Below, in pieces: positions 1 to 64,000 of a DNA stretch of 64,000 bases. Positions within the stretch are counted from its first letter, which is position 1, and each line of letters starts with the position of its first letter. The translations under genes were made by a program, and so were the position numbers. The DNA comes from an uncultured Bacteroidota bacterium (GTDB lineage Bacteria; Bacteroidota; Bacteroidia; AKYH767-A; OLB10). The notes beneath the pieces are model-generated. The model was not told the origin of the DNA. It did not search any database and was given only the letters and a program-made list of their open reading frames with translations. The stretch covers positions 5,685 to 69,684 of the forward strand of contig CAWFDA010000024.1 of NCBI GenBank assembly GCA_963814475.1, read 5' to 3'.

Positions 1-939
1 CATACCAAGCGTAAGTTGAATTACCAAGCGATGCAACGGGAATTAGAAACAACCGGTGAGGTACAAATTTCCACATCTGATCCTGAGAGTCGCCAGCTCA
101 TTACCCGCAACAACATTACAGAAGTAGCCTATAATGTGCAAACGGTGGTGGATGCTAAGCACTGCATTCCGATTGATTATAAAGTCACTAATGAGAACGA
201 CAGTAAGGCGATGGGAGGCATGCTCAGAAGAAGCAAAGTGATATTACAAAGTAATGAATTTACAGCATTATACGACAAAGGATATCATACAGGAAGTGAA
301 TTTAAAATGGCTCACGATCTTGGCATTGAAGTGATGGTAGCCATACCGTTAGTAGCATCTCATGCACCGGATATCAATTACGATGTATCCAATTTTATAT
401 ATGATAAAAAAGCAGATACGTTTACTTGTCCGCAGCAGCAAGTTTTAGCAAGCAATGGAAGCTGGTATAAACGTGATCGAGGTAAGTCGATAGTGATGGT
501 GAAACATTACAAAACAGGTGCTTGCCAAACGTGTCCGGTGAACAGTTTATGTACAAAGAATAAAGAGGGTCGATTGATAGAACGTAGTGAATATGCAAAT
601 TACATTGAGCAAAACAAACTAAATATCGAAGCCCATCCACAGATCTACAAAAAGCGACAAGCCATAGTTGAGCATCCTTATGGAGTTTTGAAAAGACAGT
701 GGGGCTTCTACTATATTATGACCAAAAGAGGAAAAAAGCGGGCCAGTTCCGATGTTGGTTTTATGTTCATCGCCTACAACCTGCGCCGAATCATGAATAT
801 TTTGAGCCAAGAAGTGCTAAAAAAGTTCCTGGGAGAACTTTGCCTATTATTTTTTGGAATTTTCGACTCATTGAAAGCCATAAGCTTCAAAATAAGGGGG
901 TTACTTTTTCCCAACTTAAACTTTCAACTTCAAAATTAA
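1..939 (+). CDS. IS1182-family DDE transposase, C-terminal ~310 aa (N-terminus off-window)
   Basis: The frame is open from nt 1. It is colinear with the second copy in this window (QISTSDPESR / QISTTDPDSR, DKGYH, KKRQAIVEHPYGVLKRQWGF / RKRQEINEHIFGTIKRKWGY). Confidence 0.8.
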   Translation, partial: HTKRKLNYQAMQRELETTGEVQISTSDPESRQLITRNNITEVAYNVQTVVDAKHCIPIDYKVTNENDSKAMGGMLRRSKVILQSNEFTALYDKGYHTGSEFKMAHDLGIEVMVAIPLVASHAPDINYDVSNFIYDKKADTFTCPQQQVLASNGSWYKRDRGKSIVMVKHYKTGACQTCPVNSLCTKNKEGRLIERSEYANYIEQNKLNIEAHPQIYKKRQAIVEHPYGVLKRQWGFYYIMTKRGKKRASSDVGFMFIAYNLRRIMNILSQEVLKKFLGELCLLFFGIFDSLKAISFKIRGLLFPNLNFQLQN

Positions 940-1000
940 CGTTTGGTAAATCGACTTGGAATGAGCTATATTTGTGAGGTGGCGGGAGTTTTTAGACGGA
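1..1000 (+). mobile_element. IS1182-family insertion sequence, 3' part (left end off-window; right end approximate)
   Basis: Contains a transposase ORF open to the window edge. The right flank abuts the 13-mer CTGACGTTAGCGG (1001-1013), the same 13-mer that abuts the second IS1182-like copy at 10947-10959. Confidence 0.65.
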
Positions 1001-1059
1001 CTGACGTTAGCGGTAATGGTTACGAACATTTATAAAAAAGTAATGGATACGATTGACCA

Positions 1060-1479
1060 ATGCAAATAAAAAAATTAATTATCATATTCCTTTTATTAAC
1101 AATTTCTAATTCTCTAGTTGCTCAGTCAATCGACTCAGAAATAGAGCGCATGAAAATTATAAAAGGACGCATAATTGATGGAAGAAGTGGTGAAGCATTG
1201 CCACTCGTGTTAGTAACGCTTTTCTTTTCTGAAATTGAATATAAAAGTGCAAGGGCAGACTTTGAGGGGTATTTTTATATCCATATTCCACAAGACAAAA
1301 TAATTAATGACAAATCAACTCTTGAATTTATAATTTTTGGTTACAATAAACTATTGATGGATATTCATTTTGACAAAATAAATAGTATGACTGTTAGTAT
1401 GACTGCTGATTCTAGTGGACAAATAACAAAAGAAGAATACGAGAGACTTTGTATAGAAAGATATGAATACGGAGAGTAG
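1060..1479 (+). CDS. secreted hypothetical protein with a CarboxypepD_reg-like beta-sandwich motif
   Basis: N-terminal signal peptide (LLLTISNSLVAQ). The GRIIDGRSGEALPLVLVTL motif is typical of carboxypeptidase-regulatory-like domains. Followed by a strong hairpin. Confidence 0.5.
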   Translation: MQIKKLIIIFLLLTISNSLVAQSIDSEIERMKIIKGRIIDGRSGEALPLVLVTLFFSEIEYKSARADFEGYFYIHIPQDKIINDKSTLEFIIFGYNKLLMDIHFDKINSMTVSMTADSSGQITKEEYERLCIERYEYGE

Positions 1480-1489
1480 GTCGTCAAAA

Positions 1490-1583
1490 CCACTACCGCT
1501 AACATTTAGCCGAGTAGACGAAAAAGCCCTAAGCAAAAGCCCCGTGTGTGTGCGGGGCTTTTTTGTTCTATTCGGTGTTGACT
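1490..1583 (+). other. attC-like site 1 (putative): R''-like CCACTACCGCTAAC, long imperfect hairpin, R'-like GTTGAC
   Basis: 1490-1503 is the reverse complement (13/14) of the block start GTTAGCGGTAATGG at 1006-1019. The outer stem ccgagtagacgaaaaagc / gcttttttgttctattcgg encloses the GC hairpin 1539-1558. Confidence 0.5.
1535..1566 (+). terminator. Rho-independent terminator-like hairpin (GCCCCG-N8-CGGGGC plus T-tract)
   Basis: The sequence is aaaaGCCCCGtgtgtgtgCGGGGCtttttt, directly downstream of ORF 1060..1479. The same hairpin is the tip of attC-like site 1. Confidence 0.6.
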
Positions 1584-1821
1584 GAAACCTGACTGCTAGG
1601 GTACAAAGTAGACCGGAAATTATTTTATCAATTTACTATAAGGAGATTATTTTTGATCGATTGGTGTGTGAATGTTTTCAAAATAGTAGTCGATGGAACA
1701 TTTTAAATGGGTTCATGTGTTATAAAGTGGTTGGAGAAGATGCATAATTCGTAACATGGCACTACCAATTCACACGACAACGTGTCGTTCAAAAAAATAT
1801 ATATGCTACACCGTTATCGTT

Positions 1822-2991
1822 TTAGTCGGATGGGATTTTGCCGGATTGCAGGAGCACGAGACGTCCTTTTTTACAACCGGGACAGCGCATAGGATCACGC
1901 CCGGTACGTTCGATCATTCGTTGGAGGAAAGGTATTTTAGTGAGAGGAGTATGTTGGGGTACTTGCATTTTTTGCAGAATGCGGTTCACACGAATTTTGC
2001 GTTGGTTGTTGCCTAGGTACCCATAGTGCCGTATTTTAACAAAACGAAAGGGTAGAAGATGCTGCTCGAACCGACGAATGAACTCAGGAGCATTCAAGGT
2101 CATCACTTTCTGTTTTGATTTGTCAGCATAATCCTTGTAAGTGAACGTTACATCACCCACATCATCCACCTCTTTGATTCGGTGATTGCTGATGGCTACT
2201 TTGTGGGTATACCTTCCCAGATACTCCATCACCTGGAGCGGTCCACCAAAAGGTTGTTTAGCATGTACGATCCATTTTGTTGCAAATAAGTTGTTTAGTA
2301 AACCTTTCCAGTTGAGCTCTTGTTCATGAGTAAGTTTTAGCTTTTGTTTTTCACGCAGTTTGCGAAGTTGTTTAAGGAAGTACGCTTTGTAGACTTTCTC
2401 CATGGCTTGTATAGGAAACAATACCCCATACTTTGCTTTTTTGGCCGCGATCCACTGATCATCCGCCGTAGCGCCACCACCACTTACAATACAATGCAGG
2501 TGCGGATGAAAACTGAGCGTTTGTCCCCAGGTATGCAGCACGGCGATGATTCCGGGTTTAGCGCCCATATATTTTTCATCATCTGCAAAACGAAGTAACG
2601 TATAAGAGGCAGCATCAAAGAGTAAATCGAACAATTGCTTTCGGTTGCCCATCACCAGAGGGTTTAACTCATGAGGCAGTGTAAATACCACATGGTAATA
2701 TTTACAGGGCAAGAGTTCTTTGAGCCGGGACTCGATCCACTCTTCTTTTTTGGAGTTGCCGCAATTGGGACAATGTCGGTTGCGACAACTGTGATATATT
2801 ACTTGCGTGTATTCGCACCCGTTAGCATTGCATGCGGTGTGGTGGTAACCCATCGCAGCAGTACGACACTGTTCAATTTTACTCAACGTGCGCACGGCGC
2901 CTACTCCAACATGAGCAGGCCACGACGGATACTTTTGCAATACGAGTTGAACAGAGGCGTGCGGGCGACCTACTTGACAGGCGGCTGACAT
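1822..2991 (-). CDS. IS91-family (Y2, rolling-circle type) transposase with N-terminal zinc-binding domain
   Basis: Cys cluster CRNRHCPNC, HTWGQTLSFHPHLHCIV (HUH-like), and YLGRYTHKVAISNHRI (Y2 motif region). Overlaps the upstream recombinase gene by 22 nt. Confidence 0.8.
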   Translation of the reverse strand: MSAACQVGRPHASVQLVLQKYPSWPAHVGVGAVRTLSKIEQCRTAAMGYHHTACNANGCEYTQVIYHSCRNRHCPNCGNSKKEEWIESRLKELLPCKYYHVVFTLPHELNPLVMGNRKQLFDLLFDAASYTLLRFADDEKYMGAKPGIIAVLHTWGQTLSFHPHLHCIVSGGGATADDQWIAAKKAKYGVLFPIQAMEKVYKAYFLKQLRKLREKQKLKLTHEQELNWKGLLNNLFATKWIVHAKQPFGGPLQVMEYLGRYTHKVAISNHRIKEVDDVGDVTFTYKDYADKSKQKVMTLNAPEFIRRFEQHLLPFRFVKIRHYGYLGNNQRKIRVNRILQKMQVPQHTPLTKIPFLQRMIERTGRDPMRCPGCKKGRLVLLQSGKIPSD

Positions 2992-3839
2992 AGCGAGCTC
3001 TGATTAACAGGAATATACTCCAGCGGATTTTTCTTGTGCAAGGCATCCAGCGGACTGACCAGTCCATATCGCTTTTTACTTTGCAGATGCAGGTAAATCA
3101 TGGTGGTTTCGATCTTGCTATGACCTAGTAGCTCCTTGATGGTGTGGATATCGGAACCGTTGTCGAGCATGTGGGTGGCAAAGGAATGGCGGAGGGTATG
3201 CGTATTGTATCCCAGATGAGCCAGATTGGCTTTGACCATGCATTGATGTAAGGCGTGTTGAATGCTGCGCACATGCATGGGTTGGGAAGGAGTTTGTCCT
3301 TCAAAAAGAAAGGTAACAGGCCGATGTTTCAGAAAATAACTGCGCAGGGTATTTAAACACGAATGCGACAAAATGGTAAAGCGATCTTTGCGACCTTTTC
3401 CCTGAATGATTTTAATGCGCATGTTTTTGGAATCGATGTTAACGAGCATTAACTTACTGCATTCCTCTAGTCGAATACCACTGGAATAGAACAACTCCAC
3501 CAGCGCGCGTTGCTTAATCGATTCACAGGCACCTAGTAGCACTAACATCTCCTCCTCACTCATTACATTGGGCAGTTTAAACTCCTTTTTAGGATAGAGT
3601 TTAGAGGGTAATTCGTAAGGTTTTTTTAAGATCTGTTTGTAAAAGAAGGATAAGCTTTGGGCCACACTGCGGCACTTGGCATGACTTGCGTTGAAGGTCT
3701 TTTTGAGGTACAAAATATACGCTTCAATCTGCTGCTGAGTGATCGAACCCGGGTCACAATCAGGATAATACTCGAACAGAAATCGGGCTTCCCTCACATA
3801 ATTACGAATACTCATCACCGAGTAGTTCCCGATGGACAT
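2970..3839 (-). CDS. tyrosine recombinase (Xer/IntI-related phage-integrase family) coupled to the IS91-like transposase
   Basis: Catalytic signature GIRLEE, GKGRKDR, HTLRHSFATHML, LLGHSKIETTMIYLH. The C-terminal SPLDAL resembles integron integrases, but the IntI-specific insertion is absent. Confidence 0.85.
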   Translation of the reverse strand: MSIGNYSVMSIRNYVREARFLFEYYPDCDPGSITQQQIEAYILYLKKTFNASHAKCRSVAQSLSFFYKQILKKPYELPSKLYPKKEFKLPNVMSEEEMLVLLGACESIKQRALVELFYSSGIRLEECSKLMLVNIDSKNMRIKIIQGKGRKDRFTILSHSCLNTLRSYFLKHRPVTFLFEGQTPSQPMHVRSIQHALHQCMVKANLAHLGYNTHTLRHSFATHMLDNGSDIHTIKELLGHSKIETTMIYLHLQSKKRYGLVSPLDALHKKNPLEYIPVNQSSLCQPPVK

Positions 3840-3959
3840 GGTGCCTGCAAGTTGCTCGAGGTATCCCTGAGCAGCCTCATTTAATTTTTTTTTAGTTTCA
3901 TGTTGTTATTTGTTTATATTTGTTGAAACATAAACAAAAATTCCCGAACCGAAGGGAGG

Positions 3960-4063
3960 GTTTCAGTTCAACAGGCAGTTGGACGCCAGGGCCGGCTGGT
4001 GCTATTTGTTTTTTTATTAAATTGGCAGCCGGCCCCGTCGCCAACTGCCAAACCGTTATGCGC
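3960..4063 (+). other. attC-like site 2 (putative)
   Basis: GTTTCAGTTCAAC (3960-3972) is the reverse complement, with one extra T, of the block start GTTGACTGAAAC (1577-1588). GC-rich imperfect stem 3974-4002 / 4024-4049, spacer aaacc, then GTTATGCGC (4055-4063). Confidence 0.55.
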
Positions 4064-4075
4064 AATAATTAATTT

Positions 4076-4774
4076 ATGAATGATAATGTACCTATTCGAG
4101 ATTTTATCTTCCCTTTAATTAAAGCCCGGACTCTCGATGAAGAGTTTGAATATGAAGAATTAATTGGAACTGGGTTCTTAATTGGAAATCGCGGATTTGC
4201 AATCACTGCAGCCCATGTGGTTGAGCAATTAATGGAAGGAGATAGAAATCTGGAAAATATTCAAGCCATTTTCGCTGATGACACCAAATGGTTTGGATAT
4301 TCAATTGAATGTTATGAAAAACATGAAACGGAAGATGTAGCTATTATCAAATTAAAGAACTTTAAAAGAGATTCATTTCTTAAAGTATTGTGCGACAAAC
4401 AACATGCTGCAATTGAATATCATTGTTGGGGGTATCCTCGTGATGTGGCGAAAGAACTCCAAAAGCTTGATGAAAATGCTATGGAACGACCTGATTTAAT
4501 ATTTACACAAGGGTATATCAGAAGAAGAATTAGTGGTCCATTATATCCAACGATATTGTTTAGAGGTGTCGAATTTTACGAATTAAGTGAAACTGTAGGT
4601 CAAGGCAATTCCGGTGGTCCAATAATTTTAAAAAGTCCACCATATGGTAAAGTAATAGGATTATATATTGGTGAAAAAGAACAAGGGAATATTGGTTATG
4701 CTGTAAGAGCAGAAGCATTTGCAAATTGGTCTCCAAAAATTCTTGAAAAGACTATTATTGAAGAGTGTGGATAG
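4076..4774 (+). CDS. cytoplasmic trypsin-like (S1/Trypsin_2-type) serine protease
   Basis: No signal peptide. Catalytic triad contexts are TAAHV (His), EDVAIIKL (Asp) and GQGNSGGPI (Ser). Confidence 0.75.
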   Translation: MNDNVPIRDFIFPLIKARTLDEEFEYEELIGTGFLIGNRGFAITAAHVVEQLMEGDRNLENIQAIFADDTKWFGYSIECYEKHETEDVAIIKLKNFKRDSFLKVLCDKQHAAIEYHCWGYPRDVAKELQKLDENAMERPDLIFTQGYIRRRISGPLYPTILFRGVEFYELSETVGQGNSGGPIILKSPPYGKVIGLYIGEKEQGNIGYAVRAEAFANWSPKILEKTIIEECG

Positions 4775-4931
4775 CTACTCGTAAAACGTCAGCTCAATAG
4801 CTGTTTGTAAATAGGCAATATCCTACCTTTTGCGCTACTTGCCTAATATTCATCGCATTAGAAAATAATTCATATTAGCGAATTACATGCAAATAGTTTG
4901 CTAATTTTTCATTTATTTTAAAAATAGAGCT

Positions 4932-4939
4932 TATATTTG
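4932..4939 (+). promoter_or_regulatory. Bacteroidota -7-type promoter motif TAnnTTTG (TATATTTG)
   Basis: Lies 29 nt upstream of the ATG at 4968. The surrounding AT-rich spacer contains repeated ttgcaaat/atttgca elements. Confidence 0.4.
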
Positions 4940-4967
4940 CAGAATAATTGCAAATAACCAATACTAA

Positions 4968-6311
4968 ATGATTGTCCAATTCTCAGTTAAAAATTATAGG
5001 TCGTTTAAAGACAACTCCATTCTAAATCTTGTTGCATCAAATTACGACAAGAATACTCGTGAAGATTTGAACATATTTAACGTCAGCAAGTATAAATTGC
5101 GACTATTGAAAAGTGCAGTTATATATGGTGCTAACGCAAGTGGAAAAAGTAAATATCTGGAAGCATTAATGTTTATGAGACAATTTGCTTTGAATTCTTC
5201 TAAGAATACGCAACAAGGTGAACCTATTGCAACAGAACCTTTTCGTTTGAGTTCTTCAACTTTAAAAGAGGGTAGTGAATTTGAAATCATATTTCTCTTG
5301 AAGAGTGAATTATATAGATATGGATTTGAAGTAAGTAATAAAAAGGTTAATGCTGAATGGCTCTATCAAAAAAGTAAATCAAAAGAAATAGAATTGTTTT
5401 ATCGAGAGTTTCAAGAAATTAAAACAAATGATATAAAAATTCCTAAAGCTAAAACATTGATTAAAGAGCAGCTGATAAGAGATAATGCATTATTTCTATC
5501 CGTACTTGCACAGTTTAATGACAAACAAGCTGAATTAATATTGGAATGGTTTCAAAATCTAAAAACTATCTCTGGTTTAAAAGAAGAAGGGTATCTAAAT
5601 GATACTATGAAAATGTCACAAGATAATAAACATAAAGAAAGAATTTTATCATTTTTAAAGAATGCAGATATCGGGATAGAAGATTTCAAATTAAAAAAGT
5701 ATGCATTTAATAATTTCGAAGAAGAAATTGAAAAAATGGAAGGGAATGAAAAACTAGATAATGAATTGAAAAGTGCATTGAAAGGCTTAAACTCATACTT
5801 TATGAGAACTTCGAAAGAAGAGAATAGAGAAGTATTTACCGATGTTATTATGTATCATAAACAATTTAATTCAAAAGGTAAATCAATTGGAAATGTTGAG
5901 TTTTCTTTAAAAGAGGATGAATCTTCCGGTACACGGAAGTATTTTGCAATGATTGGACAAATTATACAGGTAATTGAAACAGGTAGTGTTTTAGTAGTAG
6001 ATGAATTAGATTCAAAATTACATCCAAATCTAGTTTGCAGAATTGTTTCACTTTTCAATTCAAAAAAAAGTAATCCACATAATGCGCAAATAATTTTTAA
6101 TACACATGACACCAACCTCTTAAGTTCAGGATTATTTAGAAGAGATCAAATTTGGTTTACAAAACGGGACAACTTTGGGGCATCAATATTATATTCATTA
6201 GCTGATTTCAAAACTGATGAAGTCCGAAAAAATGAAGCTTTTGAAGAAAACTACATAAGGGGAAAGTATGGTGCCGTTCCTTTTCTTTCAGAATTTGATT
6301 ATTTTATTTAA
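4968..6311 (+). CDS. AAA_21 / ABC-type ATPase (AbiLi / AriA / OLD-ATPase-like)
   Basis: N-terminal FSVKNYRSFKD, Walker A GANASGKS, Walker B VLVVDELDSKLHP, H-loop IIFNTHD, and the RRDQIWFTKRD motif. A ~200 aa charged insertion lies between Walker A and Walker B. Confidence 0.8.
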   Translation: MIVQFSVKNYRSFKDNSILNLVASNYDKNTREDLNIFNVSKYKLRLLKSAVIYGANASGKSKYLEALMFMRQFALNSSKNTQQGEPIATEPFRLSSSTLKEGSEFEIIFLLKSELYRYGFEVSNKKVNAEWLYQKSKSKEIELFYREFQEIKTNDIKIPKAKTLIKEQLIRDNALFLSVLAQFNDKQAELILEWFQNLKTISGLKEEGYLNDTMKMSQDNKHKERILSFLKNADIGIEDFKLKKYAFNNFEEEIEKMEGNEKLDNELKSALKGLNSYFMRTSKEENREVFTDVIMYHKQFNSKGKSIGNVEFSLKEDESSGTRKYFAMIGQIIQVIETGSVLVVDELDSKLHPNLVCRIVSLFNSKKSNPHNAQIIFNTHDTNLLSSGLFRRDQIWFTKRDNFGASILYSLADFKTDEVRKNEAFEENYIRGKYGAVPFLSEFDYFI

Positions 6312-6457
6312 CGATTTCCTGAACTGCATATGAAAGAAAAGGAATTAAAGAAGAGCAAAAGGGAAATAAGAATCGAAATCGTTTTTCAGAAACGAAGTTT
6401 AAGCGTCAAACAAATTCTTCACTTGAAAGGACGCCACCCAGTCTTCAAGAAAATCCA

Positions 6458-7078
6458 TTGTATTTGATCTACTGTGAAGGCAAAAATACTGAACCTTCAT
6501 ATTTTAAGAAATTTAAACTCTCTACAGTCACAATCGAATCATTTGGTGAAGGGAAAAATACACTAACACTTGTGGAAAGGGCTAAACAGTTAGCAGATGA
6601 AGCTGAGAAGCAAAATAGGGAGTATGATAAAATCTGGTGTGTGTTTGATGCAGACCCTAAACCAGATAACCCTAATCAATTAAAAAATTTTAATGCAGCA
6701 ATTCAGAAGGCTCAAAAATACGGATTTGGAGTAGCATATTCTAATCAAGCATTTGAATACTGGTTACTATTGCATTTTGAAGACCATCAGGGTGGTGCAA
6801 TGAATAGGAATTTATATGGTGATAAGCTTAATTCTTATTTGCATAAACTTGGTATTGTTTACGAACATAATGGGAATAAAAATGTTAATACAGACTTATT
6901 TGAAATTCTAATGGAAATTGTAAAAACAGATAGAAATGGAAATAATTTTTCACGATCAGATATCGCGTGTATAAGAGCGGAAAAAATATTTAACCGGCTA
7001 GATCATACTAATCCTGGAAAAGAAGAATCTTCAACTTCAGTTTTTCAACTTGTTAAGGAGATTAAGAGCTTCATTTGA
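6458..7078 (+). CDS. RloB-like (Toprim-type) protein, AbiLii-like
   Basis: LIYCEGKNTEPSYF (Toprim Glu), VFDADP (DxD) and YSNQAFEYWLLLHF (RloB signature). The frame is open upstream to 6323, and an out-of-frame ATG sits at 6330. The true start is therefore uncertain: TTG at 6458, or a frameshifted N-terminus. Confidence 0.75.
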   Translation: MYLIYCEGKNTEPSYFKKFKLSTVTIESFGEGKNTLTLVERAKQLADEAEKQNREYDKIWCVFDADPKPDNPNQLKNFNAAIQKAQKYGFGVAYSNQAFEYWLLLHFEDHQGGAMNRNLYGDKLNSYLHKLGIVYEHNGNKNVNTDLFEILMEIVKTDRNGNNFSRSDIACIRAEKIFNRLDHTNPGKEESSTSVFQLVKEIKSFI

Positions 7079-7091
7079 ATACAGTTCGGAC

Positions 7092-7226
7092 CTACTGCGC
7101 ATAACAGCCGGTCTTGCGCAAGGCCGGCCTGAAGTTTTTTACTTTTATTAAATTGGTCCACCGAAACGGGAAAAACCTCCCGCTTCTGTGGACAAGGTAG
7201 GCCAGCCCTGCGCAAACCGGCGGAAC
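7092..7226 (+). other. attC-like site 3, 5' portion (R''-like GCGCATAAC plus nested hairpins), interrupted downstream by an intron and an IS
   Basis: GCGCATAAC (7097-7105) is the exact reverse complement of GTTATGCGC (4055-4063). Outer stem 7106-7129 / 7200-7220; inner stem about 7157-7171 / 7179-7193. The loop shares ttattaaattgg with site 2. Confidence 0.5.
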
Positions 7227-9196
7227 GTGTGTGTCCTGAATCAGGACAATCCAAATATTGAATTGAAAAGAATGCTGTACAAAAGATGGAAGACAGACTT
7301 TAGAGATGGGAAAACGAAAGCGCGGAGTCCAAGCGAACTGAATGGCTGGAATACCTATATCAAAATCTGAACGGCCTTCCAAAGACGACTTTCAGGAGTA
7401 GTCTTCAAACCACCTTATGCTGCATGGATGGAAACATCCTTTGTGGTGAACGATAAGGAAAAACGGGAGCATAAGACTCTTGTAGTTGTGTGATACGGAG
7501 CTGAAGAAATTAAATCAGCTGAATGAAGCCTCGTAAGCGGTTAGACAGTGCTGAAAGTAGACGGTTACGTTTGCGGCTACGACAAACAAAAAGTGTAAGG
7601 GAGACCTGATTTCTGTTTGCATAGCACTCGGGGTAAAGCAGGCAGGACTGTATCACAGGCTTTTGTACGGAACAGGAGAAGTCGATACTGTACTGGTAAC
7701 CAAGAATACGGGAAACAGTCATACAAGGATAGTATGAGATATCGGTGGCAGACTAAGCTCGTAGTAGTGATGAAGTTTCTGAAAGGAAATGGAGCGAAGG
7801 GCTTAGCTTGTTTAGTATTTCAATAATTTACAACCAGCAGCAATGGGATGATTGACTATTATGAAATAAAATCACAACCAATTACCAGAGTGATGGTATG
7901 GCAGGCATACAAGAAAGTACGCGCCAACAAAGGAAGTCGGGGCATAGACGATATGACTTGGCAATGGTTGGATAAAGAACCAGACGTAACCGAACTATAT
8001 CAAACTATGGAACCGTCTAACTTCTGGCAGTTATTTTCCAAAGCCAGTAAAAGAAGTACCCATTCCAAAGAAGAAAGGCGGGAGAGCGTAAATTAGGCAT
8101 TCCAACACTAATAGACCGTATCGCTCAACAAGTAGTCAGAAACACATTTAGAACGAATAGTAGAACCACGTTTTCACAACAGTTCGTTTGGCTATCGACC
8201 ATCGAAGAAATTGTCATCAGGCGGTAGCGCAATCATGCAAGAATTGCTTTCAACCATGACTTTGCTATTGACCTAGACATCAAAGGATTCTTCGACACAA
8301 TTGACCATGAGATTGCTGCATGAAAGCGGTAGCGTTTTACTGTCAAGGACAAATGGGTTTTGCTATACGTCGAACGGTGGCTCAAAGCAGGAATCGTGCA
8401 ACAGGACGGCAAGTATATAGACCGACTAACAGGCACTCCGCAGGGAGGTGTAATTAGTCCGCTACTGGCAAATATCTTTTTGCATGTAAGTTTTGACAAA
8501 TGGATGGATAAAAACCATCCTGAAAAGCCATTTGAACGTTATGCAGATGATGTGTGGTGCATTGCAAAACGGAGAAACAAGCGATATTTGTTTTAAAACA
8601 AATTGACGCAACGACTTCAGTAATTGCAAACTTAGGACTACATCCTGATCAAAACCAGAATTGTGAATCTTGCGAGGAATAGCGGAAAAGAAATACCCGA
8701 AAGAGTTATGATTTTCTGGGATTCACGATCCGACCACACTGGTGTAAGATAAATGGAGACAGCTGATGCTTATGCCAGGCATTTTCATAAGCGGGAAATC
8801 GGAGACTGCCGTACTTGGACAAATTGAGGGCAAATGCACATTCACAAGCGCCGAGTACCTATTGAAGAATTAGCGCAAAGATTTAGACCTATTCTTCAGG
8901 GAATAATGAATTACTACGGCAAGTTTTCAACAGGGCATCATCGGTACATCTGGAATCAGACTAAATGCAAGATTGCTTAAATGGGTAAAATGGGAGAAGG
9001 GGCTATACAAAATGGCATCTTTACGATGGCTAAGGAAAAAGTATAAGGAATCCCTTTACTTTTTCCACACTGGAAATTGGTACATCCATAAAGTATTCAT
9101 ACTTTGGTGATTCAAACAAGAAGAGCCGTGTGAATCGAGAGGTTCAAGCACGGTTCTGTGGGAACGTGAGGGTGAAATTCCCTCGCGTGACCCGAT
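7227..9196 (+). mobile_element. bacterial group II intron, class C-like, with decayed intron-encoded protein
   Basis: Starts GTGTG just 3' of a hairpin. Canonical 34-nt domain V lies at 9123-9156 (GAGCCGTGTGAATC-GAGA-GGTTCAAGCACGGTTC: GNRA loop, 2-nt bulge). A domain VI-like hairpin follows and the element ends ...CCCGAT. An RT ORF lies in domain IV. The 1970 nt length fits IIC introns. Boundaries are accurate to within a few nt. Confidence 0.8.
7848..9110 (+). pseudogene. group II intron reverse transcriptase/maturase, multiply frameshifted
   Basis: Fragments lie in three frames: QAYKKVRANKGSRGIDDMT (7848..), LGIPTLIDRIAQQVV (from 8092), TPQGGVISPLLANIFLH ... YADD (8360..8596), and a maturase-like tail ending at 9110. 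Confidence 0.8.
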
Positions 9197-9201
9197 CAGG
9201 T

Positions 9202-10944
9202 TGTGAAAAAACTACCTTTTCCTACACTTTCTTTAAAACGCATTCGAAAAATTATTTTACTGAAGCATTATAACGTTGTAAGCGCATGCGAAAATCAGGC
9301 TGCCATTTTATTCCAATAAATAGTTGTGCGACAAATCGCTTTTAAATGCCTTGTAAATCCCACAAAAAGCCACTCCTTGCGGTATTTTGGCTTCCAGTTT
9401 ATGAGTTGTTGCATTAAATCTTCAAAATCGAGTATGTTTAAGGTTCGCTTGATGTTGTAACTTAACATAATCAAACTCCATTCACCATTTACTTTTTCAA
9501 GTCCTATAAGGTTGGTATAATAGTAGCCCCACTTTCGTTTTATTGTTCCAAATATATGTTCGTTTATTTCCTGTCGTTTGCGATATAGCTTTGCGTTCCT
9601 TTTGTAATTTTTATTATTCTGTTCTACTGCTGCTGCATATTGACTACGTTCTATTTCTCGTCCACCTTTTTGTCGGCCGGTGCATAAATGTTTCACCGGA
9701 CAATCTTTGCATTTTGGAGTGCGGTACTTTCTTGATATTGGTAGGAAATTTTATCCTCTCGTTTTTTCGTATGCCAGGTGCCAAAAGTTCTAGAGTTTGT
9801 CCGGCAGGACATGTATAGGTGTCGTGTTGTTCTATTGTATTGAAACTGGTCTACTAAGGTATGCTTTGGTGGTTCCAAAGGGATTACTGTTTACTAGATT
9901 CCTGTTGCGCAACAATAGTTTTTAAATCATTATTCTGACAAGTTTCAATTTCTCGAGCATTGTGATAACCCTTATCGGCGAGCAATGTAAAAGATTGTTT
10001 GGAAAGATTATTTTTAGCTTCCAGTGCAAAGGATGATAACGCATTGCGATCGTTCCGATTAATGGTGTGAGTGGCAACAATTAGATTATACTTATCATCA
10101 ACAGCAGCTTGGGTATTGTAACAAACCTCCACCACTTGACCTTGCACTAACAAACTTCTACTATCAGGATCAGTGGTACTAATTTGTGGTTCTCCACTTG
10201 CAATTAACTCCTCATGTAGGTGTTCGTACTTAATTTGATTTTTATTTAGCCGATCAAGTTTTGATTCAATTTCTGATATAGTACCGGCATCCTCCTCCAT
10301 ATCGAGTTCATCCATTTGATTAAGATACTCGACTGTTTTTTCTTCAATATACTTGAAATGCCTCTCTAACTTTTTAGCTGTATAATTATTTTTCTTACCG
10401 TTATGTGCTCTTGATTTTGTTCCATCAATGGCAATAGTTTTTCCTCCAATTAAATTGGCCTCACTTAAGAACGAAACAAACAACTTAAACATATTCCGGA
10501 GGGCTTTCCCATTTACTTTTCTAAAATCGGCTATGCTGTGATAATTAGGAACCAGTTTTCCGCACAGCCATTGCATCTCAATATTCCGGTGGCACTCTTT
10601 CTCAAGACGACGAGAGGAGCGTATGCCGTTCTGATAACCATACAAATAAATCTTTAAAAATAGTTTGGGCTCAAAAGAGGGTCGGCCCTCCGTCTGAATC
10701 TCTTTAACAATAAATCCCAACTTTTCTAATTTTAATTTATTTACAAAGGCATCCAAGAAACGAACGGGATCGTGAGCCGAAATTTGCTCTTCCAGTGAGC
10801 CAAAGGAGAGCTGGTGTCGGTCGTAAGGGAGAATATGTTGCATTTGTTATTTGTTTGACTCAAATTTACACAGTATTCTGCCACTTTTTTTAAATAATTA
10901 TTAGAATTAATGAACAATCAATTGAGGAAATTAGTATTTTCACA
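9202..10944 (-). mobile_element. IS1182-family insertion sequence with imperfect terminal inverted repeats
   Basis: The ends are TGTGAAAAAACTACC (9202-) and the reverse complement TGTGAAAATACTAAT (-10944). Inserted a few nt after the intron 3' end and immediately before CTGACGTTAGCGGC. Confidence 0.75.
9295..10843 (-). pseudogene. IS1182-family transposase split over three frames
   Basis: The pieces are ORFs 9884..10843 (N-terminus), 9693..9878 (middle) and 9295..9696 (C-terminus). They are colinear with the intact-looking copy at 1..939. Confidence 0.75.
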
Positions 10945-10946
10945 GT

Positions 10947-10960
10947 CTGACGTTAGCGGC
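10947..10960 (+). other. R'-like box of attC-like site 3 and start of the next block (CTGAC-GTTAGCGGC)
   Basis: GTTAGCGGC (10952-10960) is the exact reverse complement of GCCGCTAAC at 12584-12592. Confidence 0.5.
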
Positions 10961-11067
10961 AATGCCGGTTTAAATGACAATAATAGTAATTAATTAATAT
11001 GTTTAAGTTCTATTGGTATATCAGCGCTATGATGAAATGATTAATAATAAGTATAATACAAAATTCA

Positions 11068-12456
11068 ATGGTTAAAGTAAAGATGTATCGATTACTTTGT
11101 ATCTTAACTAATCTAGTTATGATCAATACTTCAGGATATTGTCAGAATCAATATAATGTTTGGTATTTCGGAGATCACGCAGGCGTTGATTTTAATTCCG
11201 GTATTCCAGTGGCTTTAAATAATAGTGCAATGTTTGCGTTCGAAGGCTGTGCAGGCATATGTGATTCTTCAGGAAATATTATGTTTTATACGAATGGAGG
11301 AGATCTCAATTCGTATGCGGGAGGAGTATGGAACCGCAATAATGTTTTAATGCCAAATGGTGATTTAAATGGATTCAGTGGTTGCCAAAGTTCGGATCAA
11401 TCATCCTTGATTATTCCCTTTCCAGGAACAACTAATCTCTTTTATTTATTCACACTTGATTGTTCCGAAGATGCTTTTGGCGGTGGGTTTCGATACTCGA
11501 TAATTGACATGAACCTTGATGCCGGCAATGGAGACATTACTATTAAGGATACATTGGTAGAAAATGGCATGAGCGAATCAATGTGTGGAGTAGTACATTC
11601 AAATGGCAATGATTTTTGGGTATTAGTTCACAGTAATAGCACAAACGAATTCAAAGCCTTCTTGGTCAACTCGTCAGGCATTCAGCCACCCGTTTCTTCT
11701 TTAATTGGGCCAGGGTCATGTGGTATTTGTCAATTAAAAGCCAACGCATATGGTACACAAATTTGCTTAGCAGCTTGTTCTGGTTCCTTCCTGTTTAATT
11801 TTAATAACTCGACTGGAGTTGTTTCGAATCAGGTAAACTTAAATGTAAATGGTGGTTTTGGAAGTTCATTTTCTCCGAATGGAAACATCTTATATCTCTT
11901 AGATGGAACCGCATTTCCTTTTAAGTTGGTTCAATTTGATTTAACCGCTTCAAACATATCTTCTACATACTTGGTTATTAGTTCACTCACTACCTATGGC
12001 GAAGGGCTGATGCTGGCACATGATTGCAAAATTTATATGCCAGCGAGTGGAACTCATTACCTTCATGTGATAAGCGATCCGGATGTTTTAGGAATTGGCT
12101 GTAGCTTTACTACTAATGCCGTTTATTTGGGGAATTCATTTAGCAAATACGAACCACCTAATAATATTGATGGGTTATTTGCATCAACCTGTTTAATAAA
12201 TGGCTACCAGAATCAATATTCGCAATCATTTACTGTTTATCCAAACCCTGCTCACAATTTTATTTACATTCATAGTAATACAAATAATAATTTGAAAGTT
12301 AAAATTTCTGATATAAGCGGACAAATATTAAGTAGTGGTATCTATAATAATGCTCAGCTAATAAAAATCAACATAAATAATTTTGAATCAGGTATCTATT
12401 TTTTGATAATTGTTGAAGACCAAATTGTTTATACCCGAAAATTATTTATCGAATAA
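11068..12456 (+). CDS. T9SS type-A C-terminal sorting domain protein (secreted, function unknown)
   Basis: Signal peptide present. The C-terminus reads FTVYPNPAHNFIYI ... GIYFLIIVED ... KLFIE, typical of the Por_Secre_tail domain. Confidence 0.75.
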   Translation: MVKVKMYRLLCILTNLVMINTSGYCQNQYNVWYFGDHAGVDFNSGIPVALNNSAMFAFEGCAGICDSSGNIMFYTNGGDLNSYAGGVWNRNNVLMPNGDLNGFSGCQSSDQSSLIIPFPGTTNLFYLFTLDCSEDAFGGGFRYSIIDMNLDAGNGDITIKDTLVENGMSESMCGVVHSNGNDFWVLVHSNSTNEFKAFLVNSSGIQPPVSSLIGPGSCGICQLKANAYGTQICLAACSGSFLFNFNNSTGVVSNQVNLNVNGGFGSSFSPNGNILYLLDGTAFPFKLVQFDLTASNISSTYLVISSLTTYGEGLMLAHDCKIYMPASGTHYLHVISDPDVLGIGCSFTTNAVYLGNSFSKYEPPNNIDGLFASTCLINGYQNQYSQSFTVYPNPAHNFIYIHSNTNNNLKVKISDISGQILSSGIYNNAQLIKININNFESGIYFLIIVEDQIVYTRKLFIE

Positions 12457-12579
12457 TTCATGATTGCAATGGTTAATATTTAATTTATCAAATCATTAGG
12501 TTAATTTAGGCATTATATAATATCCATTTAATGAAAATAAATTAGTATATAAATTGATACTCGTAAATATTTAGATTGC

Positions 12580-12800
12580 ACATGCCGCTAACATAAAAAT
12601 TAATAGCAACAATTCTTTGAAGGGTAGTTTCCGTTCTTTAAGTTTGTGCAAGTAATAAGCGTCCTGCGTTTTGCAAAAAGCTTGCGCCGGATCGTTGCGG
12701 ATTGTTGGAGATTTTAATTGGCGCAATCTTTTTGCTGAGAGAGTTCTGCTATTTAATCCCTTCAAATTATTACTGCTTTAATTCCTTGTGCGTTATGGGC
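12580..12800 (+). other. attC-like site 4 (putative, unusually long at ~220 bp)
   Basis: Begins with R''-like GCCGCTAAC (12584-12592). Has an outer stem gcaacaattctttgaaggg / cccttcaaattattactgc and an inner stem gcaaaaagcttgcgcc / ggcgcaatctttttgc. Ends with GTTATGGGC (12792-12800). Confidence 0.4.
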
Positions 12801-12870
12801 AATAAAAACTAAACATGAAGAATTTATTAATAGTCGCCTTGGCAATTATTTCATGTAACCAAGCCGAAGC

Positions 12871-13482
12871 ATGAAAATCCTTTTGTTAAGCACCCTGATT
12901 TTATTGATGGGGAAATTATATGGCCAAAACCATGAGTTGGGAATCGAACTGGGCGCAGGGCAAACTATTATTGATAGGCATTCAACTTTTTTTATTCCTC
13001 CTTTACTTCAGGAAGAAGACAAATTCCGAAGGATAGGTGTTAACTATACTTATACCCCCGACAGTGCAGGATTTAGTTTGAAATCAGGAGTAATGTTTGA
13101 TCAGAGGAATTCACATGGTACCGTTTTTGATTACCTCCGTTTACCCGTTGGAATTGAATTTCATCCCGGAAATAAAATACAATTAATTCTTGGCCTCGGT
13201 ATTTACGGTAGTGTCTTATTATCCATAACAGATCGTACCACATACTACAATTATAATCCAGATGAATTTACTGCGTTTCAGATAGGAGGCAGTTATAGTG
13301 GAGGAATTGGGTTTCAACTGTCAAAAATGATAAACGTATCTGCTCAATATCAAAAAAATTTCGATATTTATGCGAATGTATGAAGAAGATAGACACTCCC
13401 CTGGTGGAATACCATATTCGTTTAATATCCGTGGATTTGAAGGATTTTTAAAAATTGGGGTTAAATGCAAAATCTTTAATTA
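12871..13482 (+). pseudogene. small outer-membrane beta-barrel-like protein, apparent frameshift near 13375
   Basis: ORF 12871..13383 has a signal peptide and alternating beta-strand patterns. A shifted frame continues with ...GFEGFLKIGVKCKIFN to 13482, which looks like a barrel C-terminus. Confidence 0.45.
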
Positions 13483-13685
13483 GCCAGTACCTAATCACTT
13501 GGAGAGAAATCATGATTTTATTTGATAAAATTTTTATCTCTAGGGACTAAACGTTCAATTGAACCATTCAATATTGATTCTTATATTTCTAATTCTAAAT
13601 CAGAATTAAAGGCATATTGGACATACACTGAATGAAATCATACTTAGAACCTGATATCCGAAGAATTTTACTGCCACTTACAAAC

Positions 13686-13759
13686 TTGTTTACAACAGGT
13701 GGGCATGTTTCTTTTTAATTATTATCTTTGGTATGCCCGCCCTGCGGCAATGGCGAACC
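13686..13759 (+). other. attC-like site 5, 5' portion (R''-like TTGTTTACAAC plus hairpin)
   Basis: 13686-13696 can pair with the block start GTTATGGGCAA (12792-12802) by 7 Watson-Crick and 3 G-T pairs. Hairpin aggtgggcat (13697-13706) / atgcccgccct (13733-13743). Confidence 0.35.
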
Positions 13760-14239
13760 GTGGAGTGTCTTGAATCACCTTCGTTTTATTGAAGGTGAAT
13801 GCTGTGTAAAACATGCCTGCCTGCAGCAATCAGGGAAGACTTTAAGAGGAGATAGAACGAAAACTCAGCCGAGCGAACTGAGCAAAGAATCACCATCAAC
13901 AGGCGAAAGAAATGAACTTCCGCTGACGCTTGTCAAAGCCTGTCCCGACGAACGTCGGGAAAGAGTTAGCAAACCACCTTAAAGTGCCTTGAAAGGAAAC
14001 CTTCTTTGTGCTGAACGTTAAGGAAAAACGAGAACAGCGATTCTTGTAGGTGATTATAGTCGAGCTGAATAAATTGAATCTCCTATTAAGCCTCGTAAGC
14101 GGAATAGACGATGTAGAAAACACTCTCTCACGTTTAGAGTGCAAAAAAAATGTGGAGGACAACCTGCCTGCTAGCCAAACGGCTAGTTCGGCAGGCAGGT
14201 GTGGGAAAGTAGGGGTGAAATTCCCCTGCGTGACCCGAT
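13760..14239 (+). mobile_element. internally deleted, ORF-less derivative of the group II intron at 7227-9196
   Basis: Colinear homology to 7204-7646 (for example gaacgNtaaggaaaaacg, gagctgaa, gaagcctcgtaagcgg, GCAGGCAGG). It then joins directly to the domain VI-like end (tgtgggaa..gtgaaattccc..gcgtgacccgat). It lacks the IEP and the canonical domain V. Confidence 0.7.
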
Positions 14240-14315
14240 TAGGCGTCATTGTAGAGCAACACCTTACAAACAGACACTTTTGGAAAAATATTACAAAACT
14301 AAAAAAAGTAACACA

Positions 14316-14921
14316 ATGAAAAAATATACACTTAAATTTTTGACCACATTAGTGATAGTGAGTCTTATGGGTTGTGGAAACTCCCAACAGAATTCAAACA
14401 ATAACAATAAAACAGATACAACTTCTAACCTAACTTTGACAAACAAAACCGATATGATTAAACATAAAATAACACCAAGCATTTGGGTTGAGACGACAGA
14501 TGCCAAAGCAGTAGTGGATTACTATTTATCAATATTTAAAGATGGTAAATTAAAAGAGCATCACAAATATAAAAATCCACCGGAGGCAGGTGGAGGTGAC
14601 TTTGAAACTGCCATTATTGAAATTGCAGATATGGAATTAAGTATTTTAGCAGCAGGCCCATTTTTTAAATTTAATGAATCAGTTTCGTTTGTCATTAACT
14701 GCAAAGACCAAGCAGAAGTAGATTATTATTGGAATGCCATAACTGCAAACGGAGGACAAGAAAGTTCTTGTGGGTGGTGTAAAGACAAATATGGCTTATC
14801 GTGGCAGGTTGTTCCTGTTGAATATTTTGACCTTATTAACAGCAACGACCCAATCGTAAGAGAAAAAGCGATGAAAAATACACTTAAACAGAAAAAGTTA
14901 ATACTATCAGAACTTAAATAA
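14316..14921 (+). CDS. VOC-superfamily protein (3-demethylubiquinone-9 3-methyltransferase / PhnB-like domain), lipoprotein
   Basis: Lipobox SLMGC. Motifs KITPSIWV, CKDQAEVDYYWNAI and CGWCKDKYGLSWQVVP are typical of PF06983-type proteins. Confidence 0.75.
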   Translation: MKKYTLKFLTTLVIVSLMGCGNSQQNSNNNNKTDTTSNLTLTNKTDMIKHKITPSIWVETTDAKAVVDYYLSIFKDGKLKEHHKYKNPPEAGGGDFETAIIEIADMELSILAAGPFFKFNESVSFVINCKDQAEVDYYWNAITANGGQESSCGWCKDKYGLSWQVVPVEYFDLINSNDPIVREKAMKNTLKQKKLILSELK

Positions 14922-14952
14922 AATTAAAAGAAAAGTCTCAAATTTTAAAGAA

Positions 14953-15378
14953 ATGGAAATAGCATCTCAAATAAAAGAGTTAATTAAAAGCCAAGTCGAG
15001 CCAAAACAGAGTGAAATGCAAGAATTACACAATCTCATTCTTAAATTGATGCCAAACTCTAAACTATGGTATTTTGACGGTAAAAATGAAGATGGCAAAC
15101 AAGTAGCCCACCCAACTATTGGTTATGGTAATTACACGATAACGTATAAAGACGGAAGCACTAAAGAATTTTTCAGAATTGGGTTATTGGCTAATCCGAA
15201 TGGACTTGCAGTTCATATAATGGGTATGGAGGATAAAAAATTCTTAATAGACACATACAGTAAAACAATAGGCAAAGCAAAAGTTGGTAGTTATGGTATC
15301 GTATTTAAGTCGATAAAAGAAATTAATTTAGAAATACTGACAGAAGCAATTCGACATAGGGCTGAAACCAATAATTAA
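14953..15378 (+). CDS. DUF1801 (YdhG-like) domain protein
   Basis: Size and overall pattern recognised by eye; separated by only 31 nt from the upstream gene. Confidence 0.4.
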   Translation: MEIASQIKELIKSQVEPKQSEMQELHNLILKLMPNSKLWYFDGKNEDGKQVAHPTIGYGNYTITYKDGSTKEFFRIGLLANPNGLAVHIMGMEDKKFLIDTYSKTIGKAKVGSYGIVFKSIKEINLEILTEAIRHRAETNN

Positions 15379-15388
15379 AAATAACGAA

Positions 15389-15468
15389 CGCCTAACAACA
15401 CCTCCTAAGTAAAGCAGTTTATTGTGCTACGAAATCGCCAACTTCTTGTAGCTGCCAAACGTGATGCC
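15389..15468 (+). other. attC-like site 6 (putative, weak stem)
   Basis: CGCCTAAC (15389-15396) is the reverse complement (7/8) of ATTAGGCG at 14238-14245. The end ctgccaaacGTGATGCC resembles ctgccaaaccGTTATGCGC of site 2. Confidence 0.35.
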
Positions 15469-16009
15469 TCATACTAAAACGACCGTAATCAAAACGAAAT
15501 TGACAACAAAAAATAGACATATCGTAAAGACACTCGGTTCGGCAATTGACATAAACGGACTACCTGAAACTATTTGGAATAACATAACCAATGTAAAAAT
15601 TGAACAGTTTTCTGACCCGACACTTTTCAAACTTCTTGACATTCCCAAGCCGTTAAGGGCAGAAATTGTTTCAGAAGGACAAGGGGGCAGAAGAATTGCA
15701 TACTTCGACAGTGGGAAAAAGTTCATACAAAAAATATTGGTATGGAAGCCTTTGACAGAATATTCATTTTCATTCAACCCTGAAAAAGGTTTCAAAGTTT
15801 TGTACTTTTTTGAACTTTCCGAAGGAGTTTTTCAAATCCCAAATGGAGCTTATAATTTAACAACAACAGGACAAACAACCAGATTAAAACTTACAACAAC
15901 TTATAGTATTGACAGAAGACTATATTTTTTATTCAATATTCCTGCAAGATTAATCCTTAAAGCGTTTCAACGCTATTTGTTGACTTCAATAAAAAAAAAC
16001 TCTGAATAA
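15464..16009 (+). CDS. SRPBCC-superfamily ligand-binding protein
   Basis: Size and beta-grip-like pattern. Adjacent to a second SRPBCC gene, with the stop and the next start abutting. Confidence 0.5.
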   Translation: MPHTKTTVIKTKLTTKNRHIVKTLGSAIDINGLPETIWNNITNVKIEQFSDPTLFKLLDIPKPLRAEIVSEGQGGRRIAYFDSGKKFIQKILVWKPLTEYSFSFNPEKGFKVLYFFELSEGVFQIPNGAYNLTTTGQTTRLKLTTTYSIDRRLYFLFNIPARLILKAFQRYLLTSIKKNSE

Positions 16010-16468
16010 GTGGAAGGAATAAAATTTACAGAGACAATCATAATTGACGACAATGCTGAAATGGTTTTTGATTTCACGCAAGACTACAGCAATCGACTTA
16101 AATGGGACACATTTTTAAAAAGAGCTGATCTTATTGACGGGGCATTAAATGCTGACAAAGGTGTTAAAGCATATTGTGTTGCAAAAAATGGTATTGGTAT
16201 GGTGACAGAATACGTCACATTCAACAGACCAAAAGTGACAGCTATCAAAATGACAAAGGGGCCTTACTTGTTCAAATCATTTTTAGGTTCGTGGACATTT
16301 AAAGAATTGCCTGATAATAAAACAGAAGTGATTTTTTTATATTCGTTCTCGCTTAAGTTTCCATTTAACCTATTGACAAAGTTTATAAAAAACAACTTGC
16401 AGTCAAATGTGAAACAGCGATTAATTGATCTCAAAAACAAGATCGAGAATGAAAGCACGAAGACATAG
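16010..16468 (+). CDS. SRPBCC-superfamily (polyketide cyclase/dehydrase-like) protein
   Basis: About 150 aa with a GTG start. The RLKWDTF and FKSFLGSWTF motifs are typical of this fold family. Confidence 0.55.
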   Translation: MEGIKFTETIIIDDNAEMVFDFTQDYSNRLKWDTFLKRADLIDGALNADKGVKAYCVAKNGIGMVTEYVTFNRPKVTAIKMTKGPYLFKSFLGSWTFKELPDNKTEVIFLYSFSLKFPFNLLTKFIKNNLQSNVKQRLIDLKNKIENESTKT

Positions 16469-16594
16469 CATCGGTTTGGCAATATGGCGTCTGAAGTGCT
16501 TCTATGAAACTTTTGTGCAAGGTTCAACAACAGTAATTCTATAGAACTTTTGTGCTAAAAATCCGCCACATCGCCAAGCCGAAAACGTTAGTGG
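16465..16594 (+). other. attC-like site 7 (putative)
   Basis: Stem cggtttggcaatatggcg (16472-16489) / cgccacatcgccaagccg (16564-16581), spacer aaaac, then GTTAGTGG (16587-16594). The loop carries a direct repeat ctatNaaacttttgtgc. Confidence 0.45.
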
Positions 16595-16608
16595 TCATGG
16601 TAACCGCA

Positions 16609-17606
16609 CTATAAAGACAACCTACTTTCTTTGTTGTACTTCGCCTTATAATCTATTGGAGACAAACCCGTTACTCGACTGAAGACTTCTCTGAACGCTT
16701 TAGCATCGTTGTAACCCACTTCATACATTATTTCATTCACTGTTTTTCGAGTAGTTTCAAACATCTTTTTGGCAGCTTCATTTTTACTCTTTGCAAATAA
16801 TCCAGCGGTGTAAAACCTGTTGCTTTTATAAATCTTCGATCAAAATTTCTTCTGCCAATGTTTAGATCTGATGACAATTTTTCGATGGAAATTTTATCTT
16901 GGTAGTTTTCTTCAAGAAATTTTTGAGCCATCAAAACTCATCATCATTATGTTTTTTATGTCCGTTGAATATTGAAAATTCGGCTTGTAAATTTCTGTCT
17001 AAATCTATTTGAAAATATTTGGCACAATGAATAGCCGTTTGTCTGTCATAAAATTTTTCAACCAAATACATCAACAAATGTAAAAACGAATAGGCACCAC
17101 CATTGGTGTAAATTCCGTTTTCATCAGTGATTAATTGGTCTGTTTGCAAATTCACATCAGGATACAATTCTTTAAAATTTTCAGTTAAAGCCCAATGAGT
17201 AGAACAAGTTTTCCCTGCAAGGATTCCGGAAGAAGCCAACATAAAACTTCCTGCACACATACTTGCGATTTCTGCACCTTGCTTATATTGTTTCGCTACC
17301 CAATCTATTAATAGCTTATTGTTTTTAGACGCCGTTTCATAACTACGAATTAAAGATGCAGGAATGATGATAAGATTGGTTTTATCTATTTCATTAATAG
17401 CAACTTGATGCTTAATGGAAAGTAAATTGTTATTCAAAAAATCATTTTTTGTAGCACCAACCAACTCAATTTTAAAAATGGCTTTCTCGATTCTTTCTCG
17501 CAAAATAATTGTTCGCTTCGCTAAAAACTTGATATGCACCTACAATACAAGCAATTGTACTCATATTGGTTTGTTCATCTGGAACCAGAATGCTCAAATG
17601 TTTCAT
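16609..17606 (-). pseudogene. GlxA-type AraC-family regulator (DJ-1/PfpI domain plus AraC HTH), at least 3 frameshifts
   Basis: Fragments are MKHLSILVPDEQTNMSTIACIVGAYQVF (from 17606), ORF 16931..17539 (DJ-1/PfpI, SMCAGSF), ORF 16737..16934 (HTH 1), and MFETTRKTVNEIMYEVGYNDAKAFREVF (HTH 2, ending at 16609). Confidence 0.75.
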
Positions 17607-17726
17607 TTCCAATTTTGTGACAAAGTTAAGTAAAACAAATGTCTAAATCAACCCGTTATTATGTCTAAAAGCACCTTATGAAATCACGTTTTAGACATTA
17701 CCTTTGTAAAATAAAATTTTATTAAA

Positions 17727-18206
17727 ATGATAACAACAGAATTATTTGTAAAAATGGTCATTGACAGATGGAATGGTTCCATTGTTAATTTAAACAAACA
17801 CTTGAATACATTGACCGATGAGCAATTGCAAAAAGAAATTGCACCAGGCAAAAACAGAGGAACGTATTTGTTGGGACATCTTATTGCTGTTCACGATGAT
17901 ATGTTAATACTGTTGGATATGGGCGAAAAATTATATCCTGAATTATTCGAGCCTTTTATTAAACAAGCCGATAAAGTGGCTACTCAAACGCCAACAGTTG
18001 CTGAATTGAGGGAAATGTGGGAAAAACAAAATGCACATTTGCAAGAAAAATTTGAAGAACTAAAACCCGAAGAATGGTTTGAAAAACATACTGCCGTTTC
18101 TGAAGAAGATTTTGCAAATGAACCGCATCGCAACAAATTGAACATCATCATTACTAGAACTTCACATTTACAGTACCACACCGGACAAATTGTTTTACTC
18201 AATTAA
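17727..18206 (+). CDS. DinB-family (DinB_2) metal-dependent four-helix-bundle protein
   Basis: His triad context: LLGHLIAVHD ... SHLQYHTGQI. Confidence 0.6.
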   Translation: MITTELFVKMVIDRWNGSIVNLNKHLNTLTDEQLQKEIAPGKNRGTYLLGHLIAVHDDMLILLDMGEKLYPELFEPFIKQADKVATQTPTVAELREMWEKQNAHLQEKFEELKPEEWFEKHTAVSEEDFANEPHRNKLNIIITRTSHLQYHTGQIVLLN

Positions 18207-18218
18207 AAATAACAACAT

Positions 18219-18648
18219 ATGACAAATCAAAATTTTCAATACAGTTTTACCACTCTCAAAAACACAAACGAAGTCTTTGCACATTTAATTAATCCTAAAA
18301 ATTGGTGGGTAGGTTTATTTGGCGAAACAATAGAAGGAAAAAGCGAAGAGCGTTAACGATGAATTTTCTTTCAGAGCAGGTGATGGTGTGCATTATTCCA
18401 ATCAAAAATTAATAGAATTTGTTGCCGACAAAAAAATAGTTTGGTTGGTTACCGAAAGTAATTTATCGTTCTTAAAAAACACCAACGAATGGGCAGGAAC
18501 AAAAATTTGTTTCGACATTGAAAAAGTTGGCGACAAAACCAAAATAACATTTACACACGATGGTTTAATTCCGCAAATTGAATGTTATGGTGGTTGCTCC
18601 AATGCTTGGACACAGTACCTGCAAAATCTTCAAGAATATCTCCAATGA
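18219..18648 (+). pseudogene. SRPBCC / AHSA1-like protein, frameshifted near 18350
   Basis: MTNQNFQYSFTT...WWVGLFGETIEGKSEE runs into a stop. It continues in another frame with FSFRAGDGVHYSNQKLIEFVADKKIVWLV. It is a paralog of the next gene. Confidence 0.6.
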
Positions 18649-19232
18649 AATATTTAATTCCAACTATTTTAATCATAGCATTGCTTTCTTGTAATAAAAG
18701 AATAACAACATCAAATCAAAATACAAAAATGAACAATACATCAAGTAAAAATTATACCACTACAATCTCAGTTGATAAAGACATTTCAAGTGCATTTAAT
18801 TCCATAAAAAATATCAGAGGTTGGTGGTCGGAAGCAATTGAAGGAAATACAGACAAGGTTGGCGAAACATTCTTTTATCATTATAAAGATGTGCATTTAT
18901 GCAAAATAAAACTCATTGAAATGGTTGCCGATAATAAATTGGTGTATCAGGTAATAGACAATGAATTTAATTTTACAAAAGACAAAACAGAATGGATTAA
19001 TACTAAACTCATTTTTGATTTATCGACCGAAGGAAACAAAACCAAAATAGTATTTACGCACGAAGGTTTAGTGCCAGACTACGAATGTTATAATGTTTGC
19101 AACGATGCTTGGACAAGCTATATACAAGGAAGTTTGAAAAATTTTATTGAAACAGGAATAGGCAAACCAAACGGAAAAGAAGGTGGCTTGAATGCCGAAT
19201 TGGTTAAAAAATGGGGATTGCCAAATAAATAA
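18645..19232 (+). CDS. SRPBCC / AHSA1-like lipoprotein
   Basis: Lipobox LLSCN. The stretch IRGWWSEAIEGNTDKVGETFFYHYKD ... FTHEGLVPDYECYNVCNDAWTSYI parallels the upstream paralog. Confidence 0.6.
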   Translation: MKYLIPTILIIALLSCNKRITTSNQNTKMNNTSSKNYTTTISVDKDISSAFNSIKNIRGWWSEAIEGNTDKVGETFFYHYKDVHLCKIKLIEMVADNKLVYQVIDNEFNFTKDKTEWINTKLIFDLSTEGNKTKIVFTHEGLVPDYECYNVCNDAWTSYIQGSLKNFIETGIGKPNGKEGGLNAELVKKWGLPNK

Positions 19233-19234
19233 AA

Positions 19235-19377
19235 CAACGATACGCTATCAAGGTATTGCCAAAATGGGGTTTGATGGAAGTATATCAACGGATGAGCTTC
19301 TATCAGCTTTTGTGTTATTTTTGTACTGGCAGTTTTCAAATGCCCCCACTTCGTCAATACCCAAACAGTTGGGGCAC
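19235..19377 (+). other. attC-like site 8 (putative, poorly resolved)
   Basis: Ends cccaaacaGTTGGGGCAC, the same layout as the other sites. I could not trace the internal pairing convincingly. Confidence 0.3.
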
Positions 19378-19476
19378 ATGCTGAAACACGGCAGCTATAC
19401 CTCAATTGACAAAATTAAGCAGGAGTAACATTACAGAAACTAAAATCGAACTTGTTCAATTTAAAAAGTTAATGAA

Positions 19477-20184
19477 ATGAAAACAAAGCAACAAGCGAAT
19501 GAAATGGAGAATCTTCTAACCCCTCCCTTCAAACAGAGATTTATTCGGCTTGCCCAAAGCGTCATCGCGGTCCAGATATTATTTACCATTGGATGGATCA
19601 CTGCTGGGTTATTACAGGGGGACGGATATTCCATTGCGCACCATGATATCAGTGACATGGGTGCAAAGACAGCGCCTAACCCATGGATGTATATGTTACC
19701 CACGGGCATAACCGGTATCGTGACAATTTGGTTTAGCATCGGAGCATTGCGACCTGTTCTAAAAATCTCAGGTATTCGAAGACCGATTGGTGCCTGGTTC
19801 CTCGCTCTCTCGCTTATGGGACTCGACAATTTCAGCGATATGTTCTTCCAACTCGATTGCCGTGCAATTGACCCCGGATGTACACAAGAAGTTGCGGCTG
19901 CATCTGTACAAGGTAAACTCCATATTATTGTGGCCTTGGTAAGTGTGTTGTTTACAGTGATAGCACCCTTTGTGTTATCCAGACATATGCGTAATCTTGA
20001 TGGCTGGAAAGATCTCAAATCGAAAACGATCATTTTTGGAATATTCTTCTTGGTGGCTTTGATTGGTTACATAATTACGGACGGAAGCTATGGCCATGGA
20101 TACATTCAACGAATCATGTGTCTGATGCTCTCGTTTGGAATAATCGTGCTAGCACTCAGGGTAAATAAGATTGCGTCTTCGTAA
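19477..20184 (+). CDS. DUF998-like polytopic membrane protein
   Basis: Six predicted TM segments and an HHDISDMG motif. GC content is visibly higher than in neighbouring genes. Confidence 0.5.
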   Translation: MKTKQQANEMENLLTPPFKQRFIRLAQSVIAVQILFTIGWITAGLLQGDGYSIAHHDISDMGAKTAPNPWMYMLPTGITGIVTIWFSIGALRPVLKISGIRRPIGAWFLALSLMGLDNFSDMFFQLDCRAIDPGCTQEVAAASVQGKLHIIVALVSVLFTVIAPFVLSRHMRNLDGWKDLKSKTIIFGIFFLVALIGYIITDGSYGHGYIQRIMCLMLSFGIIVLALRVNKIASS

Positions 20185-20263
20185 TTCGGTAAACCTGACC
20201 AGACTCTTATGAAAACCTATGACTAGGTTAGGAAATTAGAAACAAAACAAAAGAAGGCACGAT

Positions 20264-20292
20264 GCCCCAACACGGGTTTTGCGTTAGTGGGC
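20264..20292 (+). other. terminal R''/R' box pair (GCCCCAAC ... GTTAGTGGGC), apparent right end of the array
   Basis: GCCCCAAC (20264-20271) is the exact reverse complement of GTTGGGGC (19368-19375). It is followed 11 nt later by GTTAGTGGGC. I saw no further GTTAG/GTTAT boxes downstream. Confidence 0.4.
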
Positions 20293-20386
20293 GGACAGTG
20301 TGAGTATTAGCATTTGAGCAATTAATAAACTTTGGCTTTTCATTAACAGACGGAGAAAAATTTATCGTATTTCAATAATTCATTTC

Positions 20387-20410
20387 TTAATATGATATCT
20401 ATCATATTAA
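20387..20410. promoter_or_regulatory. perfect 11-bp inverted repeat TTAATATGATA-TC-TATCATATTAA (candidate operator)
   Basis: Lies 40 nt upstream of the cytochrome/VIT1 operon start. Followed by the tandem repeat TATCGA-aa-TATCGA. Confidence 0.5.
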
Positions 20411-20449
20411 TATCGAAATATCGATACGACCTTTGTTCATAAATTTATT

Positions 20450-20938
20450 ATGAACCAAACACATATTCACCTACTCATTACGCACCTCCCGATTTTTGGT
20501 TCCATATTAGGTGCATTCGTACTCGCTCACGGATTATGGACATGTAGCTACCAAACAAAAATTGCAGCTTATAATCTTTTTATCCTATCTGCCATTGGAG
20601 CAGGTATAGCCTATTTTACCGGAGAAGGTGCAGAAGAAAGTGTTGAAAATTTGCCGGGGGTGGTAGAAGCCACTATCAAAACACACGAAGAATTTGCACT
20701 ATTTGCTTTAATTTCATTAATCATTTTAGGAGTTGCTTCCATCATAGGGCTTTTGCTTACTGTCAGAAAATCTTCTTTGACAAGAACTACAGCATTTGTT
20801 ATTTTATTTATTTCACTAGTCAGCTTTGGGCTTATTGCCAGAACTGGTTATTTAGGCGGACAAATAAGACATACTGAAATCAATTCTGGTTCCAGTGTCA
20901 ATGCATTAGAGAATGAAAAAGAAGGTGATAAAGACTAA
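20450..20938 (+). CDS. 4-TM membrane protein (DUF2231-like), function unknown
   Basis: Hydrophobic profile with conserved-looking His residues (HIHLLITHLP, RHTE). First gene of a tightly packed operon. Confidence 0.45.
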   Translation: MNQTHIHLLITHLPIFGSILGAFVLAHGLWTCSYQTKIAAYNLFILSAIGAGIAYFTGEGAEESVENLPGVVEATIKTHEEFALFALISLIILGVASIIGLLLTVRKSSLTRTTAFVILFISLVSFGLIARTGYLGGQIRHTEINSGSSVNALENEKEGDKD

Positions 20939-20947
20939 ATAAAAAGT

Positions 20948-21517
20948 ATGAAATTTCCCATTTTTATAAGGCAGGTTTTGCCATTTCTGTTTTTATATTC
21001 GTTGATGATTTTTATTACCATTATCATTGATTTTATTCTTCATAATTATCACTTAGTTTTTATAGGTCGGTATCTTGGCTCAATTGGCACTTGTATTATT
21101 CTTATTTCGTTTGTTTACTCATTAAGGAAACGAAAAATAATACAGACAGGGTCTCCAAAGGAACTCTTAAAAATGCATGAATATCTTGCATGGATAGGTT
21201 CGGTATTAATTCTAGTTCATGCAGGCATTCATTTCAATGCCTTGCTACCTTGGCTTGCAATTTTTATGTTGTTGATTAATGTAGCAAGTGGGTTGGTTGG
21301 TAAATTTCTGCTAAAAAATGCAAGTATGTCATTGAGTGCAAGCCGACAAGAATTAATCGCATCAGGAATGACTTTAGAAGAGGCCGATAAGAAACTATTT
21401 TTTGACACTATAACAGTTGACGTAATGAAAAAATGGAGAGTAGTTCACTTGCCAATTGCGTTTACGCTGGGTATTCTGTCATTGCTGCATATCATCACCA
21501 TTTTAATATTTAACTGA
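20948..21517 (+). CDS. polytopic membrane protein with paired His motifs (possible b-type haem or ferric-reductase-like)
   Basis: Contains the TM-embedded motifs MHEYLAWIG and LVHAGIHF. Only a 9-nt gap to the upstream gene, and its stop overlaps the next start (ATGA). Confidence 0.4.
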   Translation: MKFPIFIRQVLPFLFLYSLMIFITIIIDFILHNYHLVFIGRYLGSIGTCIILISFVYSLRKRKIIQTGSPKELLKMHEYLAWIGSVLILVHAGIHFNALLPWLAIFMLLINVASGLVGKFLLKNASMSLSASRQELIASGMTLEEADKKLFFDTITVDVMKKWRVVHLPIAFTLGILSLLHIITILIFN

Positions 21518-22404
21518 TGAAAAAGCTGTTTATTCTCCTTTCTGTCGGGCTTGTTATTTTTCTAATCAATCAATTTCCTCATGTAATGATTAATCCCGGT
21601 GAATTGTCAAAAGTACATCAAAAACTAAATAACGAATGTCTTGCATGCCATAAACCATTTGGAGGTATTGAAAACGAAAAATGTATCTCCTGCCACAAAC
21701 CAGCAGACATTGGAAAGGCAGAAGGTGGGAAACAGAACAAAGTATTATTTCATCAACACCTTTCCGGTCAGGAATGCAGTTCCTGCCATGCCGAACATCA
21801 GGGAATAGTTCCTGAACATTCTTTGAGCAGTTTTAAACATGATTTGCTCTCAGCCTCTGTCATTAACAATTGCAATAGTTGTCATAATAAACCTGCTGAT
21901 ACTTTACATACACAAGTTCCTGCAAATTGTAATAGTTGCCATCAAACCCAAAGCTGGAAAAGTTCAATTTCATTTAATCACGAAATACTTTTAAATAAAA
22001 ATAACTGCGCTTCCTGTCATCAAAAACCTAAAGATAATTTTCATGAATTATTGAATGAAAATTGCGATAAATGTCATGGCACAAGTAAGTGGGTGCCATC
22101 CACTTTCGACCATTCTGCTTATTTTACATTAGACCAAAATCATAATGCAACTTGTACTACTTGCCATACCAATAACAATTACAGTTCCTTCACCTGCTAT
22201 GGTTGCCACGAACACTCAGAAAGTAAAATTATCGCTGAACACAACGAGGAAGGGATATACAATATAACTAACTGTGCATCGTGCCACAAAAGCGGCAACG
22301 AGCATGACATAGAAAATAACAATAAAGGAGTAAATGAGAATGAAAGAAATAAAATAAAAGATTTTATTAAGTCCAAAGAGAGCAAAGATAAGGAGGATGA
22401 TTAA
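21517..22404 (+). CDS. membrane-anchored decahaem c-type cytochrome
   Basis: N-terminal TM helix followed by ten CxxCH motifs: CLACH, CISCH, CSSCH, CNSCH, CNSCH, CASCH, CDKCH, CTTCH, CYGCH, CASCH. Confidence 0.85.
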   Translation: MKKLFILLSVGLVIFLINQFPHVMINPGELSKVHQKLNNECLACHKPFGGIENEKCISCHKPADIGKAEGGKQNKVLFHQHLSGQECSSCHAEHQGIVPEHSLSSFKHDLLSASVINNCNSCHNKPADTLHTQVPANCNSCHQTQSWKSSISFNHEILLNKNNCASCHQKPKDNFHELLNENCDKCHGTSKWVPSTFDHSAYFTLDQNHNATCTTCHTNNNYSSFTCYGCHEHSESKIIAEHNEEGIYNITNCASCHKSGNEHDIENNNKGVNENERNKIKDFIKSKESKDKEDD

Positions 22405-23134
22405 CAATATTCAAACAGACAAGAAACGGAAAATGATAACAATTGAAAACTACCTCGACAATCATTACATACACCGTAGTAATTGGTTAAGAGCAGCTGT
22501 ATTGGGAGCAAACGATGGAATAATTTCCATTTCCAGTCTTGCAATAGGTATTTCTGCAGCAAGCTCAACACGGGAACCAATCATTTTAGCTACGGTTGCA
22601 GGCCTTGTTGCCGGAGCTTTATCAATGGCTGCTGGTGAATATGTTTCAGTAAGTTCACAAACAGACACAGAAAAAGCAGATATTGAAAGAGAAATAAATG
22701 AGCTCAAAGATATGCCGGAAGAAGAGTTGAAAATATTAGCTCAAATCTATGAAAAGAGAGGACTCAAAAAAGAAACAGCCATGCAGGTAGCCATTGAATT
22801 GACCGAGAAAGATGCCTTGGGAACACACATCAGAGATGAATTGGGGATAAATGAGATTAGTCAGGCTAACCCTATTCAAGCAGCATTAGCGTCAGGAGCT
22901 TCATTTACAGTTGGCGGAGTATTACCTCTTTTGGTTGTACTTTTTCTTCCTTTCAAAGGGATGGAATATTGGTTATATGGCTTCACCATCATCTTTCTCT
23001 TTATTTTAGGAACTATGGCTGCAAAAACAGGAGGCTCGAGTATAAAAAAAGCCATTTTACGCATTACTATTTGGGGCACAATTGCAATGGGTTTATCTGC
23101 ACTTGTGGGCTATATTTTTGGTGTTAGGGTTTAG
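22397..23134 (+). CDS. VIT1/CCC1-family iron/manganese transporter
   Basis: Motifs LRAAVLGANDGIIS and MAAGEYVSVSSQTDTE, followed by a C-terminal TM bundle. The start may be the ATG at 22433. Confidence 0.8.
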   Translation: MINNIQTDKKRKMITIENYLDNHYIHRSNWLRAAVLGANDGIISISSLAIGISAASSTREPIILATVAGLVAGALSMAAGEYVSVSSQTDTEKADIEREINELKDMPEEELKILAQIYEKRGLKKETAMQVAIELTEKDALGTHIRDELGINEISQANPIQAALASGASFTVGGVLPLLVVLFLPFKGMEYWLYGFTIIFLFILGTMAAKTGGSSIKKAILRITIWGTIAMGLSALVGYIFGVRV

Positions 23135-23165
23135 GATTAAGGTCAATTTGCAAATTCAGTGTAAA

Positions 23166-23855
23166 TCAGCATCCGCCTTTACTTACAATAAATTCAAATT
23201 CCTGATTCACATTTATTCCATTTGAATCAACAGCAGGATGCCATTGAGGCATGTTTTTGATTGTATTTAACAATAAAGCATCAGTTATAGAATCTCCGGT
23301 GGATTTTGTTAAGGTTGCTCCAATTATGGCACCTTTTTTATCGACTATAAAAGTAACAACTCCATCTACAATATATTCTGCTATAAAATTTGAAATTTTA
23401 GAAACGGCATTTGATTTTAAATAGGTTCTCATCGGTATAGTTCCTCCTTTAAACTCCGCTTCCTTTTCAGGAACCACAGTCATTGAAAAATCCATTACTC
23501 TTAATTCCAATTTTTCGGTAATTGCATTTATAGTGGTATAATTGACTTTTATTTCAAGTAGTGTAAACAGTTCAGCAGAATTTAAAAGAGCTCTCTGATC
23601 AGCTGTTAATTCCTCTGATTTACCGGATGCTTTTTTTGTTACACCTTTCGTGGTTACAATTACATCAACCGATTCATAATTATTTATCCAGGATGTTGGA
23701 TAACCGAAGATAATTTCACGCAGTAGTTGAGCAGATACAAGTTTCTCCTTCTGAATTTTATGTTCGTACTTTCCACGTACATCAAAATAAAGTTCTTGTG
23801 AAAATAGTGAAGTGTTTGAAATGAACAACATAAAAATTAAAATACATGTTTTCAT
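23166..23855 (-). CDS. secreted protein with TonB-C-like C-terminal domain
   Basis: Signal peptide present. The EAEFKGGTIPMRTYLKSN motif matches the start of Bacteroidota TonB_C-type domains. Confidence 0.45.
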   Translation of the reverse strand: MKTCILIFMLFISNTSLFSQELYFDVRGKYEHKIQKEKLVSAQLLREIIFGYPTSWINNYESVDVIVTTKGVTKKASGKSEELTADQRALLNSAELFTLLEIKVNYTTINAITEKLELRVMDFSMTVVPEKEAEFKGGTIPMRTYLKSNAVSKISNFIAEYIVDGVVTFIVDKKGAIIGATLTKSTGDSITDALLLNTIKNMPQWHPAVDSNGINVNQEFEFIVSKGGC

Positions 23856-24019
23856 GGGATATAATTTTTTTAGTGAGAAATAACTATTAATTCAATAACT
23901 AATTCCACAAAGATATATTAAGAATCACGGTATTGTTGTTATTGAGTAGTTATTAGGTTGTTAATGACCTGTTAATATAGTCATTACACAACAAATATTA
24001 CTTATTTTTGTCAAACCAA

Positions 24020-25273
24020 ATGAAATTCAACCGAAATCACTTATTTATAACAATTTCATCAATAGCATTAATTGCTATATTGATAATTCAGATTAATTGG
24101 CTTCTTCAAACGGCACAAATCAAGGCGGAATTATTCAATGAAAAGGCCAATATGGTACTTTCAAGGACCATAGAAAGCTTAAATACCAACGTGGTTGCCT
24201 GTAAAAATATAGCAGATTCGGCAGTTGGAGATAGTTCATCAGCTTTAGTAACCAACTTGCGCAAAGAGGAAATCCAGATCATAGATTCGCTATTCAATTA
24301 CTATTTGCGCTTTTACAATTTTCATGTTGATTACAAATTTGAAGTCACAAAGCGTCCATCCAATTCAGAACAATATGGAAGCGGCTTTACAAATAATTCG
24401 TATATAAAAACACTCAATGAAAATTTTAAAAATAATGGAGTAGAGTTGAAACTAATTCTTCCTGAAAAAAAACAATTCATCATTGCGGAATTGGGAATAA
24501 TGTTTATTACTTCAATTCTTTTAATTCTTGTTGTACTTTTTCTTTTTTGGCAAACAATTTTATCCTTAATTAGAGAAAAACAAGTTTCGGAACAAACCAA
24601 TGAATTTTTAAATAACATGACTCATGAGTTTAAAACGCCATTGACTAATATTTCGCTAGCCGGAAAGATGATAATCAAAGATCAAACTATTGGTGATGAA
24701 GATAAAGTTAAAAATTACACATCTATTATTCTGGACGAGAATGAAAAATTAATTCATCAGGTTGACCAAGTTTTAAGCATGACTGCTTTGGAAAGAAATG
24801 AAATTCCTTTAAATAAAAAACAACTTAATATTCATGAGTTAATAGAACAAGTATCCAAAAATATTAAAATTCAAATTGAATTCAATGATGGCAGATTGAC
24901 TTTAAATTTATACGCAGAGAAAGTACTTGTTAATGGCGATCCTTTTCATTTAAAAAATGCTATTAGTAATCTTATTGATAATGCTATAAAATACTCCATC
25001 AACAAACCGGATATTACTATTCAAACTTCAAATTACGATCAAATGATACTTATAGAAGTGGTTGATAAGGGAATAGGAATTGAAAAAGAGTTTCATAAAG
25101 CTATATTTGTTAAATATTTTCGAATTCCAACCGGAGATGTGCATTCTGTTAAAGGATTTGGTTTAGGACTTCCGTATGTGATGAAAATTGTAGAACTTCA
25201 CAAAGGCATTTTACTGGTGAATAGCGAAAAAGGTAAAGGATCCTCATTTATAATAAAATTGCCTTATGAATAA
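24020..25273 (+). CDS. sensor histidine kinase
   Basis: Two TM segments, H-box MTHEFKTPLTNI, N box NLIDNAIKY, G boxes DKGIGI and GFGLGL. Confidence 0.9.
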   Translation: MKFNRNHLFITISSIALIAILIIQINWLLQTAQIKAELFNEKANMVLSRTIESLNTNVVACKNIADSAVGDSSSALVTNLRKEEIQIIDSLFNYYLRFYNFHVDYKFEVTKRPSNSEQYGSGFTNNSYIKTLNENFKNNGVELKLILPEKKQFIIAELGIMFITSILLILVVLFLFWQTILSLIREKQVSEQTNEFLNNMTHEFKTPLTNISLAGKMIIKDQTIGDEDKVKNYTSIILDENEKLIHQVDQVLSMTALERNEIPLNKKQLNIHELIEQVSKNIKIQIEFNDGRLTLNLYAEKVLVNGDPFHLKNAISNLIDNAIKYSINKPDITIQTSNYDQMILIEVVDKGIGIEKEFHKAIFVKYFRIPTGDVHSVKGFGLGLPYVMKIVELHKGILLVNSEKGKGSSFIIKLPYE

Positions 25274-25967
25274 CAAATATTTTAAAATTCTACTAGCGGA
25301 AGATGATCTCAATTTAGGTCTTCTACTTGTTGATTTTTTGGAAATGGAAGGTTTTGATGTGAAGCTTTGTAAAGACGGAGAAATTGCCTTAAAAACATTC
25401 AAAAATAGTATGTGGGATCTTTGTCTGCTTGATGTAATGATGCCATCTCTCGACGGATTCTCTTTGGCACAATCAATACGTGAACTCAATACAACCGTTC
25501 CTATAATTTTTATTACTGCCAAATCATTAAAAGAAGACAAGTTAAAAGGATACAATCTAGGTGCAGATGATTACATAACGAAACCGTTTGATGCGGAAGA
25601 GCTGTTGTGGAAAATAAAGGCACTAATTAGAAGAATTCCCGCCAGCAAAATTGTTACTAATTCTGAATTACTTCAGATTGGCAAGTACATTTTCGATTAC
25701 ACAAATCAATCACTCACTTTTGAAGGTAACATCAAAAGAATTACAGAAAAGGAAAGTGGAATATTAAATTATTTGATTTGCCATCGCAACTGCGTAATAA
25801 AACGCGAAGATCTATTGAAAGTTGTATGGGGAGAAAGTGATTATTTTGCAGGAAGAAGTTTAGATGTTTTCATAACCAAAATCAGAAAATATCTCAAAGA
25901 TGATCCTTCTTTGAATATTGAAAATGTTTTTAGTGTAGGATTTATTTTTAATGTTCCGGAAATATAA
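25266..25967 (+). CDS. OmpR-family response regulator
   Basis: Receiver domain (LLAEDD, DLCLLDVMMP, KSLKEDK) plus a winged-helix C-terminus. Overlaps the kinase gene by 8 nt. Confidence 0.9.
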   Translation: MNNKYFKILLAEDDLNLGLLLVDFLEMEGFDVKLCKDGEIALKTFKNSMWDLCLLDVMMPSLDGFSLAQSIRELNTTVPIIFITAKSLKEDKLKGYNLGADDYITKPFDAEELLWKIKALIRRIPASKIVTNSELLQIGKYIFDYTNQSLTFEGNIKRITEKESGILNYLICHRNCVIKREDLLKVVWGESDYFAGRSLDVFITKIRKYLKDDPSLNIENVFSVGFIFNVPEI

Positions 25968-26129
25968 ATCAACGCCTATAAATTGTTGAAAATGGGTTGG
26001 TGTAATGTCAGAAAATTCATTTTATTGGATATTAAGTAAAATATTCAATTTAAAGGTTTGAATACTATTTTTAAAAGCCCAAATAGATAGATAAGTTGCC
26101 CGATCAAACAAGAATCTTTACATACATAT

Positions 26130-26699
26130 TTAAACCTTCAACCAACCTCTAAATGCTCGACCTGCATAATACGACTCGGCACCATTGTGATACACAAAGA
26201 TTTTATTAAATCTCCGATCACAAAAAAGGGCGCCACCTAATTCTCGTACTTCATCAGGAGTTTTTACCCAGCTGGAAGTTTTGGTATCGAAAGCCCCGAG
26301 TTCCTGCAATTCGCGATATTGTGTTTCAGTTAAAAGCTGAATCCCCATTTCACTTGCCATTCCTTCAGCACTGTTTTTCGGTTTATGTTCCTTTCTCGAT
26401 TCCAAAGCATCAGTATCGTAACAAATACTTCTGCGATCCTTAGGACTTTCTGGTGAACAATCGTAAAATAGATATTCATTTGTTTTTTTATCATAGCCCA
26501 CAACATCCGGTTCACCACTAGTTCTTTCCATTTCAAAGAGCGACCATAACTTGTCGGAGTTTTTCTCCAACTTTGTTTGCACTTTTGACCATACTATCCC
26601 ATTGTGCCGATTCATGTTATTATCAAAGCGGTCTTTAAGAATGAAGATAAGTTCATCTTGCTGTTTTTGGGATAAGTCTTTTTTAGTTTTCTTAGCCAT
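26130..26699 (-). CDS. DUF4256-like protein
   Basis: Pattern recognised from MAKKTKKDLSQKQQDELIFILKDRF through to the end. The upstream part of ORF 26130..26783 is probably not translated. Confidence 0.45.
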   Translation of the reverse strand: MAKKTKKDLSQKQQDELIFILKDRFDNNMNRHNGIVWSKVQTKLEKNSDKLWSLFEMERTSGEPDVVGYDKKTNEYLFYDCSPESPKDRRSICYDTDALESRKEHKPKNSAEGMASEMGIQLLTETQYRELQELGAFDTKTSSWVKTPDEVRELGGALFCDRRFNKIFVYHNGAESYYAGRAFRGWLKV

Positions 26700-27169
26700 A
26701 AAAAAATATTTTATTGTATTGATTGATTCATGTTGAGTTTCAATAACACAAATATATGAAGTAATTTCAACAAACAAATACAATTTCTGAGTATTTAATG
26801 TTACGCTTTTACGGCCACGAAAATAATTTATTTTCTAGAAAATTTAATGAAACTCATCAATAGCCATTAAACAGAACTTTCCAATTATGATTTGATAAAA
26901 ACATAAATTATACTATAAAATTACAACTTTCGGATGCTGATTTTAAAGAGTTTTACAAATCTCAACATATTATATATGAAGAGGCTTCCCAATTGCAGAC
27001 AAATTCTTAAACCTTGATTATCAACCTCTTTTGCACCAATTATTTTATTGCAAATTAACAAGAGAATTGTATCTTTACATTTTTCATTTGGTTAAATTAA
27101 CTATTTGAATATCAAATCCAAATCATAATTAATTGGGCAGTGTTTTGGAGCCCCAATCTAATTCTTGCT

Positions 27170-28855
27170 ATGAACAAAATAATTTCACCGTTGCTATTAG
27201 CCAGTATTGCATTATTGGTAGTTACATTTCCTTTTCTTATTTCTAATACCAATGCTTTTGTATTTTATAAAGACAATCTGGATGGAGAACTAATTTATTT
27301 ACATATTTTAAAAATGAATGGTCTGTTGCTCAGTACTAATGGTGACACAATTGTACCAAATATGATGAATGGGCTTCCCCGGTTTTATATTCATTCTGAA
27401 TACAGCTTTATTAGGGTGTTATTTTTGCTACTTCCCTCTTTTTGGGCGTATGTTGTGAACAATTTTATAATCCGTTTAATTGGATTTATAGGTATGTATT
27501 TGTTCATGCGTGATTATTTTGTCCCGGAGAGAAATGAAAAAATAGCAGGAATTGTTGCCTCTTTATTTTGCATTGTTCCTTTGTTTTCTATGTATGGGTT
27601 GTGTGTAATGGGAATACCTTTGTTACTATGGTCTTTTCAAAAAATAATGTTAAAACAGCAGAAATTTTATCATTATTTCATCATTATACTGTTTCCATTT
27701 TATGCACATTTTGCTTTGATAGCACCTTTTATTACTGCACTAATATGTGTTTATGCTTTTTATAGGTGGTTTATCATGAAGCTATCTGTTCCAAAAAATT
27801 ACTTCATTGCAATTGCACTTCTTTGCTTATTTTTTGTACTAGCAAATTTTAATATCATCAGTTCTTATGTTGTCCCCAGTAATATTGTTGCCCATCGATC
27901 AGAATGGAATGTTGAACCTTATGCCTTAAAAACGGCATTTAAACAAATAATAAAAGTCATACTCACAGGCCATTACCATTCAGCGTCTTTTGCAGCCTTT
28001 CCCATATATTTATTCGGAATGGCAGTTATATATTCTGTTAGAAAAAATAGGAGGAAGGTTTTAAATCTTGCTATACCGTTTGTAGCCATCTTCCTCATTT
28101 CAGTTTTTGTTGCTCTATACCCCTACATTAAATATAGCCTTCGTAATGTATTGCATATCCTTACTACATTTCAGCTTACCCGTTTTTCATTCCTGATTCC
28201 TGTCATGTGGTTTTTACTTATTGGGTTTAGTTTGAAATATAGCAAATTTAATATTAAGTATTTTTATTTAACGATGGCCATTCAGGCAATAATAGTTTTA
28301 AATGCTAACAAAGAGATTAAAAACAATTATATACAACTCATTACAAAAGGACCCAATGAGTTTAACTTCGACAGTTATAAATCCATTTACTCTGTTCCAT
28401 TATTTAAAGAAATAGATCAATATATCGGTCTGCCAAAATCATCTTACCGAACTATAAGTTTAGGGATTGAGCCCAATGTTGCCCAATATAATGGGTTTTA
28501 TACACTCGATAGTTATCAGAATTATTATCCACTCGCCTATAAACACAGCTTTCGAAAAATTATCGCTAAGGAGTTGGATAAAAATAAATCGATAAAAACA
28601 AAATTTGATACCTGGGGGAACAAATGCTATTTATTTTCATCTGAATTGAGTGATTGTTGCATTGTTGATTGCAATAAGAAAACGAATTGCGAAGTCAATA
28701 ACCTTGAAATAAATGCGGATGCAGCCAAACAGTTAGGTGGGAAGTATATGTTTTCTGCTGTTCCTGTAAACAATTACAAGACCCTTGGAATTACTTTTCT
28801 TAAAAAATTCACACATCCTGAAGCCAGATTCGACATTTACTTGTATGAATTATGA
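27170..28855 (+). CDS. large polytopic membrane protein (YfhO/DUF6044-like, possible glycan-related)
   Basis: About 12 TM segments followed by a soluble C-terminal domain. The family call is tentative. Confidence 0.4.
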   Translation: MNKIISPLLLASIALLVVTFPFLISNTNAFVFYKDNLDGELIYLHILKMNGLLLSTNGDTIVPNMMNGLPRFYIHSEYSFIRVLFLLLPSFWAYVVNNFIIRLIGFIGMYLFMRDYFVPERNEKIAGIVASLFCIVPLFSMYGLCVMGIPLLLWSFQKIMLKQQKFYHYFIIILFPFYAHFALIAPFITALICVYAFYRWFIMKLSVPKNYFIAIALLCLFFVLANFNIISSYVVPSNIVAHRSEWNVEPYALKTAFKQIIKVILTGHYHSASFAAFPIYLFGMAVIYSVRKNRRKVLNLAIPFVAIFLISVFVALYPYIKYSLRNVLHILTTFQLTRFSFLIPVMWFLLIGFSLKYSKFNIKYFYLTMAIQAIIVLNANKEIKNNYIQLITKGPNEFNFDSYKSIYSVPLFKEIDQYIGLPKSSYRTISLGIEPNVAQYNGFYTLDSYQNYYPLAYKHSFRKIIAKELDKNKSIKTKFDTWGNKCYLFSSELSDCCIVDCNKKTNCEVNNLEINADAAKQLGGKYMFSAVPVNNYKTLGITFLKKFTHPEARFDIYLYEL

Positions 28856-28905
28856 GAATTTTTGTTACCCATAAATAATTAATATGGCACTAATTCAAAT
28901 TAATA

Positions 28906-29208
28906 CTACCGCTTATTCAATTTAGCAACCAATTTAGCAGAAGCCGTATCAGCATAAATACTGTAGGCATTAACTAATAAGCCTTTAAGCCCATTTTTAA
29001 TGGAAGATATAGCATACAAAATACTTTCGTTATCGACATCCGACATCTCCTGAAATCGATATATTTCATCAATTTCAAATTCATCCGGATGAAGTTGCAA
29101 ATTGTTTTCTTTGCATTCAAGACAATCGTTTTTAATGTTAAAGTTGAATGTGTAACCTCTTTGTGTTAAATCATTTATTGCTTCGGATAATGTTGTATAA
29201 CTTTTCAT
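28906..29208 (-). CDS. small hypothetical protein
   Basis: Clean ORF beginning at MKSYTTLSEAINDL. No motif recognised. Confidence 0.4.
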   Translation of the reverse strand: MKSYTTLSEAINDLTQRGYTFNFNIKNDCLECKENNLQLHPDEFEIDEIYRFQEMSDVDNESILYAISSIKNGLKGLLVNAYSIYADTASAKLVAKLNKR

Positions 29209-29279
29209 TTTCAAAACTATAAGATACAATTTTATTTTAACATAACACTACAGTTCACTCAAATCGGAATTTTTTTTAA

Positions 29280-29630
29280 TTATTTCCTCAAAATTTTCTC
29301 CATATCTCTACCTTTAGCTAATTCATCAACCAATTTATCCAAATAGCGAATTTGTTGCATGAGTTTGTCTTCAATATCTTCTACACGATAACCACAAATC
29401 ACTCCTGTAATTTTTGAAACATTGGGATTTATTTGAGGTGCTTGTGCGAAAAATGTTTCAAAACTCGTTTTATTGTCAATTAGCTTTTGTAATGATTTCT
29501 TATCGTAACCTGTAAGCCAAAAGATAATTGTGTCCAATTCGGATTTAGTGCGTCCCTTTTTTTCAACTTTATTTACATAGTGGGGATATACACTTGCAAA
29601 TGACATTTTAAAAATTCTTGTTGTTTCCAT
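29280..29630 (-). CDS. DUF2200-like protein
   Basis: The motif [34 protein letters not shown] matches my recollection of DUF2200 N-termini. Confidence 0.55.
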
Positions 29631-29875
29631 TTAAATAGTTAATTAGATTCACCGGATTTCAAACTACATTTATGGAGAAAAGGAGGATAACTATACCTTT
29701 TCCTACACAAATATAAATAAAATGTCTTAATCTGGATAAAATAAACCAAATAACACAGTGGTGTGATTTATTATACAAAGTGCTGCAATAATAGTATGAA
29801 TCCCAATTTTCTTCAAATATTAAGAAAAGAGCATCTCTAATCTTTAATGCTTCTCATTTAATAAAATAAAAATTT

Positions 29876-30301
29876 CTACTCTCTTTTGTTCACAGCAATT
29901 AACATTAAAAAGGCAATTAAACTCATCACACCGGCACTAATAATAAGTGGAACTTCATTCTGTAAAATACCCACAGAGAGATCACCCACAAACATTACCA
30001 AAAGGAAAATATAAGATATAGTCAACATTGAGTTTGATTTTTTAAATGTCGCAAAACCGAATATAACACCTAGTGCTACTTGTCTTACTGCCCACATGTA
30101 AAACAGGAAGTCGACTCCTTTTTCAGAATTATCAACGGTGTCTATAACTGACTCCGGTGACACCCAAAGTGAGACGCCTACTGCAATTTCAATAGTTGAA
30201 AAATACCGGATACAATAAGAATCCACATTGGTAATGTTTTTTGCTTTTCTTTCATAGTTTATTGCAGTTCCGTAATTTAAATGAATCAATTGAATTTTCA
30301 A
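29876..30301 (-). CDS. 4-TM membrane protein
   Basis: Hydrophobic profile only. Confidence 0.4.
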   Translation of the reverse strand: MKIQLIHLNYGTAINYERKAKNITNVDSYCIRYFSTIEIAVGVSLWVSPESVIDTVDNSEKGVDFLFYMWAVRQVALGVIFGFATFKKSNSMLTISYIFLLVMFVGDLSVGILQNEVPLIISAGVMSLIAFLMLIAVNKRE

Positions 30302-30385
30302 AGTACGCTATAATGAATACGCCTTTTTTATCCATAAATATTTTTAATTTAGATTTATTAAACTTAACTTTGAAACTTTTAACTA

Positions 30386-30667
30386 TTATAAAATATACAT
30401 CCACTTAATCAATAACAAAATAATAACTATTAAAATTCCGATTGAGATAACTATTTTATGGAATTGAAAGTTAAAACAGATAATCATTCCAAACAATCCA
30501 ATTGAAGCTAAAAGAGCTCCAATCAAATATGGTTTAATTTCTCTGAACACCAAATCAAATTCAGAGTAATATTGCAATCGAAATGGTTCACTGATGCAAC
30601 GAATTACAGCTAGGATAATGCTAATAATAGCGATTTTTGAAATGGTTATTTTGTTATTGCGTATCAT
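30386..30667 (-). CDS. small 3-TM membrane protein
   Basis: Hydrophobic profile only. Confidence 0.35.
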   Translation of the reverse strand: MIRNNKITISKIAIISIILAVIRCISEPFRLQYYSEFDLVFREIKPYLIGALLASIGLFGMIICFNFQFHKIVISIGILIVIILLLIKWMYIL

Positions 30668-30747
30668 GATTATATAATGTTCATTTTTTACATCGTCACA
30701 AAATCAGCATTAGCGAAATAGTCCAATGGAAAAGTATTTTGTTCTGT

Positions 30748-31248
30748 TCATTTTTTCAATTTAATAGTAACACCTTTAATGCCTTTTAGAATATTTACAA
30801 ACTCAATCAATTCACCTTCTTGGAAAGCATTTTTAGGGATAATAATGGCAGAGAAAGTGTTTTCATAAATTAAAAACCAATTATTTAATTCTACAATTTT
30901 AAATATTTTTATCCACTTAATTTCAGTGTAGAAGGATTCGCCCTGTAGTTTAATTTCGCTTGCTGTGATCTCAATTTTTAATTGTTCACTCAAATGGTTA
31001 CTCGATTTATAGTTTCGCCAAACGGTTTTAAATATTACAACCGGTTGAACAATTGTTATTAAAACCAAAGTTATAAATTGATAGATAGTTGGCTCCGGAA
31101 AAGGAAATATATTAGAATAATAACCAACAATCCACACAATCATAACAAAATCAACAAAAAGAATCAATTTCATAATTGCTTTTTTGTAAATTAATCGGAA
31201 TAGTAATTTTAAATATTTCTTAAATGAAATATTTGTTTTAATAATCAT
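30748..31248 (-). CDS. YcxB-like membrane protein (2 TM plus bPH-like domain)
   Basis: Two TM segments followed by a ~90 aa domain ending AIIIPKNAF, typical of the YcxB/bPH architecture. Confidence 0.45.
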   Translation of the reverse strand: MIIKTNISFKKYLKLLFRLIYKKAIMKLILFVDFVMIVWIVGYYSNIFPFPEPTIYQFITLVLITIVQPVVIFKTVWRNYKSSNHLSEQLKIEITASEIKLQGESFYTEIKWIKIFKIVELNNWFLIYENTFSAIIIPKNAFQEGELIEFVNILKGIKGVTIKLKK

Positions 31249-31374
31249 ATAATAGTTGTTTTTGGTAAAATAAGCACTATCTGGTTTATGGAATCATGAT
31301 CACTTAATATAATTTTTAGTGCGATATTATTGTTTGATAAGTCCAATTTATTCAATTCTCACTGTACCTAAATT

Positions 31375-31866
31375 TTACGAAAATAGTTCCTTAAATAACT
31401 GAACAACACTAAATTTTTCACGGCCAAGATTCTTACATTTTTTAGCTATTTCAGATTTTAATTCCGGATAGTTTTTGTGATAAAATTCAGAAAGTTTTAT
31501 GATTTTTTGTCCATTTTTGAAGATGTATAAATATTCATAATCTTTATATTCCGATGGTAAAACACAAATTTTATAACCCTCCACTTCCGAAAAGAAAAAT
31601 ACATTTTTATTGCCAAGGCCTTGATAATTTCTCACACTTATACGATCACTTTCAATTGCAATTTTTATAATCTTCGTCCTCATCTCACCCCAAACAAGCC
31701 AAACGAACATTAAAAAAATAAACAATAAAATTATTGCAAATGCTATAGCCGAATCATCTGCTACATTCCCGGTAAAAACAAAAATTGAGGCTGTCAAAAG
31801 AATAAGTAACCCCAAACAAAAGTTGATGGTAAGTATTGTTAATGGTTTAAATTTTGATTGTATCAT
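31375..31866 (-). CDS. membrane protein (2 TM plus small cytoplasmic domain)
   Basis: Same architecture as 30748..31248. Confidence 0.4.
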   Translation of the reverse strand: MIQSKFKPLTILTINFCLGLLILLTASIFVFTGNVADDSAIAFAIILLFIFLMFVWLVWGEMRTKIIKIAIESDRISVRNYQGLGNKNVFFFSEVEGYKICVLPSEYKDYEYLYIFKNGQKIIKLSEFYHKNYPELKSEIAKKCKNLGREKFSVVQLFKELFS

Positions 31867-32447
31867 GAGGATGTAAATAGATTTATAAATTATTCGGAAA
31901 AATAATGCAAAATTAAATTTATCTTCAACAAATGATTCAATTGTTTAAAGATAAAAATTATAATTGGAGCAACTTTGTTCATTATAAACTTATTTATTAT
32001 CAAAAATGTGTTTGAGTTAAGTTTATCCGTGTCGTTCTTTTAATTGCGGATGGATTCCAACTTTCGAAAGTAAAGAAGATTTTGCATAGTACCAAAAACC
32101 AGTGAGTTCCGATTTTACAGAATCTCCGTTTTGAAAGGAATATTCAAAGGCGTTGATATTCAATATATTGCAGACAAGCCATTTCTATTGAATCTGAGCT
32201 TTACGCTTATTCTATTTCCTATACTGTATTTATATAGGTTGGGATAAATGATTCTGTCTATGGGTCAAAAGTGATCTTAAAACCTTTAATCCAATTTGCC
32301 AAAAGCGATTAAATTTTAATACAATTTCGCCAGTATTTAACTATTGGTGCATCTTTCTTTAAGGAACTTGCGTCATATAGATAGCGAACCAATCATTTTT
32401 ATATATATTCCAAACTTATTTTAATTTTTAAACCACCGATTAAATTT

Positions 32448-34643
32448 ATGGTAAAAAGAATATTGTACATAATTTTATTTGCAATTGGAATAGCAAACAC
32501 AACAAATGCTTCTCATATAGTTGGTGGATATATTAATTATGAATATACCGGAACCGGAACAGATTATAAATTTCGTATCAAATTATATCGCGATTGCGGT
32601 GGCATCTCTGCCCCTTCTGCTGTTATTCTTAATTTTTCCAGTGTTTCTTGCGGGTTGAATTTCACAAATATTTTAACTTTGGTCGATTCCTCACAAATTC
32701 CGACGAATAGTTGTGCTGGTTTTGCACCTTCTTATTGTCAGGGAGGAACCATTTTTGGCTATGAGGAATATATTTTTGAGTCCATTATCAACGTTCCACC
32801 CTGCTCCGATTGGGTTGTAAATTATAACATCTGTTGTCGCAATGGAGATGTAACAAATGTTATTAATCCTGATTCATACTCCATGCATGTTGAAACGACT
32901 TTCAACAATTTAGATTTCCCAGGGAACAGTTCTCCTCAATTTAATACAACACCTATAAGCTATTATTGTGTAGGAGTTCCTTCTTTTAAAGACTATAGTG
33001 CCATTGATGTTGACGGCGATTCACTTCATTACGAATTTGTACCAATCCTATCAGAGCCTAACATTTATATACCCTTTAAATCGGGGTATACTTATAATCA
33101 GCCGCTGGCTGTAAATAATACTACCGTACTGAACGAAGGTAATGGAATGATGTCGTTTACACCTTCCATGCTGCAACTTTCATTGTTGGCAATTCAAGTG
33201 AGTGAATATCGAAATGGTGCACTGATTGGCACAATAAGAGTTGACGATGAAATTATTGTGGCCAATGGAATCGTAAATCCGGATACTATTAGTGGCAGAG
33301 TGTATATTGATTTTAATTCCAATCAAGTTTTCGACTTAGGAGACGAGGCAGTTTCGGGAACTATTGTGGAGATGAATCCGGGGAATGTCATTACCTCAAC
33401 GGCAATTGATGGAAAATACAATTTCTATATTGTTAATGGCACATGGAATATTTCAATTCCAAACCTGCCACTTTATACATATTCAACTACTTCATCAATT
33501 AATTTAAACTCCAACACCTTCACGTCTTCATTGAACAACGATTTCATTGTTGATGTTGTGCAAAATATGAATGATCTTGAAATTTATCTTAATCAAGTCG
33601 GAAGTCCAATACCGGGAAACACATATCCGCTACACATCACATACAAGAATACTGGAACTGTTGTTCATACAAATGTAGAAGTCACCATTACTCTTGATCC
33701 ACTTTTCCAATTTGTGAATTCAATTCCTACACCTACAACTGTTTTTGGCAATACGTTAACTTATACCATTCCTTTACTTCAGGCTTTTAATTCCGGGAAT
33801 ATCCAAATAAATACCACAGTAAACACATCGGCTTCAATAGGCACACCGGTATTCTGTTCAGCGAATATCACACCTCTAATAAATGATCTTACTCCGGGAA
33901 ACAATTCTGATATTTTAAGTGATACCATTATCGTTTCATGTGATCCGAATTTTAAAGAAGTTTTTCCAAATGGAGATGTGGAGCTATCATTTATTGCAGC
34001 ACAAAATTGGCTTACGTATACAATTCATTTTCAAAATTTAGGAACCGCACCTGCACAGATAATCCGAATCCAAGACTTCTTAGATCATGATCTTGAAATT
34101 TCATCATTGGAACTCATTGCTACGAGCTTTCCGTGTACTCAGTCGATAAAAAGTCCCAATTTACTTGAATTTGAATTTAATGGCATCAACCTTCCGGCAG
34201 CAATAGTTAACGAGCCCGCCAGTCATGGTTTTGTAGAATATCGTATTCGTCCAAAGTCCACGCTGGTGTCCGGAAATTTAATTACCAACGGCGCAGGAAT
34301 ATATTTCGACTTTAATTCCCCCATCTATACAAATATAGTGCATAACCGAGTGGTGACAACTGTAGGTGTTGCTGAAAATAATATTGAATATGATCCAATC
34401 GCGATTTATCCAAACCCATCATCTACTTATTGCACACTTGAAATAAACAGTATAGATTCGCACAACTTGCAAATTGAAATTTATAATATTCTTGGAACAT
34501 TGTTGAATACATTTGGTCAGGAAGTATCGGCAGGATTAAATCTTATAAATATACAAACGAATGACTTTTCAGCAGGAATATATTTTATCTTTGTAAAAGA
34601 TCAATCAAGGAAGCAAATTTTAAAATTTAGTGTTGTACGGTAG
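32448..34643 (+). CDS. large T9SS type-A sorting domain protein with DUF11-like repeats
   Basis: N-terminal SHIVGGYINYEY...YRDCGG motif and internal conserved-repeat-like segments. The C-terminus reads IYPNPSSTYCTLEI ... GIYFIFVKD. Confidence 0.75.
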   Translation: MVKRILYIILFAIGIANTTNASHIVGGYINYEYTGTGTDYKFRIKLYRDCGGISAPSAVILNFSSVSCGLNFTNILTLVDSSQIPTNSCAGFAPSYCQGGTIFGYEEYIFESIINVPPCSDWVVNYNICCRNGDVTNVINPDSYSMHVETTFNNLDFPGNSSPQFNTTPISYYCVGVPSFKDYSAIDVDGDSLHYEFVPILSEPNIYIPFKSGYTYNQPLAVNNTTVLNEGNGMMSFTPSMLQLSLLAIQVSEYRNGALIGTIRVDDEIIVANGIVNPDTISGRVYIDFNSNQVFDLGDEAVSGTIVEMNPGNVITSTAIDGKYNFYIVNGTWNISIPNLPLYTYSTTSSINLNSNTFTSSLNNDFIVDVVQNMNDLEIYLNQVGSPIPGNTYPLHITYKNTGTVVHTNVEVTITLDPLFQFVNSIPTPTTVFGNTLTYTIPLLQAFNSGNIQINTTVNTSASIGTPVFCSANITPLINDLTPGNNSDILSDTIIVSCDPNFKEVFPNGDVELSFIAAQNWLTYTIHFQNLGTAPAQIIRIQDFLDHDLEISSLELIATSFPCTQSIKSPNLLEFEFNGINLPAAIVNEPASHGFVEYRIRPKSTLVSGNLITNGAGIYFDFNSPIYTNIVHNRVVTTVGVAENNIEYDPIAIYPNPSSTYCTLEINSIDSHNLQIEIYNILGTLLNTFGQEVSAGLNLINIQTNDFSAGIYFIFVKDQSRKQILKFSVVR

Positions 34644-35283
34644 AGAGTATTAATTAATTGAAAACAAGATTAGTTTTGAATTAGCTTTCAACTTTAAAAT
34701 AAAGATTTAAAATAGCTCCGTACAAGTTGATTGAAAAACAGATTAACTATTAAAATGAATATTGCATGGGCAGAGTATATTTCCCAAGTATGGCTGTATT
34801 GTTTTAGTAGGTATTTGTTAATTAATTAAAATCTAAAGCTCCATATTCTGCATTGAGTGAATTCATCTAAAATCTATTTCCCACTCCAACAAACATTGAT
34901 ACTAGGCAAGTATTATGATTTTCTACCTCAACTTCAGGCGCATGTTCTTAATGGAGACAAATCCGGATCAAATGAACCTACAAATAACTACCGAATGACG
35001 GATCAAATTAACGGGAATATTGAAAAAACTAACAGATACATGATTGAAGGTATTATGTAAACAAATAGGGAGCAGGTTCCACAAAAGTATAAAGTCACAC
35101 CAAATCAAAATACTAATTATGAACAAAATGGTTTTGGGCCGATTTGTAAATTTTAAATTGTTTACCTTGAAACAACATCACAGTTTCGAATAAGCTACTT
35201 TTGATCAATCCTGTATCAATACTACTATACCAACTCAGTATGCAACTGTATATAATTTAATAATTTCAATCTCATTTATAAGC

Positions 35284-36177
35284 ATGAATAAACTTATTTC
35301 AGTATTGTTGTTTAGTTTGTGTGTTACCATTACAAGTGCTCAGGATTTAGAGCCTAGAGCATATTCAAACGTGCCAAAAGGAACCAAAGCAATAGCGTTG
35401 GTTTATGGATATTCTTTTGGAAATGTATTAACGGATCCTGCTTTGCCCATCAAAGATTTCAAATTAAAAGCACACATTGTTGGATTAGGTTATGTTCACA
35501 CTTTTGCATTGGCAAAAAAACTTGCACGAGTTCAAATAGTTTTACCTTATTCTTACCTTTCAGGAAAGGCTCAGTTCAAAGGTATGGATACAACCGGAGT
35601 ACGTAATGGATTTGGCGACACCCGCATTCGTCTTGGTATAAATTTATTTGGCTCCCCTGCTTTGGAGATGAAGGATTTTAAAAATTATAAACAAAAAATG
35701 ATCATAGGAACAAGCATTGTTGTTTCTGTGCCTAACGGACTTTATTATAGAGAAAAATTGGTAAACTTAGGCAGTAACCGTTGGGGCTTTAAACCGGAAA
35801 TAGGCATCTCAAAAAGGTTTGAAAGGTTTTATGCCGAAGCGTATTCAGGTGTATGGTTTTACACAAACAATGATCAATACTTGGAAGATAAAACTTTGAG
35901 TCAGAAACCTGTATTAAGTTTGCAAGCGCATTTGTGTTACTATCTGAAAAATCAAGCGTGGGTAGGTATTAATGGAAATTGGTTTAATGGGGGTGCAACA
36001 ATTGTTGATGGAAAAACAATAGGTGATCTCAGAGATAACTGGCGTCTTGGTGCTACTGTGTCGATGCCTATCGCAAAAGTGCATTCCATTAAGCTTCAGT
36101 TTCATACAGGAGCATTTACCGACACGGGGTATGATTACGATTTAATAACATTAGGATATCAGTATCTGTTCTTTTGA
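35284..36177 (+). CDS. outer-membrane transporter-like beta-barrel (MetA-pathway/phenol-degradation-like family)
   Basis: Signal peptide, DLEPRAYSNVPKG N-terminus, and a C-terminal aromatic residue (YLFF). Confidence 0.55.
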   Translation: MNKLISVLLFSLCVTITSAQDLEPRAYSNVPKGTKAIALVYGYSFGNVLTDPALPIKDFKLKAHIVGLGYVHTFALAKKLARVQIVLPYSYLSGKAQFKGMDTTGVRNGFGDTRIRLGINLFGSPALEMKDFKNYKQKMIIGTSIVVSVPNGLYYREKLVNLGSNRWGFKPEIGISKRFERFYAEAYSGVWFYTNNDQYLEDKTLSQKPVLSLQAHLCYYLKNQAWVGINGNWFNGGATIVDGKTIGDLRDNWRLGATVSMPIAKVHSIKLQFHTGAFTDTGYDYDLITLGYQYLFF

Positions 36178-36194
36178 ATACTCATACTTTTCTG

Positions 36195-36992
36195 TCATTT
36201 TAATATTTCATTAATTTGCTTATTCAATTCATCAATTTGACTGTTATATTTATCTGTATCCTCTTGCACTGCCAATTTTATTAGATTGAATGAATCTATT
36301 CTCAACAAAGAATATTTTTTTAATTTTTCATTTTGAATTTTTAGGTCGGAATAAATATTTTCCATAGCAGTCAATTCATCTAACAGTTTGATGTTCTCCT
36401 TCCAAGCAGGAATTCCAACGTTATCAATATGTGAGAGTACTTCATCTCCACTGCCCTTATCAATCAAAGAAAATAATTGCAATGCCGTTTCTTCATTTTT
36501 GGTAAAAGTTGCAATGCCTTCATCATATTTGGCAGCGTCAAAATTATCGGGAACGAAATATGCCAACCCAAAAATGCCACCAAACAAAACTATCATAGAC
36601 CCTGCTCCGATAATTGTTGCCTTCCATGCAGAGTAAAAAGGTCTCTTATTTTCTTTGTGCTCCTTTATAGCTGAGCCTTGAACTTTTTCGATTACCAAGT
36701 ATATGATTCCGGTATAAATAAATGGAATAACTGCATTAGGTACTTTATCCATAAACTCTTCAGGGATAGAAAATACTGCAGCAAATAAAAGCAGTGTTGA
36801 AATAATACCTATTAATAAGGCCCAATGTCCTAAGTCTTTTTTCCCAAGATTAATAAAATTTTGCCTTGCTAAGATTCCGGCAGCTAAAGGACCACCAAAA
36901 TAAGTTGCTATTGAGATGGCACGTTGAGAGTACAACTCAAAATTATTTTTTGGGATCTCCTTAGCATTATGCAACGATTGATTTTCCATCAT
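36195..36992 (-). CDS. membrane protein with C-terminal coiled-coil region
   Basis: Four to five TM segments followed by a charged helical tail. No family recognised. Confidence 0.4.
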   Translation of the reverse strand: MMENQSLHNAKEIPKNNFELYSQRAISIATYFGGPLAAGILARQNFINLGKKDLGHWALLIGIISTLLLFAAVFSIPEEFMDKVPNAVIPFIYTGIIYLVIEKVQGSAIKEHKENKRPFYSAWKATIIGAGSMIVLFGGIFGLAYFVPDNFDAAKYDEGIATFTKNEETALQLFSLIDKGSGDEVLSHIDNVGIPAWKENIKLLDELTAMENIYSDLKIQNEKLKKYSLLRIDSFNLIKLAVQEDTDKYNSQIDELNKQINEILK

Positions 36993-37035
36993 ATATATTT
37001 TTAAATAAATTGAATGTTAAATTATTTCAATCCTT

Positions 37036-38727
37036 TTATTGTTGTTTGGTAATATTTATGGATGATTTCATTATGGCTTCTTCCACCAAATCGTTTACAG
37101 AAACAAATCGACTTATTTGTCCCAGCATTTCTTCCAGATTTTCAGAACGCAATTTATCTCGCACTTCAGATCGCGCTTCAGCTATATTTAGTTGAATACC
37201 TTTGTTTGCTAAATCGGTAAACAGTCTTTTTAAAAATCGAGCTCCTGCAATATCAATCCTCGGGGTAGAATTAAAATCCATAATTACAGTTTTAACATTT
37301 CCTACCTCAGATAATTTTAACATTATTTCATTGCGCACATTATCCGCATTAAAATAAAGTATTGCAGATTCAACTCTTACAATCAGAACCTCGGGAATAA
37401 TTTCGTTATCGGCATGGCGAGCCCTATCTGAATAACGATTGGTGCCGGGAATTCTTCCTAAAAATGCAACATACGGATTTGATGTTGCCTTAATTAACAT
37501 TACCAACGTGGCAATTGCAGCAAGTAACACGCCTTTAAGTATTCCCAAAACAATAACTCCGATAAGTGCTATCAATGCAACAATAAACTCCGTTTTGTCA
37601 ATTTTATATAAATGTTTGAGTTCCTTTAAATCAAATAATCCTCTGATAGCTACAAGAACGATTGCAGCAAGAATCACAGAGGGTAAATTTTCGAGATATC
37701 CTGTCAAAAACAGTAAACATAGTCCGATAGTAACTGAAGCTATTATTAATGACAAAGGAGTTTTTGCGCCGGCTGAATCATTTACAGATGATTGTGACAA
37801 TCCTCCAGCAACCGGGTACCCGTTTCCGAATGCAACTGCAGCATTTGCAACACCCAGTGCAATCAATTCCTGTCGTGGATCAACATCATATCCATTTTTT
37901 TGTGATAATGTTCTTGCAGCAGAAACACTTTCTATGTAGGACAATAAGAAACAAGCCAATGCAAGTGGAATTACCCCGTCAACATCCTGGATACGAAGTG
38001 TTGGCACATGAAATGCAGGCAATCCGGAAGGGATTATTCCAACTATACTAAATCCCATCAATCCAAAAGGTGTTGCAGAAATTAGTAAAATGGAAATTAC
38101 TACTACTACAATAGCGATCGGTTTACCAGGAAGGAATTTTTCGCCGGCAATTAAAATAATTATTGCAACTATTCCAAAGAGCAAAATGTTACTATTTGTT
38201 TCAGGAATTTGTTGAACGAGTACACCAACACGTTCAAAAAAATTATCCCCTCCTCCTTTTACGCCGAATAATTTTGGTAATTGTGTTAACCCGATAGTCA
38301 AACAAGCTCCTGCCTTAAAGCCGACCAACACCGTTTCGCTAATAAAATTTATGATGCCACTTAACCGTAGAAAATATGCAAGTATTGCTATCACTGAAAA
38401 TACTAAAGCAGTGAGTGATGCAATGTCTACCCATCGTTGCATATCACCGTTAGCCATCGTTGCAACAGTTGTTCCTATCAATAGCGAAATTGCTGAAGTC
38501 GGACCGATAGCAAGTTGTTTTCCAGTACCTAACAATGCATAAAACAAACCGCCTAAAAGGTAGCCATAAATTCCAAATTGAGGAGGTAATCCTGCAATAG
38601 TAGCATATGCCATTGAAACAGGAATTCCATATGCAGCAAGCGTTACACCGGCTGCCAAATCACCTTTCAGCAGTTTTGTATTGTAGTTGGGAAGCCATTG
38701 AAAGATCGGAAAATGTTTTTTCCACAT
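37036..38727 (-). CDS. SulP-family anion (sulfate) permease with STAS domain
   Basis: N-terminus WLPNYNTKLLKGDLAAGVT, a polytopic core, and a C-terminal STAS domain (VLIVRVESAILYFNA ... DFNSTPRIDIAGA). Confidence 0.85.
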   Translation of the reverse strand: MWKKHFPIFQWLPNYNTKLLKGDLAAGVTLAAYGIPVSMAYATIAGLPPQFGIYGYLLGGLFYALLGTGKQLAIGPTSAISLLIGTTVATMANGDMQRWVDIASLTALVFSVIAILAYFLRLSGIINFISETVLVGFKAGACLTIGLTQLPKLFGVKGGGDNFFERVGVLVQQIPETNSNILLFGIVAIIILIAGEKFLPGKPIAIVVVVISILLISATPFGLMGFSIVGIIPSGLPAFHVPTLRIQDVDGVIPLALACFLLSYIESVSAARTLSQKNGYDVDPRQELIALGVANAAVAFGNGYPVAGGLSQSSVNDSAGAKTPLSLIIASVTIGLCLLFLTGYLENLPSVILAAIVLVAIRGLFDLKELKHLYKIDKTEFIVALIALIGVIVLGILKGVLLAAIATLVMLIKATSNPYVAFLGRIPGTNRYSDRARHADNEIIPEVLIVRVESAILYFNADNVRNEIMLKLSEVGNVKTVIMDFNSTPRIDIAGARFLKRLFTDLANKGIQLNIAEARSEVRDKLRSENLEEMLGQISRFVSVNDLVEEAIMKSSINITKQQ

Positions 38728-38746
38728 ATTTCAAAAATAGATTAAT

Positions 38747-39772
38747 TTAATTTTCTTCATCCAGCAGTGCTTTTTTCACTGCTTGTAATTCTGCGATTTT
38801 TTCTTGACTCACTTTTGGATATTCCAATCCTAATCCATCCATTGCATTTATAATTGCAGAAGCAATTGCAATTCGGGCATACGATTTAACATCGGCAGGG
38901 ATTACATACCATGGAGCGTTTTCTGTAGAGGTATTGATGATCATTTCCTCATAAGCTTTCATGTAATCTTTCCAATATCCGCGTTCACGTGCATCGGCAG
39001 GACTAAATTTCCAATTTTTATCCGGATTGTCAACTCGTTCAATAAAACGCTTTTTCTGCTCTTTTTTTGAAACGTTCAGAAAAAATTTAAGAACTATGGT
39101 TCCATTTCGATGCAAGTATTTCTCAAAATTGCGAATATCCTCATACCTTTCTTCCCAAATATCTTTAGTAATTAATTCCTGAGGCAGTTTTTGTGATTTT
39201 AATATCTGGTCATGAACACGTACTACCAATACTTCTTCGTAATAAGAACGATTAAAAATTCCTATTCGTCCTCGTTCAGGTAAATGTTTTGTGCAACGCC
39301 ACATAAAATCATGATCCAAATCTTCTGAAGTTGGAGCTTTAAATGAGGATACCTGACAACCTTGTGGATTTATTCCCGACATCACATGTTTAATAGCTCC
39401 ATCTTTACCAGCTGCATCCATTGCCTGAAAAATTAGAAGAACAGACCATTTATCCTGTGCATACAAAACTTCCTGCATGGTTGCTAATGCATCCACACCT
39501 AATTGCAAGGTTTCCTTTACTAAAGGTTTGTCTTCAGCACCTAAATCAAAATTTGGTTCGGTATTGTAATCCTTTAGGCTGAATTTTTTCCCATCACCAA
39601 CGTAGTATTTCTTTGAGAACTCTTTTGCCCGGTTAATAAGCTCCTTCTTACTTACAGACTCTAATTCAGCCATTTTATCAACAGCCTCTCTTTTAGATTT
39701 TTCTTTTTTGTTTGACTTTTCTTTTTTGTTTAACTTTTCTTTTTTGTTTGACTTTGATTTATCTTTTGCCAT
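38747..39772 (-). CDS. ppk2: polyphosphate kinase 2 (PPK2) family protein with a Lys-rich repeat N-terminal extension
   Basis: Walker A-like QAMDAAGKDG and the FNRSYYEEVLVVRVH lid region. The N-terminus carries KSNKKEK-type repeats. Confidence 0.8.
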   Translation of the reverse strand: MAKDKSKSNKKEKLNKKEKSNKKEKSKREAVDKMAELESVSKKELINRAKEFSKKYYVGDGKKFSLKDYNTEPNFDLGAEDKPLVKETLQLGVDALATMQEVLYAQDKWSVLLIFQAMDAAGKDGAIKHVMSGINPQGCQVSSFKAPTSEDLDHDFMWRCTKHLPERGRIGIFNRSYYEEVLVVRVHDQILKSQKLPQELITKDIWEERYEDIRNFEKYLHRNGTIVLKFFLNVSKKEQKKRFIERVDNPDKNWKFSPADARERGYWKDYMKAYEEMIINTSTENAPWYVIPADVKSYARIAIASAIINAMDGLGLEYPKVSQEKIAELQAVKKALLDEEN

Positions 39773-39926
39773 AAGTATAGGTATTAAAATATATTTCTTT
39801 GAATATGTTGATATAGAATATAAATAATTTTTTACAATACTACTAACTCCTTAAATAATTTAACAATCACTATTGACCGAAAAAAATAGATTAATAACTT
39901 TACATAGGAGACATTTTGCCAGTTAA

Positions 39927-40541
39927 TTACTTTTTAATAACCTCCTGTGTTGAGCTTGTATCATGTTTCAATGCTTTTTCAATTCTACTATCTGGAATTA
40001 ACCACAGAATAGCAATACATATAAAAATACCACAAGAAATATAAGGGTTTATATAAGCTAAAGGAATGGTAATTACATAACTCAGAGTTGAAACTTTCCC
40101 TTTTCTATCGCTACCATTTGCTATCACTTGCCCTAATATTGAATCTTTTCCGTTTAATTTTATCAATGCAAAAACAAGAATGGAATAGGCAATTGATGAA
40201 AGCAACAATACAACAGCCATTAATATAACCGGGTTTCTGGCAAAATGGTTTTCCCCCATCCATGCGGTAACAAAAGGTAGCAACGACAAACAAAATAACA
40301 GAAAGCCATTTGCCAACAGTACTTGCCCATTAACTTTCTTTACGGATTGAAATAAGTGATGATGATTGTTCCAATAGATCCAAACCATTATAAAACTAAA
40401 TAAATAAGATAAAAATTTAGGAGACAAGGCAACCAAATTGGCCCATTCTGAACCATGTGGTGCTTTAATTTCCAATACCATAATGGTAACGACAATTGCC
40501 AAAACCCAATCACTAAAAGCTTCCAATCTATTTTTGTTCAT
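39927..40541 (-). CDS. TMEM175/DUF1211-family potassium channel
   Basis: The signature RLEAFSDWVLAIVVTIMVLE is followed by six TM segments. Confidence 0.8.
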   Translation of the reverse strand: MNKNRLEAFSDWVLAIVVTIMVLEIKAPHGSEWANLVALSPKFLSYLFSFIMVWIYWNNHHHLFQSVKKVNGQVLLANGFLLFCLSLLPFVTAWMGENHFARNPVILMAVVLLLSSIAYSILVFALIKLNGKDSILGQVIANGSDRKGKVSTLSYVITIPLAYINPYISCGIFICIAILWLIPDSRIEKALKHDTSSTQEVIKK

Positions 40542-40869
40542 TTTTTTAACTGAGTTAATACTATTTAATGGGGGAGATTTTAATTTAATATTTTGACTAT
40601 TGCCGTTCTTTCAAATTTCCTTATCGGAATATCCAAAGTAAATAAATAAATTCCAAATTAGCTACCTGAGAACAACTTTGTTAATTCAGGAGTTGCTATC
40701 ACTGAACTTGGAACATAGCCCTACACCTACCGACACAGTAGGAAAGTATTATTCAACTGCTTTTCTTCCAATTTCTTACAATAGTTGTGCTTGTTTCGCA
40801 ACTAAGGTACACATGTTATTTAATTCTAACAACAAATCATAAAAAAATCGTTTCCACCGGGTTTGTTGT

Positions 40870-41082
40870 TCACCTCGTGTCATTTGCATATTCCAAAATG
40901 TCACCCGGCTGGCAATCCAGTACGTTGCAAATAGCTTCTAGTGTGGAGAATCTAATTGCTTTTGCTTTACCTGTTTTTAAAATAGAAAGATTAGATTAAG
41001 TTAAATCAACTTTTTCAGATAATTCATTCAGTGACATCTTTCGCTTTGCCATCATTACATCTAAATTTACAATGATTGACAC
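40870..41082 (-). pseudogene. YozG-type XRE-family HTH regulator with an in-frame TAA
   Basis: Minus-strand translation reads (V)SIIVNLDVMMAKRKMSLNELSEKVDLT*SNLSILKTGKAKAIRFSTLEAICNVLDCQPGDILEY. The stop codon occupies plus-strand 40996-40998. Confidence 0.65.
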
Positions 41083-41089
41083 AAGCTAA

Positions 41090-41599
41090 ACTGTTAAATC
41101 GTTTTCATTTTGAATTTCTACTCCCTTTTTGAAAGTAATCGCAATAATATAGACTGCAGCCGCCATCAAAATAAATGCTTAACTGTCTGTCCAAAATTGG
41201 TTTAAATTATCTGTGACAAAACCACGATGCAGTATATTTTTCGCTGATTCAGATGCAATGTAACTTAAAAGTTCAATGGAAAAAGTGATATAACTTATGA
41301 TGAAAATTTGATTAGAAAGATAGCTTTTGAATGGTTTTAACATATCAATTTTATTCATGAGCCGGATGACAATATAAAATAGCCTTCAAAATTGAGATCA
41401 CAAGGATAAAGCTAAACATACTCAAAAAGGCCCATTTACTAAGGTTATAAACCTCAATCAAGTCTAACTTTTGATACAGGTTTTGAATAAATTCAGGTTT
41501 GTAGAGGCTGAAAATAAAATTAACGATCAAACCTCCAGACTCTATACTTTGGCCCACGAAAATTAGCCAAGCAATTATATATAAACCCTTAAATATCAA
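41090..41599 (-). pseudogene. DUF2975-like membrane protein, fragmented
   Basis: ORF 41351..41599 plus downstream fragments in other frames. DUF2975 genes are usually paired with YozG-type regulators. Confidence 0.35.
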
Positions 41600-41802
41600 G
41601 CTATTGCTTTGTGACGTATTATTTGTAATTTTAAATTATGGCATATAATATAACAAATAATTTATCGATAAACAATAAATATCATCTTTTATTCAATAAT
41701 TATATTTTTCTCCCGGTAAAAGCAATTTTTCTAAAAATCGACAACTTTTTCATATCAAAACATAATCCTTTAGCAATTTATGGATCCACGTAAAGACTTT
41801 TT

Positions 41803-43488
41803 CTATTGTTTTAGTATTTTTTTCGTGACTTCACCATTTTTTGATACGATGCGAACTAAATGCAATCCTGCGCTTTGATTGGACAAATTGAAAGAAAATT
41901 TTTCATTTGAGCCGTTAATGAAAAAAATGAGTTTTCCTAAACTATCATAAACATAAACAGCAAGGTAAATTAGATTCGGATTCTCAATATGAAAAACGTC
42001 ATTTACCGGATTGGGAAAAATAGAAATGTTTTCAACAAAATTTTCGCTGATGCCAACCATTCCTAAGTATACATTTGTACAAAATTGATCATTGGGAACT
42101 ATGGTATCTGTTACACTATTTGGATAACTTGTATAAACGCAAAGATCAATATCAATGGTATCAACGAAGTTATTAATACTCGAATGTACCAAATCAAGGT
42201 TTATCCAAATAGAATCATTCGGAGCCAGATTAAAACCGAAAAATTCATTTGTATAAAACTCTTCTGAACAAATTCCCCAAGGCTCTATTCGGTGACTTAT
42301 TCGACAAGTATTCATCACATTGTTTCCATAATTTTTAACCAGGGCAGCAGCCCATACTTTATGTTGATAAACTCCTGGGGAAGATACTAACTGCAGAAAT
42401 GTTTGTGTTATATCCAGACCCACTACTCCGATATCAGTATTATTCACAAGTGTGCTTTGTGTGGTATTTAATGAATAGTCTACATACCGAATCGCATGAT
42501 GCAATGTAATGGGGTAATTAATAGCAACAGATAAGTGTGAGTTGCTAAAGTCTTTATAAAAATCTGCATTTAAAGTAACTTGAACAGGAACGGAATTTTG
42601 AAATTGCAATTGATGGTCTAATTCAAATACTGTTAGGCTATTAATTCCAGTACAGACAAACCGAATCAAATTATTATCTACCTTTAAATTTGAATAGTTA
42701 GAAAATCCGGAAACATCCGAACCTTGCAATAAAATCAAATTATTATCAAAAATAAATAAACTGTCTAGGGTAAGAACAAAAAGGCTATCGTTTAATGAAC
42801 TTACATTTTGGATATCAGAACTAAATAGTTTAGTAATTGCACTATTGCCGGCAGCATCAAAAGCAGTTAGTGAATCATATTTATAGGCAATAAATTCATA
42901 ACCTGATAATTTACAAAATCCACTCAGCTCTTTCGGATTAATTTGTACACTATCTGTAATTGAGCCGTTGCTGTTGATCGTATAAACAATTGAATTTGAT
43001 GCAGAGTCAACATAATTAATTATTAATTCATTATTTGCAGTTAAAGAGAGTCCTGTTAAATTAGTTGAAAAAAAACATACGCTATTTACCCAAGAATTCG
43101 TCCAATCCAAATTGCCGTTGGGATCATATTTTTGAATAAACCAATAGCAATCTTGCGAAACATCACAAGTTGGCATCCCAAACCCTGACACGTAAACACC
43201 TCCCGATTCAGAAGGTATCATCTCATGAACTTCTATGAACTCCGAGAGAATAGGAGTAATTGGTGATCCCCATAAAATAGTGCCAAGAGTATCGATTTTA
43301 AATAATGTACATGTAGAAAAAAAACTGCTTGTCTTTTGAAATTTTACTAAATAAGAAAATTCATCCACACAAACCAGGGCTTTTGGATTCTGGTCATAGT
43401 TGTCATTAAATCCTAATTCAGAATTTATACCTTGAGAATAAATGGTGCCTGAAAGAAATAATAAAAAGATAAGTAATCTTGGCTTCAT
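41803..43488 (-). CDS. T9SS type-A sorting domain protein
   Basis: Signal peptide present. The C-terminus reads IFPNPVNDVFHIE ... GLHLVRIVSKNGE. Confidence 0.75.
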   Translation of the reverse strand: MKPRLLIFLLFLSGTIYSQGINSELGFNDNYDQNPKALVCVDEFSYLVKFQKTSSFFSTCTLFKIDTLGTILWGSPITPILSEFIEVHEMIPSESGGVYVSGFGMPTCDVSQDCYWFIQKYDPNGNLDWTNSWVNSVCFFSTNLTGLSLTANNELIINYVDSASNSIVYTINSNGSITDSVQINPKELSGFCKLSGYEFIAYKYDSLTAFDAAGNSAITKLFSSDIQNVSSLNDSLFVLTLDSLFIFDNNLILLQGSDVSGFSNYSNLKVDNNLIRFVCTGINSLTVFELDHQLQFQNSVPVQVTLNADFYKDFSNSHLSVAINYPITLHHAIRYVDYSLNTTQSTLVNNTDIGVVGLDITQTFLQLVSSPGVYQHKVWAAALVKNYGNNVMNTCRISHRIEPWGICSEEFYTNEFFGFNLAPNDSIWINLDLVHSSINNFVDTIDIDLCVYTSYPNSVTDTIVPNDQFCTNVYLGMVGISENFVENISIFPNPVNDVFHIENPNLIYLAVYVYDSLGKLIFFINGSNEKFSFNLSNQSAGLHLVRIVSKNGEVTKKILKQ

Positions 43489-43677
43489 ATTAAATTCAAA
43501 TTAAACTCGATTCGACTTAAACTCCGGAAGAGCAGTACAGGATGTGAAAATACAATTATTCCTCCGTAAAAGACATAACAAATATAAAAAATCTAAAAAT
43601 GGATAGGCAGTGAAGTATCCTTCCAATATTATAAATAAATTTTTACTCCATCTAGGCGATCTGGTACTTTTTTGTTT

Positions 43678-44346
43678 TTAGGAATCAAATTTTGAACCGT
43701 CCCACTCACTGTCGGGTGGAAACAAATCCGACTTTCTTTTGATCATTTCCAATGCAATTAAGGCACTATTACCCCCTAGTTCTTCAAGTTTAGAAATAAT
43801 ATTAAGATAGCTTTTTTCGTCTCTGTTTTGGCTCAATTTGAATACATTGTCGATTTTTTCAACCTTTATCTCGAAGCCAACAATTGCAGGCATCATTTTA
43901 CTTAAAAATTGGTTTGGAAGATTATCATAGATCGTTTGTGAATTTGTGTTACCCTTTTCAAATTTCAAGGTTAGCTTTTTCATAAACTCCACCAATTCAT
44001 CATTTGACATAAATTCGATTTGTCCGTTTATATGAACACTCATATAATTCCAAGTTGAACCGATTTTTGGGTTGCTGTACCAAGAAGCACTTACATAAGC
44101 GTTAGGGCCTGAAAATACGACTAATGCATTGGGATTTTCTTTGAATGCGTTGTGGTGATCGGTATTACGCATTATGTGTCCTTGTAAAAATAGGTCTCCA
44201 TTCCTTTCTTCAATTAAAATGGGTATTTGTGTCGCAACCTGATTTCCTGTCAAGTTGCTACCTGTTAAAAAGGCAAAGGGATACCCTTCAAGAAACTCTA
44301 AAATTGTTTGCCTTTCTTTTTCTTTAAAATAGGAAAAATTATACAT
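43678..44346 (-). CDS. PaiB-like FMN-binding negative transcriptional regulator
   Basis: N-terminal YFKEKERQTILEFLEGYPFAFL pattern and ~220 aa size, typical of the PaiB family. Confidence 0.7.
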   Translation of the reverse strand: MYNFSYFKEKERQTILEFLEGYPFAFLTGSNLTGNQVATQIPILIEERNGDLFLQGHIMRNTDHHNAFKENPNALVVFSGPNAYVSASWYSNPKIGSTWNYMSVHINGQIEFMSNDELVEFMKKLTLKFEKGNTNSQTIYDNLPNQFLSKMMPAIVGFEIKVEKIDNVFKLSQNRDEKSYLNIISKLEELGGNSALIALEMIKRKSDLFPPDSEWDGSKFDS

Positions 44347-44999
44347 TGTTTTTATTCGTGTTAGTGTTTATTGAGAATTTTTTATTACAATATTACAACG
44401 CAGCTTTCCTATATCGACATACAACCACCACAGGGGTATTGTAAATTCCTAAAGGAAAGTATAAGAATTTGCAGTCACTTCTACTACCCAAATGTAACAA
44501 ATTGTTTTGGTGATTCAAAAACGGCATTTATTTGGTTTATGGCAAATGAATGTTTTACAATGCAGTATATAATTATGTGGGATAATGACCTTCTCCAATG
44601 ATCAAGAATAATTGCCAAAGTTATAAATAAATGATAGACTAGTTTCACTAATTCTCAAGTTCAATAAATCTAAATCTTGTTTATGATTTAGTCTTCATTT
44701 TTTGATATGTTCAAATATGGGCACTTGATATAAATGACATAATGAATAAACCATTTTTATATTCTCTGCTTTCTAAAAATGACCTGAAATTATCTAATGT
44801 AATATTCTGTTCTTCAATGGCACCGGATTCGGTAAACACCGGGGGTGTCGTTTAGTATTAATTTACCCATTCAGGGGAAATAGAGCATCTATACTTACTA
44901 TTTTAATTAGGGATTTCAAATTAAAACGACTTGGCATAATTGATGCATTTATCATTTAATTAAAACTAAAAATCGCAATAATTATCAAAAACCAAAATT

Positions 45000-45119
45000 A
45001 TGAATAATTTATTTAAAGGTATATTAGCCGGATACGGTGCATACAAATGGGGTGGCGGCTGTTTGGGAACCATACTGGTTTTTGTTTTAATTTGGTTTTT
45101 GCTCGGTCAATGCAATTAG
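45000..45119 (+). CDS. 39-aa small membrane peptide (candidate)
   Basis: Runs from ATG to TAG and reads MNNLFKGILAGYGAYKWGGGCLGTILVFVLIWFLLGQCN. It has one TM helix and is below the ORF-track size cutoff. Confidence 0.3.
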   Translation: MNNLFKGILAGYGAYKWGGGCLGTILVFVLIWFLLGQCN

Positions 45120-45216
45120 TCGATGAAGTATTTATTTAATTAAAATTTGAAGATATTGATCTATAGAATGATAAAATGTTTATTTTCACATCATTCTTCG
45201 AAAAGTGTATCTTTAA

Positions 45217-45972
45217 ATGTTAACACACAAATTTGCAATAGCTCTGTACAATGGCCCATACCGATGGTTCGGGTTGGATCAAACACGAATTGTACTAATA
45301 CTTTGTCATGCTCGTAGTGGCTCCACGTTACTAAATCATATTTTACTTTCCAATCCACAAATAATAAGTAATGGGGAGAGAATGTTTAATTACAAGTCTG
45401 AAAATGATCTTGATTTATTTATAATGACTATGCGTTTGAGACAACGTAATTTTATAAAGCAGTGCAATTTTGTCGTCGATCAATTAACCGCCACAGAAAG
45501 ATTAGCAAATCATGAACTTTTAAATTCGCCTCGAGTAAAAGTAATTTTTCTGATTCGGGAACCAGAAGCTGCTATTGCCAGTATGGTAAAGTTGTCAAAA
45601 GAAGGAAATAGTGGTTGGAACATTAGTAAAGCTATTGAATATTACATTGAAAGATTAAAGATGCTTGCAACGTATGGGAATGGATTGAATAATAAATCTA
45701 ACGGACTTTTCATTACATACCATGATTTAGTTAACAAAACGGATCCAACTCTTGCTCGACTTCAAAAATTTTTACTTTTAAAAGAACCGTTAAATGAACA
45801 ATATCCAATACAGTCGTTCACAGGAATTCATGGAGACCCTTCCAAAACGATTCGAACCGGTCATATAGTTCATAACAAAACTCCTGCTAAAATAGATTGT
45901 TCGCACGAATTGATGGAACAACTAAAAAATTCCTATTCCGAATGTTTGCAAAAGCTCATGGTATTTAAATAA
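45217..45972 (+). CDS. sulfotransferase-family protein
   Basis: The PAPS 5'-phosphosulfate-binding-like loop is CHARSGSTLL; a 3'-PB-like region is IFLIREP. Confidence 0.6.
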   Translation: MLTHKFAIALYNGPYRWFGLDQTRIVLILCHARSGSTLLNHILLSNPQIISNGERMFNYKSENDLDLFIMTMRLRQRNFIKQCNFVVDQLTATERLANHELLNSPRVKVIFLIREPEAAIASMVKLSKEGNSGWNISKAIEYYIERLKMLATYGNGLNNKSNGLFITYHDLVNKTDPTLARLQKFLLLKEPLNEQYPIQSFTGIHGDPSKTIRTGHIVHNKTPAKIDCSHELMEQLKNSYSECLQKLMVFK

Positions 45973-46278
45973 TTTTAATAATTGAAATAGTTTGTAATCA
46001 TGCAAACTTTATACTTGATAAACCAAATATTGTTTTCAATTAAATATTTTCCTTAGAAAATATTTTTGATGGGCACAAAAATTCTTTGTTGTTAAGAAAT
46101 GGTTAAACTTCGTAGCACTTCTGATTCTGCTTTATGGAATAAAGTATCAAAAATCGAAGAAACTAGGAAAGGGATCAAAATATATTTAAGCGACATTAAA
46201 GGCCAATACGTTACTTTTTTTATTAATTTTAGCCTTTGAAATACTCCCCTTTCAGTAACAAACTCAAACGTTAAAACT

Positions 46279-46770
46279 ATGAAAAACAATCTTTTAAAAG
46301 GTATATTAGTATCGAGTGTAGTGTTTTTAGCGATTGCATGTAGCCCCAAAAACGAAACACCTCCTCCGGCAGAAATAGACAAAGAAATGGTTAAGCAAGA
46401 AATTCAAGCCCGTGAAAATGAGTATGCTGAACTTTATAATACGAGGCAACTAAAAGATATTGGTTATTATGCAGAAGATGCTATTAGTTATTCCCAAAAC
46501 AAAGCTCCATTGGTAGGCAAAAGTGCTATTGTTGAGTATTTGAAAACAAATATAGATACGGCTGCTCCTGCAAATAAAATTTCATTTACTACCAATGAAG
46601 TGTTTGTTTCGCCTGATGGTATTAATGTTGTTGAAATCGGATACTATAAATTAGTTGATTCTGCTGATTCAATTATCAACACAGGAAATTATATGAGTAT
46701 ATTTGAAAAAAGAGATGGAAAATATGTTTGTTTAAGAGATATGAGTACATCTGATATTCCGTTTGAATAA
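46279..46770 (+). CDS. SnoaL/DUF4440-like (NTF2-fold) lipoprotein
   Basis: Lipobox LAIACS and ~140 aa of NTF2-like pattern. Confidence 0.5.
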   Translation: MKNNLLKGILVSSVVFLAIACSPKNETPPPAEIDKEMVKQEIQARENEYAELYNTRQLKDIGYYAEDAISYSQNKAPLVGKSAIVEYLKTNIDTAAPANKISFTTNEVFVSPDGINVVEIGYYKLVDSADSIINTGNYMSIFEKRDGKYVCLRDMSTSDIPFE

Positions 46771-46810
46771 TTAATATTTCTTCGAATATATTTAAAACTA
46801 TAAAATTAAA

Positions 46811-46840
46811 AGAGGCTGACCAATCAGGACAGCCTCTTTT
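46811..46840. terminator. bidirectional Rho-independent terminator-like hairpin
   Basis: AGAGGCTG (46811-46818) / CAGCCTCT (46830-46837) is flanked by A and T tracts and sits between convergent genes. Confidence 0.6.
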
Positions 46841-46876
46841 AATTTATGAATTATTTTTAAGAATGGTTACGGTTTA

Positions 46877-48136
46877 TTACCTTCTACCACCGCCACCGCC
46901 TCTTGAGCCGCCACCGCCTCTTGAGCCACCACCGCCACTATAACCACCACCGCCTCTTGAGCCACCACTGTAACTACTTCCACCGCTTGAACGGGAGGAG
47001 CCAGATGAGCTTGGTCTTGATTGTGGTGATGAATAACTGTTCGATGGACGAGATCCGCTTGAAGTGCCAGTAGAAGGACGTGATGTTCCACTTGAAGAAC
47101 CAGTAGAAGGACGTGATGTTCCACCTGAAGTTCCTGTTGAAGGACGAGTTGTTCCGCTTGATGAACCGGTGGAAGGACGTGTGCTTCCGGAAGTTCCTTT
47201 AGAAGGCTGCGTTCCTGTAGAAGGACGAGTTCCTCCGGAAGTTCCTTTAGAGGGTTGCGTTCCTGCAGAAGGACGCGTACCTCCGGTATTACCTGTAGAA
47301 GGACGTGTACCTCCGGTATTACCTGTAGAAGGACGTGTACCACTTGTATTATTACCATAACTTCCATTGTTACGGTTGTGGTTCACGGTATTGGAAGTAT
47401 TTCTGTTACTATTATAGTTGTTGTAAGAATTATGGTTAATAACAACTGTGCTATGCCCATATCCACCATGGTATCCACCATGATAACCGTAGTGAGCACC
47501 GAAATAAATACCAACAGAAATTGCTGCAAAAGGAACGAAATAGGGGGGATAAAATCCGTAATAGTATGGTGGATAATAAGGAACGTAAGCCGGAGAATAA
47601 ACATACTGAACTATGGGTGCAGACTCAACCACAACTACTGTTGCGGGAGCAGCTTTTACGATTGTAGTATCAGTTCCTGTGTACCCTGGGTTAGGGGTAA
47701 CAGCCGGAGTATTTTGTGGTTCAATAATATAATCTTTTCCATATAAAGTTTCGTCTCCTACAATTTGTAAGGTTACCTTTTTATTTTTGTCTTTCGATAC
47801 TAAAATAACTGCAACATCTTGTGTTTCTTTTTCATTAACCGCTATCTGCAGAACAAAAGTAAAATCATCATCTTTTTGTTTTGTTACCACTTTGATGAAA
47901 TCCACCTTTTTATCTAAATCCAAATCGAGGTTGTTGACACCGGTTTTCTCCTCATTGAGTGATTTTTCAAATTCCTCAATGGTTTTAGATTTTTGAAACA
48001 AATCCAACACAGAAATTAAGTCTAGGTTATCACCCGGCAAACCTGATAGTGCAGAATCACTTTCTGATTGTGAAAAAACAGGCATACTCAACGTAGTCAT
48101 CAATAATATCAAAAATAATAATCCGGATCTTTTCAT
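46877..48136 (-). CDS. secreted protein with a Tyr/Pro-rich segment and a long Gly/Ser/Thr/Arg/Pro tandem-repeat tail
   Basis: Signal peptide and a ~150 aa N-terminal domain. Then YVPYYPPYYYGFYPPYF, HGGYHGGYGH, about 10 GTRPSTG-type repeats, and a terminal (GGGSR)n-RR. Confidence 0.7.
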   Translation of the reverse strand: MKRSGLLFLILLMTTLSMPVFSQSESDSALSGLPGDNLDLISVLDLFQKSKTIEEFEKSLNEEKTGVNNLDLDLDKKVDFIKVVTKQKDDDFTFVLQIAVNEKETQDVAVILVSKDKNKKVTLQIVGDETLYGKDYIIEPQNTPAVTPNPGYTGTDTTIVKAAPATVVVVESAPIVQYVYSPAYVPYYPPYYYGFYPPYFVPFAAISVGIYFGAHYGYHGGYHGGYGHSTVVINHNSYNNYNSNRNTSNTVNHNRNNGSYGNNTSGTRPSTGNTGGTRPSTGNTGGTRPSAGTQPSKGTSGGTRPSTGTQPSKGTSGSTRPSTGSSSGTTRPSTGTSGGTSRPSTGSSSGTSRPSTGTSSGSRPSNSYSSPQSRPSSSGSSRSSGGSSYSGGSRGGGGYSGGGGSRGGGGSRGGGGGRR

Positions 48137-48557
48137 AATTTTAGGTGGTAATATCAGTCTAAATGATGCTCAAATGTAAGGAAAATTAATCTTAATTTGA
48201 ATTCTTATACAATAAGGACCTCCGTAGAATGTATATAATTGATTGTTTTATAATTAGTTAGATAAAACCTTGCTTTGATTACTGCAATCTGTTTTGTACA
48301 ATTTCGACCATGTTTTTTCCCAATGAATATTTATGTTATCCTTGGCTCACTCATTTGAAATCTATTAAAAGTTTCACTATCCAAACTCTGAAAATGAATT
48401 TTAAGATTGAGAGTATAAACTTGAGTTGGAAATTATTATAAAAACAGTTCTAATCAATTAACCAATATCCGCGACCGTTAGATTCTATCAACAAATCTAA
48501 GTTGGTATTTTAAACATACGATTTTTTACGTCTCCAAAAAATGTATTTTAATTAAAA

Positions 48558-48583
48558 AAGGTGGTCCCATAACTAACCACCTT
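48558..48583 (-). terminator. Rho-independent terminator-like hairpin downstream of katG
   Basis: AAGGTGGT / ACCACCTT stem with an A-tract on the plus strand, which is a T-tract on the katG strand. Confidence 0.5.
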
Positions 48584-48628
48584 TTCTAAATAAATGCACA
48601 ATTTAAAAAATGTATAGAATCATTAAAA

Positions 48629-50869
<2,241 letters not shown>

Positions 50870-51157
50870 TAGTTTAGGATGATTTATTTATTTTGAAATA
50901 TGATTTTAAAGATATTTTTACTCATTTCTAAGAATGGGCAATTTTACAAATTTAAAGTTAATTTTATTATGACAGAAGTCACTTAACTTCGCTCATCCTA
51001 AAACCATTAAATGGAATGATTGTTTATTATTTTCATTTAATTAAACATAAATTTGTATATCTCAATTGCATTAAATAGTGAGAATATTAATTCGTTCCTG
51101 TTTTAGAAATAATTGTTTATGGATGCGCGATCAATTTAAAATTATTTTCATATAAAG

Positions 51158-51691
51158 ATGAAACTAGAATCACTCACCACTCCCAGAATAATTTTAAAAA
51201 TTTTCTCACCCGAAGATTTTATTTATGTCTTTGAAAATTATTCGGAAAATGAAATCAAAAAAATATTAGGACATCATTCTGATGAGGAGTACTTAAAAGA
51301 AAAAAATAAATATGAAAATGGTTATACCACTTATAATCGTAGTTTTAAGTATTTTCAAATTATTGAAAAGGAAAGCAATGTTATCATTGGCGGTTGCGGC
51401 TTTCATAACTGGTACCCCGATCACAGGCGTGCCGAATTAGGCTATGTTATTACCAAAGAGGAATACAAAGGGAAAGGAATAATGTCGGAGGTTCTTGAGA
51501 CTGTGATTGATTACGGGTTTAAGAAAATGAATTTGCACAGAATTGAAGCACTCATCGGTACTCAAAATATTCCCTCTTTAAAATTGGTGGCAAAATTCAA
51601 GTTTGTTAAGGAAGGAGTTCTACGTCAGCACTATTTTGTGAATAACCAATTTGAAGATTCTGTCATTTTTTCAAAATTGGTAACTGAATAA
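51158..51691 (+). CDS. GNAT-family N-acetyltransferase (RimJ/RimL-like)
   Basis: Motifs GKGIMSEVLETVIDYGF and HRIEALIGTQNIPSLKLVAKFKF. Confidence 0.8.
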   Translation: MKLESLTTPRIILKIFSPEDFIYVFENYSENEIKKILGHHSDEEYLKEKNKYENGYTTYNRSFKYFQIIEKESNVIIGGCGFHNWYPDHRRAELGYVITKEEYKGKGIMSEVLETVIDYGFKKMNLHRIEALIGTQNIPSLKLVAKFKFVKEGVLRQHYFVNNQFEDSVIFSKLVTE

Positions 51692-51717
51692 AATTTATTC
51701 TGTAATTTAAAATTCCC

Positions 51718-52230
51718 ATGCGACCTGTTATTCGACCCTATGTTGATGCCGACAAGGAAGATTGTCTTGTTGCATTTAGAAGCAATATTCCTTTATATTT
51801 TGCTGAACACGAACTTCCCGACTTCGAATCTTTTTTAGCTACTTTTAAAACCAAAAGGGCTTATGCCGATACCAATCGTAGAACCAGTTATTTTGTTGTG
51901 GAGTTAAATGATAAAGTTGTTGGATGCGGGGGCTTTGGTGACAAAGACAATACAAACACACTTACCCTAGCATGGGGATTAATCCATAAGGATTTTCACA
52001 AGCATGGGTTGGGAGTGTGCTTACTTAAATTCAGATTGAATGAAATAAGAAAACATTTTCCTAAGGAACCGGTTTACATCGACACCACTCAGCACACCTA
52101 CCCGTTTTTCGAAAAATATGGGTTTAGGGTAACGAAAATCACGAATGACTTTTATGCCGAGGGGATGGATCGTTATGATATGGTTTTTCAACCGGGCAAT
52201 ATTTGGTTCAATAATATATCCGAGAAATAA
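51718..52230 (+). CDS. GNAT-family N-acetyltransferase
   Basis: An HKHGLGVCLL motif-A-like region and a FYEKYGF-type C-terminus (FFEKYGF). Confidence 0.65.
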   Translation: MRPVIRPYVDADKEDCLVAFRSNIPLYFAEHELPDFESFLATFKTKRAYADTNRRTSYFVVELNDKVVGCGGFGDKDNTNTLTLAWGLIHKDFHKHGLGVCLLKFRLNEIRKHFPKEPVYIDTTQHTYPFFEKYGFRVTKITNDFYAEGMDRYDMVFQPGNIWFNNISEK

Positions 52231-52405
52231 AATTTAAACTTGTTGCTATTGAAAATGAATTATTTTCAATAAGTTAGTATTCACTATTTCTTCAAATCCA
52301 AATGGTTGCCGTTGAAACAATTATTAAACAGTGTTTTTACTTGTTCCCATTTGAAAAAGGTAACCTAACATATCATATATTTGGCGCAATTAATAAAGGT
52401 TGATT

Positions 52406-53644
52406 ATGGCTAATTTGGAGTTATTTATTAAGGTGATGATTGCGCTCATCATAATCATTGTGATGGCTCAGGTATTTGGGAGATTAATAAAAATAGTAGG
52501 GCAGCCTTCAGTAGTTGGGGAGATGATTTCCGGTGTGGTTTTAGGCCCTACGGTGTTCGGCTTTTTTTTACCTGATGTATCCGGATTTATTTTTCCAAAG
52601 GAAATTATGCCGGCGCTTTTTATTATCAGCAACCTAGGACTTTCCATATACATGTTTTTGGTGGGAGCTGAATTGAATTTAACATTATTCAATAAAAAGG
52701 CAGTCCACGATGCTACAGCTTTATCTGCAGCAGCAACCATAGTACCCTTTATAATGGGGGGTATTGCGGCGTGGTTATTCAACGATCAAATCAACACCTT
52801 AGGTATCGATAAATTATCAATGGTAATTTTTCTGGGAACAGCATTTGCCATTACAGCTTTTCCCATGCTGGCCAGAATTCTTCAGGAGCATAACATCGTT
52901 AATACTCGGATAGGTTTGCTCTCCTTATTATCGGCAAGTATTCAAGATGTAATTAGCTGGATTTTACTTGGACTTGTAACGGTGATGAGTACTACAAAAG
53001 AATATTCAGGAATTTTAATTATGGTAGTTGGAGTTGCTGTTTTGACATTAGTGCTTTTTTACTTGGTGCGTCCGGCGTTAGCCAAAGTTGCCGAAAAAGT
53101 AAATTCGTTTGAAGATCTTTCGTCAGCAAATTTTGGAATTGTTGTTGTATTGCTGTTGGTTTGTGCGTTAATAACTGATGAATTGGGGTTGTATTCGGTA
53201 TTTGGAGGATTTATTTTAGGTCTATCATTACCTCGCAGCGGATTTTTTATTCAAGCAATTTCTATGAGAATTAAAGATATAACAGTGATTGCATTCCTAC
53301 CGGCCTTTTTTGCTTTTTCAGGCTTGAATACGAATATTCTTAATTTAGGTCAGATTGATATGATTGGGCCTACTTTAGTGATAGTCCTTTTTGCATTTGT
53401 AAGCAAGTATTTCAGCTGTATGTTTACGATGCGTTTCATTAGTGGATTTAGTTGGAAGGAATCATCTGCAATTGGTGGACTTATTAATTCGCGAGGTTTA
53501 ATGGAATTGATCATTGCTAACATCGGTTTATCATATGGACTTGTTGATGCCAATTTATATTCTATTTTAGTTTTGGTGGCAGTTACAACAACATTAGCTG
53601 CACTTCCCATTTACACTGTTTCTATGAGAATCAAAAAGGTTTAG
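52406..53644 (+). CDS. cation:proton antiporter (CPA2/Kef-type Na_H_Exchanger domain)
   Basis: Motif GQPSVVGEMISGVVLGP and about 12 TM segments. Confidence 0.8.
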   Translation: MANLELFIKVMIALIIIIVMAQVFGRLIKIVGQPSVVGEMISGVVLGPTVFGFFLPDVSGFIFPKEIMPALFIISNLGLSIYMFLVGAELNLTLFNKKAVHDATALSAAATIVPFIMGGIAAWLFNDQINTLGIDKLSMVIFLGTAFAITAFPMLARILQEHNIVNTRIGLLSLLSASIQDVISWILLGLVTVMSTTKEYSGILIMVVGVAVLTLVLFYLVRPALAKVAEKVNSFEDLSSANFGIVVVLLLVCALITDELGLYSVFGGFILGLSLPRSGFFIQAISMRIKDITVIAFLPAFFAFSGLNTNILNLGQIDMIGPTLVIVLFAFVSKYFSCMFTMRFISGFSWKESSAIGGLINSRGLMELIIANIGLSYGLVDANLYSILVLVAVTTTLAALPIYTVSMRIKKV

Positions 53645-53651
53645 AAAGCAA

Positions 53652-54761
53652 TTAATGTTGTTTTAAAGCATCAAATGCTTTCCAGGCTGATGTCGCAAAA
53701 TTATCCCAGTCAAATTTTTGCACATGCTCCAATGCTCTTATCGATAACTTTTTTCGAAGAGCAGGATCCACATATATAGTTTCCATATGAGTTGCAAGTG
53801 CATTCGCATCGGTTGCATCAAAATATAATGCTGCATTACCTCCTGCTTCGGGCAAACTCGAATTATTTCCGGTTATAACAGGAGTGCCACAGCTCATCGC
53901 TTCTACAACCGGCAATCCGAATCCTTCGTAGAGGGAAGGATATATTAATGCCATTGACTGAGAGTATAATGTAGGCAGATCTTCGGCATCAGCAAAACCT
54001 GTGCAGATAATACTATCCTTAAATGGATGATCATTTAATGCAGCTGTAAAAGCTTCAGACTTCCAGCCAATGCCTCCCACAATAACCAGTAGGATGTTAT
54101 TTTTATTTTGTGTTTTAAAAATGGTAAACGCATCTAGTAAAACCATTAAATTTTTACGTGGTTCTATGGTGCCAACAAATAAAAAGTAGGGATTAGAAAT
54201 ATTATATTTTGCGAGAACACCTGGTTTATTTACGTGTTTGTAGTGTTCTGTTTTGCCTGGGTAGATACGTTTTACTTTTTTGCAGTTTTGAGGATATACT
54301 TTGCAGATGTCGTTGGCAGTATTATCGGAATTAGCAATGATGAGGTCCGTTTTATTTAGAATTCCTTTTAAAAATATTTTTTGAAGAAATTGACTGTGCC
54401 ATCTGTGAAAATAGGGGAAAAGGATTGGAGTAAGATCATGAATGATGGTAACTCTTTTAATATATTTTAGGAGGTTAAACGGGCCAAAGTGAGCGGGTTC
54501 AAGAACAACATCCACCTTTTTAATATGAAGGACCAGTGGGACAATAAAAAATAGACGTAAAGAGGCAAATCCTATAGGCAATCGTGTATTCCATATTGCA
54601 ATTTGTTTAACACTTTGGAGAGTATCATCCACTTTTTCACGAATAAGAATAATTTCATGTCCCGGATTGGTGCGTATTAATGCATCCACCATTTCTTTTG
54701 TGAACACATGAATGCCTGCATTCTGATTATCGATGGGATCGGCTAAAATGGCTATTCGCAT
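53652..54761 (-). CDS. glycosyltransferase family 4 (GT-B)
   Basis: EX7E region: YEGFGLPVVEAMSCGTPVI. Confidence 0.85.
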   Translation of the reverse strand: MRIAILADPIDNQNAGIHVFTKEMVDALIRTNPGHEIILIREKVDDTLQSVKQIAIWNTRLPIGFASLRLFFIVPLVLHIKKVDVVLEPAHFGPFNLLKYIKRVTIIHDLTPILFPYFHRWHSQFLQKIFLKGILNKTDLIIANSDNTANDICKVYPQNCKKVKRIYPGKTEHYKHVNKPGVLAKYNISNPYFLFVGTIEPRKNLMVLLDAFTIFKTQNKNNILLVIVGGIGWKSEAFTAALNDHPFKDSIICTGFADAEDLPTLYSQSMALIYPSLYEGFGLPVVEAMSCGTPVITGNNSSLPEAGGNAALYFDATDANALATHMETIYVDPALRKKLSIRALEHVQKFDWDNFATSAWKAFDALKQH

Positions 54762-54783
54762 GAGTCTTAGAATGAAGGAGCTT

Positions 54784-56849
54784 TTAATTTAATTTATTTT
54801 CGCGCATAATAGTTTTTTGATACACAATCAAAGTGTCATACACACTTTTTCTGGCAGAAAATTCAAATGAACGGTGATGAGAAAGTTGTGCCAATTTATT
54901 TCTTACTTCAGGTTCAAAGAACATGCGATGCATTTGTGATTTTATACTAAGGACATCATTAGCATCTGCAGGTAATCCCGCCACACCAACAACTTCCGTC
55001 ATGCTACTATTATTTCCATAAATCACAGGTGTTCTGCAGCTCATTGCTTCTAGCGGTGGCAAACCAAAACCCTCATAAAAGGAGACATAGCACAATGCAA
55101 TTGCTTCTGAATACAAAACTTTTAAATCATGATCTTCCACATAACCCGTAAAGATGATGCGTCCGTTATCCAGATGTAACTCTTCGGAAAGATGTTCTGT
55201 TTTCCAGCCAAAGCTTCCTGAAATTACCAAATTGACTGAAGAATTTGGATTTTCTTTCACAAACATATTAAAAGCACGAATGGTATTTGGCAAATTTTTT
55301 CTTGGTTCAATAGTAGAAAGACAAAGGAAATAAGGAGCTTCGCCAAGTTTATATTTGTTACGAACAGCAGCGCTAGCACTTTATTTTTATTCCATTTAAA
55401 TAAATCCTGATCGGCAGCTTCGTACACGAGATGAATTTTTTCTGCAGGTACTGTATAGCTTTTCTTAAGATCATCAATAGTATTTTGAGAAACTCCAATG
55501 ACTTCGGCATTTTTTTCATTCAAAAATTGCATTCCATCTTCCGCAAGTGCAATATTTGACTGAACATGAAATTGGGGAAATAATCTGTGAGTGAGATCAT
55601 GAACAGTAACTACAAATGTATGGCTAAGTGATTTAAAGTGTTCTGCATTTTGTGGAAGTGGTACATGTAACAAATCCACGATATTTTTCATGGAGTCGAG
55701 CTTGTCATAAAAGGCTAACTTTTGTTTAATAAAAGTTTTTTGTTGTATGTATTTCAATCCTTTTCTTATATCAGTCTTTTTGTAAATGTTCGAAATGTTT
55801 TGGTAAATAAAAGACGGTAAAACAGTACGCGTGATTTGTTTCAACCCCATCAAAACTTTTTCATAAGGATGTAATATTTCTGTCTCTTCCTTACCAAATA
55901 CAATTTTGTAACTCTCAAGTGGATATAATTTACGTCCAATTAATAATTGAAATTGCCAGCGAGGGTCACCGGTTTTGGTTATTTCTTCAAACCCTTTAAG
56001 CAAGTGAATTAGGTATCTTTTAATACCATCATTCCCCAGATCTGTCAGTTTAGATGCTTCTATTAATACACTATATTTTTCGGGTCCCAACAATTCACAT
56101 GGAACACCCAAAAGTTTCATGGCTTTATAATCAAGCAACGTATTTTGGTTGACTGAAGATTTGAGATGGAGATATCCCAGACTTTCCATCATTGAACCAT
56201 GATAATTCCAAAAGAGATCCTGCATTTCCTGTGACATTTCATCCTTCCAGCCACCCGATTTTCCTTTACGAAAAAATTTATCAGAGAATTTTTCCGGATT
56301 AAATTTCGGATCAACTAATTTGGAAGTGCCTCCATATTGAGGTTTTCCTTTTTTCATTTCTTCAAAACCGGGTAGATTATTCCAATTAGCTGGCGGCATT
56401 GCTATCAAATTTTCGATCCGTTTAAAAGTTGAAACAGGATCGGCAACAAGATCTTCATATTTGATAACTAACTGTGCTCTTTCTATCCATGCTGCAGCAT
56501 TGTGTGACCATCCACCAAAGAAACTGCCCTCTGCAGCGACAATAGCTTCTTGCAAATTTTCCTCAAAATCGGACCCTGGCACAACTAAATCTTTACGATG
56601 ATGTGCAATAGAAACAACAGCATCGCGACCATCTCTCACTAAATATATTGCAGGAATTGAGGGATCTGCAGGAAGAAGATCTTTTGGAAGCAGATGAGTT
56701 TTTACAAATTTGAAATCGGCATAATTTTCATCAACAGGATAGGCTGTTTCATTGTGCCAGGTGCTCGATTCTATACCATAAACATAGAATAGGATATTTC
56801 GAAAATAGGTATTCCCTGAGCGGGGAAAAGAAGCGATCCAACAGTCCAT
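54784..56849 (-). pseudogene. fused sulfotransferase-GT4 glycosyltransferase, one apparent frameshift near 55290-55390
   Basis: ORF 55257..56849 carries an N-terminal sulfotransferase domain (FPRSGNTYF PSB loop, YLVRDGRD) followed by a GT4 N-domain. ORF 54784..55293 carries the GT4 C-domain (YEGFGLPPLEAMSCRTPVI). Confidence 0.7.
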
Positions 56850-57496
56850 TAAGCCGTTTTTTTGTTTACAACTATTCGATACAATTCCATATCTACACTG
56901 TTGAGTTCAGCAAGTATTTTTCTGGTTTCAGAAGAAATAGAAGGAAGTGCTGACTTGAATTCAGCATTATCGTTAATTCTAGGAACAGTAAATTGCTTCC
57001 AGTTTAATTTTCTGCTTAACTCATGAATATCAATATCGAAGTTTTCGGTTATACCTATGTAGAAAAACTCATTTATATCCAAACCATCCATAAATTTACT
57101 CATTCTATTTTTGCTTTCCTCCATTTTTGCATAATCAAGGATTGATTCATTTTTACGTAATTGTAATTCTTTGTCTTCCGGGGCTAATGATATCCTTTTC
57201 TTAAAAAAACTGTAATTAGAAATTACCCGTTCAACCGGATCACGAAGCCAAGTAATTATTTTAGTGGATGGATGTATTTTTAAATCTGCAATTTCCTTAA
57301 ATTTAAAATGACCGTGGATGACTTTTACAGTGTTGTTTAATTGTGATTTGAATTGAGTTATTGGAGAAATAGTTTTGTCGGTATAATTTTTATTTTCATA
57401 ATGTGCAATAATTGCAGGATCATAAACAGAATTCAAAATAGTCAAAAAACTTCTGCCTGCCGTTTTAGGGATATGTAAAGAAATTAAATCGATCAC
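56849..57496 (-). CDS. sulfotransferase family 2-type protein
   Basis: N-terminal LHIPKTAGRSF loop and a WLRDPVERVISNY motif. Confidence 0.65.
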   Translation of the reverse strand: MIDLISLHIPKTAGRSFLTILNSVYDPAIIAHYENKNYTDKTISPITQFKSQLNNTVKVIHGHFKFKEIADLKIHPSTKIITWLRDPVERVISNYSFFKKRISLAPEDKELQLRKNESILDYAKMEESKNRMSKFMDGLDINEFFYIGITENFDIDIHELSRKLNWKQFTVPRINDNAEFKSALPSISSETRKILAELNSVDMELYRIVVNKKTA

Positions 57497-58182
57497 AATA
57501 AGTTCAATTTATTTTCTCGAAGCTGAATTGCTTCATCATACAATTTAACATCTTCCATATTCAACTCTCGGATTTCAAAAAGTACTTCATCAGGAATTTG
57601 ATGTGCATCTCCTGATGTTTTGTTGTGATACAGAATTTCCGGAACCGATTTCCAATTTAAAGTTGAGGAAAGTCTTTTAACCTCGTCATTAAAATATTCT
57701 TGTACACCCACAAAATCAAAAGTATCGAGATCACGACCTGCAAGAAATTTGGACTGTCTATTTCTATTAACTTCAGCACGGGCATATTCAATGAGTGTGC
57801 GTTGCATTTTGCTGAGAATGTTCAAGTTGTTGTTTTTTTCATTCAGTAATTCATTCAACCTTGATTCCAGATAGAAAAAATTGGAAATCACACGTTGAGT
57901 AGGATTACGCATCCAAGTAATTAGTTTATAGTTTTCAGGTAATGTAAAATGTTGGTTCAGCATATCAACAGAAAAATGGCCATGTATAACTTTAACTTTT
58001 GGGAGTTCATTTTTAGAATACAATTCTTCATTCATTCGTATCATTCCGGCTTCATTAATATCAAATCGAACAACTTGATTATCCCCATACACACTTTTCA
58101 AAATATTGCGGAAGGACGTACCTGCAGTTTTAGGAATGTGTAAAGAAATAAGTTCAGGAGATTTTTGTTTTGAAAATAGCAC
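57493..58182 (-). CDS. sulfotransferase family 2-type protein (tandem paralog)
   Basis: LHIPKTAGTSF and WMRNPTQRVISNF motifs. Overlaps the downstream paralog by 4 nt. Confidence 0.65.
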   Translation of the reverse strand: MLFSKQKSPELISLHIPKTAGTSFRNILKSVYGDNQVVRFDINEAGMIRMNEELYSKNELPKVKVIHGHFSVDMLNQHFTLPENYKLITWMRNPTQRVISNFFYLESRLNELLNEKNNNLNILSKMQRTLIEYARAEVNRNRQSKFLAGRDLDTFDFVGVQEYFNDEVKRLSSTLNWKSVPEILYHNKTSGDAHQIPDEVLFEIRELNMEDVKLYDEAIQLRENKLNLL

Positions 58183-58550
58183 GATCGAATTAAATTATTT
58201 TTGTAATGTAGAATTATAATTTTGTAAATGAACTGATTTATGTTTGAAGAATTTTTGTGAAACGGAAAGATGAGAATTTATTTTTGTTTTTCCAAACCAT
58301 TGTTCCTGCAAATTAACAATTGTTTTTATTGGTATTGAACAACAACATGGAATTAATATAACAGACCTATAATATAGTAAGTTGCGTTTGAAGGCTAATA
58401 ACGATATCGCATGCAATATTTTACACTTTATAATGGTAAGTAATTGCTAATCAGCAAATTGATATTATATGCAATTTTAATTTTGTTATCTTGAACTCTG
58501 CAGTTTTAAGTACATTTGCATTAAATTTAGTAATTTAATTCTATCAAAAA

Positions 58551-59006
58551 ATGAAAATAATTCTCTCTTCGATTTTATCACTTTTACTGGTAATTAATCT
58601 AGCTTCTTGCAGTGGCCCTAAAAAAGCAGCAGAGCCTCAAGTTGCAACGGCTCCGGTTGAATCAAAAGTTGTTGAACAACCGGTAAAAGAGGATGGCTCA
58701 CAAGCCAACATGGGCCTCACTCAAGGTAAAGCTCAACACAACGAATCAATTACAGGCAAAGAATTAATCGCAGGTTATACTGCTAGGTTAGTAAAAAAGC
58801 TTGAACTAACAGGTGATCAATCAACTACAGTAGAAAATGTTATGACAAAAACATTTATTGATTCCGGTGAGAAATTGGAAAATGTATATGATTTAGCCCA
58901 AGCAAAAATTATAGGAAAGAACTCTGTTGTTAAGTCTTCAGATGCTATAATGGCAATTCTTAATGAAAATCAGAAAGCAATGTTTACTAAATTTTTGCAG
59001 CAATAG
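58551..59006 (+). CDS. lipoprotein, function unknown
   Basis: Lipobox LASCS. Confidence 0.45.
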   Translation: MKIILSSILSLLLVINLASCSGPKKAAEPQVATAPVESKVVEQPVKEDGSQANMGLTQGKAQHNESITGKELIAGYTARLVKKLELTGDQSTTVENVMTKTFIDSGEKLENVYDLAQAKIIGKNSVVKSSDAIMAILNENQKAMFTKFLQQ

Positions 59007-59017
59007 AGATCCACTAT

Positions 59018-60115
59018 TTATTTTTCCGATTCTAAAATTTTATAAATTTTTAGGTATTCTTTAATACTGGTTTCGAGATGAAATTGAATGGTTGGTTTTA
59101 CTTCCCAGGTATTCAATCGTGCTTTTTCTAATTCTTTAATAAGAGATTGTGCGTCCAAATTTTCAAGAGTAAGATGTTTTCCACCAACTACTTCAGTCAA
59201 AGCTCCTTTGCCGGAACTTATTATAGGCACACCCAATGCTGAGGTTTCAGCGGCAACATAACAAAAGCCTTCACTATGAGACGGGATAATTACACAATTT
59301 GAGGTTGAAACTTCCTTTAATAAATCTTCTTTCATTAAATTATGCAACAATACAACATGCTCCTTGATTCCTTTTGAATGAATTAAATGTTTTATTTGAA
59401 GAAATAAATTTTCAGGATATGTTGGAATGATTAATTTAAAAGTGGATTCAGGATACCTTGAACAAAAAATCTTTGTTGCTTCTAATGCAACTTCCAAACC
59501 TTTCGAAATGCCTAATCTTCCGAAAAAGCAATATGTAAAAGTATTAGGTGGAGTGTGTTCGAAAGAAGAGAAATTTGCATAATTCAATCCGTTATAAATT
59601 TGAACAATTTTGTTCTCAGGAATACCTTTTTGGATTAACGATTTTTTTGTATAATTAGAAACCGCAATGTATTTATAAAATGGGAGTTTTAATATAAGCC
59701 ATTCGTAGAAATAAAATAGCTTGAGTTTCCATTTTGGAGTAAATGGTAATTTAAACCAAAGTTTATCCCATACTTCATGAAAAGTTATGATCACTTTTTT
59801 TCTTAAAAATAAACCTGCAAAATATGCCGGTATCGCCGAATTATAGGAGGTAGTATGTATACAATTAACATTTTTGGCCTGACGAATTATTTCGGGCAGA
59901 CTAAATAGAGTAAATAGGAAACGATTATAACAATTTACTCTGGTTATTTTTACCCCATTAAAAATTTCAAATTTATCAATATTTTTATCATGTAAAGTTG
60001 TTACAACATTTACATCATAACCGACTTTAGCTAGTGAAACAGTCAAGTTTAAGAATAATTCTTCTGCACCACCTACATAAGGATAAAAATGTTCAACTAC
60101 AAATAGAATTTTCAT
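59018..60115 (-). CDS. glycosyltransferase family 4 (GT-B)
   Basis: N-terminal YPYVGGAE motif and a C-terminal SEGFCYVAAETSALGVPII motif. Confidence 0.8.
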   Translation of the reverse strand: MKILFVVEHFYPYVGGAEELFLNLTVSLAKVGYDVNVVTTLHDKNIDKFEIFNGVKITRVNCYNRFLFTLFSLPEIIRQAKNVNCIHTTSYNSAIPAYFAGLFLRKKVIITFHEVWDKLWFKLPFTPKWKLKLFYFYEWLILKLPFYKYIAVSNYTKKSLIQKGIPENKIVQIYNGLNYANFSSFEHTPPNTFTYCFFGRLGISKGLEVALEATKIFCSRYPESTFKLIIPTYPENLFLQIKHLIHSKGIKEHVVLLHNLMKEDLLKEVSTSNCVIIPSHSEGFCYVAAETSALGVPIISSGKGALTEVVGGKHLTLENLDAQSLIKELEKARLNTWEVKPTIQFHLETSIKEYLKIYKILESEK

Positions 60116-60465
60116 TCTTTGTTTTCCTTCTTTAAACGATTGTCAATGGCAATCTTACGAACCAGATCGGTAATAATTTTATTTTGTTTTTTGAAGGAGT
60201 TAAATAGTTTGAAATTTAGAAAAAATGAAATAGCTAAACCGATAAAAATTATCCCGTTGATATGATCCTTTATACCAATGGAATTCGACAAAAAAGTAGT
60301 AATTCGATCCGGAAACAAGGCCACCAAGGAAATAAAGAGCCATAGCATGCTCCAGATAAGTGATTCAAATAGGGTATTAATTCCACTCTTAAACTGACGA
60401 ATAGAAAAAATTATTCCGACCAAACTTACAATGGGAACAACCAATTGATAGATTTCGAATTTCAT
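60112..60465 (-). CDS. DUF2304-like small membrane protein
   Basis: Four TM segments and a charged tail, in the typical position next to a GT2 gene with 4-nt overlaps. Confidence 0.5.
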   Translation of the reverse strand: MKFEIYQLVVPIVSLVGIIFSIRQFKSGINTLFESLIWSMLWLFISLVALFPDRITTFLSNSIGIKDHINGIIFIGLAISFFLNFKLFNSFKKQNKIITDLVRKIAIDNRLKKENKE

Positions 60466-60466
60466 G

Positions 60467-61201
60467 TTAATTATTTTTAAATAATACTGAATATAACAAA
60501 TTTAGAAGTGTTCTTATACCGCTAAAAAAATGTTGACCTTTATCTTTTATTTCAGGCGGGTAATACACTCGAATTGGTACATCTATAATTTTTAAATTAT
60601 GTTTATGACCTTTAATAAATATTTCACTGCAATGCTCATATTTATCTTGTTCTATAATTATCCGGTGCAAAGCTCTTTTATTAAACACCTTAAATCCGGA
60701 TTGTGAATCAGTTACTTTTTGTCCGGCAAAAATACTTGTTACAATATTGGCAACATTGTTATAAAATCTATTTTTTGAAGGAATGTCACTATTTTCATTT
60801 AGAAATCTGTTACCTATGGTAATATCGGCATTTTGCTCAAGATGAGATTCAATTAATTTGCGGATATCATCTACATCATGTTGTGTATCGGCATCAATCA
60901 TAACCACAATATCGGCTTTTAGTTCTTCTCTGCAATATTTTAAACCCGTTTCGGTAGCGGCACCGGCACCTCTGTTCACAAGATGTTGAAGAATGGTAAT
61001 ATTATGATTATGATTTTGAATTAACTCCATGCTATTATCGGAGGACCCATCATCAATCACAACAATATTAGTGTACCCTTTGTCTAGCACCGATGAAATC
61101 ACTTGTACGATTCGTTCGCCCTCATTATATGACGGAATTACAATAACTACGCGATTTTTATCAAAGGACATTTTAAGCTTTAAAATATTATAGAATTTCA
61201 A
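60467..61201 (-). CDS. GT2 glycosyltransferase (polyprenol-phosphate sugar synthase / GtrB-like)
   Basis: Motifs VVIVIPSYNEGERI, VIDDGSSDNS and DADTQHD. Confidence 0.85.
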   Translation of the reverse strand: MKFYNILKLKMSFDKNRVVIVIPSYNEGERIVQVISSVLDKGYTNIVVIDDGSSDNSMELIQNHNHNITILQHLVNRGAGAATETGLKYCREELKADIVVMIDADTQHDVDDIRKLIESHLEQNADITIGNRFLNENSDIPSKNRFYNNVANIVTSIFAGQKVTDSQSGFKVFNKRALHRIIIEQDKYEHCSEIFIKGHKHNLKIIDVPIRVYYPPEIKDKGQHFFSGIRTLLNLLYSVLFKNN

Positions 61202-64000
61202 ACAAGGCTACATTGCCGGGTTCAATAATTCGTTCACCAACAACATCATATTTGGTAATTACAGGAACACCATTAACTACAGTTTGCATATCACCATCAG
61301 GCCTTTTAACAAGTCGATTTGTGTACAATAACCGAATTTCAGGATTGTTTATCATAGTGTTCATGAAATTATCAAACTTTTTAGTTAATGATTTATCCTC
61401 GGTCCGATCAATTTTGGCAGCATTTAAACTTACCAAAATATATTTAATTTCTTTTTTCTTTAATTCGGTAGCCACTAAAGTTTTATCATCATTTACACTT
61501 GAAGATATAGTTTTATAAATTCCTAACTGGTTATCCATATAAACTCTTGTATCGTTATTTACGATATGATATTTTAGAAATGTAGAAATATTGATAAGTT
61601 TTGCTTTTTTATCTCGATTTAAGGTGTTAAGAATATTTTGTTCGGCAGGAGAAAAGAATTGTTTAAATACTTGCTTTTCGTCCTGGGTTCCTATTGCATA
61701 TTTTACAAACGGAGGATCCATAAATACTGCAAATTTTATTTGATTCACATCTTTCTGATATAAAAAACTTATTGGAATAAATTGGAAAGGAAGAATGAGC
61801 AAAAACCAGATTCCTGTACAAACACTCATGTACCTTTTAGCAAATTGAATATTCGAGGTAGAAAATTGATTTTCATTTGTTACAAATATTGCAATAACCA
61901 GTGGAATTAAGGAAAAGCCAACAATTCCATACCAAATAATACCGCTAGCCAACAATAACCAATATTGAATTATGCAATAAACGAAAAGAATTATATGTTT
62001 GGAGATTTTATTTAATCCTGTTAAGCTGCTTTTAAAAACAAAGTAGATAGGGAATGGAGAATACAACAATCATTACAAAGCACTGTGCGAGTCCTTGTGT
62101 TGTTAATAAATTGTAGAACGGAAGCAATAAATTTCCTATTAAGAGCAAGTTGTTTTTTTATGAAAACGTAAATAGGAAGAAACAAGCTTCTTAAAAACTC
62201 AGAATCACTGAAACTTTCTGTTTTAAATGATTCAAAAATTACATTAAGGTCAAGTGTGCCACTTACTAAATGAACCGATAACATTGATACTATCAGCCAC
62301 AGCAGGAGCAACATCATTTTTAGCAGGTTCCAATGAATATTGTTCGCTTAAAGGCAAATATGAATAGGGGCATTAAAATTAGCAATGAGAATTCCTGTAT
62401 CTGCAGAACCCATTCTCACATTATTTTTAGTTACTATGTCGTAGGGAAGTGAGATAAAACGAATGATGCCTTTTTCGTAACCAAGATACCGTCTTATTTC
62501 TTCAACTTTCTCAGGATTAGATGAAGCAGTTTCCTTTGAATACGTTTCATACTTTCTATTTTCTTTCGTTCTGCGATCTCCAATATAAGACGGTGGAGGT
62601 GAAGGGGCCTTCGTTGGAAGCAAAATACCAAAACCGGCGTTTTTAGCCTTATGGGGTTACCAGTGTAGGTCAATTTATTGGTGTTCTTGAAATGGTCTTC
62701 AGAACCATGTGAGATTGGATTTGGTCCGGAATATAATTCTTTTAGTGGCGATTTGCCGGTTAAGATGCTTTCGATGGAAATCTTGTTTATTCTCGGATAC
62801 ATTTTTTATGGCCCAGGGAAGGAATGTGATTCCAAATGCAATTCCAAATACTAGTGCAGTTTTGGTTGCCATTAAAATTCCGTTTTTGTTTTTTCGAATA
62901 GCAAAAAAGAGAGCAATTAATCCTAAAGATAAGGGAACTAGAAATCGAATAGAAACAACTCTTTTTCAAATGCAGCAAATTTGGTAAGATCTAAAAAAAA
63001 GATAAGAGCAAAATTTATAAAAAATATAGTTATTGCACCATGCTTACCTGAGTATTTGTAGAAGATGATAACTAAAAACGCAAACAGACTAATCATAGAA
63101 ATATATTTAATACCAAAAGCAAAACCTATTAGAACACCACAAACAATCCAAAGGGTTATTTCCGGTGAAAACGGGAAAGGAAGTTATATTTTCTTTGGTT
63201 TTTTGAGTTGTGGATGATCGCTTGAATGGATAAGAATACAATTAAACTACACAGGGTAATGAATAGAAAAGCGAGATCAATTTTTTCGTCGTTTTTTGAT
63301 TGCCATATGGTATTTGGCAGGGAGTAGAACACTGCAGCAGCAAAAATGTATCCAGCTACGGCTTAGTTTCAACATCAATCCAATTTTGTAAATCGCCACC
63401 AAACATAAAATTCCCGGTATAACCGAAATCAGGATACTCACCAATGAACTCTTATACATGATCATTCCCAGACTCATCATAATAGACCAGTTGTAAGCAT
63501 CACCGCCTTGTGTAAGTCCATGATACCCTTCAATAAGTTTCGCAGTATTCATATATAAACTTAAACTGTCGAAACCTACCGGATAAAGTTTTGAATCGAA
63601 GCAAAGAGTAATAGCAACTAACAAAATCATAAACGCATACGCTGCCAATGCAAGTACATGTACTTTGAAAGGTTCAGATTTTTTAAGTAGTAATTCTTTA
63701 ATTAATAAAAATGTTTGCTTCCAACCCGGGATTATTAGCAAAAGTATAAAGGGTAGTACCACGAATTGATATAATATTCCTGCCGCACCCAGCAAAAAAA
63801 GACCCAAAGTAATTATAAAAAATCCTAGTGCAATACTTATTAAAGCCTTTGATGAGACTTCCAGATTTAATGGTAATTTTGACAAAACAAATGATCCAAC
63901 ACTTAATGCCGACAGAAGAATAATTCCAAATCCGGCATGAAATAAAAGTGTTCTTAAAATAAAAGCAATTGTTCCCGACGCAGCGTTTGGGATTATGGAT
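61188..64000 (-). pseudogene. very large polytopic membrane protein (GT-C-like candidate), fragmented into at least 5 frames, N-terminus off-window
   Basis: The minus-strand ORFs 63277..63885, 62787..62978, 62348..62623, 62021..62317 and 61188..62069 are consecutive and mostly hydrophobic, with a soluble C-terminal domain. The reading frame continues past nt 64000. Confidence 0.45.

Follow-up and report, generated by a model that had tools for sequence, protein, structure and literature searches.

A mobile-cassette array of integron-type build, with its own family of hairpin sites, in a Bacteroidota-type genome

Are the tiled gene blocks that fill the first 20.3 kb of a 64-kb stretch of DNA (the window) the cassettes of an integron, and which recombinase would move them? 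The initial annotation had read them as an integron-like array, with no visible IntI, in a Bacteroidota-type genome; cassette-like tiling is supported, as is the assignment of the genome (T9SS (type IX secretion) sorting domains; nearest genomes: Bacteroidetes MAG, 79%; Crocinitomicaceae MAG, 66%). Mobile gene cassettes with integron-type build do form a genuine array in the left 20 kb (Table 1); several cassettes carry more than one gene. It is judged fairly probable that 1-20.3 kb is a chromosomal mobile-cassette array, integron-like in its working and distinct from the canonical IntI/attC integron. No recombination event was seen, and cassette order was identical in two Logan samples from this organism.

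Table 1. Features of the array (positions in the window; arrow, junction or insertion point)
Feature	Position	Strand	Description
IS1182-family element 1, 3′ part	1-1004	+	cut by window start; Pfam DDE_Tnp_1_6, NCBIfam IS1182
Cassette 1	1006-1503	+	boxes GTTAGCGGTAATGG (start) / CCACTACCGCTAAC (end)
Cassette 1 ORF	1060-1479	+	139 aa, CarboxypepD_reg-like
int-Y2 unit	1504-3972	-	2.47 kb, inverted relative to array; GC 44% vs 33.5% in backbone
int-Y2 unit, parts		-	own hairpin site 1504-1576; box 1577-1588; start box 3960-3972
IS91-family Y2 transposase	1822-2991	-	NCBIfam IS91, 417.7 bits; full length
IntI-like tyrosine recombinase	2970-3839	-	289 aa; without IntI-specific insertion; in operon with Y2 transposase
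Site a2	3966-4063	+	AAC 3970-3972, stem 3974-4049, spacer AAACC, GTT at 4055
Cassette 3	4055-7105	+	three genes; boxes GTTATGCGC / GCGCATAAC
Cassette 3, genes			trypsin-like protease 4076-4774; AAA_21 ATPase 4968-6311; RloB-like protein 6458-7078
Site a3	7099-7228	+	3′ end ...GGCGGAACG↓T; intron and IS stand between it and TAGCGG (10954)
Group II intron 1	7229-9196	+	Rfam RF01999 and RF00029; directly after a3 hairpin and spacer
IS1182-family element 2	9197-10950	-	frameshifted transposase (9884-10843, 9295-9696); inserted at CG of AACGTTAGCGG
Cassette 4	10952-12592	+	T9SS-sorted secreted protein 11068-12456; boxes GTTAGCGGC / GCCGCTAAC
Site a4	12584-12798	+	215-nt AT-rich hairpin; spacers: 5 nt after AAC, 8 nt before GTT
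Cassette 5	12792-13696	+	outer-membrane beta-barrel protein 12871-13383; weak end box
Site a5	13686-13761	+	short hairpin, end ...GGCGAACCGT; intron 2 cuts at GT↓T
Group II intron 2	13762-14239	+	ORF-less; Rfam RF01999; degenerate 5′ end GGAGUG, 3′ end CCCGAT; at GT↓T
Cassette 6	14240-15396	+	3-dmu-9_3-mt domain protein (PF06983) 14316-14921; DUF1801 protein 14953-15378
Cassette 7	15461-16474	+	182-aa unknown protein and SRPBCC protein; partial boxes GTGATGC / GCATC
Site a7	16463-16595	+	close kin of site adjoining int-Y2 unit in Flavisolibacter MAG (L120)
Cassette 8	16587-19251	+	multi-gene: DinB; two SRPBCC paralogues, one broken
Cassette 8, minus-strand part		-	frameshifted DJ-1/PfpI-domain gene; downstream fragment, AraC-like by reading alone
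Site a8	19247-19375	+	R3 32.2 bits, E 3.4e-5
Cassette 9	19368-20271	+	DUF998 membrane protein 19477-20184, GC 43%; boxes GTTGGGGC / GCCCCAAC
Terminal site remnant	20264-20296	+	GCCCCAAC, 11 nt, then GTTAGTGG; hairpin absent

For box complementarity, each 12-mer that begins at a GTT was compared with the reverse-complemented 12-mers that terminate at an AAC (9 blocks). Boxes matched better within their own block than between blocks: 71/108 on the own-block diagonal vs a mean of 50.0 (sd 4.7) for permuted pairings, P ~1.5e-5 (200,000 permutations). All seven GTT/AAC pairs of the initial annotation were found exactly as written and where it had placed them; pair 5 (12792 vs 13686) is present, but weak (7/12), and was left out of the count; pair 6 (ATTAGGCG at 14238), 7/8 as noted there, becomes GTTAGGCG / CGCCTAAC (8/8) when the group II intron is excised, the start of cassette 6 then reading GT↓TAGGCG. 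Cassettes 7 and 8 have only partial box pairs. The independent array of a second long locus (L119) bears the same signature (57 vs 43.8 ± 4.2), equalled solely by permutations that exchange three identical units. The data support start/end complementarity of the kind left by splitting a hairpin recombination site at a conserved G↓TT.

Block starts were also scanned with a 24-nt junction matrix made from the window junctions; seven scored 15.6-22.8 (15.7-21.3 with AT-rich background), with the intron interrupting the start at 14240, and two junctions outscored all positions in 304 kb of background in leave-one-out scans. Beyond 20.4 kb the maximum was 12.9, in agreement with the earlier remark that such boxes cease past 20.3 kb; on its right the array closes with the terminal site remnant. 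That the cassettes are immobile, with inter-block elements that are ordinary terminators or palindromes of REP type and box pairs due to chance or low complexity, is strongly disfavoured and very improbable: part of the elements do fold like shuffles, a generic AAC-hairpin-GTT scanner gives 3.3 matches per 10 kb of control DNA, and any pair of junctions commonly shares unanchored reverse-complement matches of 8-10 nt (a search for the longest such match does not discriminate; the box signal is positional), but the permutation tests at two independent loci, an identical ORF-less unit repeated at three array positions in L119, unit ends that are exact and identical in 12 contexts, and a cross-locus covariance model that matches exactly at the predicted boundaries (both below) speak against it.

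Long imperfect hairpins were found between blocks (fold z: 3974-4049, -5.1; a3 from 7107 to the restored 3′ arm, -4.6; 1490-1583, -3.5; 16471-16582, -2.3; 12586-12792, -1.8); four elements (13686-13760, 15389-15467, 19240-19374, 20264-20300) fold no better than shuffles. The sites were searched for canonical attC with R2, a home-made covariance model from 16 real attC sites that approximates, and is not, the model of IntegronFinder; ~75 unseen attC sites adjoining IntI genes were recovered by it (80 metagenome loci). R2 gave no match at E < 1 in the 64-kb window (best hairpin, a2: 5.5 bits) and found no attC in the int-Y2 loci; the identification of the inter-block elements as canonical attC was thus rejected, by an outcome that the initial annotation had itself named as counting against its reading.

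A second covariance model, R3, was trained on sites from L119, L120 and L122 only, the window being excluded; its consensus has 21 pairs, with compensatory changes in 11/21. In the window it matched a7 (40.3 bits, E 5.2e-7), a8 and a2 (27.0 bits, E 4.9e-4), on the cassette strand and exactly at the boundaries of the initial annotation; these are the 3/9 window sites with significant matches, and a3 gave a partial one (11.9 bits). Untrained int-Y2 loci gave matches of 20-77 bits, mostly opposite the int-Y2 strand with a few weaker ones on it, and 926 kb of controls (67 IntI loci and class 1 integrons included) gave no significant match and one at E 0.98. The hairpin sites are a family of their own: AAC, 0-4 nt, stem, with a longer spacer on the GTT side only and a basal helix of 8-14 bp; attC has ~5 nt after AAC and a 7-bp helix, and the window sites lack a bulge at the canonical position.

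Integron likeness nevertheless extends to the tandem, mostly co-oriented cassettes, the imperfect hairpin that closes each between ...AAC and GTT..., the cassette-specific complementary boxes from a G↓TT crossover, an integrase gene divergent from the cassettes, and typical contents (small SRPBCC, DinB and PF06983-domain proteins, a defence-like module). It is improbable that the array represents the distal stretch of a normal chromosomal integron, or a CALIN, its canonical IntI lying left of the window or elsewhere and its attC being a divergent flavour of the lineage. The GTT/AAC cores, the split basal helix and short ORFs in one orientation are features classic for integrons, the window-trained 3′ junction matrix also matches the 3′ ends of true attC sites in the IntI arrays L083, L078 and L044, and the window begins within an IS, with the upstream DNA outside it; integrons in Bacteroidota, given in the initial annotation as rarely described, are rare, but reports already exist (PMC8618304, PMC9024848). 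Against these points stand the R2 result, the finding of R3 sites beside 0/67 IntI genes, the canonical attC sites of a low-GC IntI locus (L102), and the window, in whose 64 kb no IntI remnant was found.

The remark that no IntI is visible holds for IntI proper; overlooked was an IntI-like recombinase in block 2, encoded with an IS91-family Y2 transposase. By sequence, the recombinase comes closest, among proteins of solved structure, to the integron integrase VchIntIA (2A3V, E 5e-31), which it matches in two stretches with IntI residues 173-246 skipped; on the NCBIfam integron integrase model it scored 168 bits vs a cut-off of 265. In IntI the specific insertion is essential for integron function and contacts extrahelical bases of attC. 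Block 2, taken at first for an ordinary cassette, is a widespread self-contained unit inverted in the array, and the hairpin 1504-1576, given to block 1, belongs to it, being homologous to the int-Y2 terminal hairpin with compensatory changes in the stem; cassette 1 is parted by the unit from its own hairpin.

The int-Y2 unit is multicopy in metagenomes (>100 homologues among the matches listed, nearly all on 1-4 kb contigs), always in the gene order int, then Y2. In 12 copies the shared DNA begins exactly at GTTGAAC(C/T)GAA, with varying flanks; in the 8 copies with a recovered far end it stops at CT(T/A)AATGTT (hairpin, then AATGTT). The unit stands inverted within similar cassette arrays of other organisms, e.g. 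L119; in L119 and the window it lies between the AAC box of a cassette and the hairpin of that cassette. Its link to arrays consists of co-occurrence only, seen in the window, in L119 as the one long locus, and on nine short contigs.

The array recombinase is probably this cassette-borne IntI-like one. Less probably, and on the whole unlikely, the array is real and integron-like, int-Y2 merely a mobile element that targets hairpin sites, and the cassettes are moved by an unlinked recombinase (unknown or host Xer). One junction takes three unrelated element types, so that the sites draw parasites, int-Y2 acts like an IS in many copies at which assemblies break, and ordinary genes adjoin its transposase side in L120; opposed to this, the int-Y2 ends share the cassettes' box / AAC-hairpin-GTT layout, the unit is divergent from cassette runs (once in the window, twice in L119), no non-IntI protein found in the analysis is closer to IntI than its recombinase, and the 64 kb hold no further tyrosine recombinase.

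Group II introns and IS1182 elements are inserted exactly at the G↓TT junction, which marks it as a structured hotspot. The end of element 1 (...CTGA) abuts CG↓TTAGCGG, and the second IS1182-family element is distinct from the first. Intron 1 (AACGT↓, within the IS terminus) has a broken reverse-transcriptase ORF, with RT fragments in two reading frames; intron 2 (AACCGT↓TAGGCG) is 77-86% identical to parts of it. The position resembles that of group IIC-attC introns, as in a bona fide class 1 example (L028) in which the intron follows the hairpin and is flanked by GAATTGT and TAGGCG (GT↓T); unlike known IIC-attC introns, which lie on the bottom strand (PMC3001079), those of the window lie on the cassette-ORF strand, their RT remnants share only 33-37% identity with the L028 RT, and they are of another Rfam D1-D4 subtype. 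The IS elements are of the IS1182 family, unlike IS1111-attC elements.

With IS91/ISCR the int-Y2 unit shares a full-length Y2 transposase, multicopy behaviour and, downstream of the transposase gene, a terminus rich in hairpins. Inverted repeats are absent from classical IS91, whose targets are GTTC/CTTG; int-Y2 has complementary boxes of 12-14 nt, adds the IntI-like recombinase and inserts at the G↓TT of a hairpin site. Integrons differ in turn: the window recombinase is paired with an HUH Y2 transposase, and the pair is itself cassette-like and mobile, with several copies per array (L119); no distinct attI is evident. The pdif (XerC/XerD) modules of Acinetobacter plasmids are likewise tiled between Xer-type tyrosine recombinase sites, most of them without an adjoining dedicated integrase; pdif sites are 28-bp duplexes of alternating orientation, whereas the window sites are 75-215 nt hairpins in a single orientation with module-specific boxes.

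The following working is proposed, in its presumed order. A unit comprises TT and a box, the genes and the complementary box with AAC, followed by a hairpin that is long and imperfect, 4-6 nt of spacer and then G. Site-specific recombination would join units at the conserved G↓TT, at the base of the folded hairpin site; such a crossover splits the basal helix and would therefore leave unit-specific complementary boxes at both unit ends. The array-encoded 289-aa IntI-related enzyme, predicted to be co-transcribed with the IS91-family Y2 (HUH) transposase, would be the likeliest recombinase. The int-Y2 unit would enter a resident site at its AAC side and on the opposite strand, so that it lies inverted, diverging from the cassettes in much the way of intI in an integron. 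Circular single-stranded intermediates are known from IS91-type transposases (PMC5714925); one of this kind would allow the hairpin sites to fold.

The locus is best read as a cassette platform that resembles an integron and has a site family of its own. Since the hairpin sites form a separate family that travels with an integrase and IS91-transposase unit, the array may represent a second kind of gene-capture system.

The nine blocks (cassettes) of the left ~20.3 kb were compared by their boxes, i.e. the GTT-side box at the start of a block and the complementary box ending in AAC behind it; starts were anchored at GTT and ends at AAC, 12 nt were taken per side, and 9 starts were paired with 9 ends. 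The seven box pairs of the initial annotation read in the sequence exactly as described there. Own-block pairs gave 71 of 108 matches against a permuted mean of 50.0 (sd 4.7; P ~1.5e-5 over permuted pairings of the nine blocks), strong pairs being present in six of the nine blocks; the start/end complementarity within the same block, which had been claimed as an integron-type signature, was thus borne out. Unanchored longest reverse-complement matches between junctions gave no discrimination, so the box signal is positional. The unit-specific boxes are well supported as the expected residue of recombination whose crossover point, G|TT, lies where the folded site has its base.

A junction matrix of 24 nt (10 nt + GTT + 11 nt) was built from the window junctions. 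Seven block starts scored 15.6–22.8 (an intron splits the one at 14240), and the highest score past 20.4 kb was 12.9; the end of the array is therefore placed near 20.3 kb, where the initial annotation had put its limit. With leave-one-out matrices, two junctions outscored all of a 304 kb background. Five of the nine inter-block elements folded better than shuffles as long imperfect hairpins (z −5.1 to −1.8, two of the five reaching only −2.3 and −1.8), and four folded no better than shuffles; the AAC-to-GTT hairpin fold has covariation support in a related external site family. By reading, the stem starts almost directly after AAC, a spacer of 4–6 nt is present on the GTT side only, and the basal helix comprises 8–14 bp. 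Generic AAC-hairpin-GTT scanners were dropped, being either too strict or giving 3.3 matches per 10 kb in controls.

Work on integrons is founded on a single enzyme family (IntI) and a single type of site (attC), and surveys rely on models of both. The IntI1 query was validated: it scored 799 bits against the NCBIfam equivalog and matched plasmid copies at 100% identity. By tblastn with this query, no IntI with the IntI-specific insertion was found beside the array in the 64-kb window; the one match was the int gene of block 2, in an alignment that skips IntI1 residues ~206–249. The remark that no IntI is visible thus stands for an IntI with the insertion, and the IntI-like recombinase had been overlooked. 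A trimmed attC covariance model was insensitive to long loops, and R2, a home-made canonical attC model trained on 16 real attC sites from class 1 arrays and three environmental integrons, was used in its place. R2 recovered ~75 out-of-sample attC sites at E ≤ 0.01 in 80 metagenome IntI loci, nearly all upstream of IntI on the expected strand and with one locus of 35% GC included. In the window it gave no attC (best match E 1.2, outside the array); a2, the best-formed of the window hairpins (a2–a9, by block number), scored 5.5 bits. The attC sites proposed for the array were therefore not recovered by this model, and the window sites are not canonical attC; their 3' half is attC-like, since the window junction matrix matches true attC 3' ends in three IntI arrays (L083, L078 and L044). 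A CALIN has at least two model-detected attC and no IntI nearby, whereas this array gave no attC model matches and has an IntI-like gene inside. A canonical IntI elsewhere in the genome is a possible but disfavoured source of the recombination, the IntI search having covered the window and the sites being other than canonical attC.

In hunts for a Bacteroidota IntI, the IntI1 query gave nothing but its close relatives, and a representative search with a low-GC profile gave IntIs of other phyla, none of them informative on this lineage; Latescibacterota and Cloacimonadota IntI loci had few or no cassettes. Many IntI representatives measure 400–517 aa and have ~100–170 extra residues N-terminal to the IntI core, either real or due to start-codon calling. 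Two real integrons with a common IntI (P0209), used as controls only, have a cassette starting GTTATCTTCTTTGATATAAGTG in different positions: first after attI in L031, behind the cassettes shown in L029; this is textbook cassette reshuffling.

On its minus strand, block 2 has a gene for a tyrosine recombinase of 289 aa (Int); this gene overlaps that of a full-length Y2 transposase of the IS91 family by 22 nt. On the NCBIfam integron integrase model Int scored 168.5 bits (cut-off 265) in two stretches; integron integrase and XerA scores were about equal and under both cut-offs. The closest solved relative by sequence was the integron integrase VchIntIA (2A3V, E 5e-31), in an alignment that skips residues 173–246, the IntI-specific region; the C-terminal SPLD motif, invariant in the IntI alignment made here, is retained. 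According to a published classification, the insertion is not fully conserved across the integron-like subgroup (PMC8138268). The transposase matched Pfam Y2_Tnp (5.7e-55), Zn_Tnp_IS91 (6e-28) and NCBIfam IS91 (417.7 bits, cut-off 125), and is a Y2 HUH transposase with the zinc-binding N-terminus characteristic of the IS91 family. Members of that family have no terminal inverted repeats and insert beside GTTC or CTTG. The int-Y2 unit, in contrast, has the complementary boxes GTTGAACCGAACCC and GGGTCTCGGTCAAC, and the flanks before such units read CAAT, CCAT and TCTT among others, neither GTTC nor CTTG.

Of 8,000 candidates scored as homologues of int-Y2, 1,802 reached E ≤ 1e-30; almost all of the 120 listed lay on IS-sized contigs of 1–4 kb, as would be the case with a multicopy element. 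The gene order was always int, then Y2. The shared DNA starts exactly at GTTGAAC(C/T)GAA (12 copies, 11 loci) and ends exactly with GGTCAAC, hairpin, CT(T/A)AATGTT (all 8 copies with the far end recovered); the flanking DNA varies from copy to copy. Window positions 1504–1576, read on the minus strand, are a homologue of this terminal hairpin with compensatory changes in the stem, so the hairpin belongs to the int-Y2 unit, which lies inverted in the array. In every case the AAC side of an array-oriented site adjoins the unit at its int end, and in the window and in locus L119 (portion of a 183 kb metagenome contig, 41% GC) alike the unit splits a cassette's AAC box from its hairpin.

As MAFFT alignment of the window sites misaligned their 5' ends, a covariance model (R3) was trained on external sites instead: eight sites, from the int-Y2 loci L119, L120 and L122 only; in the consensus, compensatory changes are present at 11 of the 21 pairs. 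R3 matched in the window: a7 – 40.3 bits (E 5e-7); a8 – 32.2 bits (E 3e-5); a2 – 27.0 bits (E 5e-4); all on the cassette strand and ending at the boxes of the initial annotation. Site a3 was matched only in part, because an intron cuts it, and a4, a5, a6 and a9 went undetected by R3. Untrained int-Y2 loci gave 20–77 bits, mostly on the strand opposite int-Y2, with a few weaker matches on the int-Y2 strand; 926 kb of controls, including 67 IntI loci and class 1 integrons, gave a single match (E 0.98). R2 found nothing in the int-Y2 loci. By these reciprocal results, each site family goes cleanly with its own type of recombinase. In L120 (a Flavisolibacter MAG) the site beside int-Y2 is clearly homologous to a7. 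A marginal R3 match at 55789–55912 (21.4 bits, E 0.009) falls within an ORF of 530 aa on the opposite strand, lacks AAC/GTT ends and is probably due to chance. In L114 (505–3019) two int-Y2 units stand head to head: their int genes diverge, separated by 754 nt, and the stretch between the units has R3 sites on both strands.

Two int-Y2 units share one strand of L119, and small ORFs stand in runs on the opposite one, the intergenic elements having the same layout as in the window. Its own-unit boxes include GTTGTGCGC/GCGCACAAC, GTTATGCGC/GCGCATAAC, GTTACATGC/GCATGTAAC and GTTAGCCGC/GCGGCTAAC; the true box pairing was the maximum in the permutation test, and the window junction matrix was weak on this locus. 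An ORF-less unit of ~300–360 bp, with 180 nt up to AAC, is found at three places of one array (9735–9555, 9374–9194 and 7617–7437), each time as GTTGCCTGCC...GGCATGCAAC followed by the hairpin; it behaves as a non-coding cassette.

Two group II introns (Rfam) are present in the window array, both on the cassette strand and each placed after hairpin and spacer. When intron 2 was taken out, GT|TAGGCG was restored, an 8/8 partner of CGCCTAAC. The control L028, a genuine class 1 integron intron, shares this geometry (GAATTGT|intron|TAGGCG), though on the bottom strand. Group IIC-attC introns lie on the attC bottom strand, as in L028 (PMC3001079), opposite to cassette transcription, and share a monophyletic RT lineage. 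Both window introns, in contrast, lie on the ORF strand, and their RT remnants share 33–37% identity with the RT of the class 1 integron intron; both groups have the GT|T geometry of the target in common.

Two different IS1182-family elements in the window both end beside CG|TTAGCGG. Three insertions of this family (1001–1013; 10947–10959; int-side flank of L115) were all at CG of ..CGTTAGC(G/A)G with CG apparently duplicated, two of the three being different elements in opposite orientations; the int-side flank of L117 is the empty counterpart of the L115 insertion: ACCTGTTCGTTAGCAG. An IS1182 subgroup targeting the start box of these cassettes is suggested. At 7222–7232 and 9191–9200 the order of events reads as IS first, into GGAA[CG]TTAGCGG, and intron 1 later; the target of the latter was hairpin + AACGT, T being the first base of the IS.

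The main rival reading is that the int-Y2 unit, found elsewhere on IS-sized contigs, is one more parasite of the sites. The reading preferred here would make the cassette-borne Int the cutting enzyme, in view of co-occurrence, kinship to IntI, a divergent position and the lack of a second tyrosine recombinase in the 64-kb window.

Features of the array; positions are those of the window
Feature	Position	Strand	Content or state
int-Y2 unit	1504–3972	minus	int and Y2 genes
Y2 gene	1822–2991	minus	IS91-family Y2 transposase
int gene	2970–3839	minus	IntI-like tyrosine recombinase
Cassette 3 genes	4076–7078		trypsin-like protease, AAA_21 ATPase, RloB-like protein
Intron 1	7229–9196	cassette strand	broken RT
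Intron 2	13762–14239	cassette strand	ORF-less, decayed 5' end
One cassette-like unit			small lipoprotein-like ORF
Cassette-like unit			T9SS-sorted protein
Cassette-like unit			beta-barrel outer-membrane protein
One cassette-like unit			3-dmu-9_3-mt domain (PF06983) protein and DUF1801 protein
Cassette-like units			SRPBCC proteins and a DinB protein
Cassette-like unit			DUF998 protein

Most units have the GC content of the backbone (31–34%); the int-Y2 unit, at 44%, and the last cassette, at 43%, depart from it. The three-gene set of cassette 3 resembles an anti-phage defence module, and its genes make up one 3.2 kb contig in two Logan samples. Two genes of cassette 8 are frameshift-broken, a DJ-1/PfpI-domain gene and one SRPBCC paralogue (16737–17539 and 18220–18648), which suggests decay of unused cassettes; the 3' fragment of the former is AraC-like by reading only. 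T9SS domains and the nearest genomes agree with the earlier assignment to a Bacteroidota-type genome; for the cytochrome 21517–22404, relatives were a Bacteroidetes MAG (79% identity) and a Crocinitomicaceae MAG (66%), and synteny with relatives was limited to the two-gene pair 20948–22404. Sequencing runs ERR15459710 and ERR12035938 contain the organism. Bacteroidota −7 boxes (TAnnTTTG) were not enriched: the plus strand has 13 in 21 kb, ~14 being expected by our own estimate. A tandem-like internal repeat at 47054–47351 (75% identity, 33-nt offset, amid overlapping ORFs) is unrelated to the array.

IS91 transposases form circular single-stranded intermediates (PMC5714925), which suggests that the hairpin site of the int-Y2 unit could fold by way of a single-stranded circle from the IS91-type transposase. 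Tentatively, and at somewhat less than even confidence, a second, IntI-independent lineage of integron-like gene capture is proposed for Bacteroidota: the HUH transposase would supply single-stranded circles, Int without the attC-reading insertion would together with it recombine the distinct AAC-hairpin-GTT sites and so build chromosomal cassette arrays, and the pair of recombinase and transposase would itself travel as a mobile cassette, seeding or extending arrays; the system as a whole would escape current integron finders. Integrons in Bacteroidota have already been reported (PMC9024848, PMC8618304); no account of IS91-linked recombinases with cassette arrays was found in a literature search, absence there being no proof.

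The main interest of the array is that standard integron tools would overlook such systems. If this type of array is confirmed, the capture of genes by folded hairpin sites would extend beyond IntI, by separate origin or by diversification, in a phylum whose integrons seem to be rare; the unexplained pairing of a tyrosine recombinase with an IS91 transposase would gain a testable role, and cassette pools, defence-like modules included, would be under-counted in environmental Bacteroidota.

Follow-up and report, generated by a model that had tools for sequence, protein, structure and literature searches.

The locus lies in a 64,000-nucleotide stretch of DNA from an uncultured Bacteroidota bacterium, referred to here as the window. 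The original prediction described in it a three-gene cassette encoding a protease, an ATPase and a RloB/Toprim protein, as a candidate anti-phage module. The three open reading frames were confirmed at their coordinates, all on the + strand (4076–4774, 4968–6311 and 6458–7078), and the motifs read in them are real. The block and its flanks contain the following features:

3966–4061, + strand: attC-like site A, with GTTCAAC, an imperfect 25-bp stem, a T-rich loop and then AAACC-GTTATGC (DNA fold -28 kcal/mol, z -4.4)
4076–4774, + strand: stand-alone cytoplasmic S1/PA-clan serine protease, 232 aa, with the triad H47/D87/S179 and the family motif GYIRRR
4775–4801, + strand: putative remnant, comprising a degenerate R' box (GTCAGCTCAATAGC) and what is left of the 3' end of an attC-like site now lost, from the alignment with related locus L023
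4932–4954, + strand: conserved AbiL promoter/operator block TATATTTGCAGAATAATTGCAAA, with the TAnnTTTG Bacteroidota -7 motif and the palindrome TTTGCA..TGCAAA, from the comparison of loci
4968–6311, + strand: AbiLi, ABC-type ATPase of the AAA_15/21 family (PADLOC AbiLi PDLC02335, 4.3e-97; Pfam AAA_21, 8.8e-35)
6321–7078, + strand: AbiLii/RloB Toprim nuclease gene (Pfam RloB, 3.9e-46; PADLOC AbiLii PDLC02337, 1.3e-25; frame analysis)
7097–7226, + strand: 5' part of attC-like site B, with the R'' box GCGCATAAC and a long imperfect hairpin ending in ..CCGGCGGAAC (fold with the intron removed -37 kcal/mol, z -5.3)
7227–9196, + strand: group II intron (GTGTG...GAT) whose RT reading frame is broken, separating the stem of site B from its R' box (Rfam RF01999 at 7369–7486 and RF00029 at 9121–9196; RVT_1 fragment)
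9197–9212, + strand: 3' end of site B, CAG-GTTGTGAAAAAAC, with the R' box GTTGTGA at 9200–9206, from its identity to the L023 site

By profile and architecture, the ATPase and RloB genes are an AbiL (AbiLi/AbiLii) pair, as had been proposed, and the checks against AbiL and PARIS profiles gave strong AbiLi and AbiLii matches in PADLOC. The AbiLi reading frame is intact and its translation carries Walker A (GANASGKS), Walker B (VLVVDELD) and an H-loop (NTHD), in line with the predicted AAA_21 ATPase. The long charged insertion singled out in this protein is present but is standard for the family, whose more than 7,800 homologues are all ~440–460 aa long. The RloB gene lies immediately downstream on the same strand, and its product shows EGKNTE, FDAD and SNQAFEYWLLLHF in the Toprim body, spans the whole Pfam RloB profile (positions 1–195 of 195), and has AbiLii as its only PADLOC match and RloB as its only Pfam match. 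The same gene order was found in seven non-redundant related AbiL loci, namely L023, with an ATPase 83% identical to the one described here, L024, L026 and L028 (74–69%), and three viral contigs (40–52%).

The pair resembles AbiL of the Lactococcus plasmid pND861 and Campylobacter RloA/RloB in being a two-gene operon of an AAA_15/21 ABC ATPase followed by a RloB-type Toprim gene, and differs from them in its Bacteroidota host, its attC-like flanking hairpins, a RloB start that is out of frame and an unrelated protease fused upstream. The suggested likeness to PARIS and OLD stands as relatedness, but the systems are distinct. PARIS, likely a mechanistic analogue, also combines an ABC ATPase sensor with a separate Toprim nuclease, and the ATPase matches the PADLOC AriA model at 2.3e-31; the nuclease here, however, is RloB (PF13707) rather than DUF4435/AriB, with no AriB match in PADLOC. 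OLD and Gabija GajA hold ATPase and Toprim in one polypeptide, whereas here they are separate genes, with a stop at 6311 and the next start at 6321. Menshen (NsnABC), raised by a weak match of the ATPase to NsnB, was rejected, its NsnA and NsnC components being ParB-DUF262 and nuclease proteins. A PARIS-like mechanism has been proposed for AbiL (PMC13064643, PMC11464382). By analogy with PARIS, an oligomer of the ATPase would keep the RloB nuclease inactive and sense a phage product, would then release or activate the nuclease, and the freed nuclease would cut host or phage nucleic acid, aborting the infection.

In the related loci, the RloB gene starts ~10 nt past the ATPase stop and encodes proteins of 244–252 aa that share a conserved basic N-terminal extension of ~45 aa. 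Frame analysis and the comparison with these relatives place the ancestral ATG at 6321, where it is kept in a different frame from the Toprim body, with the frameshift lying within the A-rich first codons of the gene. The open reading frame from TTG 6458 to 7078 was thus correctly assigned to the RloB family, but its TTG is not the ancestral start; it is the longest in-frame reading frame (206 aa) and retains the full Pfam domain. With the ancestral start out of frame, the AbiL copy at this locus may therefore be impaired, or may be limited to a nuclease that begins at TTG 6458 and lacks the N-terminus, although the frameshift could instead be an assembly error in the A-rich run.

A TAnnTTTG promoter motif of its own had been attributed to the ATPase gene. 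Across the window this motif is at chance frequency (113 observed, 103 expected), but the copy at 4932–4939 (TATATTTG) falls inside the conserved block, which is nearly identical in L023, L024 and L028 while the remaining leader is only ~66% identical. The AbiL pair has a predicted promoter of its own, located downstream of the protease gene.

The exact inverted 9-mers reported at the ends of the block were also confirmed. The sequence GTTATGCGC occurs at 4055–4063 (+) and 7097–7105 (-) and nowhere else in the 64 kb; by chance, ~0.29 matches are expected, and two or more were obtained in 6 of 100 shuffles. The first copy is the R' box of site A and begins the composite cassette, and the second is the R'' box of site B. 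Both sites fit the cassette pattern (R'' ending in ..AAC, imperfect stem, R' beginning with GTT..), lie in the same orientation, share a loop motif and read almost equally well on either strand, and the hairpins are far more stable than shuffled sequences. Boxes homologous to those of site B are found downstream of RloB in L023 and L024, and the 3' end of site B is identical to the end of the L023 site (GTCAGGTTGTGAAAAAACTC). In these two relatives, the hairpin downstream moves with AbiL and those upstream differ. The R' and R'' boxes covary, being GTTATGCGC/GCGCATAAC in the window, GTTATGCGT/ACGCATAAC in L023 and GTTAG../..CTAAC in L024. At a strict threshold, a scan for AAC..stem..GTT returned site A as its best match, together with 1501–1579 and 12590–12794, and nothing in shuffles; this threshold misses the L023 sites and all intron-split sites, a lax one performs no better than shuffles, and the scan is unfit for claiming the absence of such sites at other protease loci.

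The proposal that the block is an integron cassette holds in part. The 9-mers correspond to the R' and R'' boxes of structured sites resembling attC, and other genomes also carry the AbiL pair as a cassette whose boxes covary. As in integron cassettes and in attC clusters without an integrase (CALIN), there are G|TT-type R' and ..AAC R'' boxes, imperfect hairpins, a cassette start complementary to its own R'', mobile elements inserted in sites and, probably, two cassettes joined after the loss of a site, and the carriage of defence systems in integron cassettes is documented. Against this, integrons are rare in Bacteroidetes, and no IntI integron integrase was found within the 64-kb window. 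Its sole tyrosine recombinase matches TIGR02249 in two stretches that leave out profile positions ~180–250, and it lacks the integron-integrase insertion; its score of 168 lies below the cut-off of 265. The recombinase overlaps an IS91 Y2 transposase, for which an exact look-up gave no match, and belongs to an IS91-family unit on the opposite side of site A from the block. With no integron integrase, the locus is therefore at best a decaying CALIN-like cluster of attC-like sites in a Bacteroidota genome, and the unit is probably no longer mobile.

A reading outside integrons altogether would take the hairpins as terminator- or REP-like palindromes or IS91-family ends, the 9-mers as incidental, and the block as a defence-island juxtaposition, perhaps mobilised through IS91-type rolling-circle read-through. 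Besides the integrase and recombinase data, it draws on the lack of any Rfam family matching the hairpins and on the hairpin at 1497–1589; this had been considered as the attC of a preceding cassette and was rejected, as comparison with L056 shows it travelling with the IS91-recombinase unit in another genome. Group IIC introns, moreover, typically insert after any terminator-like hairpin, and both introns of the window are co-oriented with the genes, unlike those of the known IIC-attC lineage. We consider this reading unlikely nonetheless: every site is flanked by AAC/GTT boxes, the R'' box is the complement of the start of its cassette, with covariation across three relatives, the AbiL pair stands among unrelated neighbours in the related loci with homology ending at the boxes, and both introns sit precisely between stem and R' box.

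The protease stop codon directly precedes 4775–4801, which aligns with the attC end and cassette start of L023 (CTAGCCGCGAAAC and GTTATGCGTAATAGC, respectively) over a short stretch of 28 columns, with a score reached by 6 of 2000 shuffles (p ~0.003); at the matching position, L024 has GTTAGGAGTAATAGCC. This segment appears to be the ancestral 5' boundary of a two-gene AbiL cassette. The match of this degenerate site end to the beginning of the relatives' two-gene cassette makes a fusion of two cassettes, through the loss of one site, the most likely origin of the "three-gene cassette". The protease and AbiL would at first have occupied different cassettes of an array of attC-like hairpin sites; deletion of most of the intervening site would have left both modules sharing one pair of bounding sites, A (R' GTTATGCGC) and B (R'' GCGCATAAC), and site B would have been split afterwards by the group II intron. 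We thus regard it as likely, from sequence comparison, that the block comprises two independent modules in one cassette-like unit, the AbiL pair (4968–7078) and an uncharacterised cytoplasmic serine protease (4076–4774), joined by site loss.

The possibility that the three genes form a single three-component system was not borne out, and no evidence gathered gives any indication that they work together. In the co-occurrence check across other genomes, none of 18 non-redundant protease loci had AbiLi/RloB alongside, nor did they show any conserved neighbour, and in all seven AbiL loci the pair stands alone, with the protease in 0/7. Rare three-gene variants may nonetheless exist outside these 18 and seven loci. 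In a true three-component variant, the protease would act as a partner of AbiL, for example setting the nuclease free by cutting either the ATPase or the basic N-terminal extension of RloB, in the manner of the trypsin-like protease/pro-nuclease pairs that Hachiman, AVAST, Lamassu and DRT have acquired. The genes are indeed adjacent, co-oriented and within one pair of site boxes, the relatives' RloB has the extension that could be cleaved, and in PADLOC the protease best matches the corresponding domains of RT-Protease_XI, LmuA and Avs1b, which activate a partner nuclease (PMC12799240). However, these matches are generic, at the level of Trypsin_2 (1e-12 to 1e-4), and the likeness to such modules extends only to a trypsin-fold protease beside a nuclease-containing defence system. 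In them, protease and core defence enzyme form one fused protein, always accompanied by an upstream MBL nuclease (PMC12799240), whereas here the protease is a single-domain protein of 232 aa with no MBL-fold partner and no co-occurrence with AbiL. Together with the degenerate cassette boundary and the conserved AbiL promoter between the genes, this makes a three-component variant very improbable. There is an even slimmer chance that the fusion itself created a new working combination, in which the protease acts on AbiL by clipping the RloB extension or the ATPase and releasing the nuclease. If this were true, the principle that a protease activates a pro-nuclease would extend to Toprim/RloB nucleases, and integron-like arrays would assemble multi-gene defence systems from single cassettes.

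Taken as a module of its own, the protease is the signal-peptide-less S1/Trypsin_2-type enzyme with an intact triad that had been predicted. It matches Pfam Trypsin (2.8e-10) and Trypsin_2 (1.8e-9), its N-terminus is not hydrophobic, H47, D87 and S179 are invariant across 35 homologues, and GYIRRR is invariant in the family. Its AlphaFold model (pLDDT 91.7) supports an S1/PA-clan double beta-barrel and resembles the protease domains of DegS/HtrA (E ~1e-9, TM ~0.6, 15–20% sequence identity). These S1C enzymes are the best structural matches and share the chymotrypsin fold and His-Asp-Ser triad; unlike them, the protease has neither a PDZ domain nor a signal peptide, and it carries its own GYIRRR motif. 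The family is a small one of ~240-aa single-domain S1-fold proteins, with 88 homologues by word-index search and 172 representatives at E<=1e-30 by profile search, nearly all of 225–260 aa. A search for loci of distant relatives with a 12-sequence protease alignment recovered few true family loci, two from genomes and 13 from metagenomes, while viral contigs gave none; Oscillospiraceae loci (~30% identity) were rejected as members, having their own syntenic context, and were left out of the neighbour analysis. No curated PADLOC defence model covers the protease as a whole protein, a PHROGs search returned nothing specific to it, and Foldseek against viral structures gave only generic chymotrypsin-fold matches.

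Our best guess, a tentative one, is that the protease acts independently, as a single-gene defence or in a toxin-like accessory role. Many copies have a defence-related or mobile setting: between TIR_2/HEPN_Apea and AbiE, beside AbiH, next to a Type ISP restriction enzyme C-terminal domain, an HNH nuclease, an AAA+ ATPase with a subtilase or a Dam methylase, within a prophage- or satellite-like element of Methylobacterium, and in a mobile region of Balneola near Bub-type genes. In the window, only site A and the divergent recombinase lie upstream of it. The defence and mobile settings of these many copies speak against a function unrelated to phage defence, in which the protease would be an accessory proteostasis or regulatory enzyme, acting for example on a sigma factor or membrane protein, and carried in a cassette by chance. 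Such a function is nevertheless about as probable: sub-lineage P0067, with more than 20 contigs, has a constant, core-like setting, flanked by a sigma-70 gene and an RDD-domain gene, further copies adjoin UvrB, MnmE or RlmL, and no curated defence model matches the whole protein.

At the core of the block is an ordinary AbiL system, a further example of a known defence system, and the locus therefore adds little to the defence-system catalogue. Some secondary results are of modest value. Despite the rarity of integrons in Bacteroidota, the AbiL pair recurs there as a two-gene cassette with a promoter of its own, bounded by attC-like hairpin sites, and cassette fusion by site loss, of which this block would be an example, is one route to multi-gene units. 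The small protease family occurs frequently in defence islands and mobile elements, and may reasonably be considered a candidate single-gene defence or toxin.

The block between attC-like sites A and B was originally described as a three-gene cassette and candidate anti-phage module, consisting of a protease, an ATPase and an RloB protein and bounded by inverted 9-mers. The positions of the three ORFs were reproduced, and their setting is as follows.

Features of the window (strand given where minus)
16-939, IS fragment, DDE transposase (DDE_Tnp_1/DDE_Tnp_1_6 and DUF772 matches across two fragments)
1497-3972, minus, IS91 plus recombinase unit with cassette-like ends (1-2522 in L056, a locus in another genome)
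1822-2991, minus, IS91-family Y2 transposase, overlapping the recombinase gene
2970-3839, minus, IntI/Xer-like tyrosine recombinase, the window's sole enzyme of this type
3966-4061, site A, long imperfect hairpin
4076-4774, protease gene, 232 aa, Pfam Trypsin and Trypsin_2
4968-6311, ATPase gene (AbiLi), Pfam AAA_21 (8.8e-35), with readable Walker A, Walker B and H-loop, as predicted
6458-7078, RloB ORF (AbiLii), Toprim body, 206 aa
7097-7226, site B, long imperfect hairpin
7227-9196, group II intron (Rfam), splitting site B between its stem and R' box
9295-10843, IS fragment, DDE transposase split into two ORFs
12590-12794, attC-like site, 3' of a T9SS-sorted protein gene (11068-12456)
13680-13760, attC-like site, 3' of an OMP-like gene (12871-13383)
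~13761-14245, second group II intron, without an ORF, after another attC-like hairpin

The ATPase and RloB genes belong to an already known kind of system. PADLOC profiles identified the ATPase as AbiLi (4.3e-97) and the RloB protein as AbiLii (1.3e-25), and the third ORF matches Pfam RloB over the full profile (3.9e-46), as expected of the predicted RloB-like Toprim protein. The ATPase also matched AriA of PARIS (2.3e-31), a match judged to be generic, and the same search gave no AriB match. In the closest relatives, an RloB gene encoding 244–252 aa follows the ATPase gene within ~10–20 nt or overlaps its end; these relatives are loci L023 (83% identity), L024 and L026 (both 74%) and L028 (69%), and the same two genes are found on three viral contigs (40–52% identity). 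Profile matches and gene order thus support the assignment of the pair to AbiL. The charged insertion reported in the ATPase is present but is a standard feature of the family rather than a peculiarity, because the more than 7,800 homologues detected at E<1e-40 are all ~440–460 aa long. AbiL is described as a two-component ABC-ATPase and TOPRIM system of unknown mechanism, grouped beside PARIS and proposed to act in a PARIS-like manner (PMC13064643, PMC11464382). By analogy with PARIS, an AbiLi oligomer would sense a phage cue and control the RloB nuclease, and this control would yield abortive infection.

As assembled, the RloB gene of the window appears not to be intact. In relatives, RloB begins with MKM(L/Q)NK ~10 nt past the ATPase stop, and the ATG at 6321 in the window, following the ATPase stop at 6311, matches that start position. 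The Toprim body lies in a different frame, which is open back to 6323 and contains no start codon between that point and the TTG at 6458. L024 has 7 nt more than the window between the ATG and a conserved CAAAAGG. This amounts to a net frameshift (net 1-nt shift) in an A-rich stretch, caused either by a genuine inactivating mutation or by an error in a homopolymer run. The ORF that begins at TTG 6458 (206 aa) retains a complete Pfam RloB domain. RloB is also split in the related locus L026/L027.

The inverted 9-mers, GTTATGCGC and GCGCATAAC, occur in the 64 kb only at 4055–4063 and 7097–7105. They are the R' box of site A and the R'' box of site B. The two hairpins have a stability far above that of shuffled sequences (z -4.3 to -5.3), share one orientation and a common loop motif, and both have ..AAC and GTT.. 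boxes at their edges. Such sites flank the two-gene AbiL unit of L023 on both sides: the upstream one ends in GAAAC|GTTATGCGTAATAGCC, and the downstream one starts with ACGCATAACAG and ends in GTCAG|GTTGTGAAAAAACTC. In L024, AbiL is preceded by GTTAGGAGTAATAGCC and followed by CCACTAACAG. The start of the AbiL cassette is therefore complementary to the R'' box in the cassette's downstream site, and the two covary between relatives (GTTAT/ATAAC versus GTTAG/CTAAC). Moreover, AbiL keeps the same downstream hairpin across relatives, and the upstream hairpins are unrelated. Judged from these sequences, complementary, covarying boxes and a downstream hairpin that travels with the genes amount to an integron-type cassette organisation. 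The perfect complementarity of the two 9-mers reflects an R' consensus common to the lineage, of which related copies occur at 12791 (GTTATGGGC) and ~230 nt upstream of the Balneola protease in locus L001 (GTTATGCGC). In L001, a GTTAGGC box is also present 14 nt 5' of the protease start codon.

The site expected 3' of the protease gene is absent. The 27-nt segment that follows the stop codon of this gene (4775–4801) reads CTACTCGTAAAACGTCAGCTCAATAGC and aligns to the L023 site end and cassette start with a score reached by only 6 of 2000 shuffles; homology to L023 then continues through the leader as far as the promoter block. Thus, a degenerate 5' boundary of the AbiL cassette itself (GTT to GTC) is still recognisable, and the present 3.17-kb unit most likely consists of two cassettes joined through site loss. 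The promoter block, TATATTTGCnnAATAAnTGCAAA, is nearly invariant in four loci (window 4932–4954; L023 ~1197–1220; L024 ~4968–4990; L028 ~4963–4985), where it precedes AbiLi by ~15–30 nt, even though the rest of the leader has diverged among them. The block contains a short palindrome as well as the Bacteroidota -7 promoter motif and may act as an operator.

The cassette context originally proposed is thus partly supported, by the attC-like boxes and hairpins and by the AbiL cassette of relatives, but no integron integrase was detected in the window. The recombinase at 2970–3839 lacks the IntI-specific insertion and scores under cut-offs, and its homologues are mostly found on 1–4 kb contigs, as expected for a multicopy element. 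The IS91 unit to which it belongs starts with GTTGAACTGAAACC and ends with GGTTTCAGTCAAC, after which comes a conserved hairpin specific to the unit (1497–1589); the unit abuts site A. In L056, whose integrase is 81% identical, the recombinase-transposase pair retains the terminal GTTGAACTGAAACC and GGTTTCAGTCAAC repeats and an equivalent hairpin next to an unrelated NACHT gene; the hairpin at 1497–1589 is thus part of the IS91 unit and not of the preceding cassette. This unit might be a self-mobilising, hairpin-targeting element.

For the intron at 7227–9196, Rfam identified domains 1–4 and V/VI; its RT frame is broken, and the sequence 3' of it, CAG|GTTGTGAAAAAAC, is identical in L023. Both introns interrupt an attC-like hairpin site at the same point, after the stem and before the GTT box, and run in the same direction as the genes around them, whereas described IIC-attC introns are opposite to the adjacent genes (PMC3001079). 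The site at 12590–12794 ends in CGTTATGGGCAATAA, resembling the R' box at 4055, and together with A, B and the site at 13680–13760, it looks like a short, decaying cassette array. The IS fragment at 9295–10843 interrupts the unit that starts after site B. The T9SS sorting domain at 11068–12456 and a GC content of ~33% point to a Bacteroidota host, and integrons are reported to be rare in Bacteroidetes (PMC9024848). As the sites were identified from their hairpins and boxes, we call them attC-like, and we call the region CALIN-like (such sites clustered with no integrase) rather than an integron.

The protease has the predicted S1/Trypsin_2-type character, with Pfam matches, a non-hydrophobic N-terminus and no variation in H47, D87 and S179 across 35 aligned homologues, in which the family-specific motif GYIRRR is likewise invariant. 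The AlphaFold model built on this alignment is confident (pLDDT 91.7) and matches DegS, DegP and HtrA in their protease domains (TM ~0.6); comparison with viral structures gave only generic chymotrypsin-fold matches. The family is small, with 88 proteins in a word-index search and 172 representatives at E<=1e-30 in an exhaustive profile search, nearly all being single-domain proteins of 225–260 aa, with no fusions among those found. The plus strand carries a second copy of the TATATTTG motif at 3915–3922, in the stretch that separates the recombinase start from site A and ~155 nt 5' of the protease ATG; this copy could be a source of read-through into the protease gene.

The protease had been raised as a possible third AbiL component. 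Using tblastn, no AbiLi/RloB relatives were found near the protease in 18 non-redundant family loci, and none of the seven AbiL loci carried a protease upstream; within this sample, therefore, protease and ATPase-RloB pair never co-occur, and a three-component interpretation is not supported. All-against-all comparison of neighbours in the 18 loci also revealed no conserved partner gene. A link styled on trypsin/MBL pro-nuclease modules is conceivable by analogy, but those modules are defined by fusion of the protease to a core enzyme, an MBL partner and co-occurrence (PMC12799240), and the protease of the window has neither such a fusion nor an MBL partner, nor does it co-occur with AbiL.

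Protease contexts in the 18 loci are variable and frequently defence-related or mobile. They include a mobile region of Balneola with IS110 and phage-like genes near Bub-type (BubE/ThiF) genes (L001 4516–12714), an island with HEPN_Apea, TIR_2 and AbiE (L045 1333–6090) and a prophage- or satellite-like element of Methylobacterium (L049 2675–12741). Elsewhere, the protease adjoins AbiH, a resolvase or the C-terminal domain of a Type ISP restriction enzyme, or occurs with an HNH nuclease, an AAA+ ATPase and a subtilase, or a Dam methylase. One lineage has a fixed, core-like setting in the order sigma-70, protease, RDD, and other homologues adjoin housekeeping genes. We infer that the protease is an autonomous module. 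A bare cytoplasmic protease domain in defence and mobile settings points to a function in defence or as a toxin-like protein, perhaps one of narrow specificity. The protease is an uncharacterised neighbour of AbiL that merits separate testing.

What the first reader, a model, noticed from the sequence alone, without database searches (positions are those of the whole stretch)
7092..10960. Group II (class C-like) intron lodged inside an attC-like hairpin site, then hit by an IS1182 element
A 1970-nt element begins with GTGTG six nt after the 3' arm of a long hairpin (7106-7129 / 7200-7220). It has a textbook 34-nt domain V (9123-9156, GAGA tetraloop, 2-nt bulge) and a domain VI-like helix, and it ends in CCCGAT (9196). 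Its reverse transcriptase/maturase carries YADD but is broken into several frames. An IS1182-family element (9202-10944) sits 5 nt after the intron end and separates the intron from the R'-like box GTTAGCGGC. Class C introns are known to home next to terminator-like or attC stem-loops. Here the intron has the same orientation as the cassette ORFs. As I recall, the described IIC-attC introns are usually antisense to the cassettes; I am not certain of this.
Basis: partly seen in the sequence, partly recalled or inferred. Interest (0 to 1): 0.6.

Follow-up and report, generated by a model that had tools for sequence, protein, structure and literature searches.

The report
Dead sense-strand intron in attC site
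A decayed group II intron sits in a gene-cassette recombination site (attC) of a Bacteroidota genome, in the same direction as the cassette genes; it belongs to an RmInt1-like lineage rather than the known attC-seeking class C lineage, and it arrived after, not before, the neighbouring insertion sequence.

Summary
Rfam finds group II domains D1 (7369-7486) and D5/D6 (9121-9196). The RT/maturase is a pseudogene with about 12 frame changes.

The hairpin is a genuine attC-type site. Cassette starts and their R'' boxes are exact inverted 9-mers. Uninterrupted paralogous attCs in the same genome read ...GGCGGAAC GT|TA...

I correct three points:

1. **Intron start.** The intron starts at 7229, not 7227. 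It sits at GT|T of the R' box, supported by EBS1-IBS1 covariation.
2. **Order of events.** The IS1182 element really spans GT (7227-7228) plus 9197-10951. This IS family always inserts at AAC|GTT of attC. The intron lies between its 2nd and 3rd bases, so the IS came first.
3. **Class.** The intron is not class C. Its D1 and its intact relatives' proteins group with RmInt1 (class D, Rfam D1D4-2), apart from a class C reference.

Four ORF-less copies in this genome, and intact relatives in other Bacteroidota, sit at the same attC position. Flanking ORFs, where checked, are on the same strand. Described IIC-attC introns are the opposite: antisense, bottom strand, at R''.

This copy is a fossil. 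I rate it a new variant of a known kind, of moderate interest.

The parts
4055..4063 (+). Start of cassette 3 (R' box GTTATGCGC of the preceding attC). It is the exact inverted 9-mer of the R'' box at 7097-7105.
   Evidence: Read directly. Cassette 3 carries trypsin-like, AAA_21 and RloB genes.
7097..7105 (+). R'' box GCGCATAAC of the invaded attC.
   Evidence: Paralogous attCs are shown.
7106..7226 (+). attC stem (arms about 7106-7129 and 7198-7221) with an internal extra hairpin, then the 5-nt spacer GGAAC (7222-7226).
   Evidence: Fold z-scores of -5.6 and -8.0. Three uninterrupted paralogues of this attC in the same genome read ...GGCGGAACGT|TA... or ...GGCCAAACGT|TA....
7224..7228 (+). 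IBS1 (AACGT). The last two bases, GT at 7227-7228, are the first two bases of the IS1182 left end.
   Evidence: for the IS ends; for the EBS1 pairing.
7229..9196 (+). Group II intron, 1968 nt, 5' GTGTG ... GAT 3'. It is RmInt1-like (Rfam D1D4-2 type) and decayed.
7565..7573 (+). EBS1 loop TTACGTTTG, with core ACGTT at 7567-7571.
   Evidence: The loop is invariant in the attC clade. At the homologous position in non-attC relatives the loop matches each intron's own 5' exon (5-6 nt in five introns).
7848..9107 (+). RT/maturase pseudogene with a YADD motif and about 12 frameshifts plus stops. There is no room for an endonuclease domain.
9123..9196 (+). Domain V (9123-9156) and domain VI through to the 3' splice site.
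   Evidence: Rfam RF00029, 57.9 bits.
9197..10951 (-). attC-specific IS1182-family element lacking its first two bases. The transposase is a pseudogene (10843 down to 9295). The termini are (GT)CAGGTTGTGAAAA ... TTTTCACAGTCTGAC.
10952..10960 (+). R' box GTTAGCGGC, which is the start of cassette 4. It is the exact inverted 9-mer of GCCGCTAAC at 12584-12592.
13763..14239 (+). Second copy of the same intron family. It is ORF-less and lacks D5. It sits behind another hairpin (5' exon ...GGCGAACCGT, 3' exon TAGGCG).

Best explanation
The region 7097-10960 is one integron-type attC site of a cassette array on the + strand. It was invaded twice.

1. First, an IS1182-family element that specifically targets the AAC|GTT junction of attC R' boxes inserted there.
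2. Later, a group II intron reverse-spliced into the top strand just behind the attC hairpin. It landed after ...GGAAC GT, so it sits between bases 2 and 3 of the IS left end. That end (GTCAGGT) mimics a normal R' box (GTTAGGC).

The intron belongs to a Bacteroidota clade of endonuclease-less, RmInt1-like (class D type) introns. Its invariant EBS1 loop (UUACGUUUG) pairs with the conserved (A)AACGU at the spacer/R' junction, and EBS3 would pair with the following U. Insertion therefore falls at GT|T, one base from the usual cassette crossover point, in the sense orientation relative to the cassette genes.

- Shown: the anatomy, the target position, the order of events, the clade and the orientation.
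- Inferred: that the folded attC hairpin or single-stranded DNA is needed in addition to the 5-6 nt pairing, and that the sense orientation lets the intron be transcribed with the array and splice.

This copy is dead, because the RT is a pseudogene. Its effect now is to split the attC of the trypsin/AAA_21/RloB cassette by 3.7 kb, which should fix that cassette to the next one.
For: **Intron.** Rfam finds D1 and D5/D6. The RT fragments best match TIGR04416, RVT_1 and GIIM.

**attC.**
- Exact inverted 9-mers bracket cassettes at 1006/1495, 4055/7097 and 10952/12584, and at C24:3198/3874.
- The hairpin z-scores are -5.6 and -8.0.
- Three uninterrupted paralogues of this same attC read ...AACGT|TA....

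**Target.**
- All 5 copies in the genome lie on the ORF strand just after an attC hairpin. Their 5' exons end ...AAC(C)GT (one ends ...AACTT). Four 3' exons begin TA; W1's begins C, the IS base.
- The same holds in relatives L018, L023, L027, L029 and L041 and in congeneric genomes.
- The genome has 944 AACGTT sites, yet every copy is at an attC.

**5' splice site.** The EBS1 loop was located by covariation. Five non-attC relatives carry loops complementary to their own exons. The attC clade carries an invariant ACGUU(U).

**IS first.** In 5 copies here, a second IS species, and 3 copies in congeneric genomes, the flanks read AAC|GTCAG...CTGAC|GTT. In the window the order is GGAAC-GT-[intron]-CAGGT...GTCTGAC-GTTAGCGGC.

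**Class.** RmInt1, verified through its published IBS1 (PMC3123198), hits RF01999. It is 40% identical over the full length to the clade's protein. The class C reference hits RF02001, is 32% identical, and scores 394 against 165 bits to GsI-IIC RT. The tree agrees.
Against: - No integrase with the integron-specific insertion was found in this 77.5%-complete assembly, nor in the five relatives' genomes. 'attC' therefore rests on structure and cassette signatures only.
- Top versus bottom strand is assigned from ORF direction, one conserved extrahelical base and the better bottom-strand fold. It was not assigned with IntegronFinder's attC model.
- The 3' exon base here is C, not the usual T.
- Spacers of the AAACC type give only 3 contiguous pairs with EBS1.
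- The trees are quick trees with SH-aLRT support only. I delimited the attC clade partly by the feature of interest.
- No S.ma.I2-type sequence was available to place the classical IIC-attC clade.
- The class D assignment rests on one verified reference (RmInt1). Class E was not sampled.
Confidence: 0.75

Rival explanations
1. One reading: a class C (IIC-attC-like) intron homed into the attC, and an IS1182 element then landed 5 nt downstream of it.
For: - The behaviour is IIC-like: the insertion lies just behind a stem-loop, IBS1 is short, and no IBS2 covaries.
- The protein is compact and lacks an endonuclease domain.
- The best PDB matches of the clade's protein are IIC RTs.
Against: - RmInt1-type and other D1D4-2 proteins give the same modest PDB scores. 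A true class C reference scores 394 bits.
- The ribozyme D1 family is that of RmInt1, not that of the class C reference.
- In the tree the class C references split away with support 99.
- IS junctions in 9 insertions put GT inside or at the IS end. The intron lies inside that junction, and an intact GTT follows the IS.
Confidence: 0.06
2. The hairpins are not integron attC sites. They would be recombination or termination elements of a different, integrase-independent or Xer-like system. The intron lineage would then target 'attC look-alikes', and comparison with integron biology would be only an analogy.
For: - No IntI over the TIGR02249 cut-off in this genome or in 5 related genomes. Every hit lacks model positions ~180-236.
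- The R''/L'' spacer is 1 nt against 5 nt on the other arm, unlike canonical attC. Only one conserved extrahelical base is seen.
- IntegronFinder 2.0 reported almost no complete integrons in Bacteroidetes (PMC9024848).
- Tyrosine recombinases with long N-terminal extensions lie 1-2 kb from attC-type sites.
Against: - The R'' ...AAC and R' GTT... boxes are present.
- Cassette-specific exact complementarity implies crossover at G|TT.
- The arrays are co-oriented, promoter-poor small cassettes.
- The assembly is only 77.5% complete.
Confidence: 0.2
3. The hairpin is an ordinary transcription terminator or REP-like palindrome after the RloB gene, and the intron is a generic terminator-seeking element.
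For: The hairpin lies 19 nt after a stop codon. Class C introns do use terminators (PMC4424553), as the Microscilla reference does.
Against: - There is no T-run.
- The stem-loop is 115-130 nt long and is framed by AAC/GTT boxes.
- Inverted 9-mers bracket the cassettes.
- The same attC family occurs uninterrupted elsewhere.
Confidence: 0.02

Closest known systems
Group IIC-attC introns (S.ma.I2, E.c.I7, Kl.pn.I1, N.e.I1 and others)
   Same: - Group II introns that insert in integron attC sites just behind the folded stem, at a GT|T (published consensus TTGT/T).
- Short IBS1 plus IBS3.
- Endonuclease-less protein.
- They also occur in arrays without a neighbouring integrase (PMC3001079, PMC7923331).
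   Different: - The known ones are class C. They sit on the bottom strand at R'', the gene-proximal end of attC, antisense to the cassettes, and they split the gene from its attC.
- This lineage is RmInt1-like by protein and D1. It sits on the top strand at R', the distal end, sense to the cassettes. Its IBS1 is (A)ACGT.
- Its phylogenetic relation to S.ma.I2 itself was not tested, because no reference sequence was at hand.
RmInt1 of Sinorhizobium meliloti (class D, IIB3)
   Same: - Same Rfam D1 family (RF01999).
- 40% identity over the full-length protein, including the C-terminal extension.
- No endonuclease domain.
- Same side of the tree.
- RmInt1 is reported to reverse-splice into single-stranded DNA at the lagging-strand template (PMC8914252 abstract).
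   Different: - RmInt1 homes to one long site in ISRm2011-2, with a 7-nt IBS1 plus IBS2 (PMC3123198).
- The attC clade has a fixed 5-6 nt EBS1, no covarying EBS2, and many different 5' exons that share only a hairpin.
Unusual IIC intron in an Enterobacter cloacae integron, and the IIB1 intron UHB.I2 in halophile arrays
   Same: Both are reported as co-oriented with the cassettes. [quoted passage not shown]
   Different: - They are single cases of other classes (IIC; IIB1/CL1).
- Here there is a whole clade across several Bacteroidota orders with a fixed R' GT|T target.
- The E. cloacae paper could not be read.
IS1111-attC elements (ISPa21, ISPst6)
   Same: Insertion sequences that specifically target attC sites (PMC3001079). 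The IS1182-family elements here do the same.
   Different: - A different transposase family: DDE IS1182 rather than IS110/IS1111.
- The position is AAC|GTT at R', whereas the IS1111-attC elements are near the 5' end of attC.
- Both orientations occur: the first species is antisense in every copy, and the second species is sense.

Membership tests
Group II intron | Domain V/VI and domain I ribozyme structure | tested here: met
   RF00029 scores 57.9 bits (gathering 40). RF01999 scores 73.5 bits (gathering 36). These scores match those of intact relatives.
Group II intron | 5' GUGYG and 3' AY boundaries, with EBS1-IBS1 pairing | tested here: met
   The boundaries are GTGTG at 7229 and ...GAT at 9196. 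EBS1 ACGTT (7567-7571) pairs with IBS1 AACGT (7224-7228). The loop was located by covariation in relatives.
Group II intron | Intron-encoded RT/maturase in domain IV | tested here: met
   The fragments map colinearly to TIGR04416 (best 94 bits), RVT_1 and GIIM, and YADD is present. The gene is a pseudogene. The intact relative L018 scores 402 bits, cut-off 300.
Class C (IIC) introns | Protein clusters with class C reference proteins | tested here: not met
   Identity to the Microscilla class C protein is 32%, against 40% to RmInt1. The score to GsI-IIC RT is 165 bits, against 394 for the class C reference. The class C references are separated by a branch with SH-aLRT 99.
Class C (IIC) introns | IIC-type ribozyme | tested here: not met
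   The class C reference and L070 hit RF02001 (D1D4-3). This intron and RmInt1 hit RF01999 (D1D4-2). A full secondary-structure model was not built.
Class C (IIC) introns | Insertion just after a stem-loop, with a short IBS1 and no IBS2 | tested here: met
   In every copy inspected in detail the L' arm, a 5-nt spacer and GT precede the intron. The 5' exons vary upstream of position -5. No EBS2 covaries in the clade, although EBS2 is seen in relatives L025, L028 and L085.
IIC-attC lineage | Bottom-strand insertion at R'', antisense to the cassettes, TTGT/T | tested here: not met
   The intron is on the ORF strand, at the R' end, with (A)ACGT|T. Strand polarity is also supported by the position of the extrahelical base and by the better bottom-strand fold.
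IIC-attC lineage | Monophyly with S.ma.I2 | not tested
   No S.ma.I2-type sequence could be fetched. The plasmid hits I examined were not in integrons.
Class D (RmInt1-like) introns | Protein and ribozyme group with RmInt1 | tested here: met
   RmInt1's identity was checked against the published IBS1 GAUGAGA, C-8 and U-15. Class E and the g1-g4 varieties were not sampled, so 'class D or a close ally' is the safe wording.
Class D (RmInt1-like) introns | Site-specific homing with EBS1 plus EBS2 | tested here: not met
   No covarying EBS2-IBS2 is seen. The many different 5' exons share only (A)AACGT.
Integron attC site | R''(..AAC)/R'(GTT..) boxes around an imperfect palindrome, with each cassette start complementary to its own R'' | tested here: met
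   There are four exact inverted 9-mer pairs and several folded sites.
Integron attC site | Extrahelical bases and a symmetric unpaired spacer | tested here: inconclusive
   One conserved extrahelical base lies 9 bp into the stem on the R''/L'' arm. The spacer is 1 nt against 5 nt. IntegronFinder's model was not available.
Integron attC site | Cognate integron integrase (IntI with its specific insertion) | tested here: not met
   No hit exceeds the TIGR02249 cut-off in this assembly (77.5% complete) or in 5 related genomes. The insertion region is absent from every hit.
IS1182 family | Transposase matches the family model; terminal inverted repeats | tested here: met
   The intact sister copy scores 344.7 bits, cut-off 270. 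The inverted repeats are GTCAG(GT/AC)TGTGAAAA. The window copy is a pseudogene.

The most novel reading that the evidence does not exclude
attC homing has arisen a second time, outside class C. On this reading, a clade of RmInt1-like (class D type) introns spread through Chitinophagales, Saprospiraceae, Cytophagales, Lentimicrobiaceae and other Bacteroidota. It targets the top strand of attC at R' GT|T. It is therefore co-transcribed with the cassettes and could splice out of their mRNA. It has also produced ORF-less mini-introns that are mobilised in trans: two copies 97% identical sit at different attCs. These arrays, which have no recognisable IntI, would then carry their own set of attC parasites, made up of this intron clade and attC-specific IS1182 elements.

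A more speculative extension is that such sense-oriented introns supply the RT step in cassette formation, as proposed for IIC-attC introns.
Probability: 0.5. Interest if true: 0.7.

Novelty: new variant of a known kind. Interest (0 to 1): 0.6.

Why it matters
Introns in attC sites have been treated as the hallmark of one class C lineage that always sits antisense and is therefore poorly transcribed in its host.

This lineage sits at the mirror-image position, and it is sense, top-strand and RmInt1-like. It suggests that the folded attC is a general landing pad that different retroelements and IS families have learned to use. It also gives a natural contrast for testing what decides strand choice: the asymmetric 1-nt versus 5-nt spacer leaves AACGT|T on one strand only.

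It adds evidence that Bacteroidota carry real cassette arrays, which current integron finders barely report.

Practically, the intron and the IS together freeze a candidate anti-phage cassette (trypsin/AAA_21/RloB) in place.

Tried and rejected
- **attC search by box complementarity.** A naive scan for AAC...GTT pairs with complementary flanks did not discriminate in this AT-rich DNA. I replaced it with a stem-anchored scan.
- **PDB similarity as a class test.** IIC RTs were the best PDB hits. RmInt1-type and other D1D4-2 proteins give the same scores, so the test does not discriminate. I used a class C reference instead.
- **RF01999 control genomes.** The model rings in B. thetaiotaomicron and M. 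acetivorans. This does not decide the class.
- **Fetching a classical IIC-attC intron.** I looked in plasmids. The Serratia and Pseudomonas hits were not in integrons. The two key papers (PMC3256610, PMC2747902) are not held.
- **The conserved GAACG bulge in D1 as EBS1.** Rejected, because it is conserved regardless of the exon.
- **Sequencing error as the cause of the RT frameshifts.** Rejected, because neighbouring ORFs of 289-462 aa and two sister IS copies (514-515 aa transposase frames) are intact.
- **Orthologous empty site of this cassette in 82 other genomes of the family.** None was found. Paralogous attCs served instead.
- **Careful tree.** The careful ML search did not finish in time. 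The trees reported are quick trees.


Full report
**What is there.**
- Rfam at gathering threshold finds a group II domain I segment (RF01999, 7369-7486, 73.5 bits) and domains V/VI (RF00029, 9121-9196, 57.9 bits) on the + strand.
- Between them lies an RT/maturase with YADD. It can only be followed by changing frame about 12 times, and it also has in-frame stops.
- Its pieces map in order onto TIGR04416 (group II RT/maturase) and onto Pfam RVT_1 and GIIM. Retron and DRT models score far lower.
- Neighbouring genes of 289-462 aa are intact, so the damage is real decay and not sequencing noise.

**The hairpin is an attC-type site.**
- The window starts inside a co-oriented array of small cassettes.
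- Each cassette's first bases are the exact inverted 9-mer of the R'' box that follows its genes. The pairs are GTTAGCGGT 1006 / ACCGCTAAC 1495, GTTATGCGC 4055 / GCGCATAAC 7097, and GTTAGCGGC 10952 / GCCGCTAAC 12584. A further pair lies just upstream of the window. This is the footprint of recombination at G|TT.
- Deleting 7227-10951 in silico gives a 139-nt site. It folds at -34.9 kcal/mol on the top strand and -42.4 kcal/mol on the bottom strand (z -5.6 and -8.0).
- Three uninterrupted paralogues of this very attC exist in the genome. They read ...GGCGGAACGT|TACAAG...GGCGGAACGT|TATATG and ...GGCCAAACGT|TACCAG. These serve as empty-site controls.
- The sites differ from textbook attC. The spacer is 1 nt on the R'' side and 5 nt on the R' side, and only one conserved extrahelical base is seen.
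- No integrase with the integron-specific insertion was found in this 77.5%-complete assembly or in five related genomes.

**Exact insertion point.**
- The genome holds five copies of the intron family: this one, a D5-less remnant at 13763-14239, and three ORF-less copies on contig C10.
- All five lie on the strand of the flanking ORFs, directly behind an attC hairpin. Their 5' exons end ...AAC(C)GT; one ends ...AACTT. Four 3' exons begin TA; this copy's begins C, the third base of the IS.
- In related introns with other targets, a loop about 80 nt after the RF01999 segment is complementary to each intron's own 5' exon. It is 5-6 nt long and covaries in five introns.
- In all attC-associated members that loop is invariant, UUACGUUUG (window 7565-7573). 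It pairs with (A)AACGU.
- This fixes the 5' splice site at 7228|7229 and the target at GT|T of the R' box. An EBS2 can be seen in relatives L025, L028 and L085, but none covaries in the attC clade.
- The genome has 944 AACGTT sites. The hexamer alone therefore cannot explain five out of five copies at attC. This supports, but does not prove, a role for the hairpin or for single-stranded DNA.

**Order of events.**
- Four full-length copies and one partial copy of the IS in this genome, a second IS1182 species that starts before the window and ends at 1005, and three diverged copies in congeneric genomes all read spacer-AAC|GTCAG...CTGAC|GTT-R'.
- The IS is thus attC-specific. Its true ends are GTCAGGTTGTG... 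and ...CACAGTCTGAC.
- In the window the order is GGAAC, GT, intron, CAGGT...GTCTGAC, GTTAGCGGC. An intact GTT follows the IS, and the intron lies after the IS's first two bases.
- If the intron had come first, the IS would have had to land at ...CGAT|TAGCGGC and create a GT on its far side.
- The simplest reading is that the IS came first. The intron then used the attC hairpin plus AACGT, with the IS end GT|CAGGT standing in for GT|TAGGC.
- The IS copy is itself a pseudogene. Two sister copies are intact.

**Which kind of intron.**
- The Microscilla pSD15 intron is listed as class C in PMC3001079. It sits after a terminator hairpin, hits RF02001, and scores 394 bits to GsI-IIC RT.
- The intact protein of this clade (L018) scores 165 bits to GsI-IIC RT and is 32% identical to the Microscilla protein.
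- RmInt1 was recognised by its published IBS1 and flanking positions (PMC3123198). It hits RF01999 at 113.7 bits and is 40% identical over the whole length to L018.
- In a quick ML tree of 59 proteins, the class C references split off with SH-aLRT 99. The eight attC-associated proteins form one group (support 100) nested among Bacteroidota introns on the RmInt1 side.
- Other members of this broad family are ordinary site-specific homers, for example into the YADD codons of other RT genes.

**Comparison with what is known.**
- Described IIC-attC introns insert in the bottom strand at R'' (TTGT/T), antisense to the cassettes. They are considered poorly transcribed for that reason (PMC3001079, PMC7923331).
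- One top-strand IIC case and one IIB1 case in sense orientation are reported.
- Here a whole clade (Chitinophagales, Saprospiraceae, Rhodonellum, Lentimicrobiaceae and Bacteroidales MAGs, plus 6 of the 7 other genomes of this genus) uses the mirror position. In the loci checked (L023, L027, L029 on both sides, L018 upstream), flanking ORFs are on the same strand.
- The 1-nt versus 5-nt spacer asymmetry explains the strand choice. Only the top strand offers AACGT|T. The bottom strand reads CTGT|T.

**Function now.**
- This copy cannot move by itself, and no other group II RT is present in the assembly.
- Its ribozyme parts score like those of intact relatives, so splicing with a maturase supplied in trans is not excluded.
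- The double insertion separates the two halves of the attC by 3.7 kb. That should lock the trypsin/AAA_21/RloB cassette to the next one.

**Limits.**
- The trees are quick trees.
- The classical IIC-attC clade and class E were not sampled.
- IntegronFinder's model was not available.
- One congeneric genome searched (G034) is unpublished. Its hits are counted among the 6 of 7 congeneric genomes with intron matches, and one 3' exon example (L133) comes from it. No other claim rests on it.

Noticed in passing
window 1-1005 and 9197-10951; also C24:1065-2818, C7:9076-10828, C23:4967-6716, C10:~10560-11271, and L110-L112 in congeneric genomes: Two IS1182-family species insert only at the AAC|GTT junction of attC R' boxes, with no target duplication. 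The termini are GTCA...TGAC. One species is always antisense to the cassettes and the other is sense. I found no report of attC-specific IS1182 elements; the known attC-specific ISs are IS1111 family.
   Followed up: partly
G000 contig C10:4076-4910 and 5601-6390 (L107): Two ORF-less mini-introns (835 and 790 nt) are 97% identical. They share the same replacement of the RT gene by ~100 nt and keep D5/D6. They sit at two different attCs one cassette apart, which implies mobilisation in trans. The assembly has no intact group II RT.
   Followed up: partly
window 13763-14239 and C10:15012-15577: Two further remnants keep the 5' part and domain VI. Each carries a different unrelated hairpin where domain V should be. 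I have no explanation for why the same region was replaced twice.
   Followed up: no
L130 (G031:C9) and L021: These are tandem intron-behind-intron arrangements. A second copy is inserted after the first G of a resident copy (5' exon ...AAAACGTG, 3' exon TGTGAC...), as if choosing a T at +1.
   Followed up: no
G000 C1:199995-201254 and C23:245576-246982 (L010, L011): These are tyrosine recombinases of 419 and 468 aa. They are the best TIGR02249-like hits in the genome but lack the IntI insertion, and they carry 130-190 aa N-terminal extensions of no known family. They lie 1-2 kb upstream of attC-type sites (C1:203134, C23:248177). They are candidates for the array's recombinase.
   Followed up: partly
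window 1580-4054: An IS91 (Y2) transposase plus a Xer-like recombinase lie on the - strand. The unit is enclosed by cassette-type boundaries (GTTGACTG / CAGTTCAAC) and is present in several copies in the genome.
   Followed up: no
L158 (A. pseudofirmus pBpOF4-01) and L159 (S. meliloti pSymA): RF01999-type introns are inserted exactly in the YADD-coding codons of other RT genes (...TAYGCNGAYGAYT|...). This is a homing-into-RT pattern seen in two distant phyla.
   Followed up: no
window 4076-7078: The cassette frozen by the two insertions encodes a trypsin-like protease, an AAA_21 ATPase and an RloB-like protein. This looks like a defence module.
   Followed up: no
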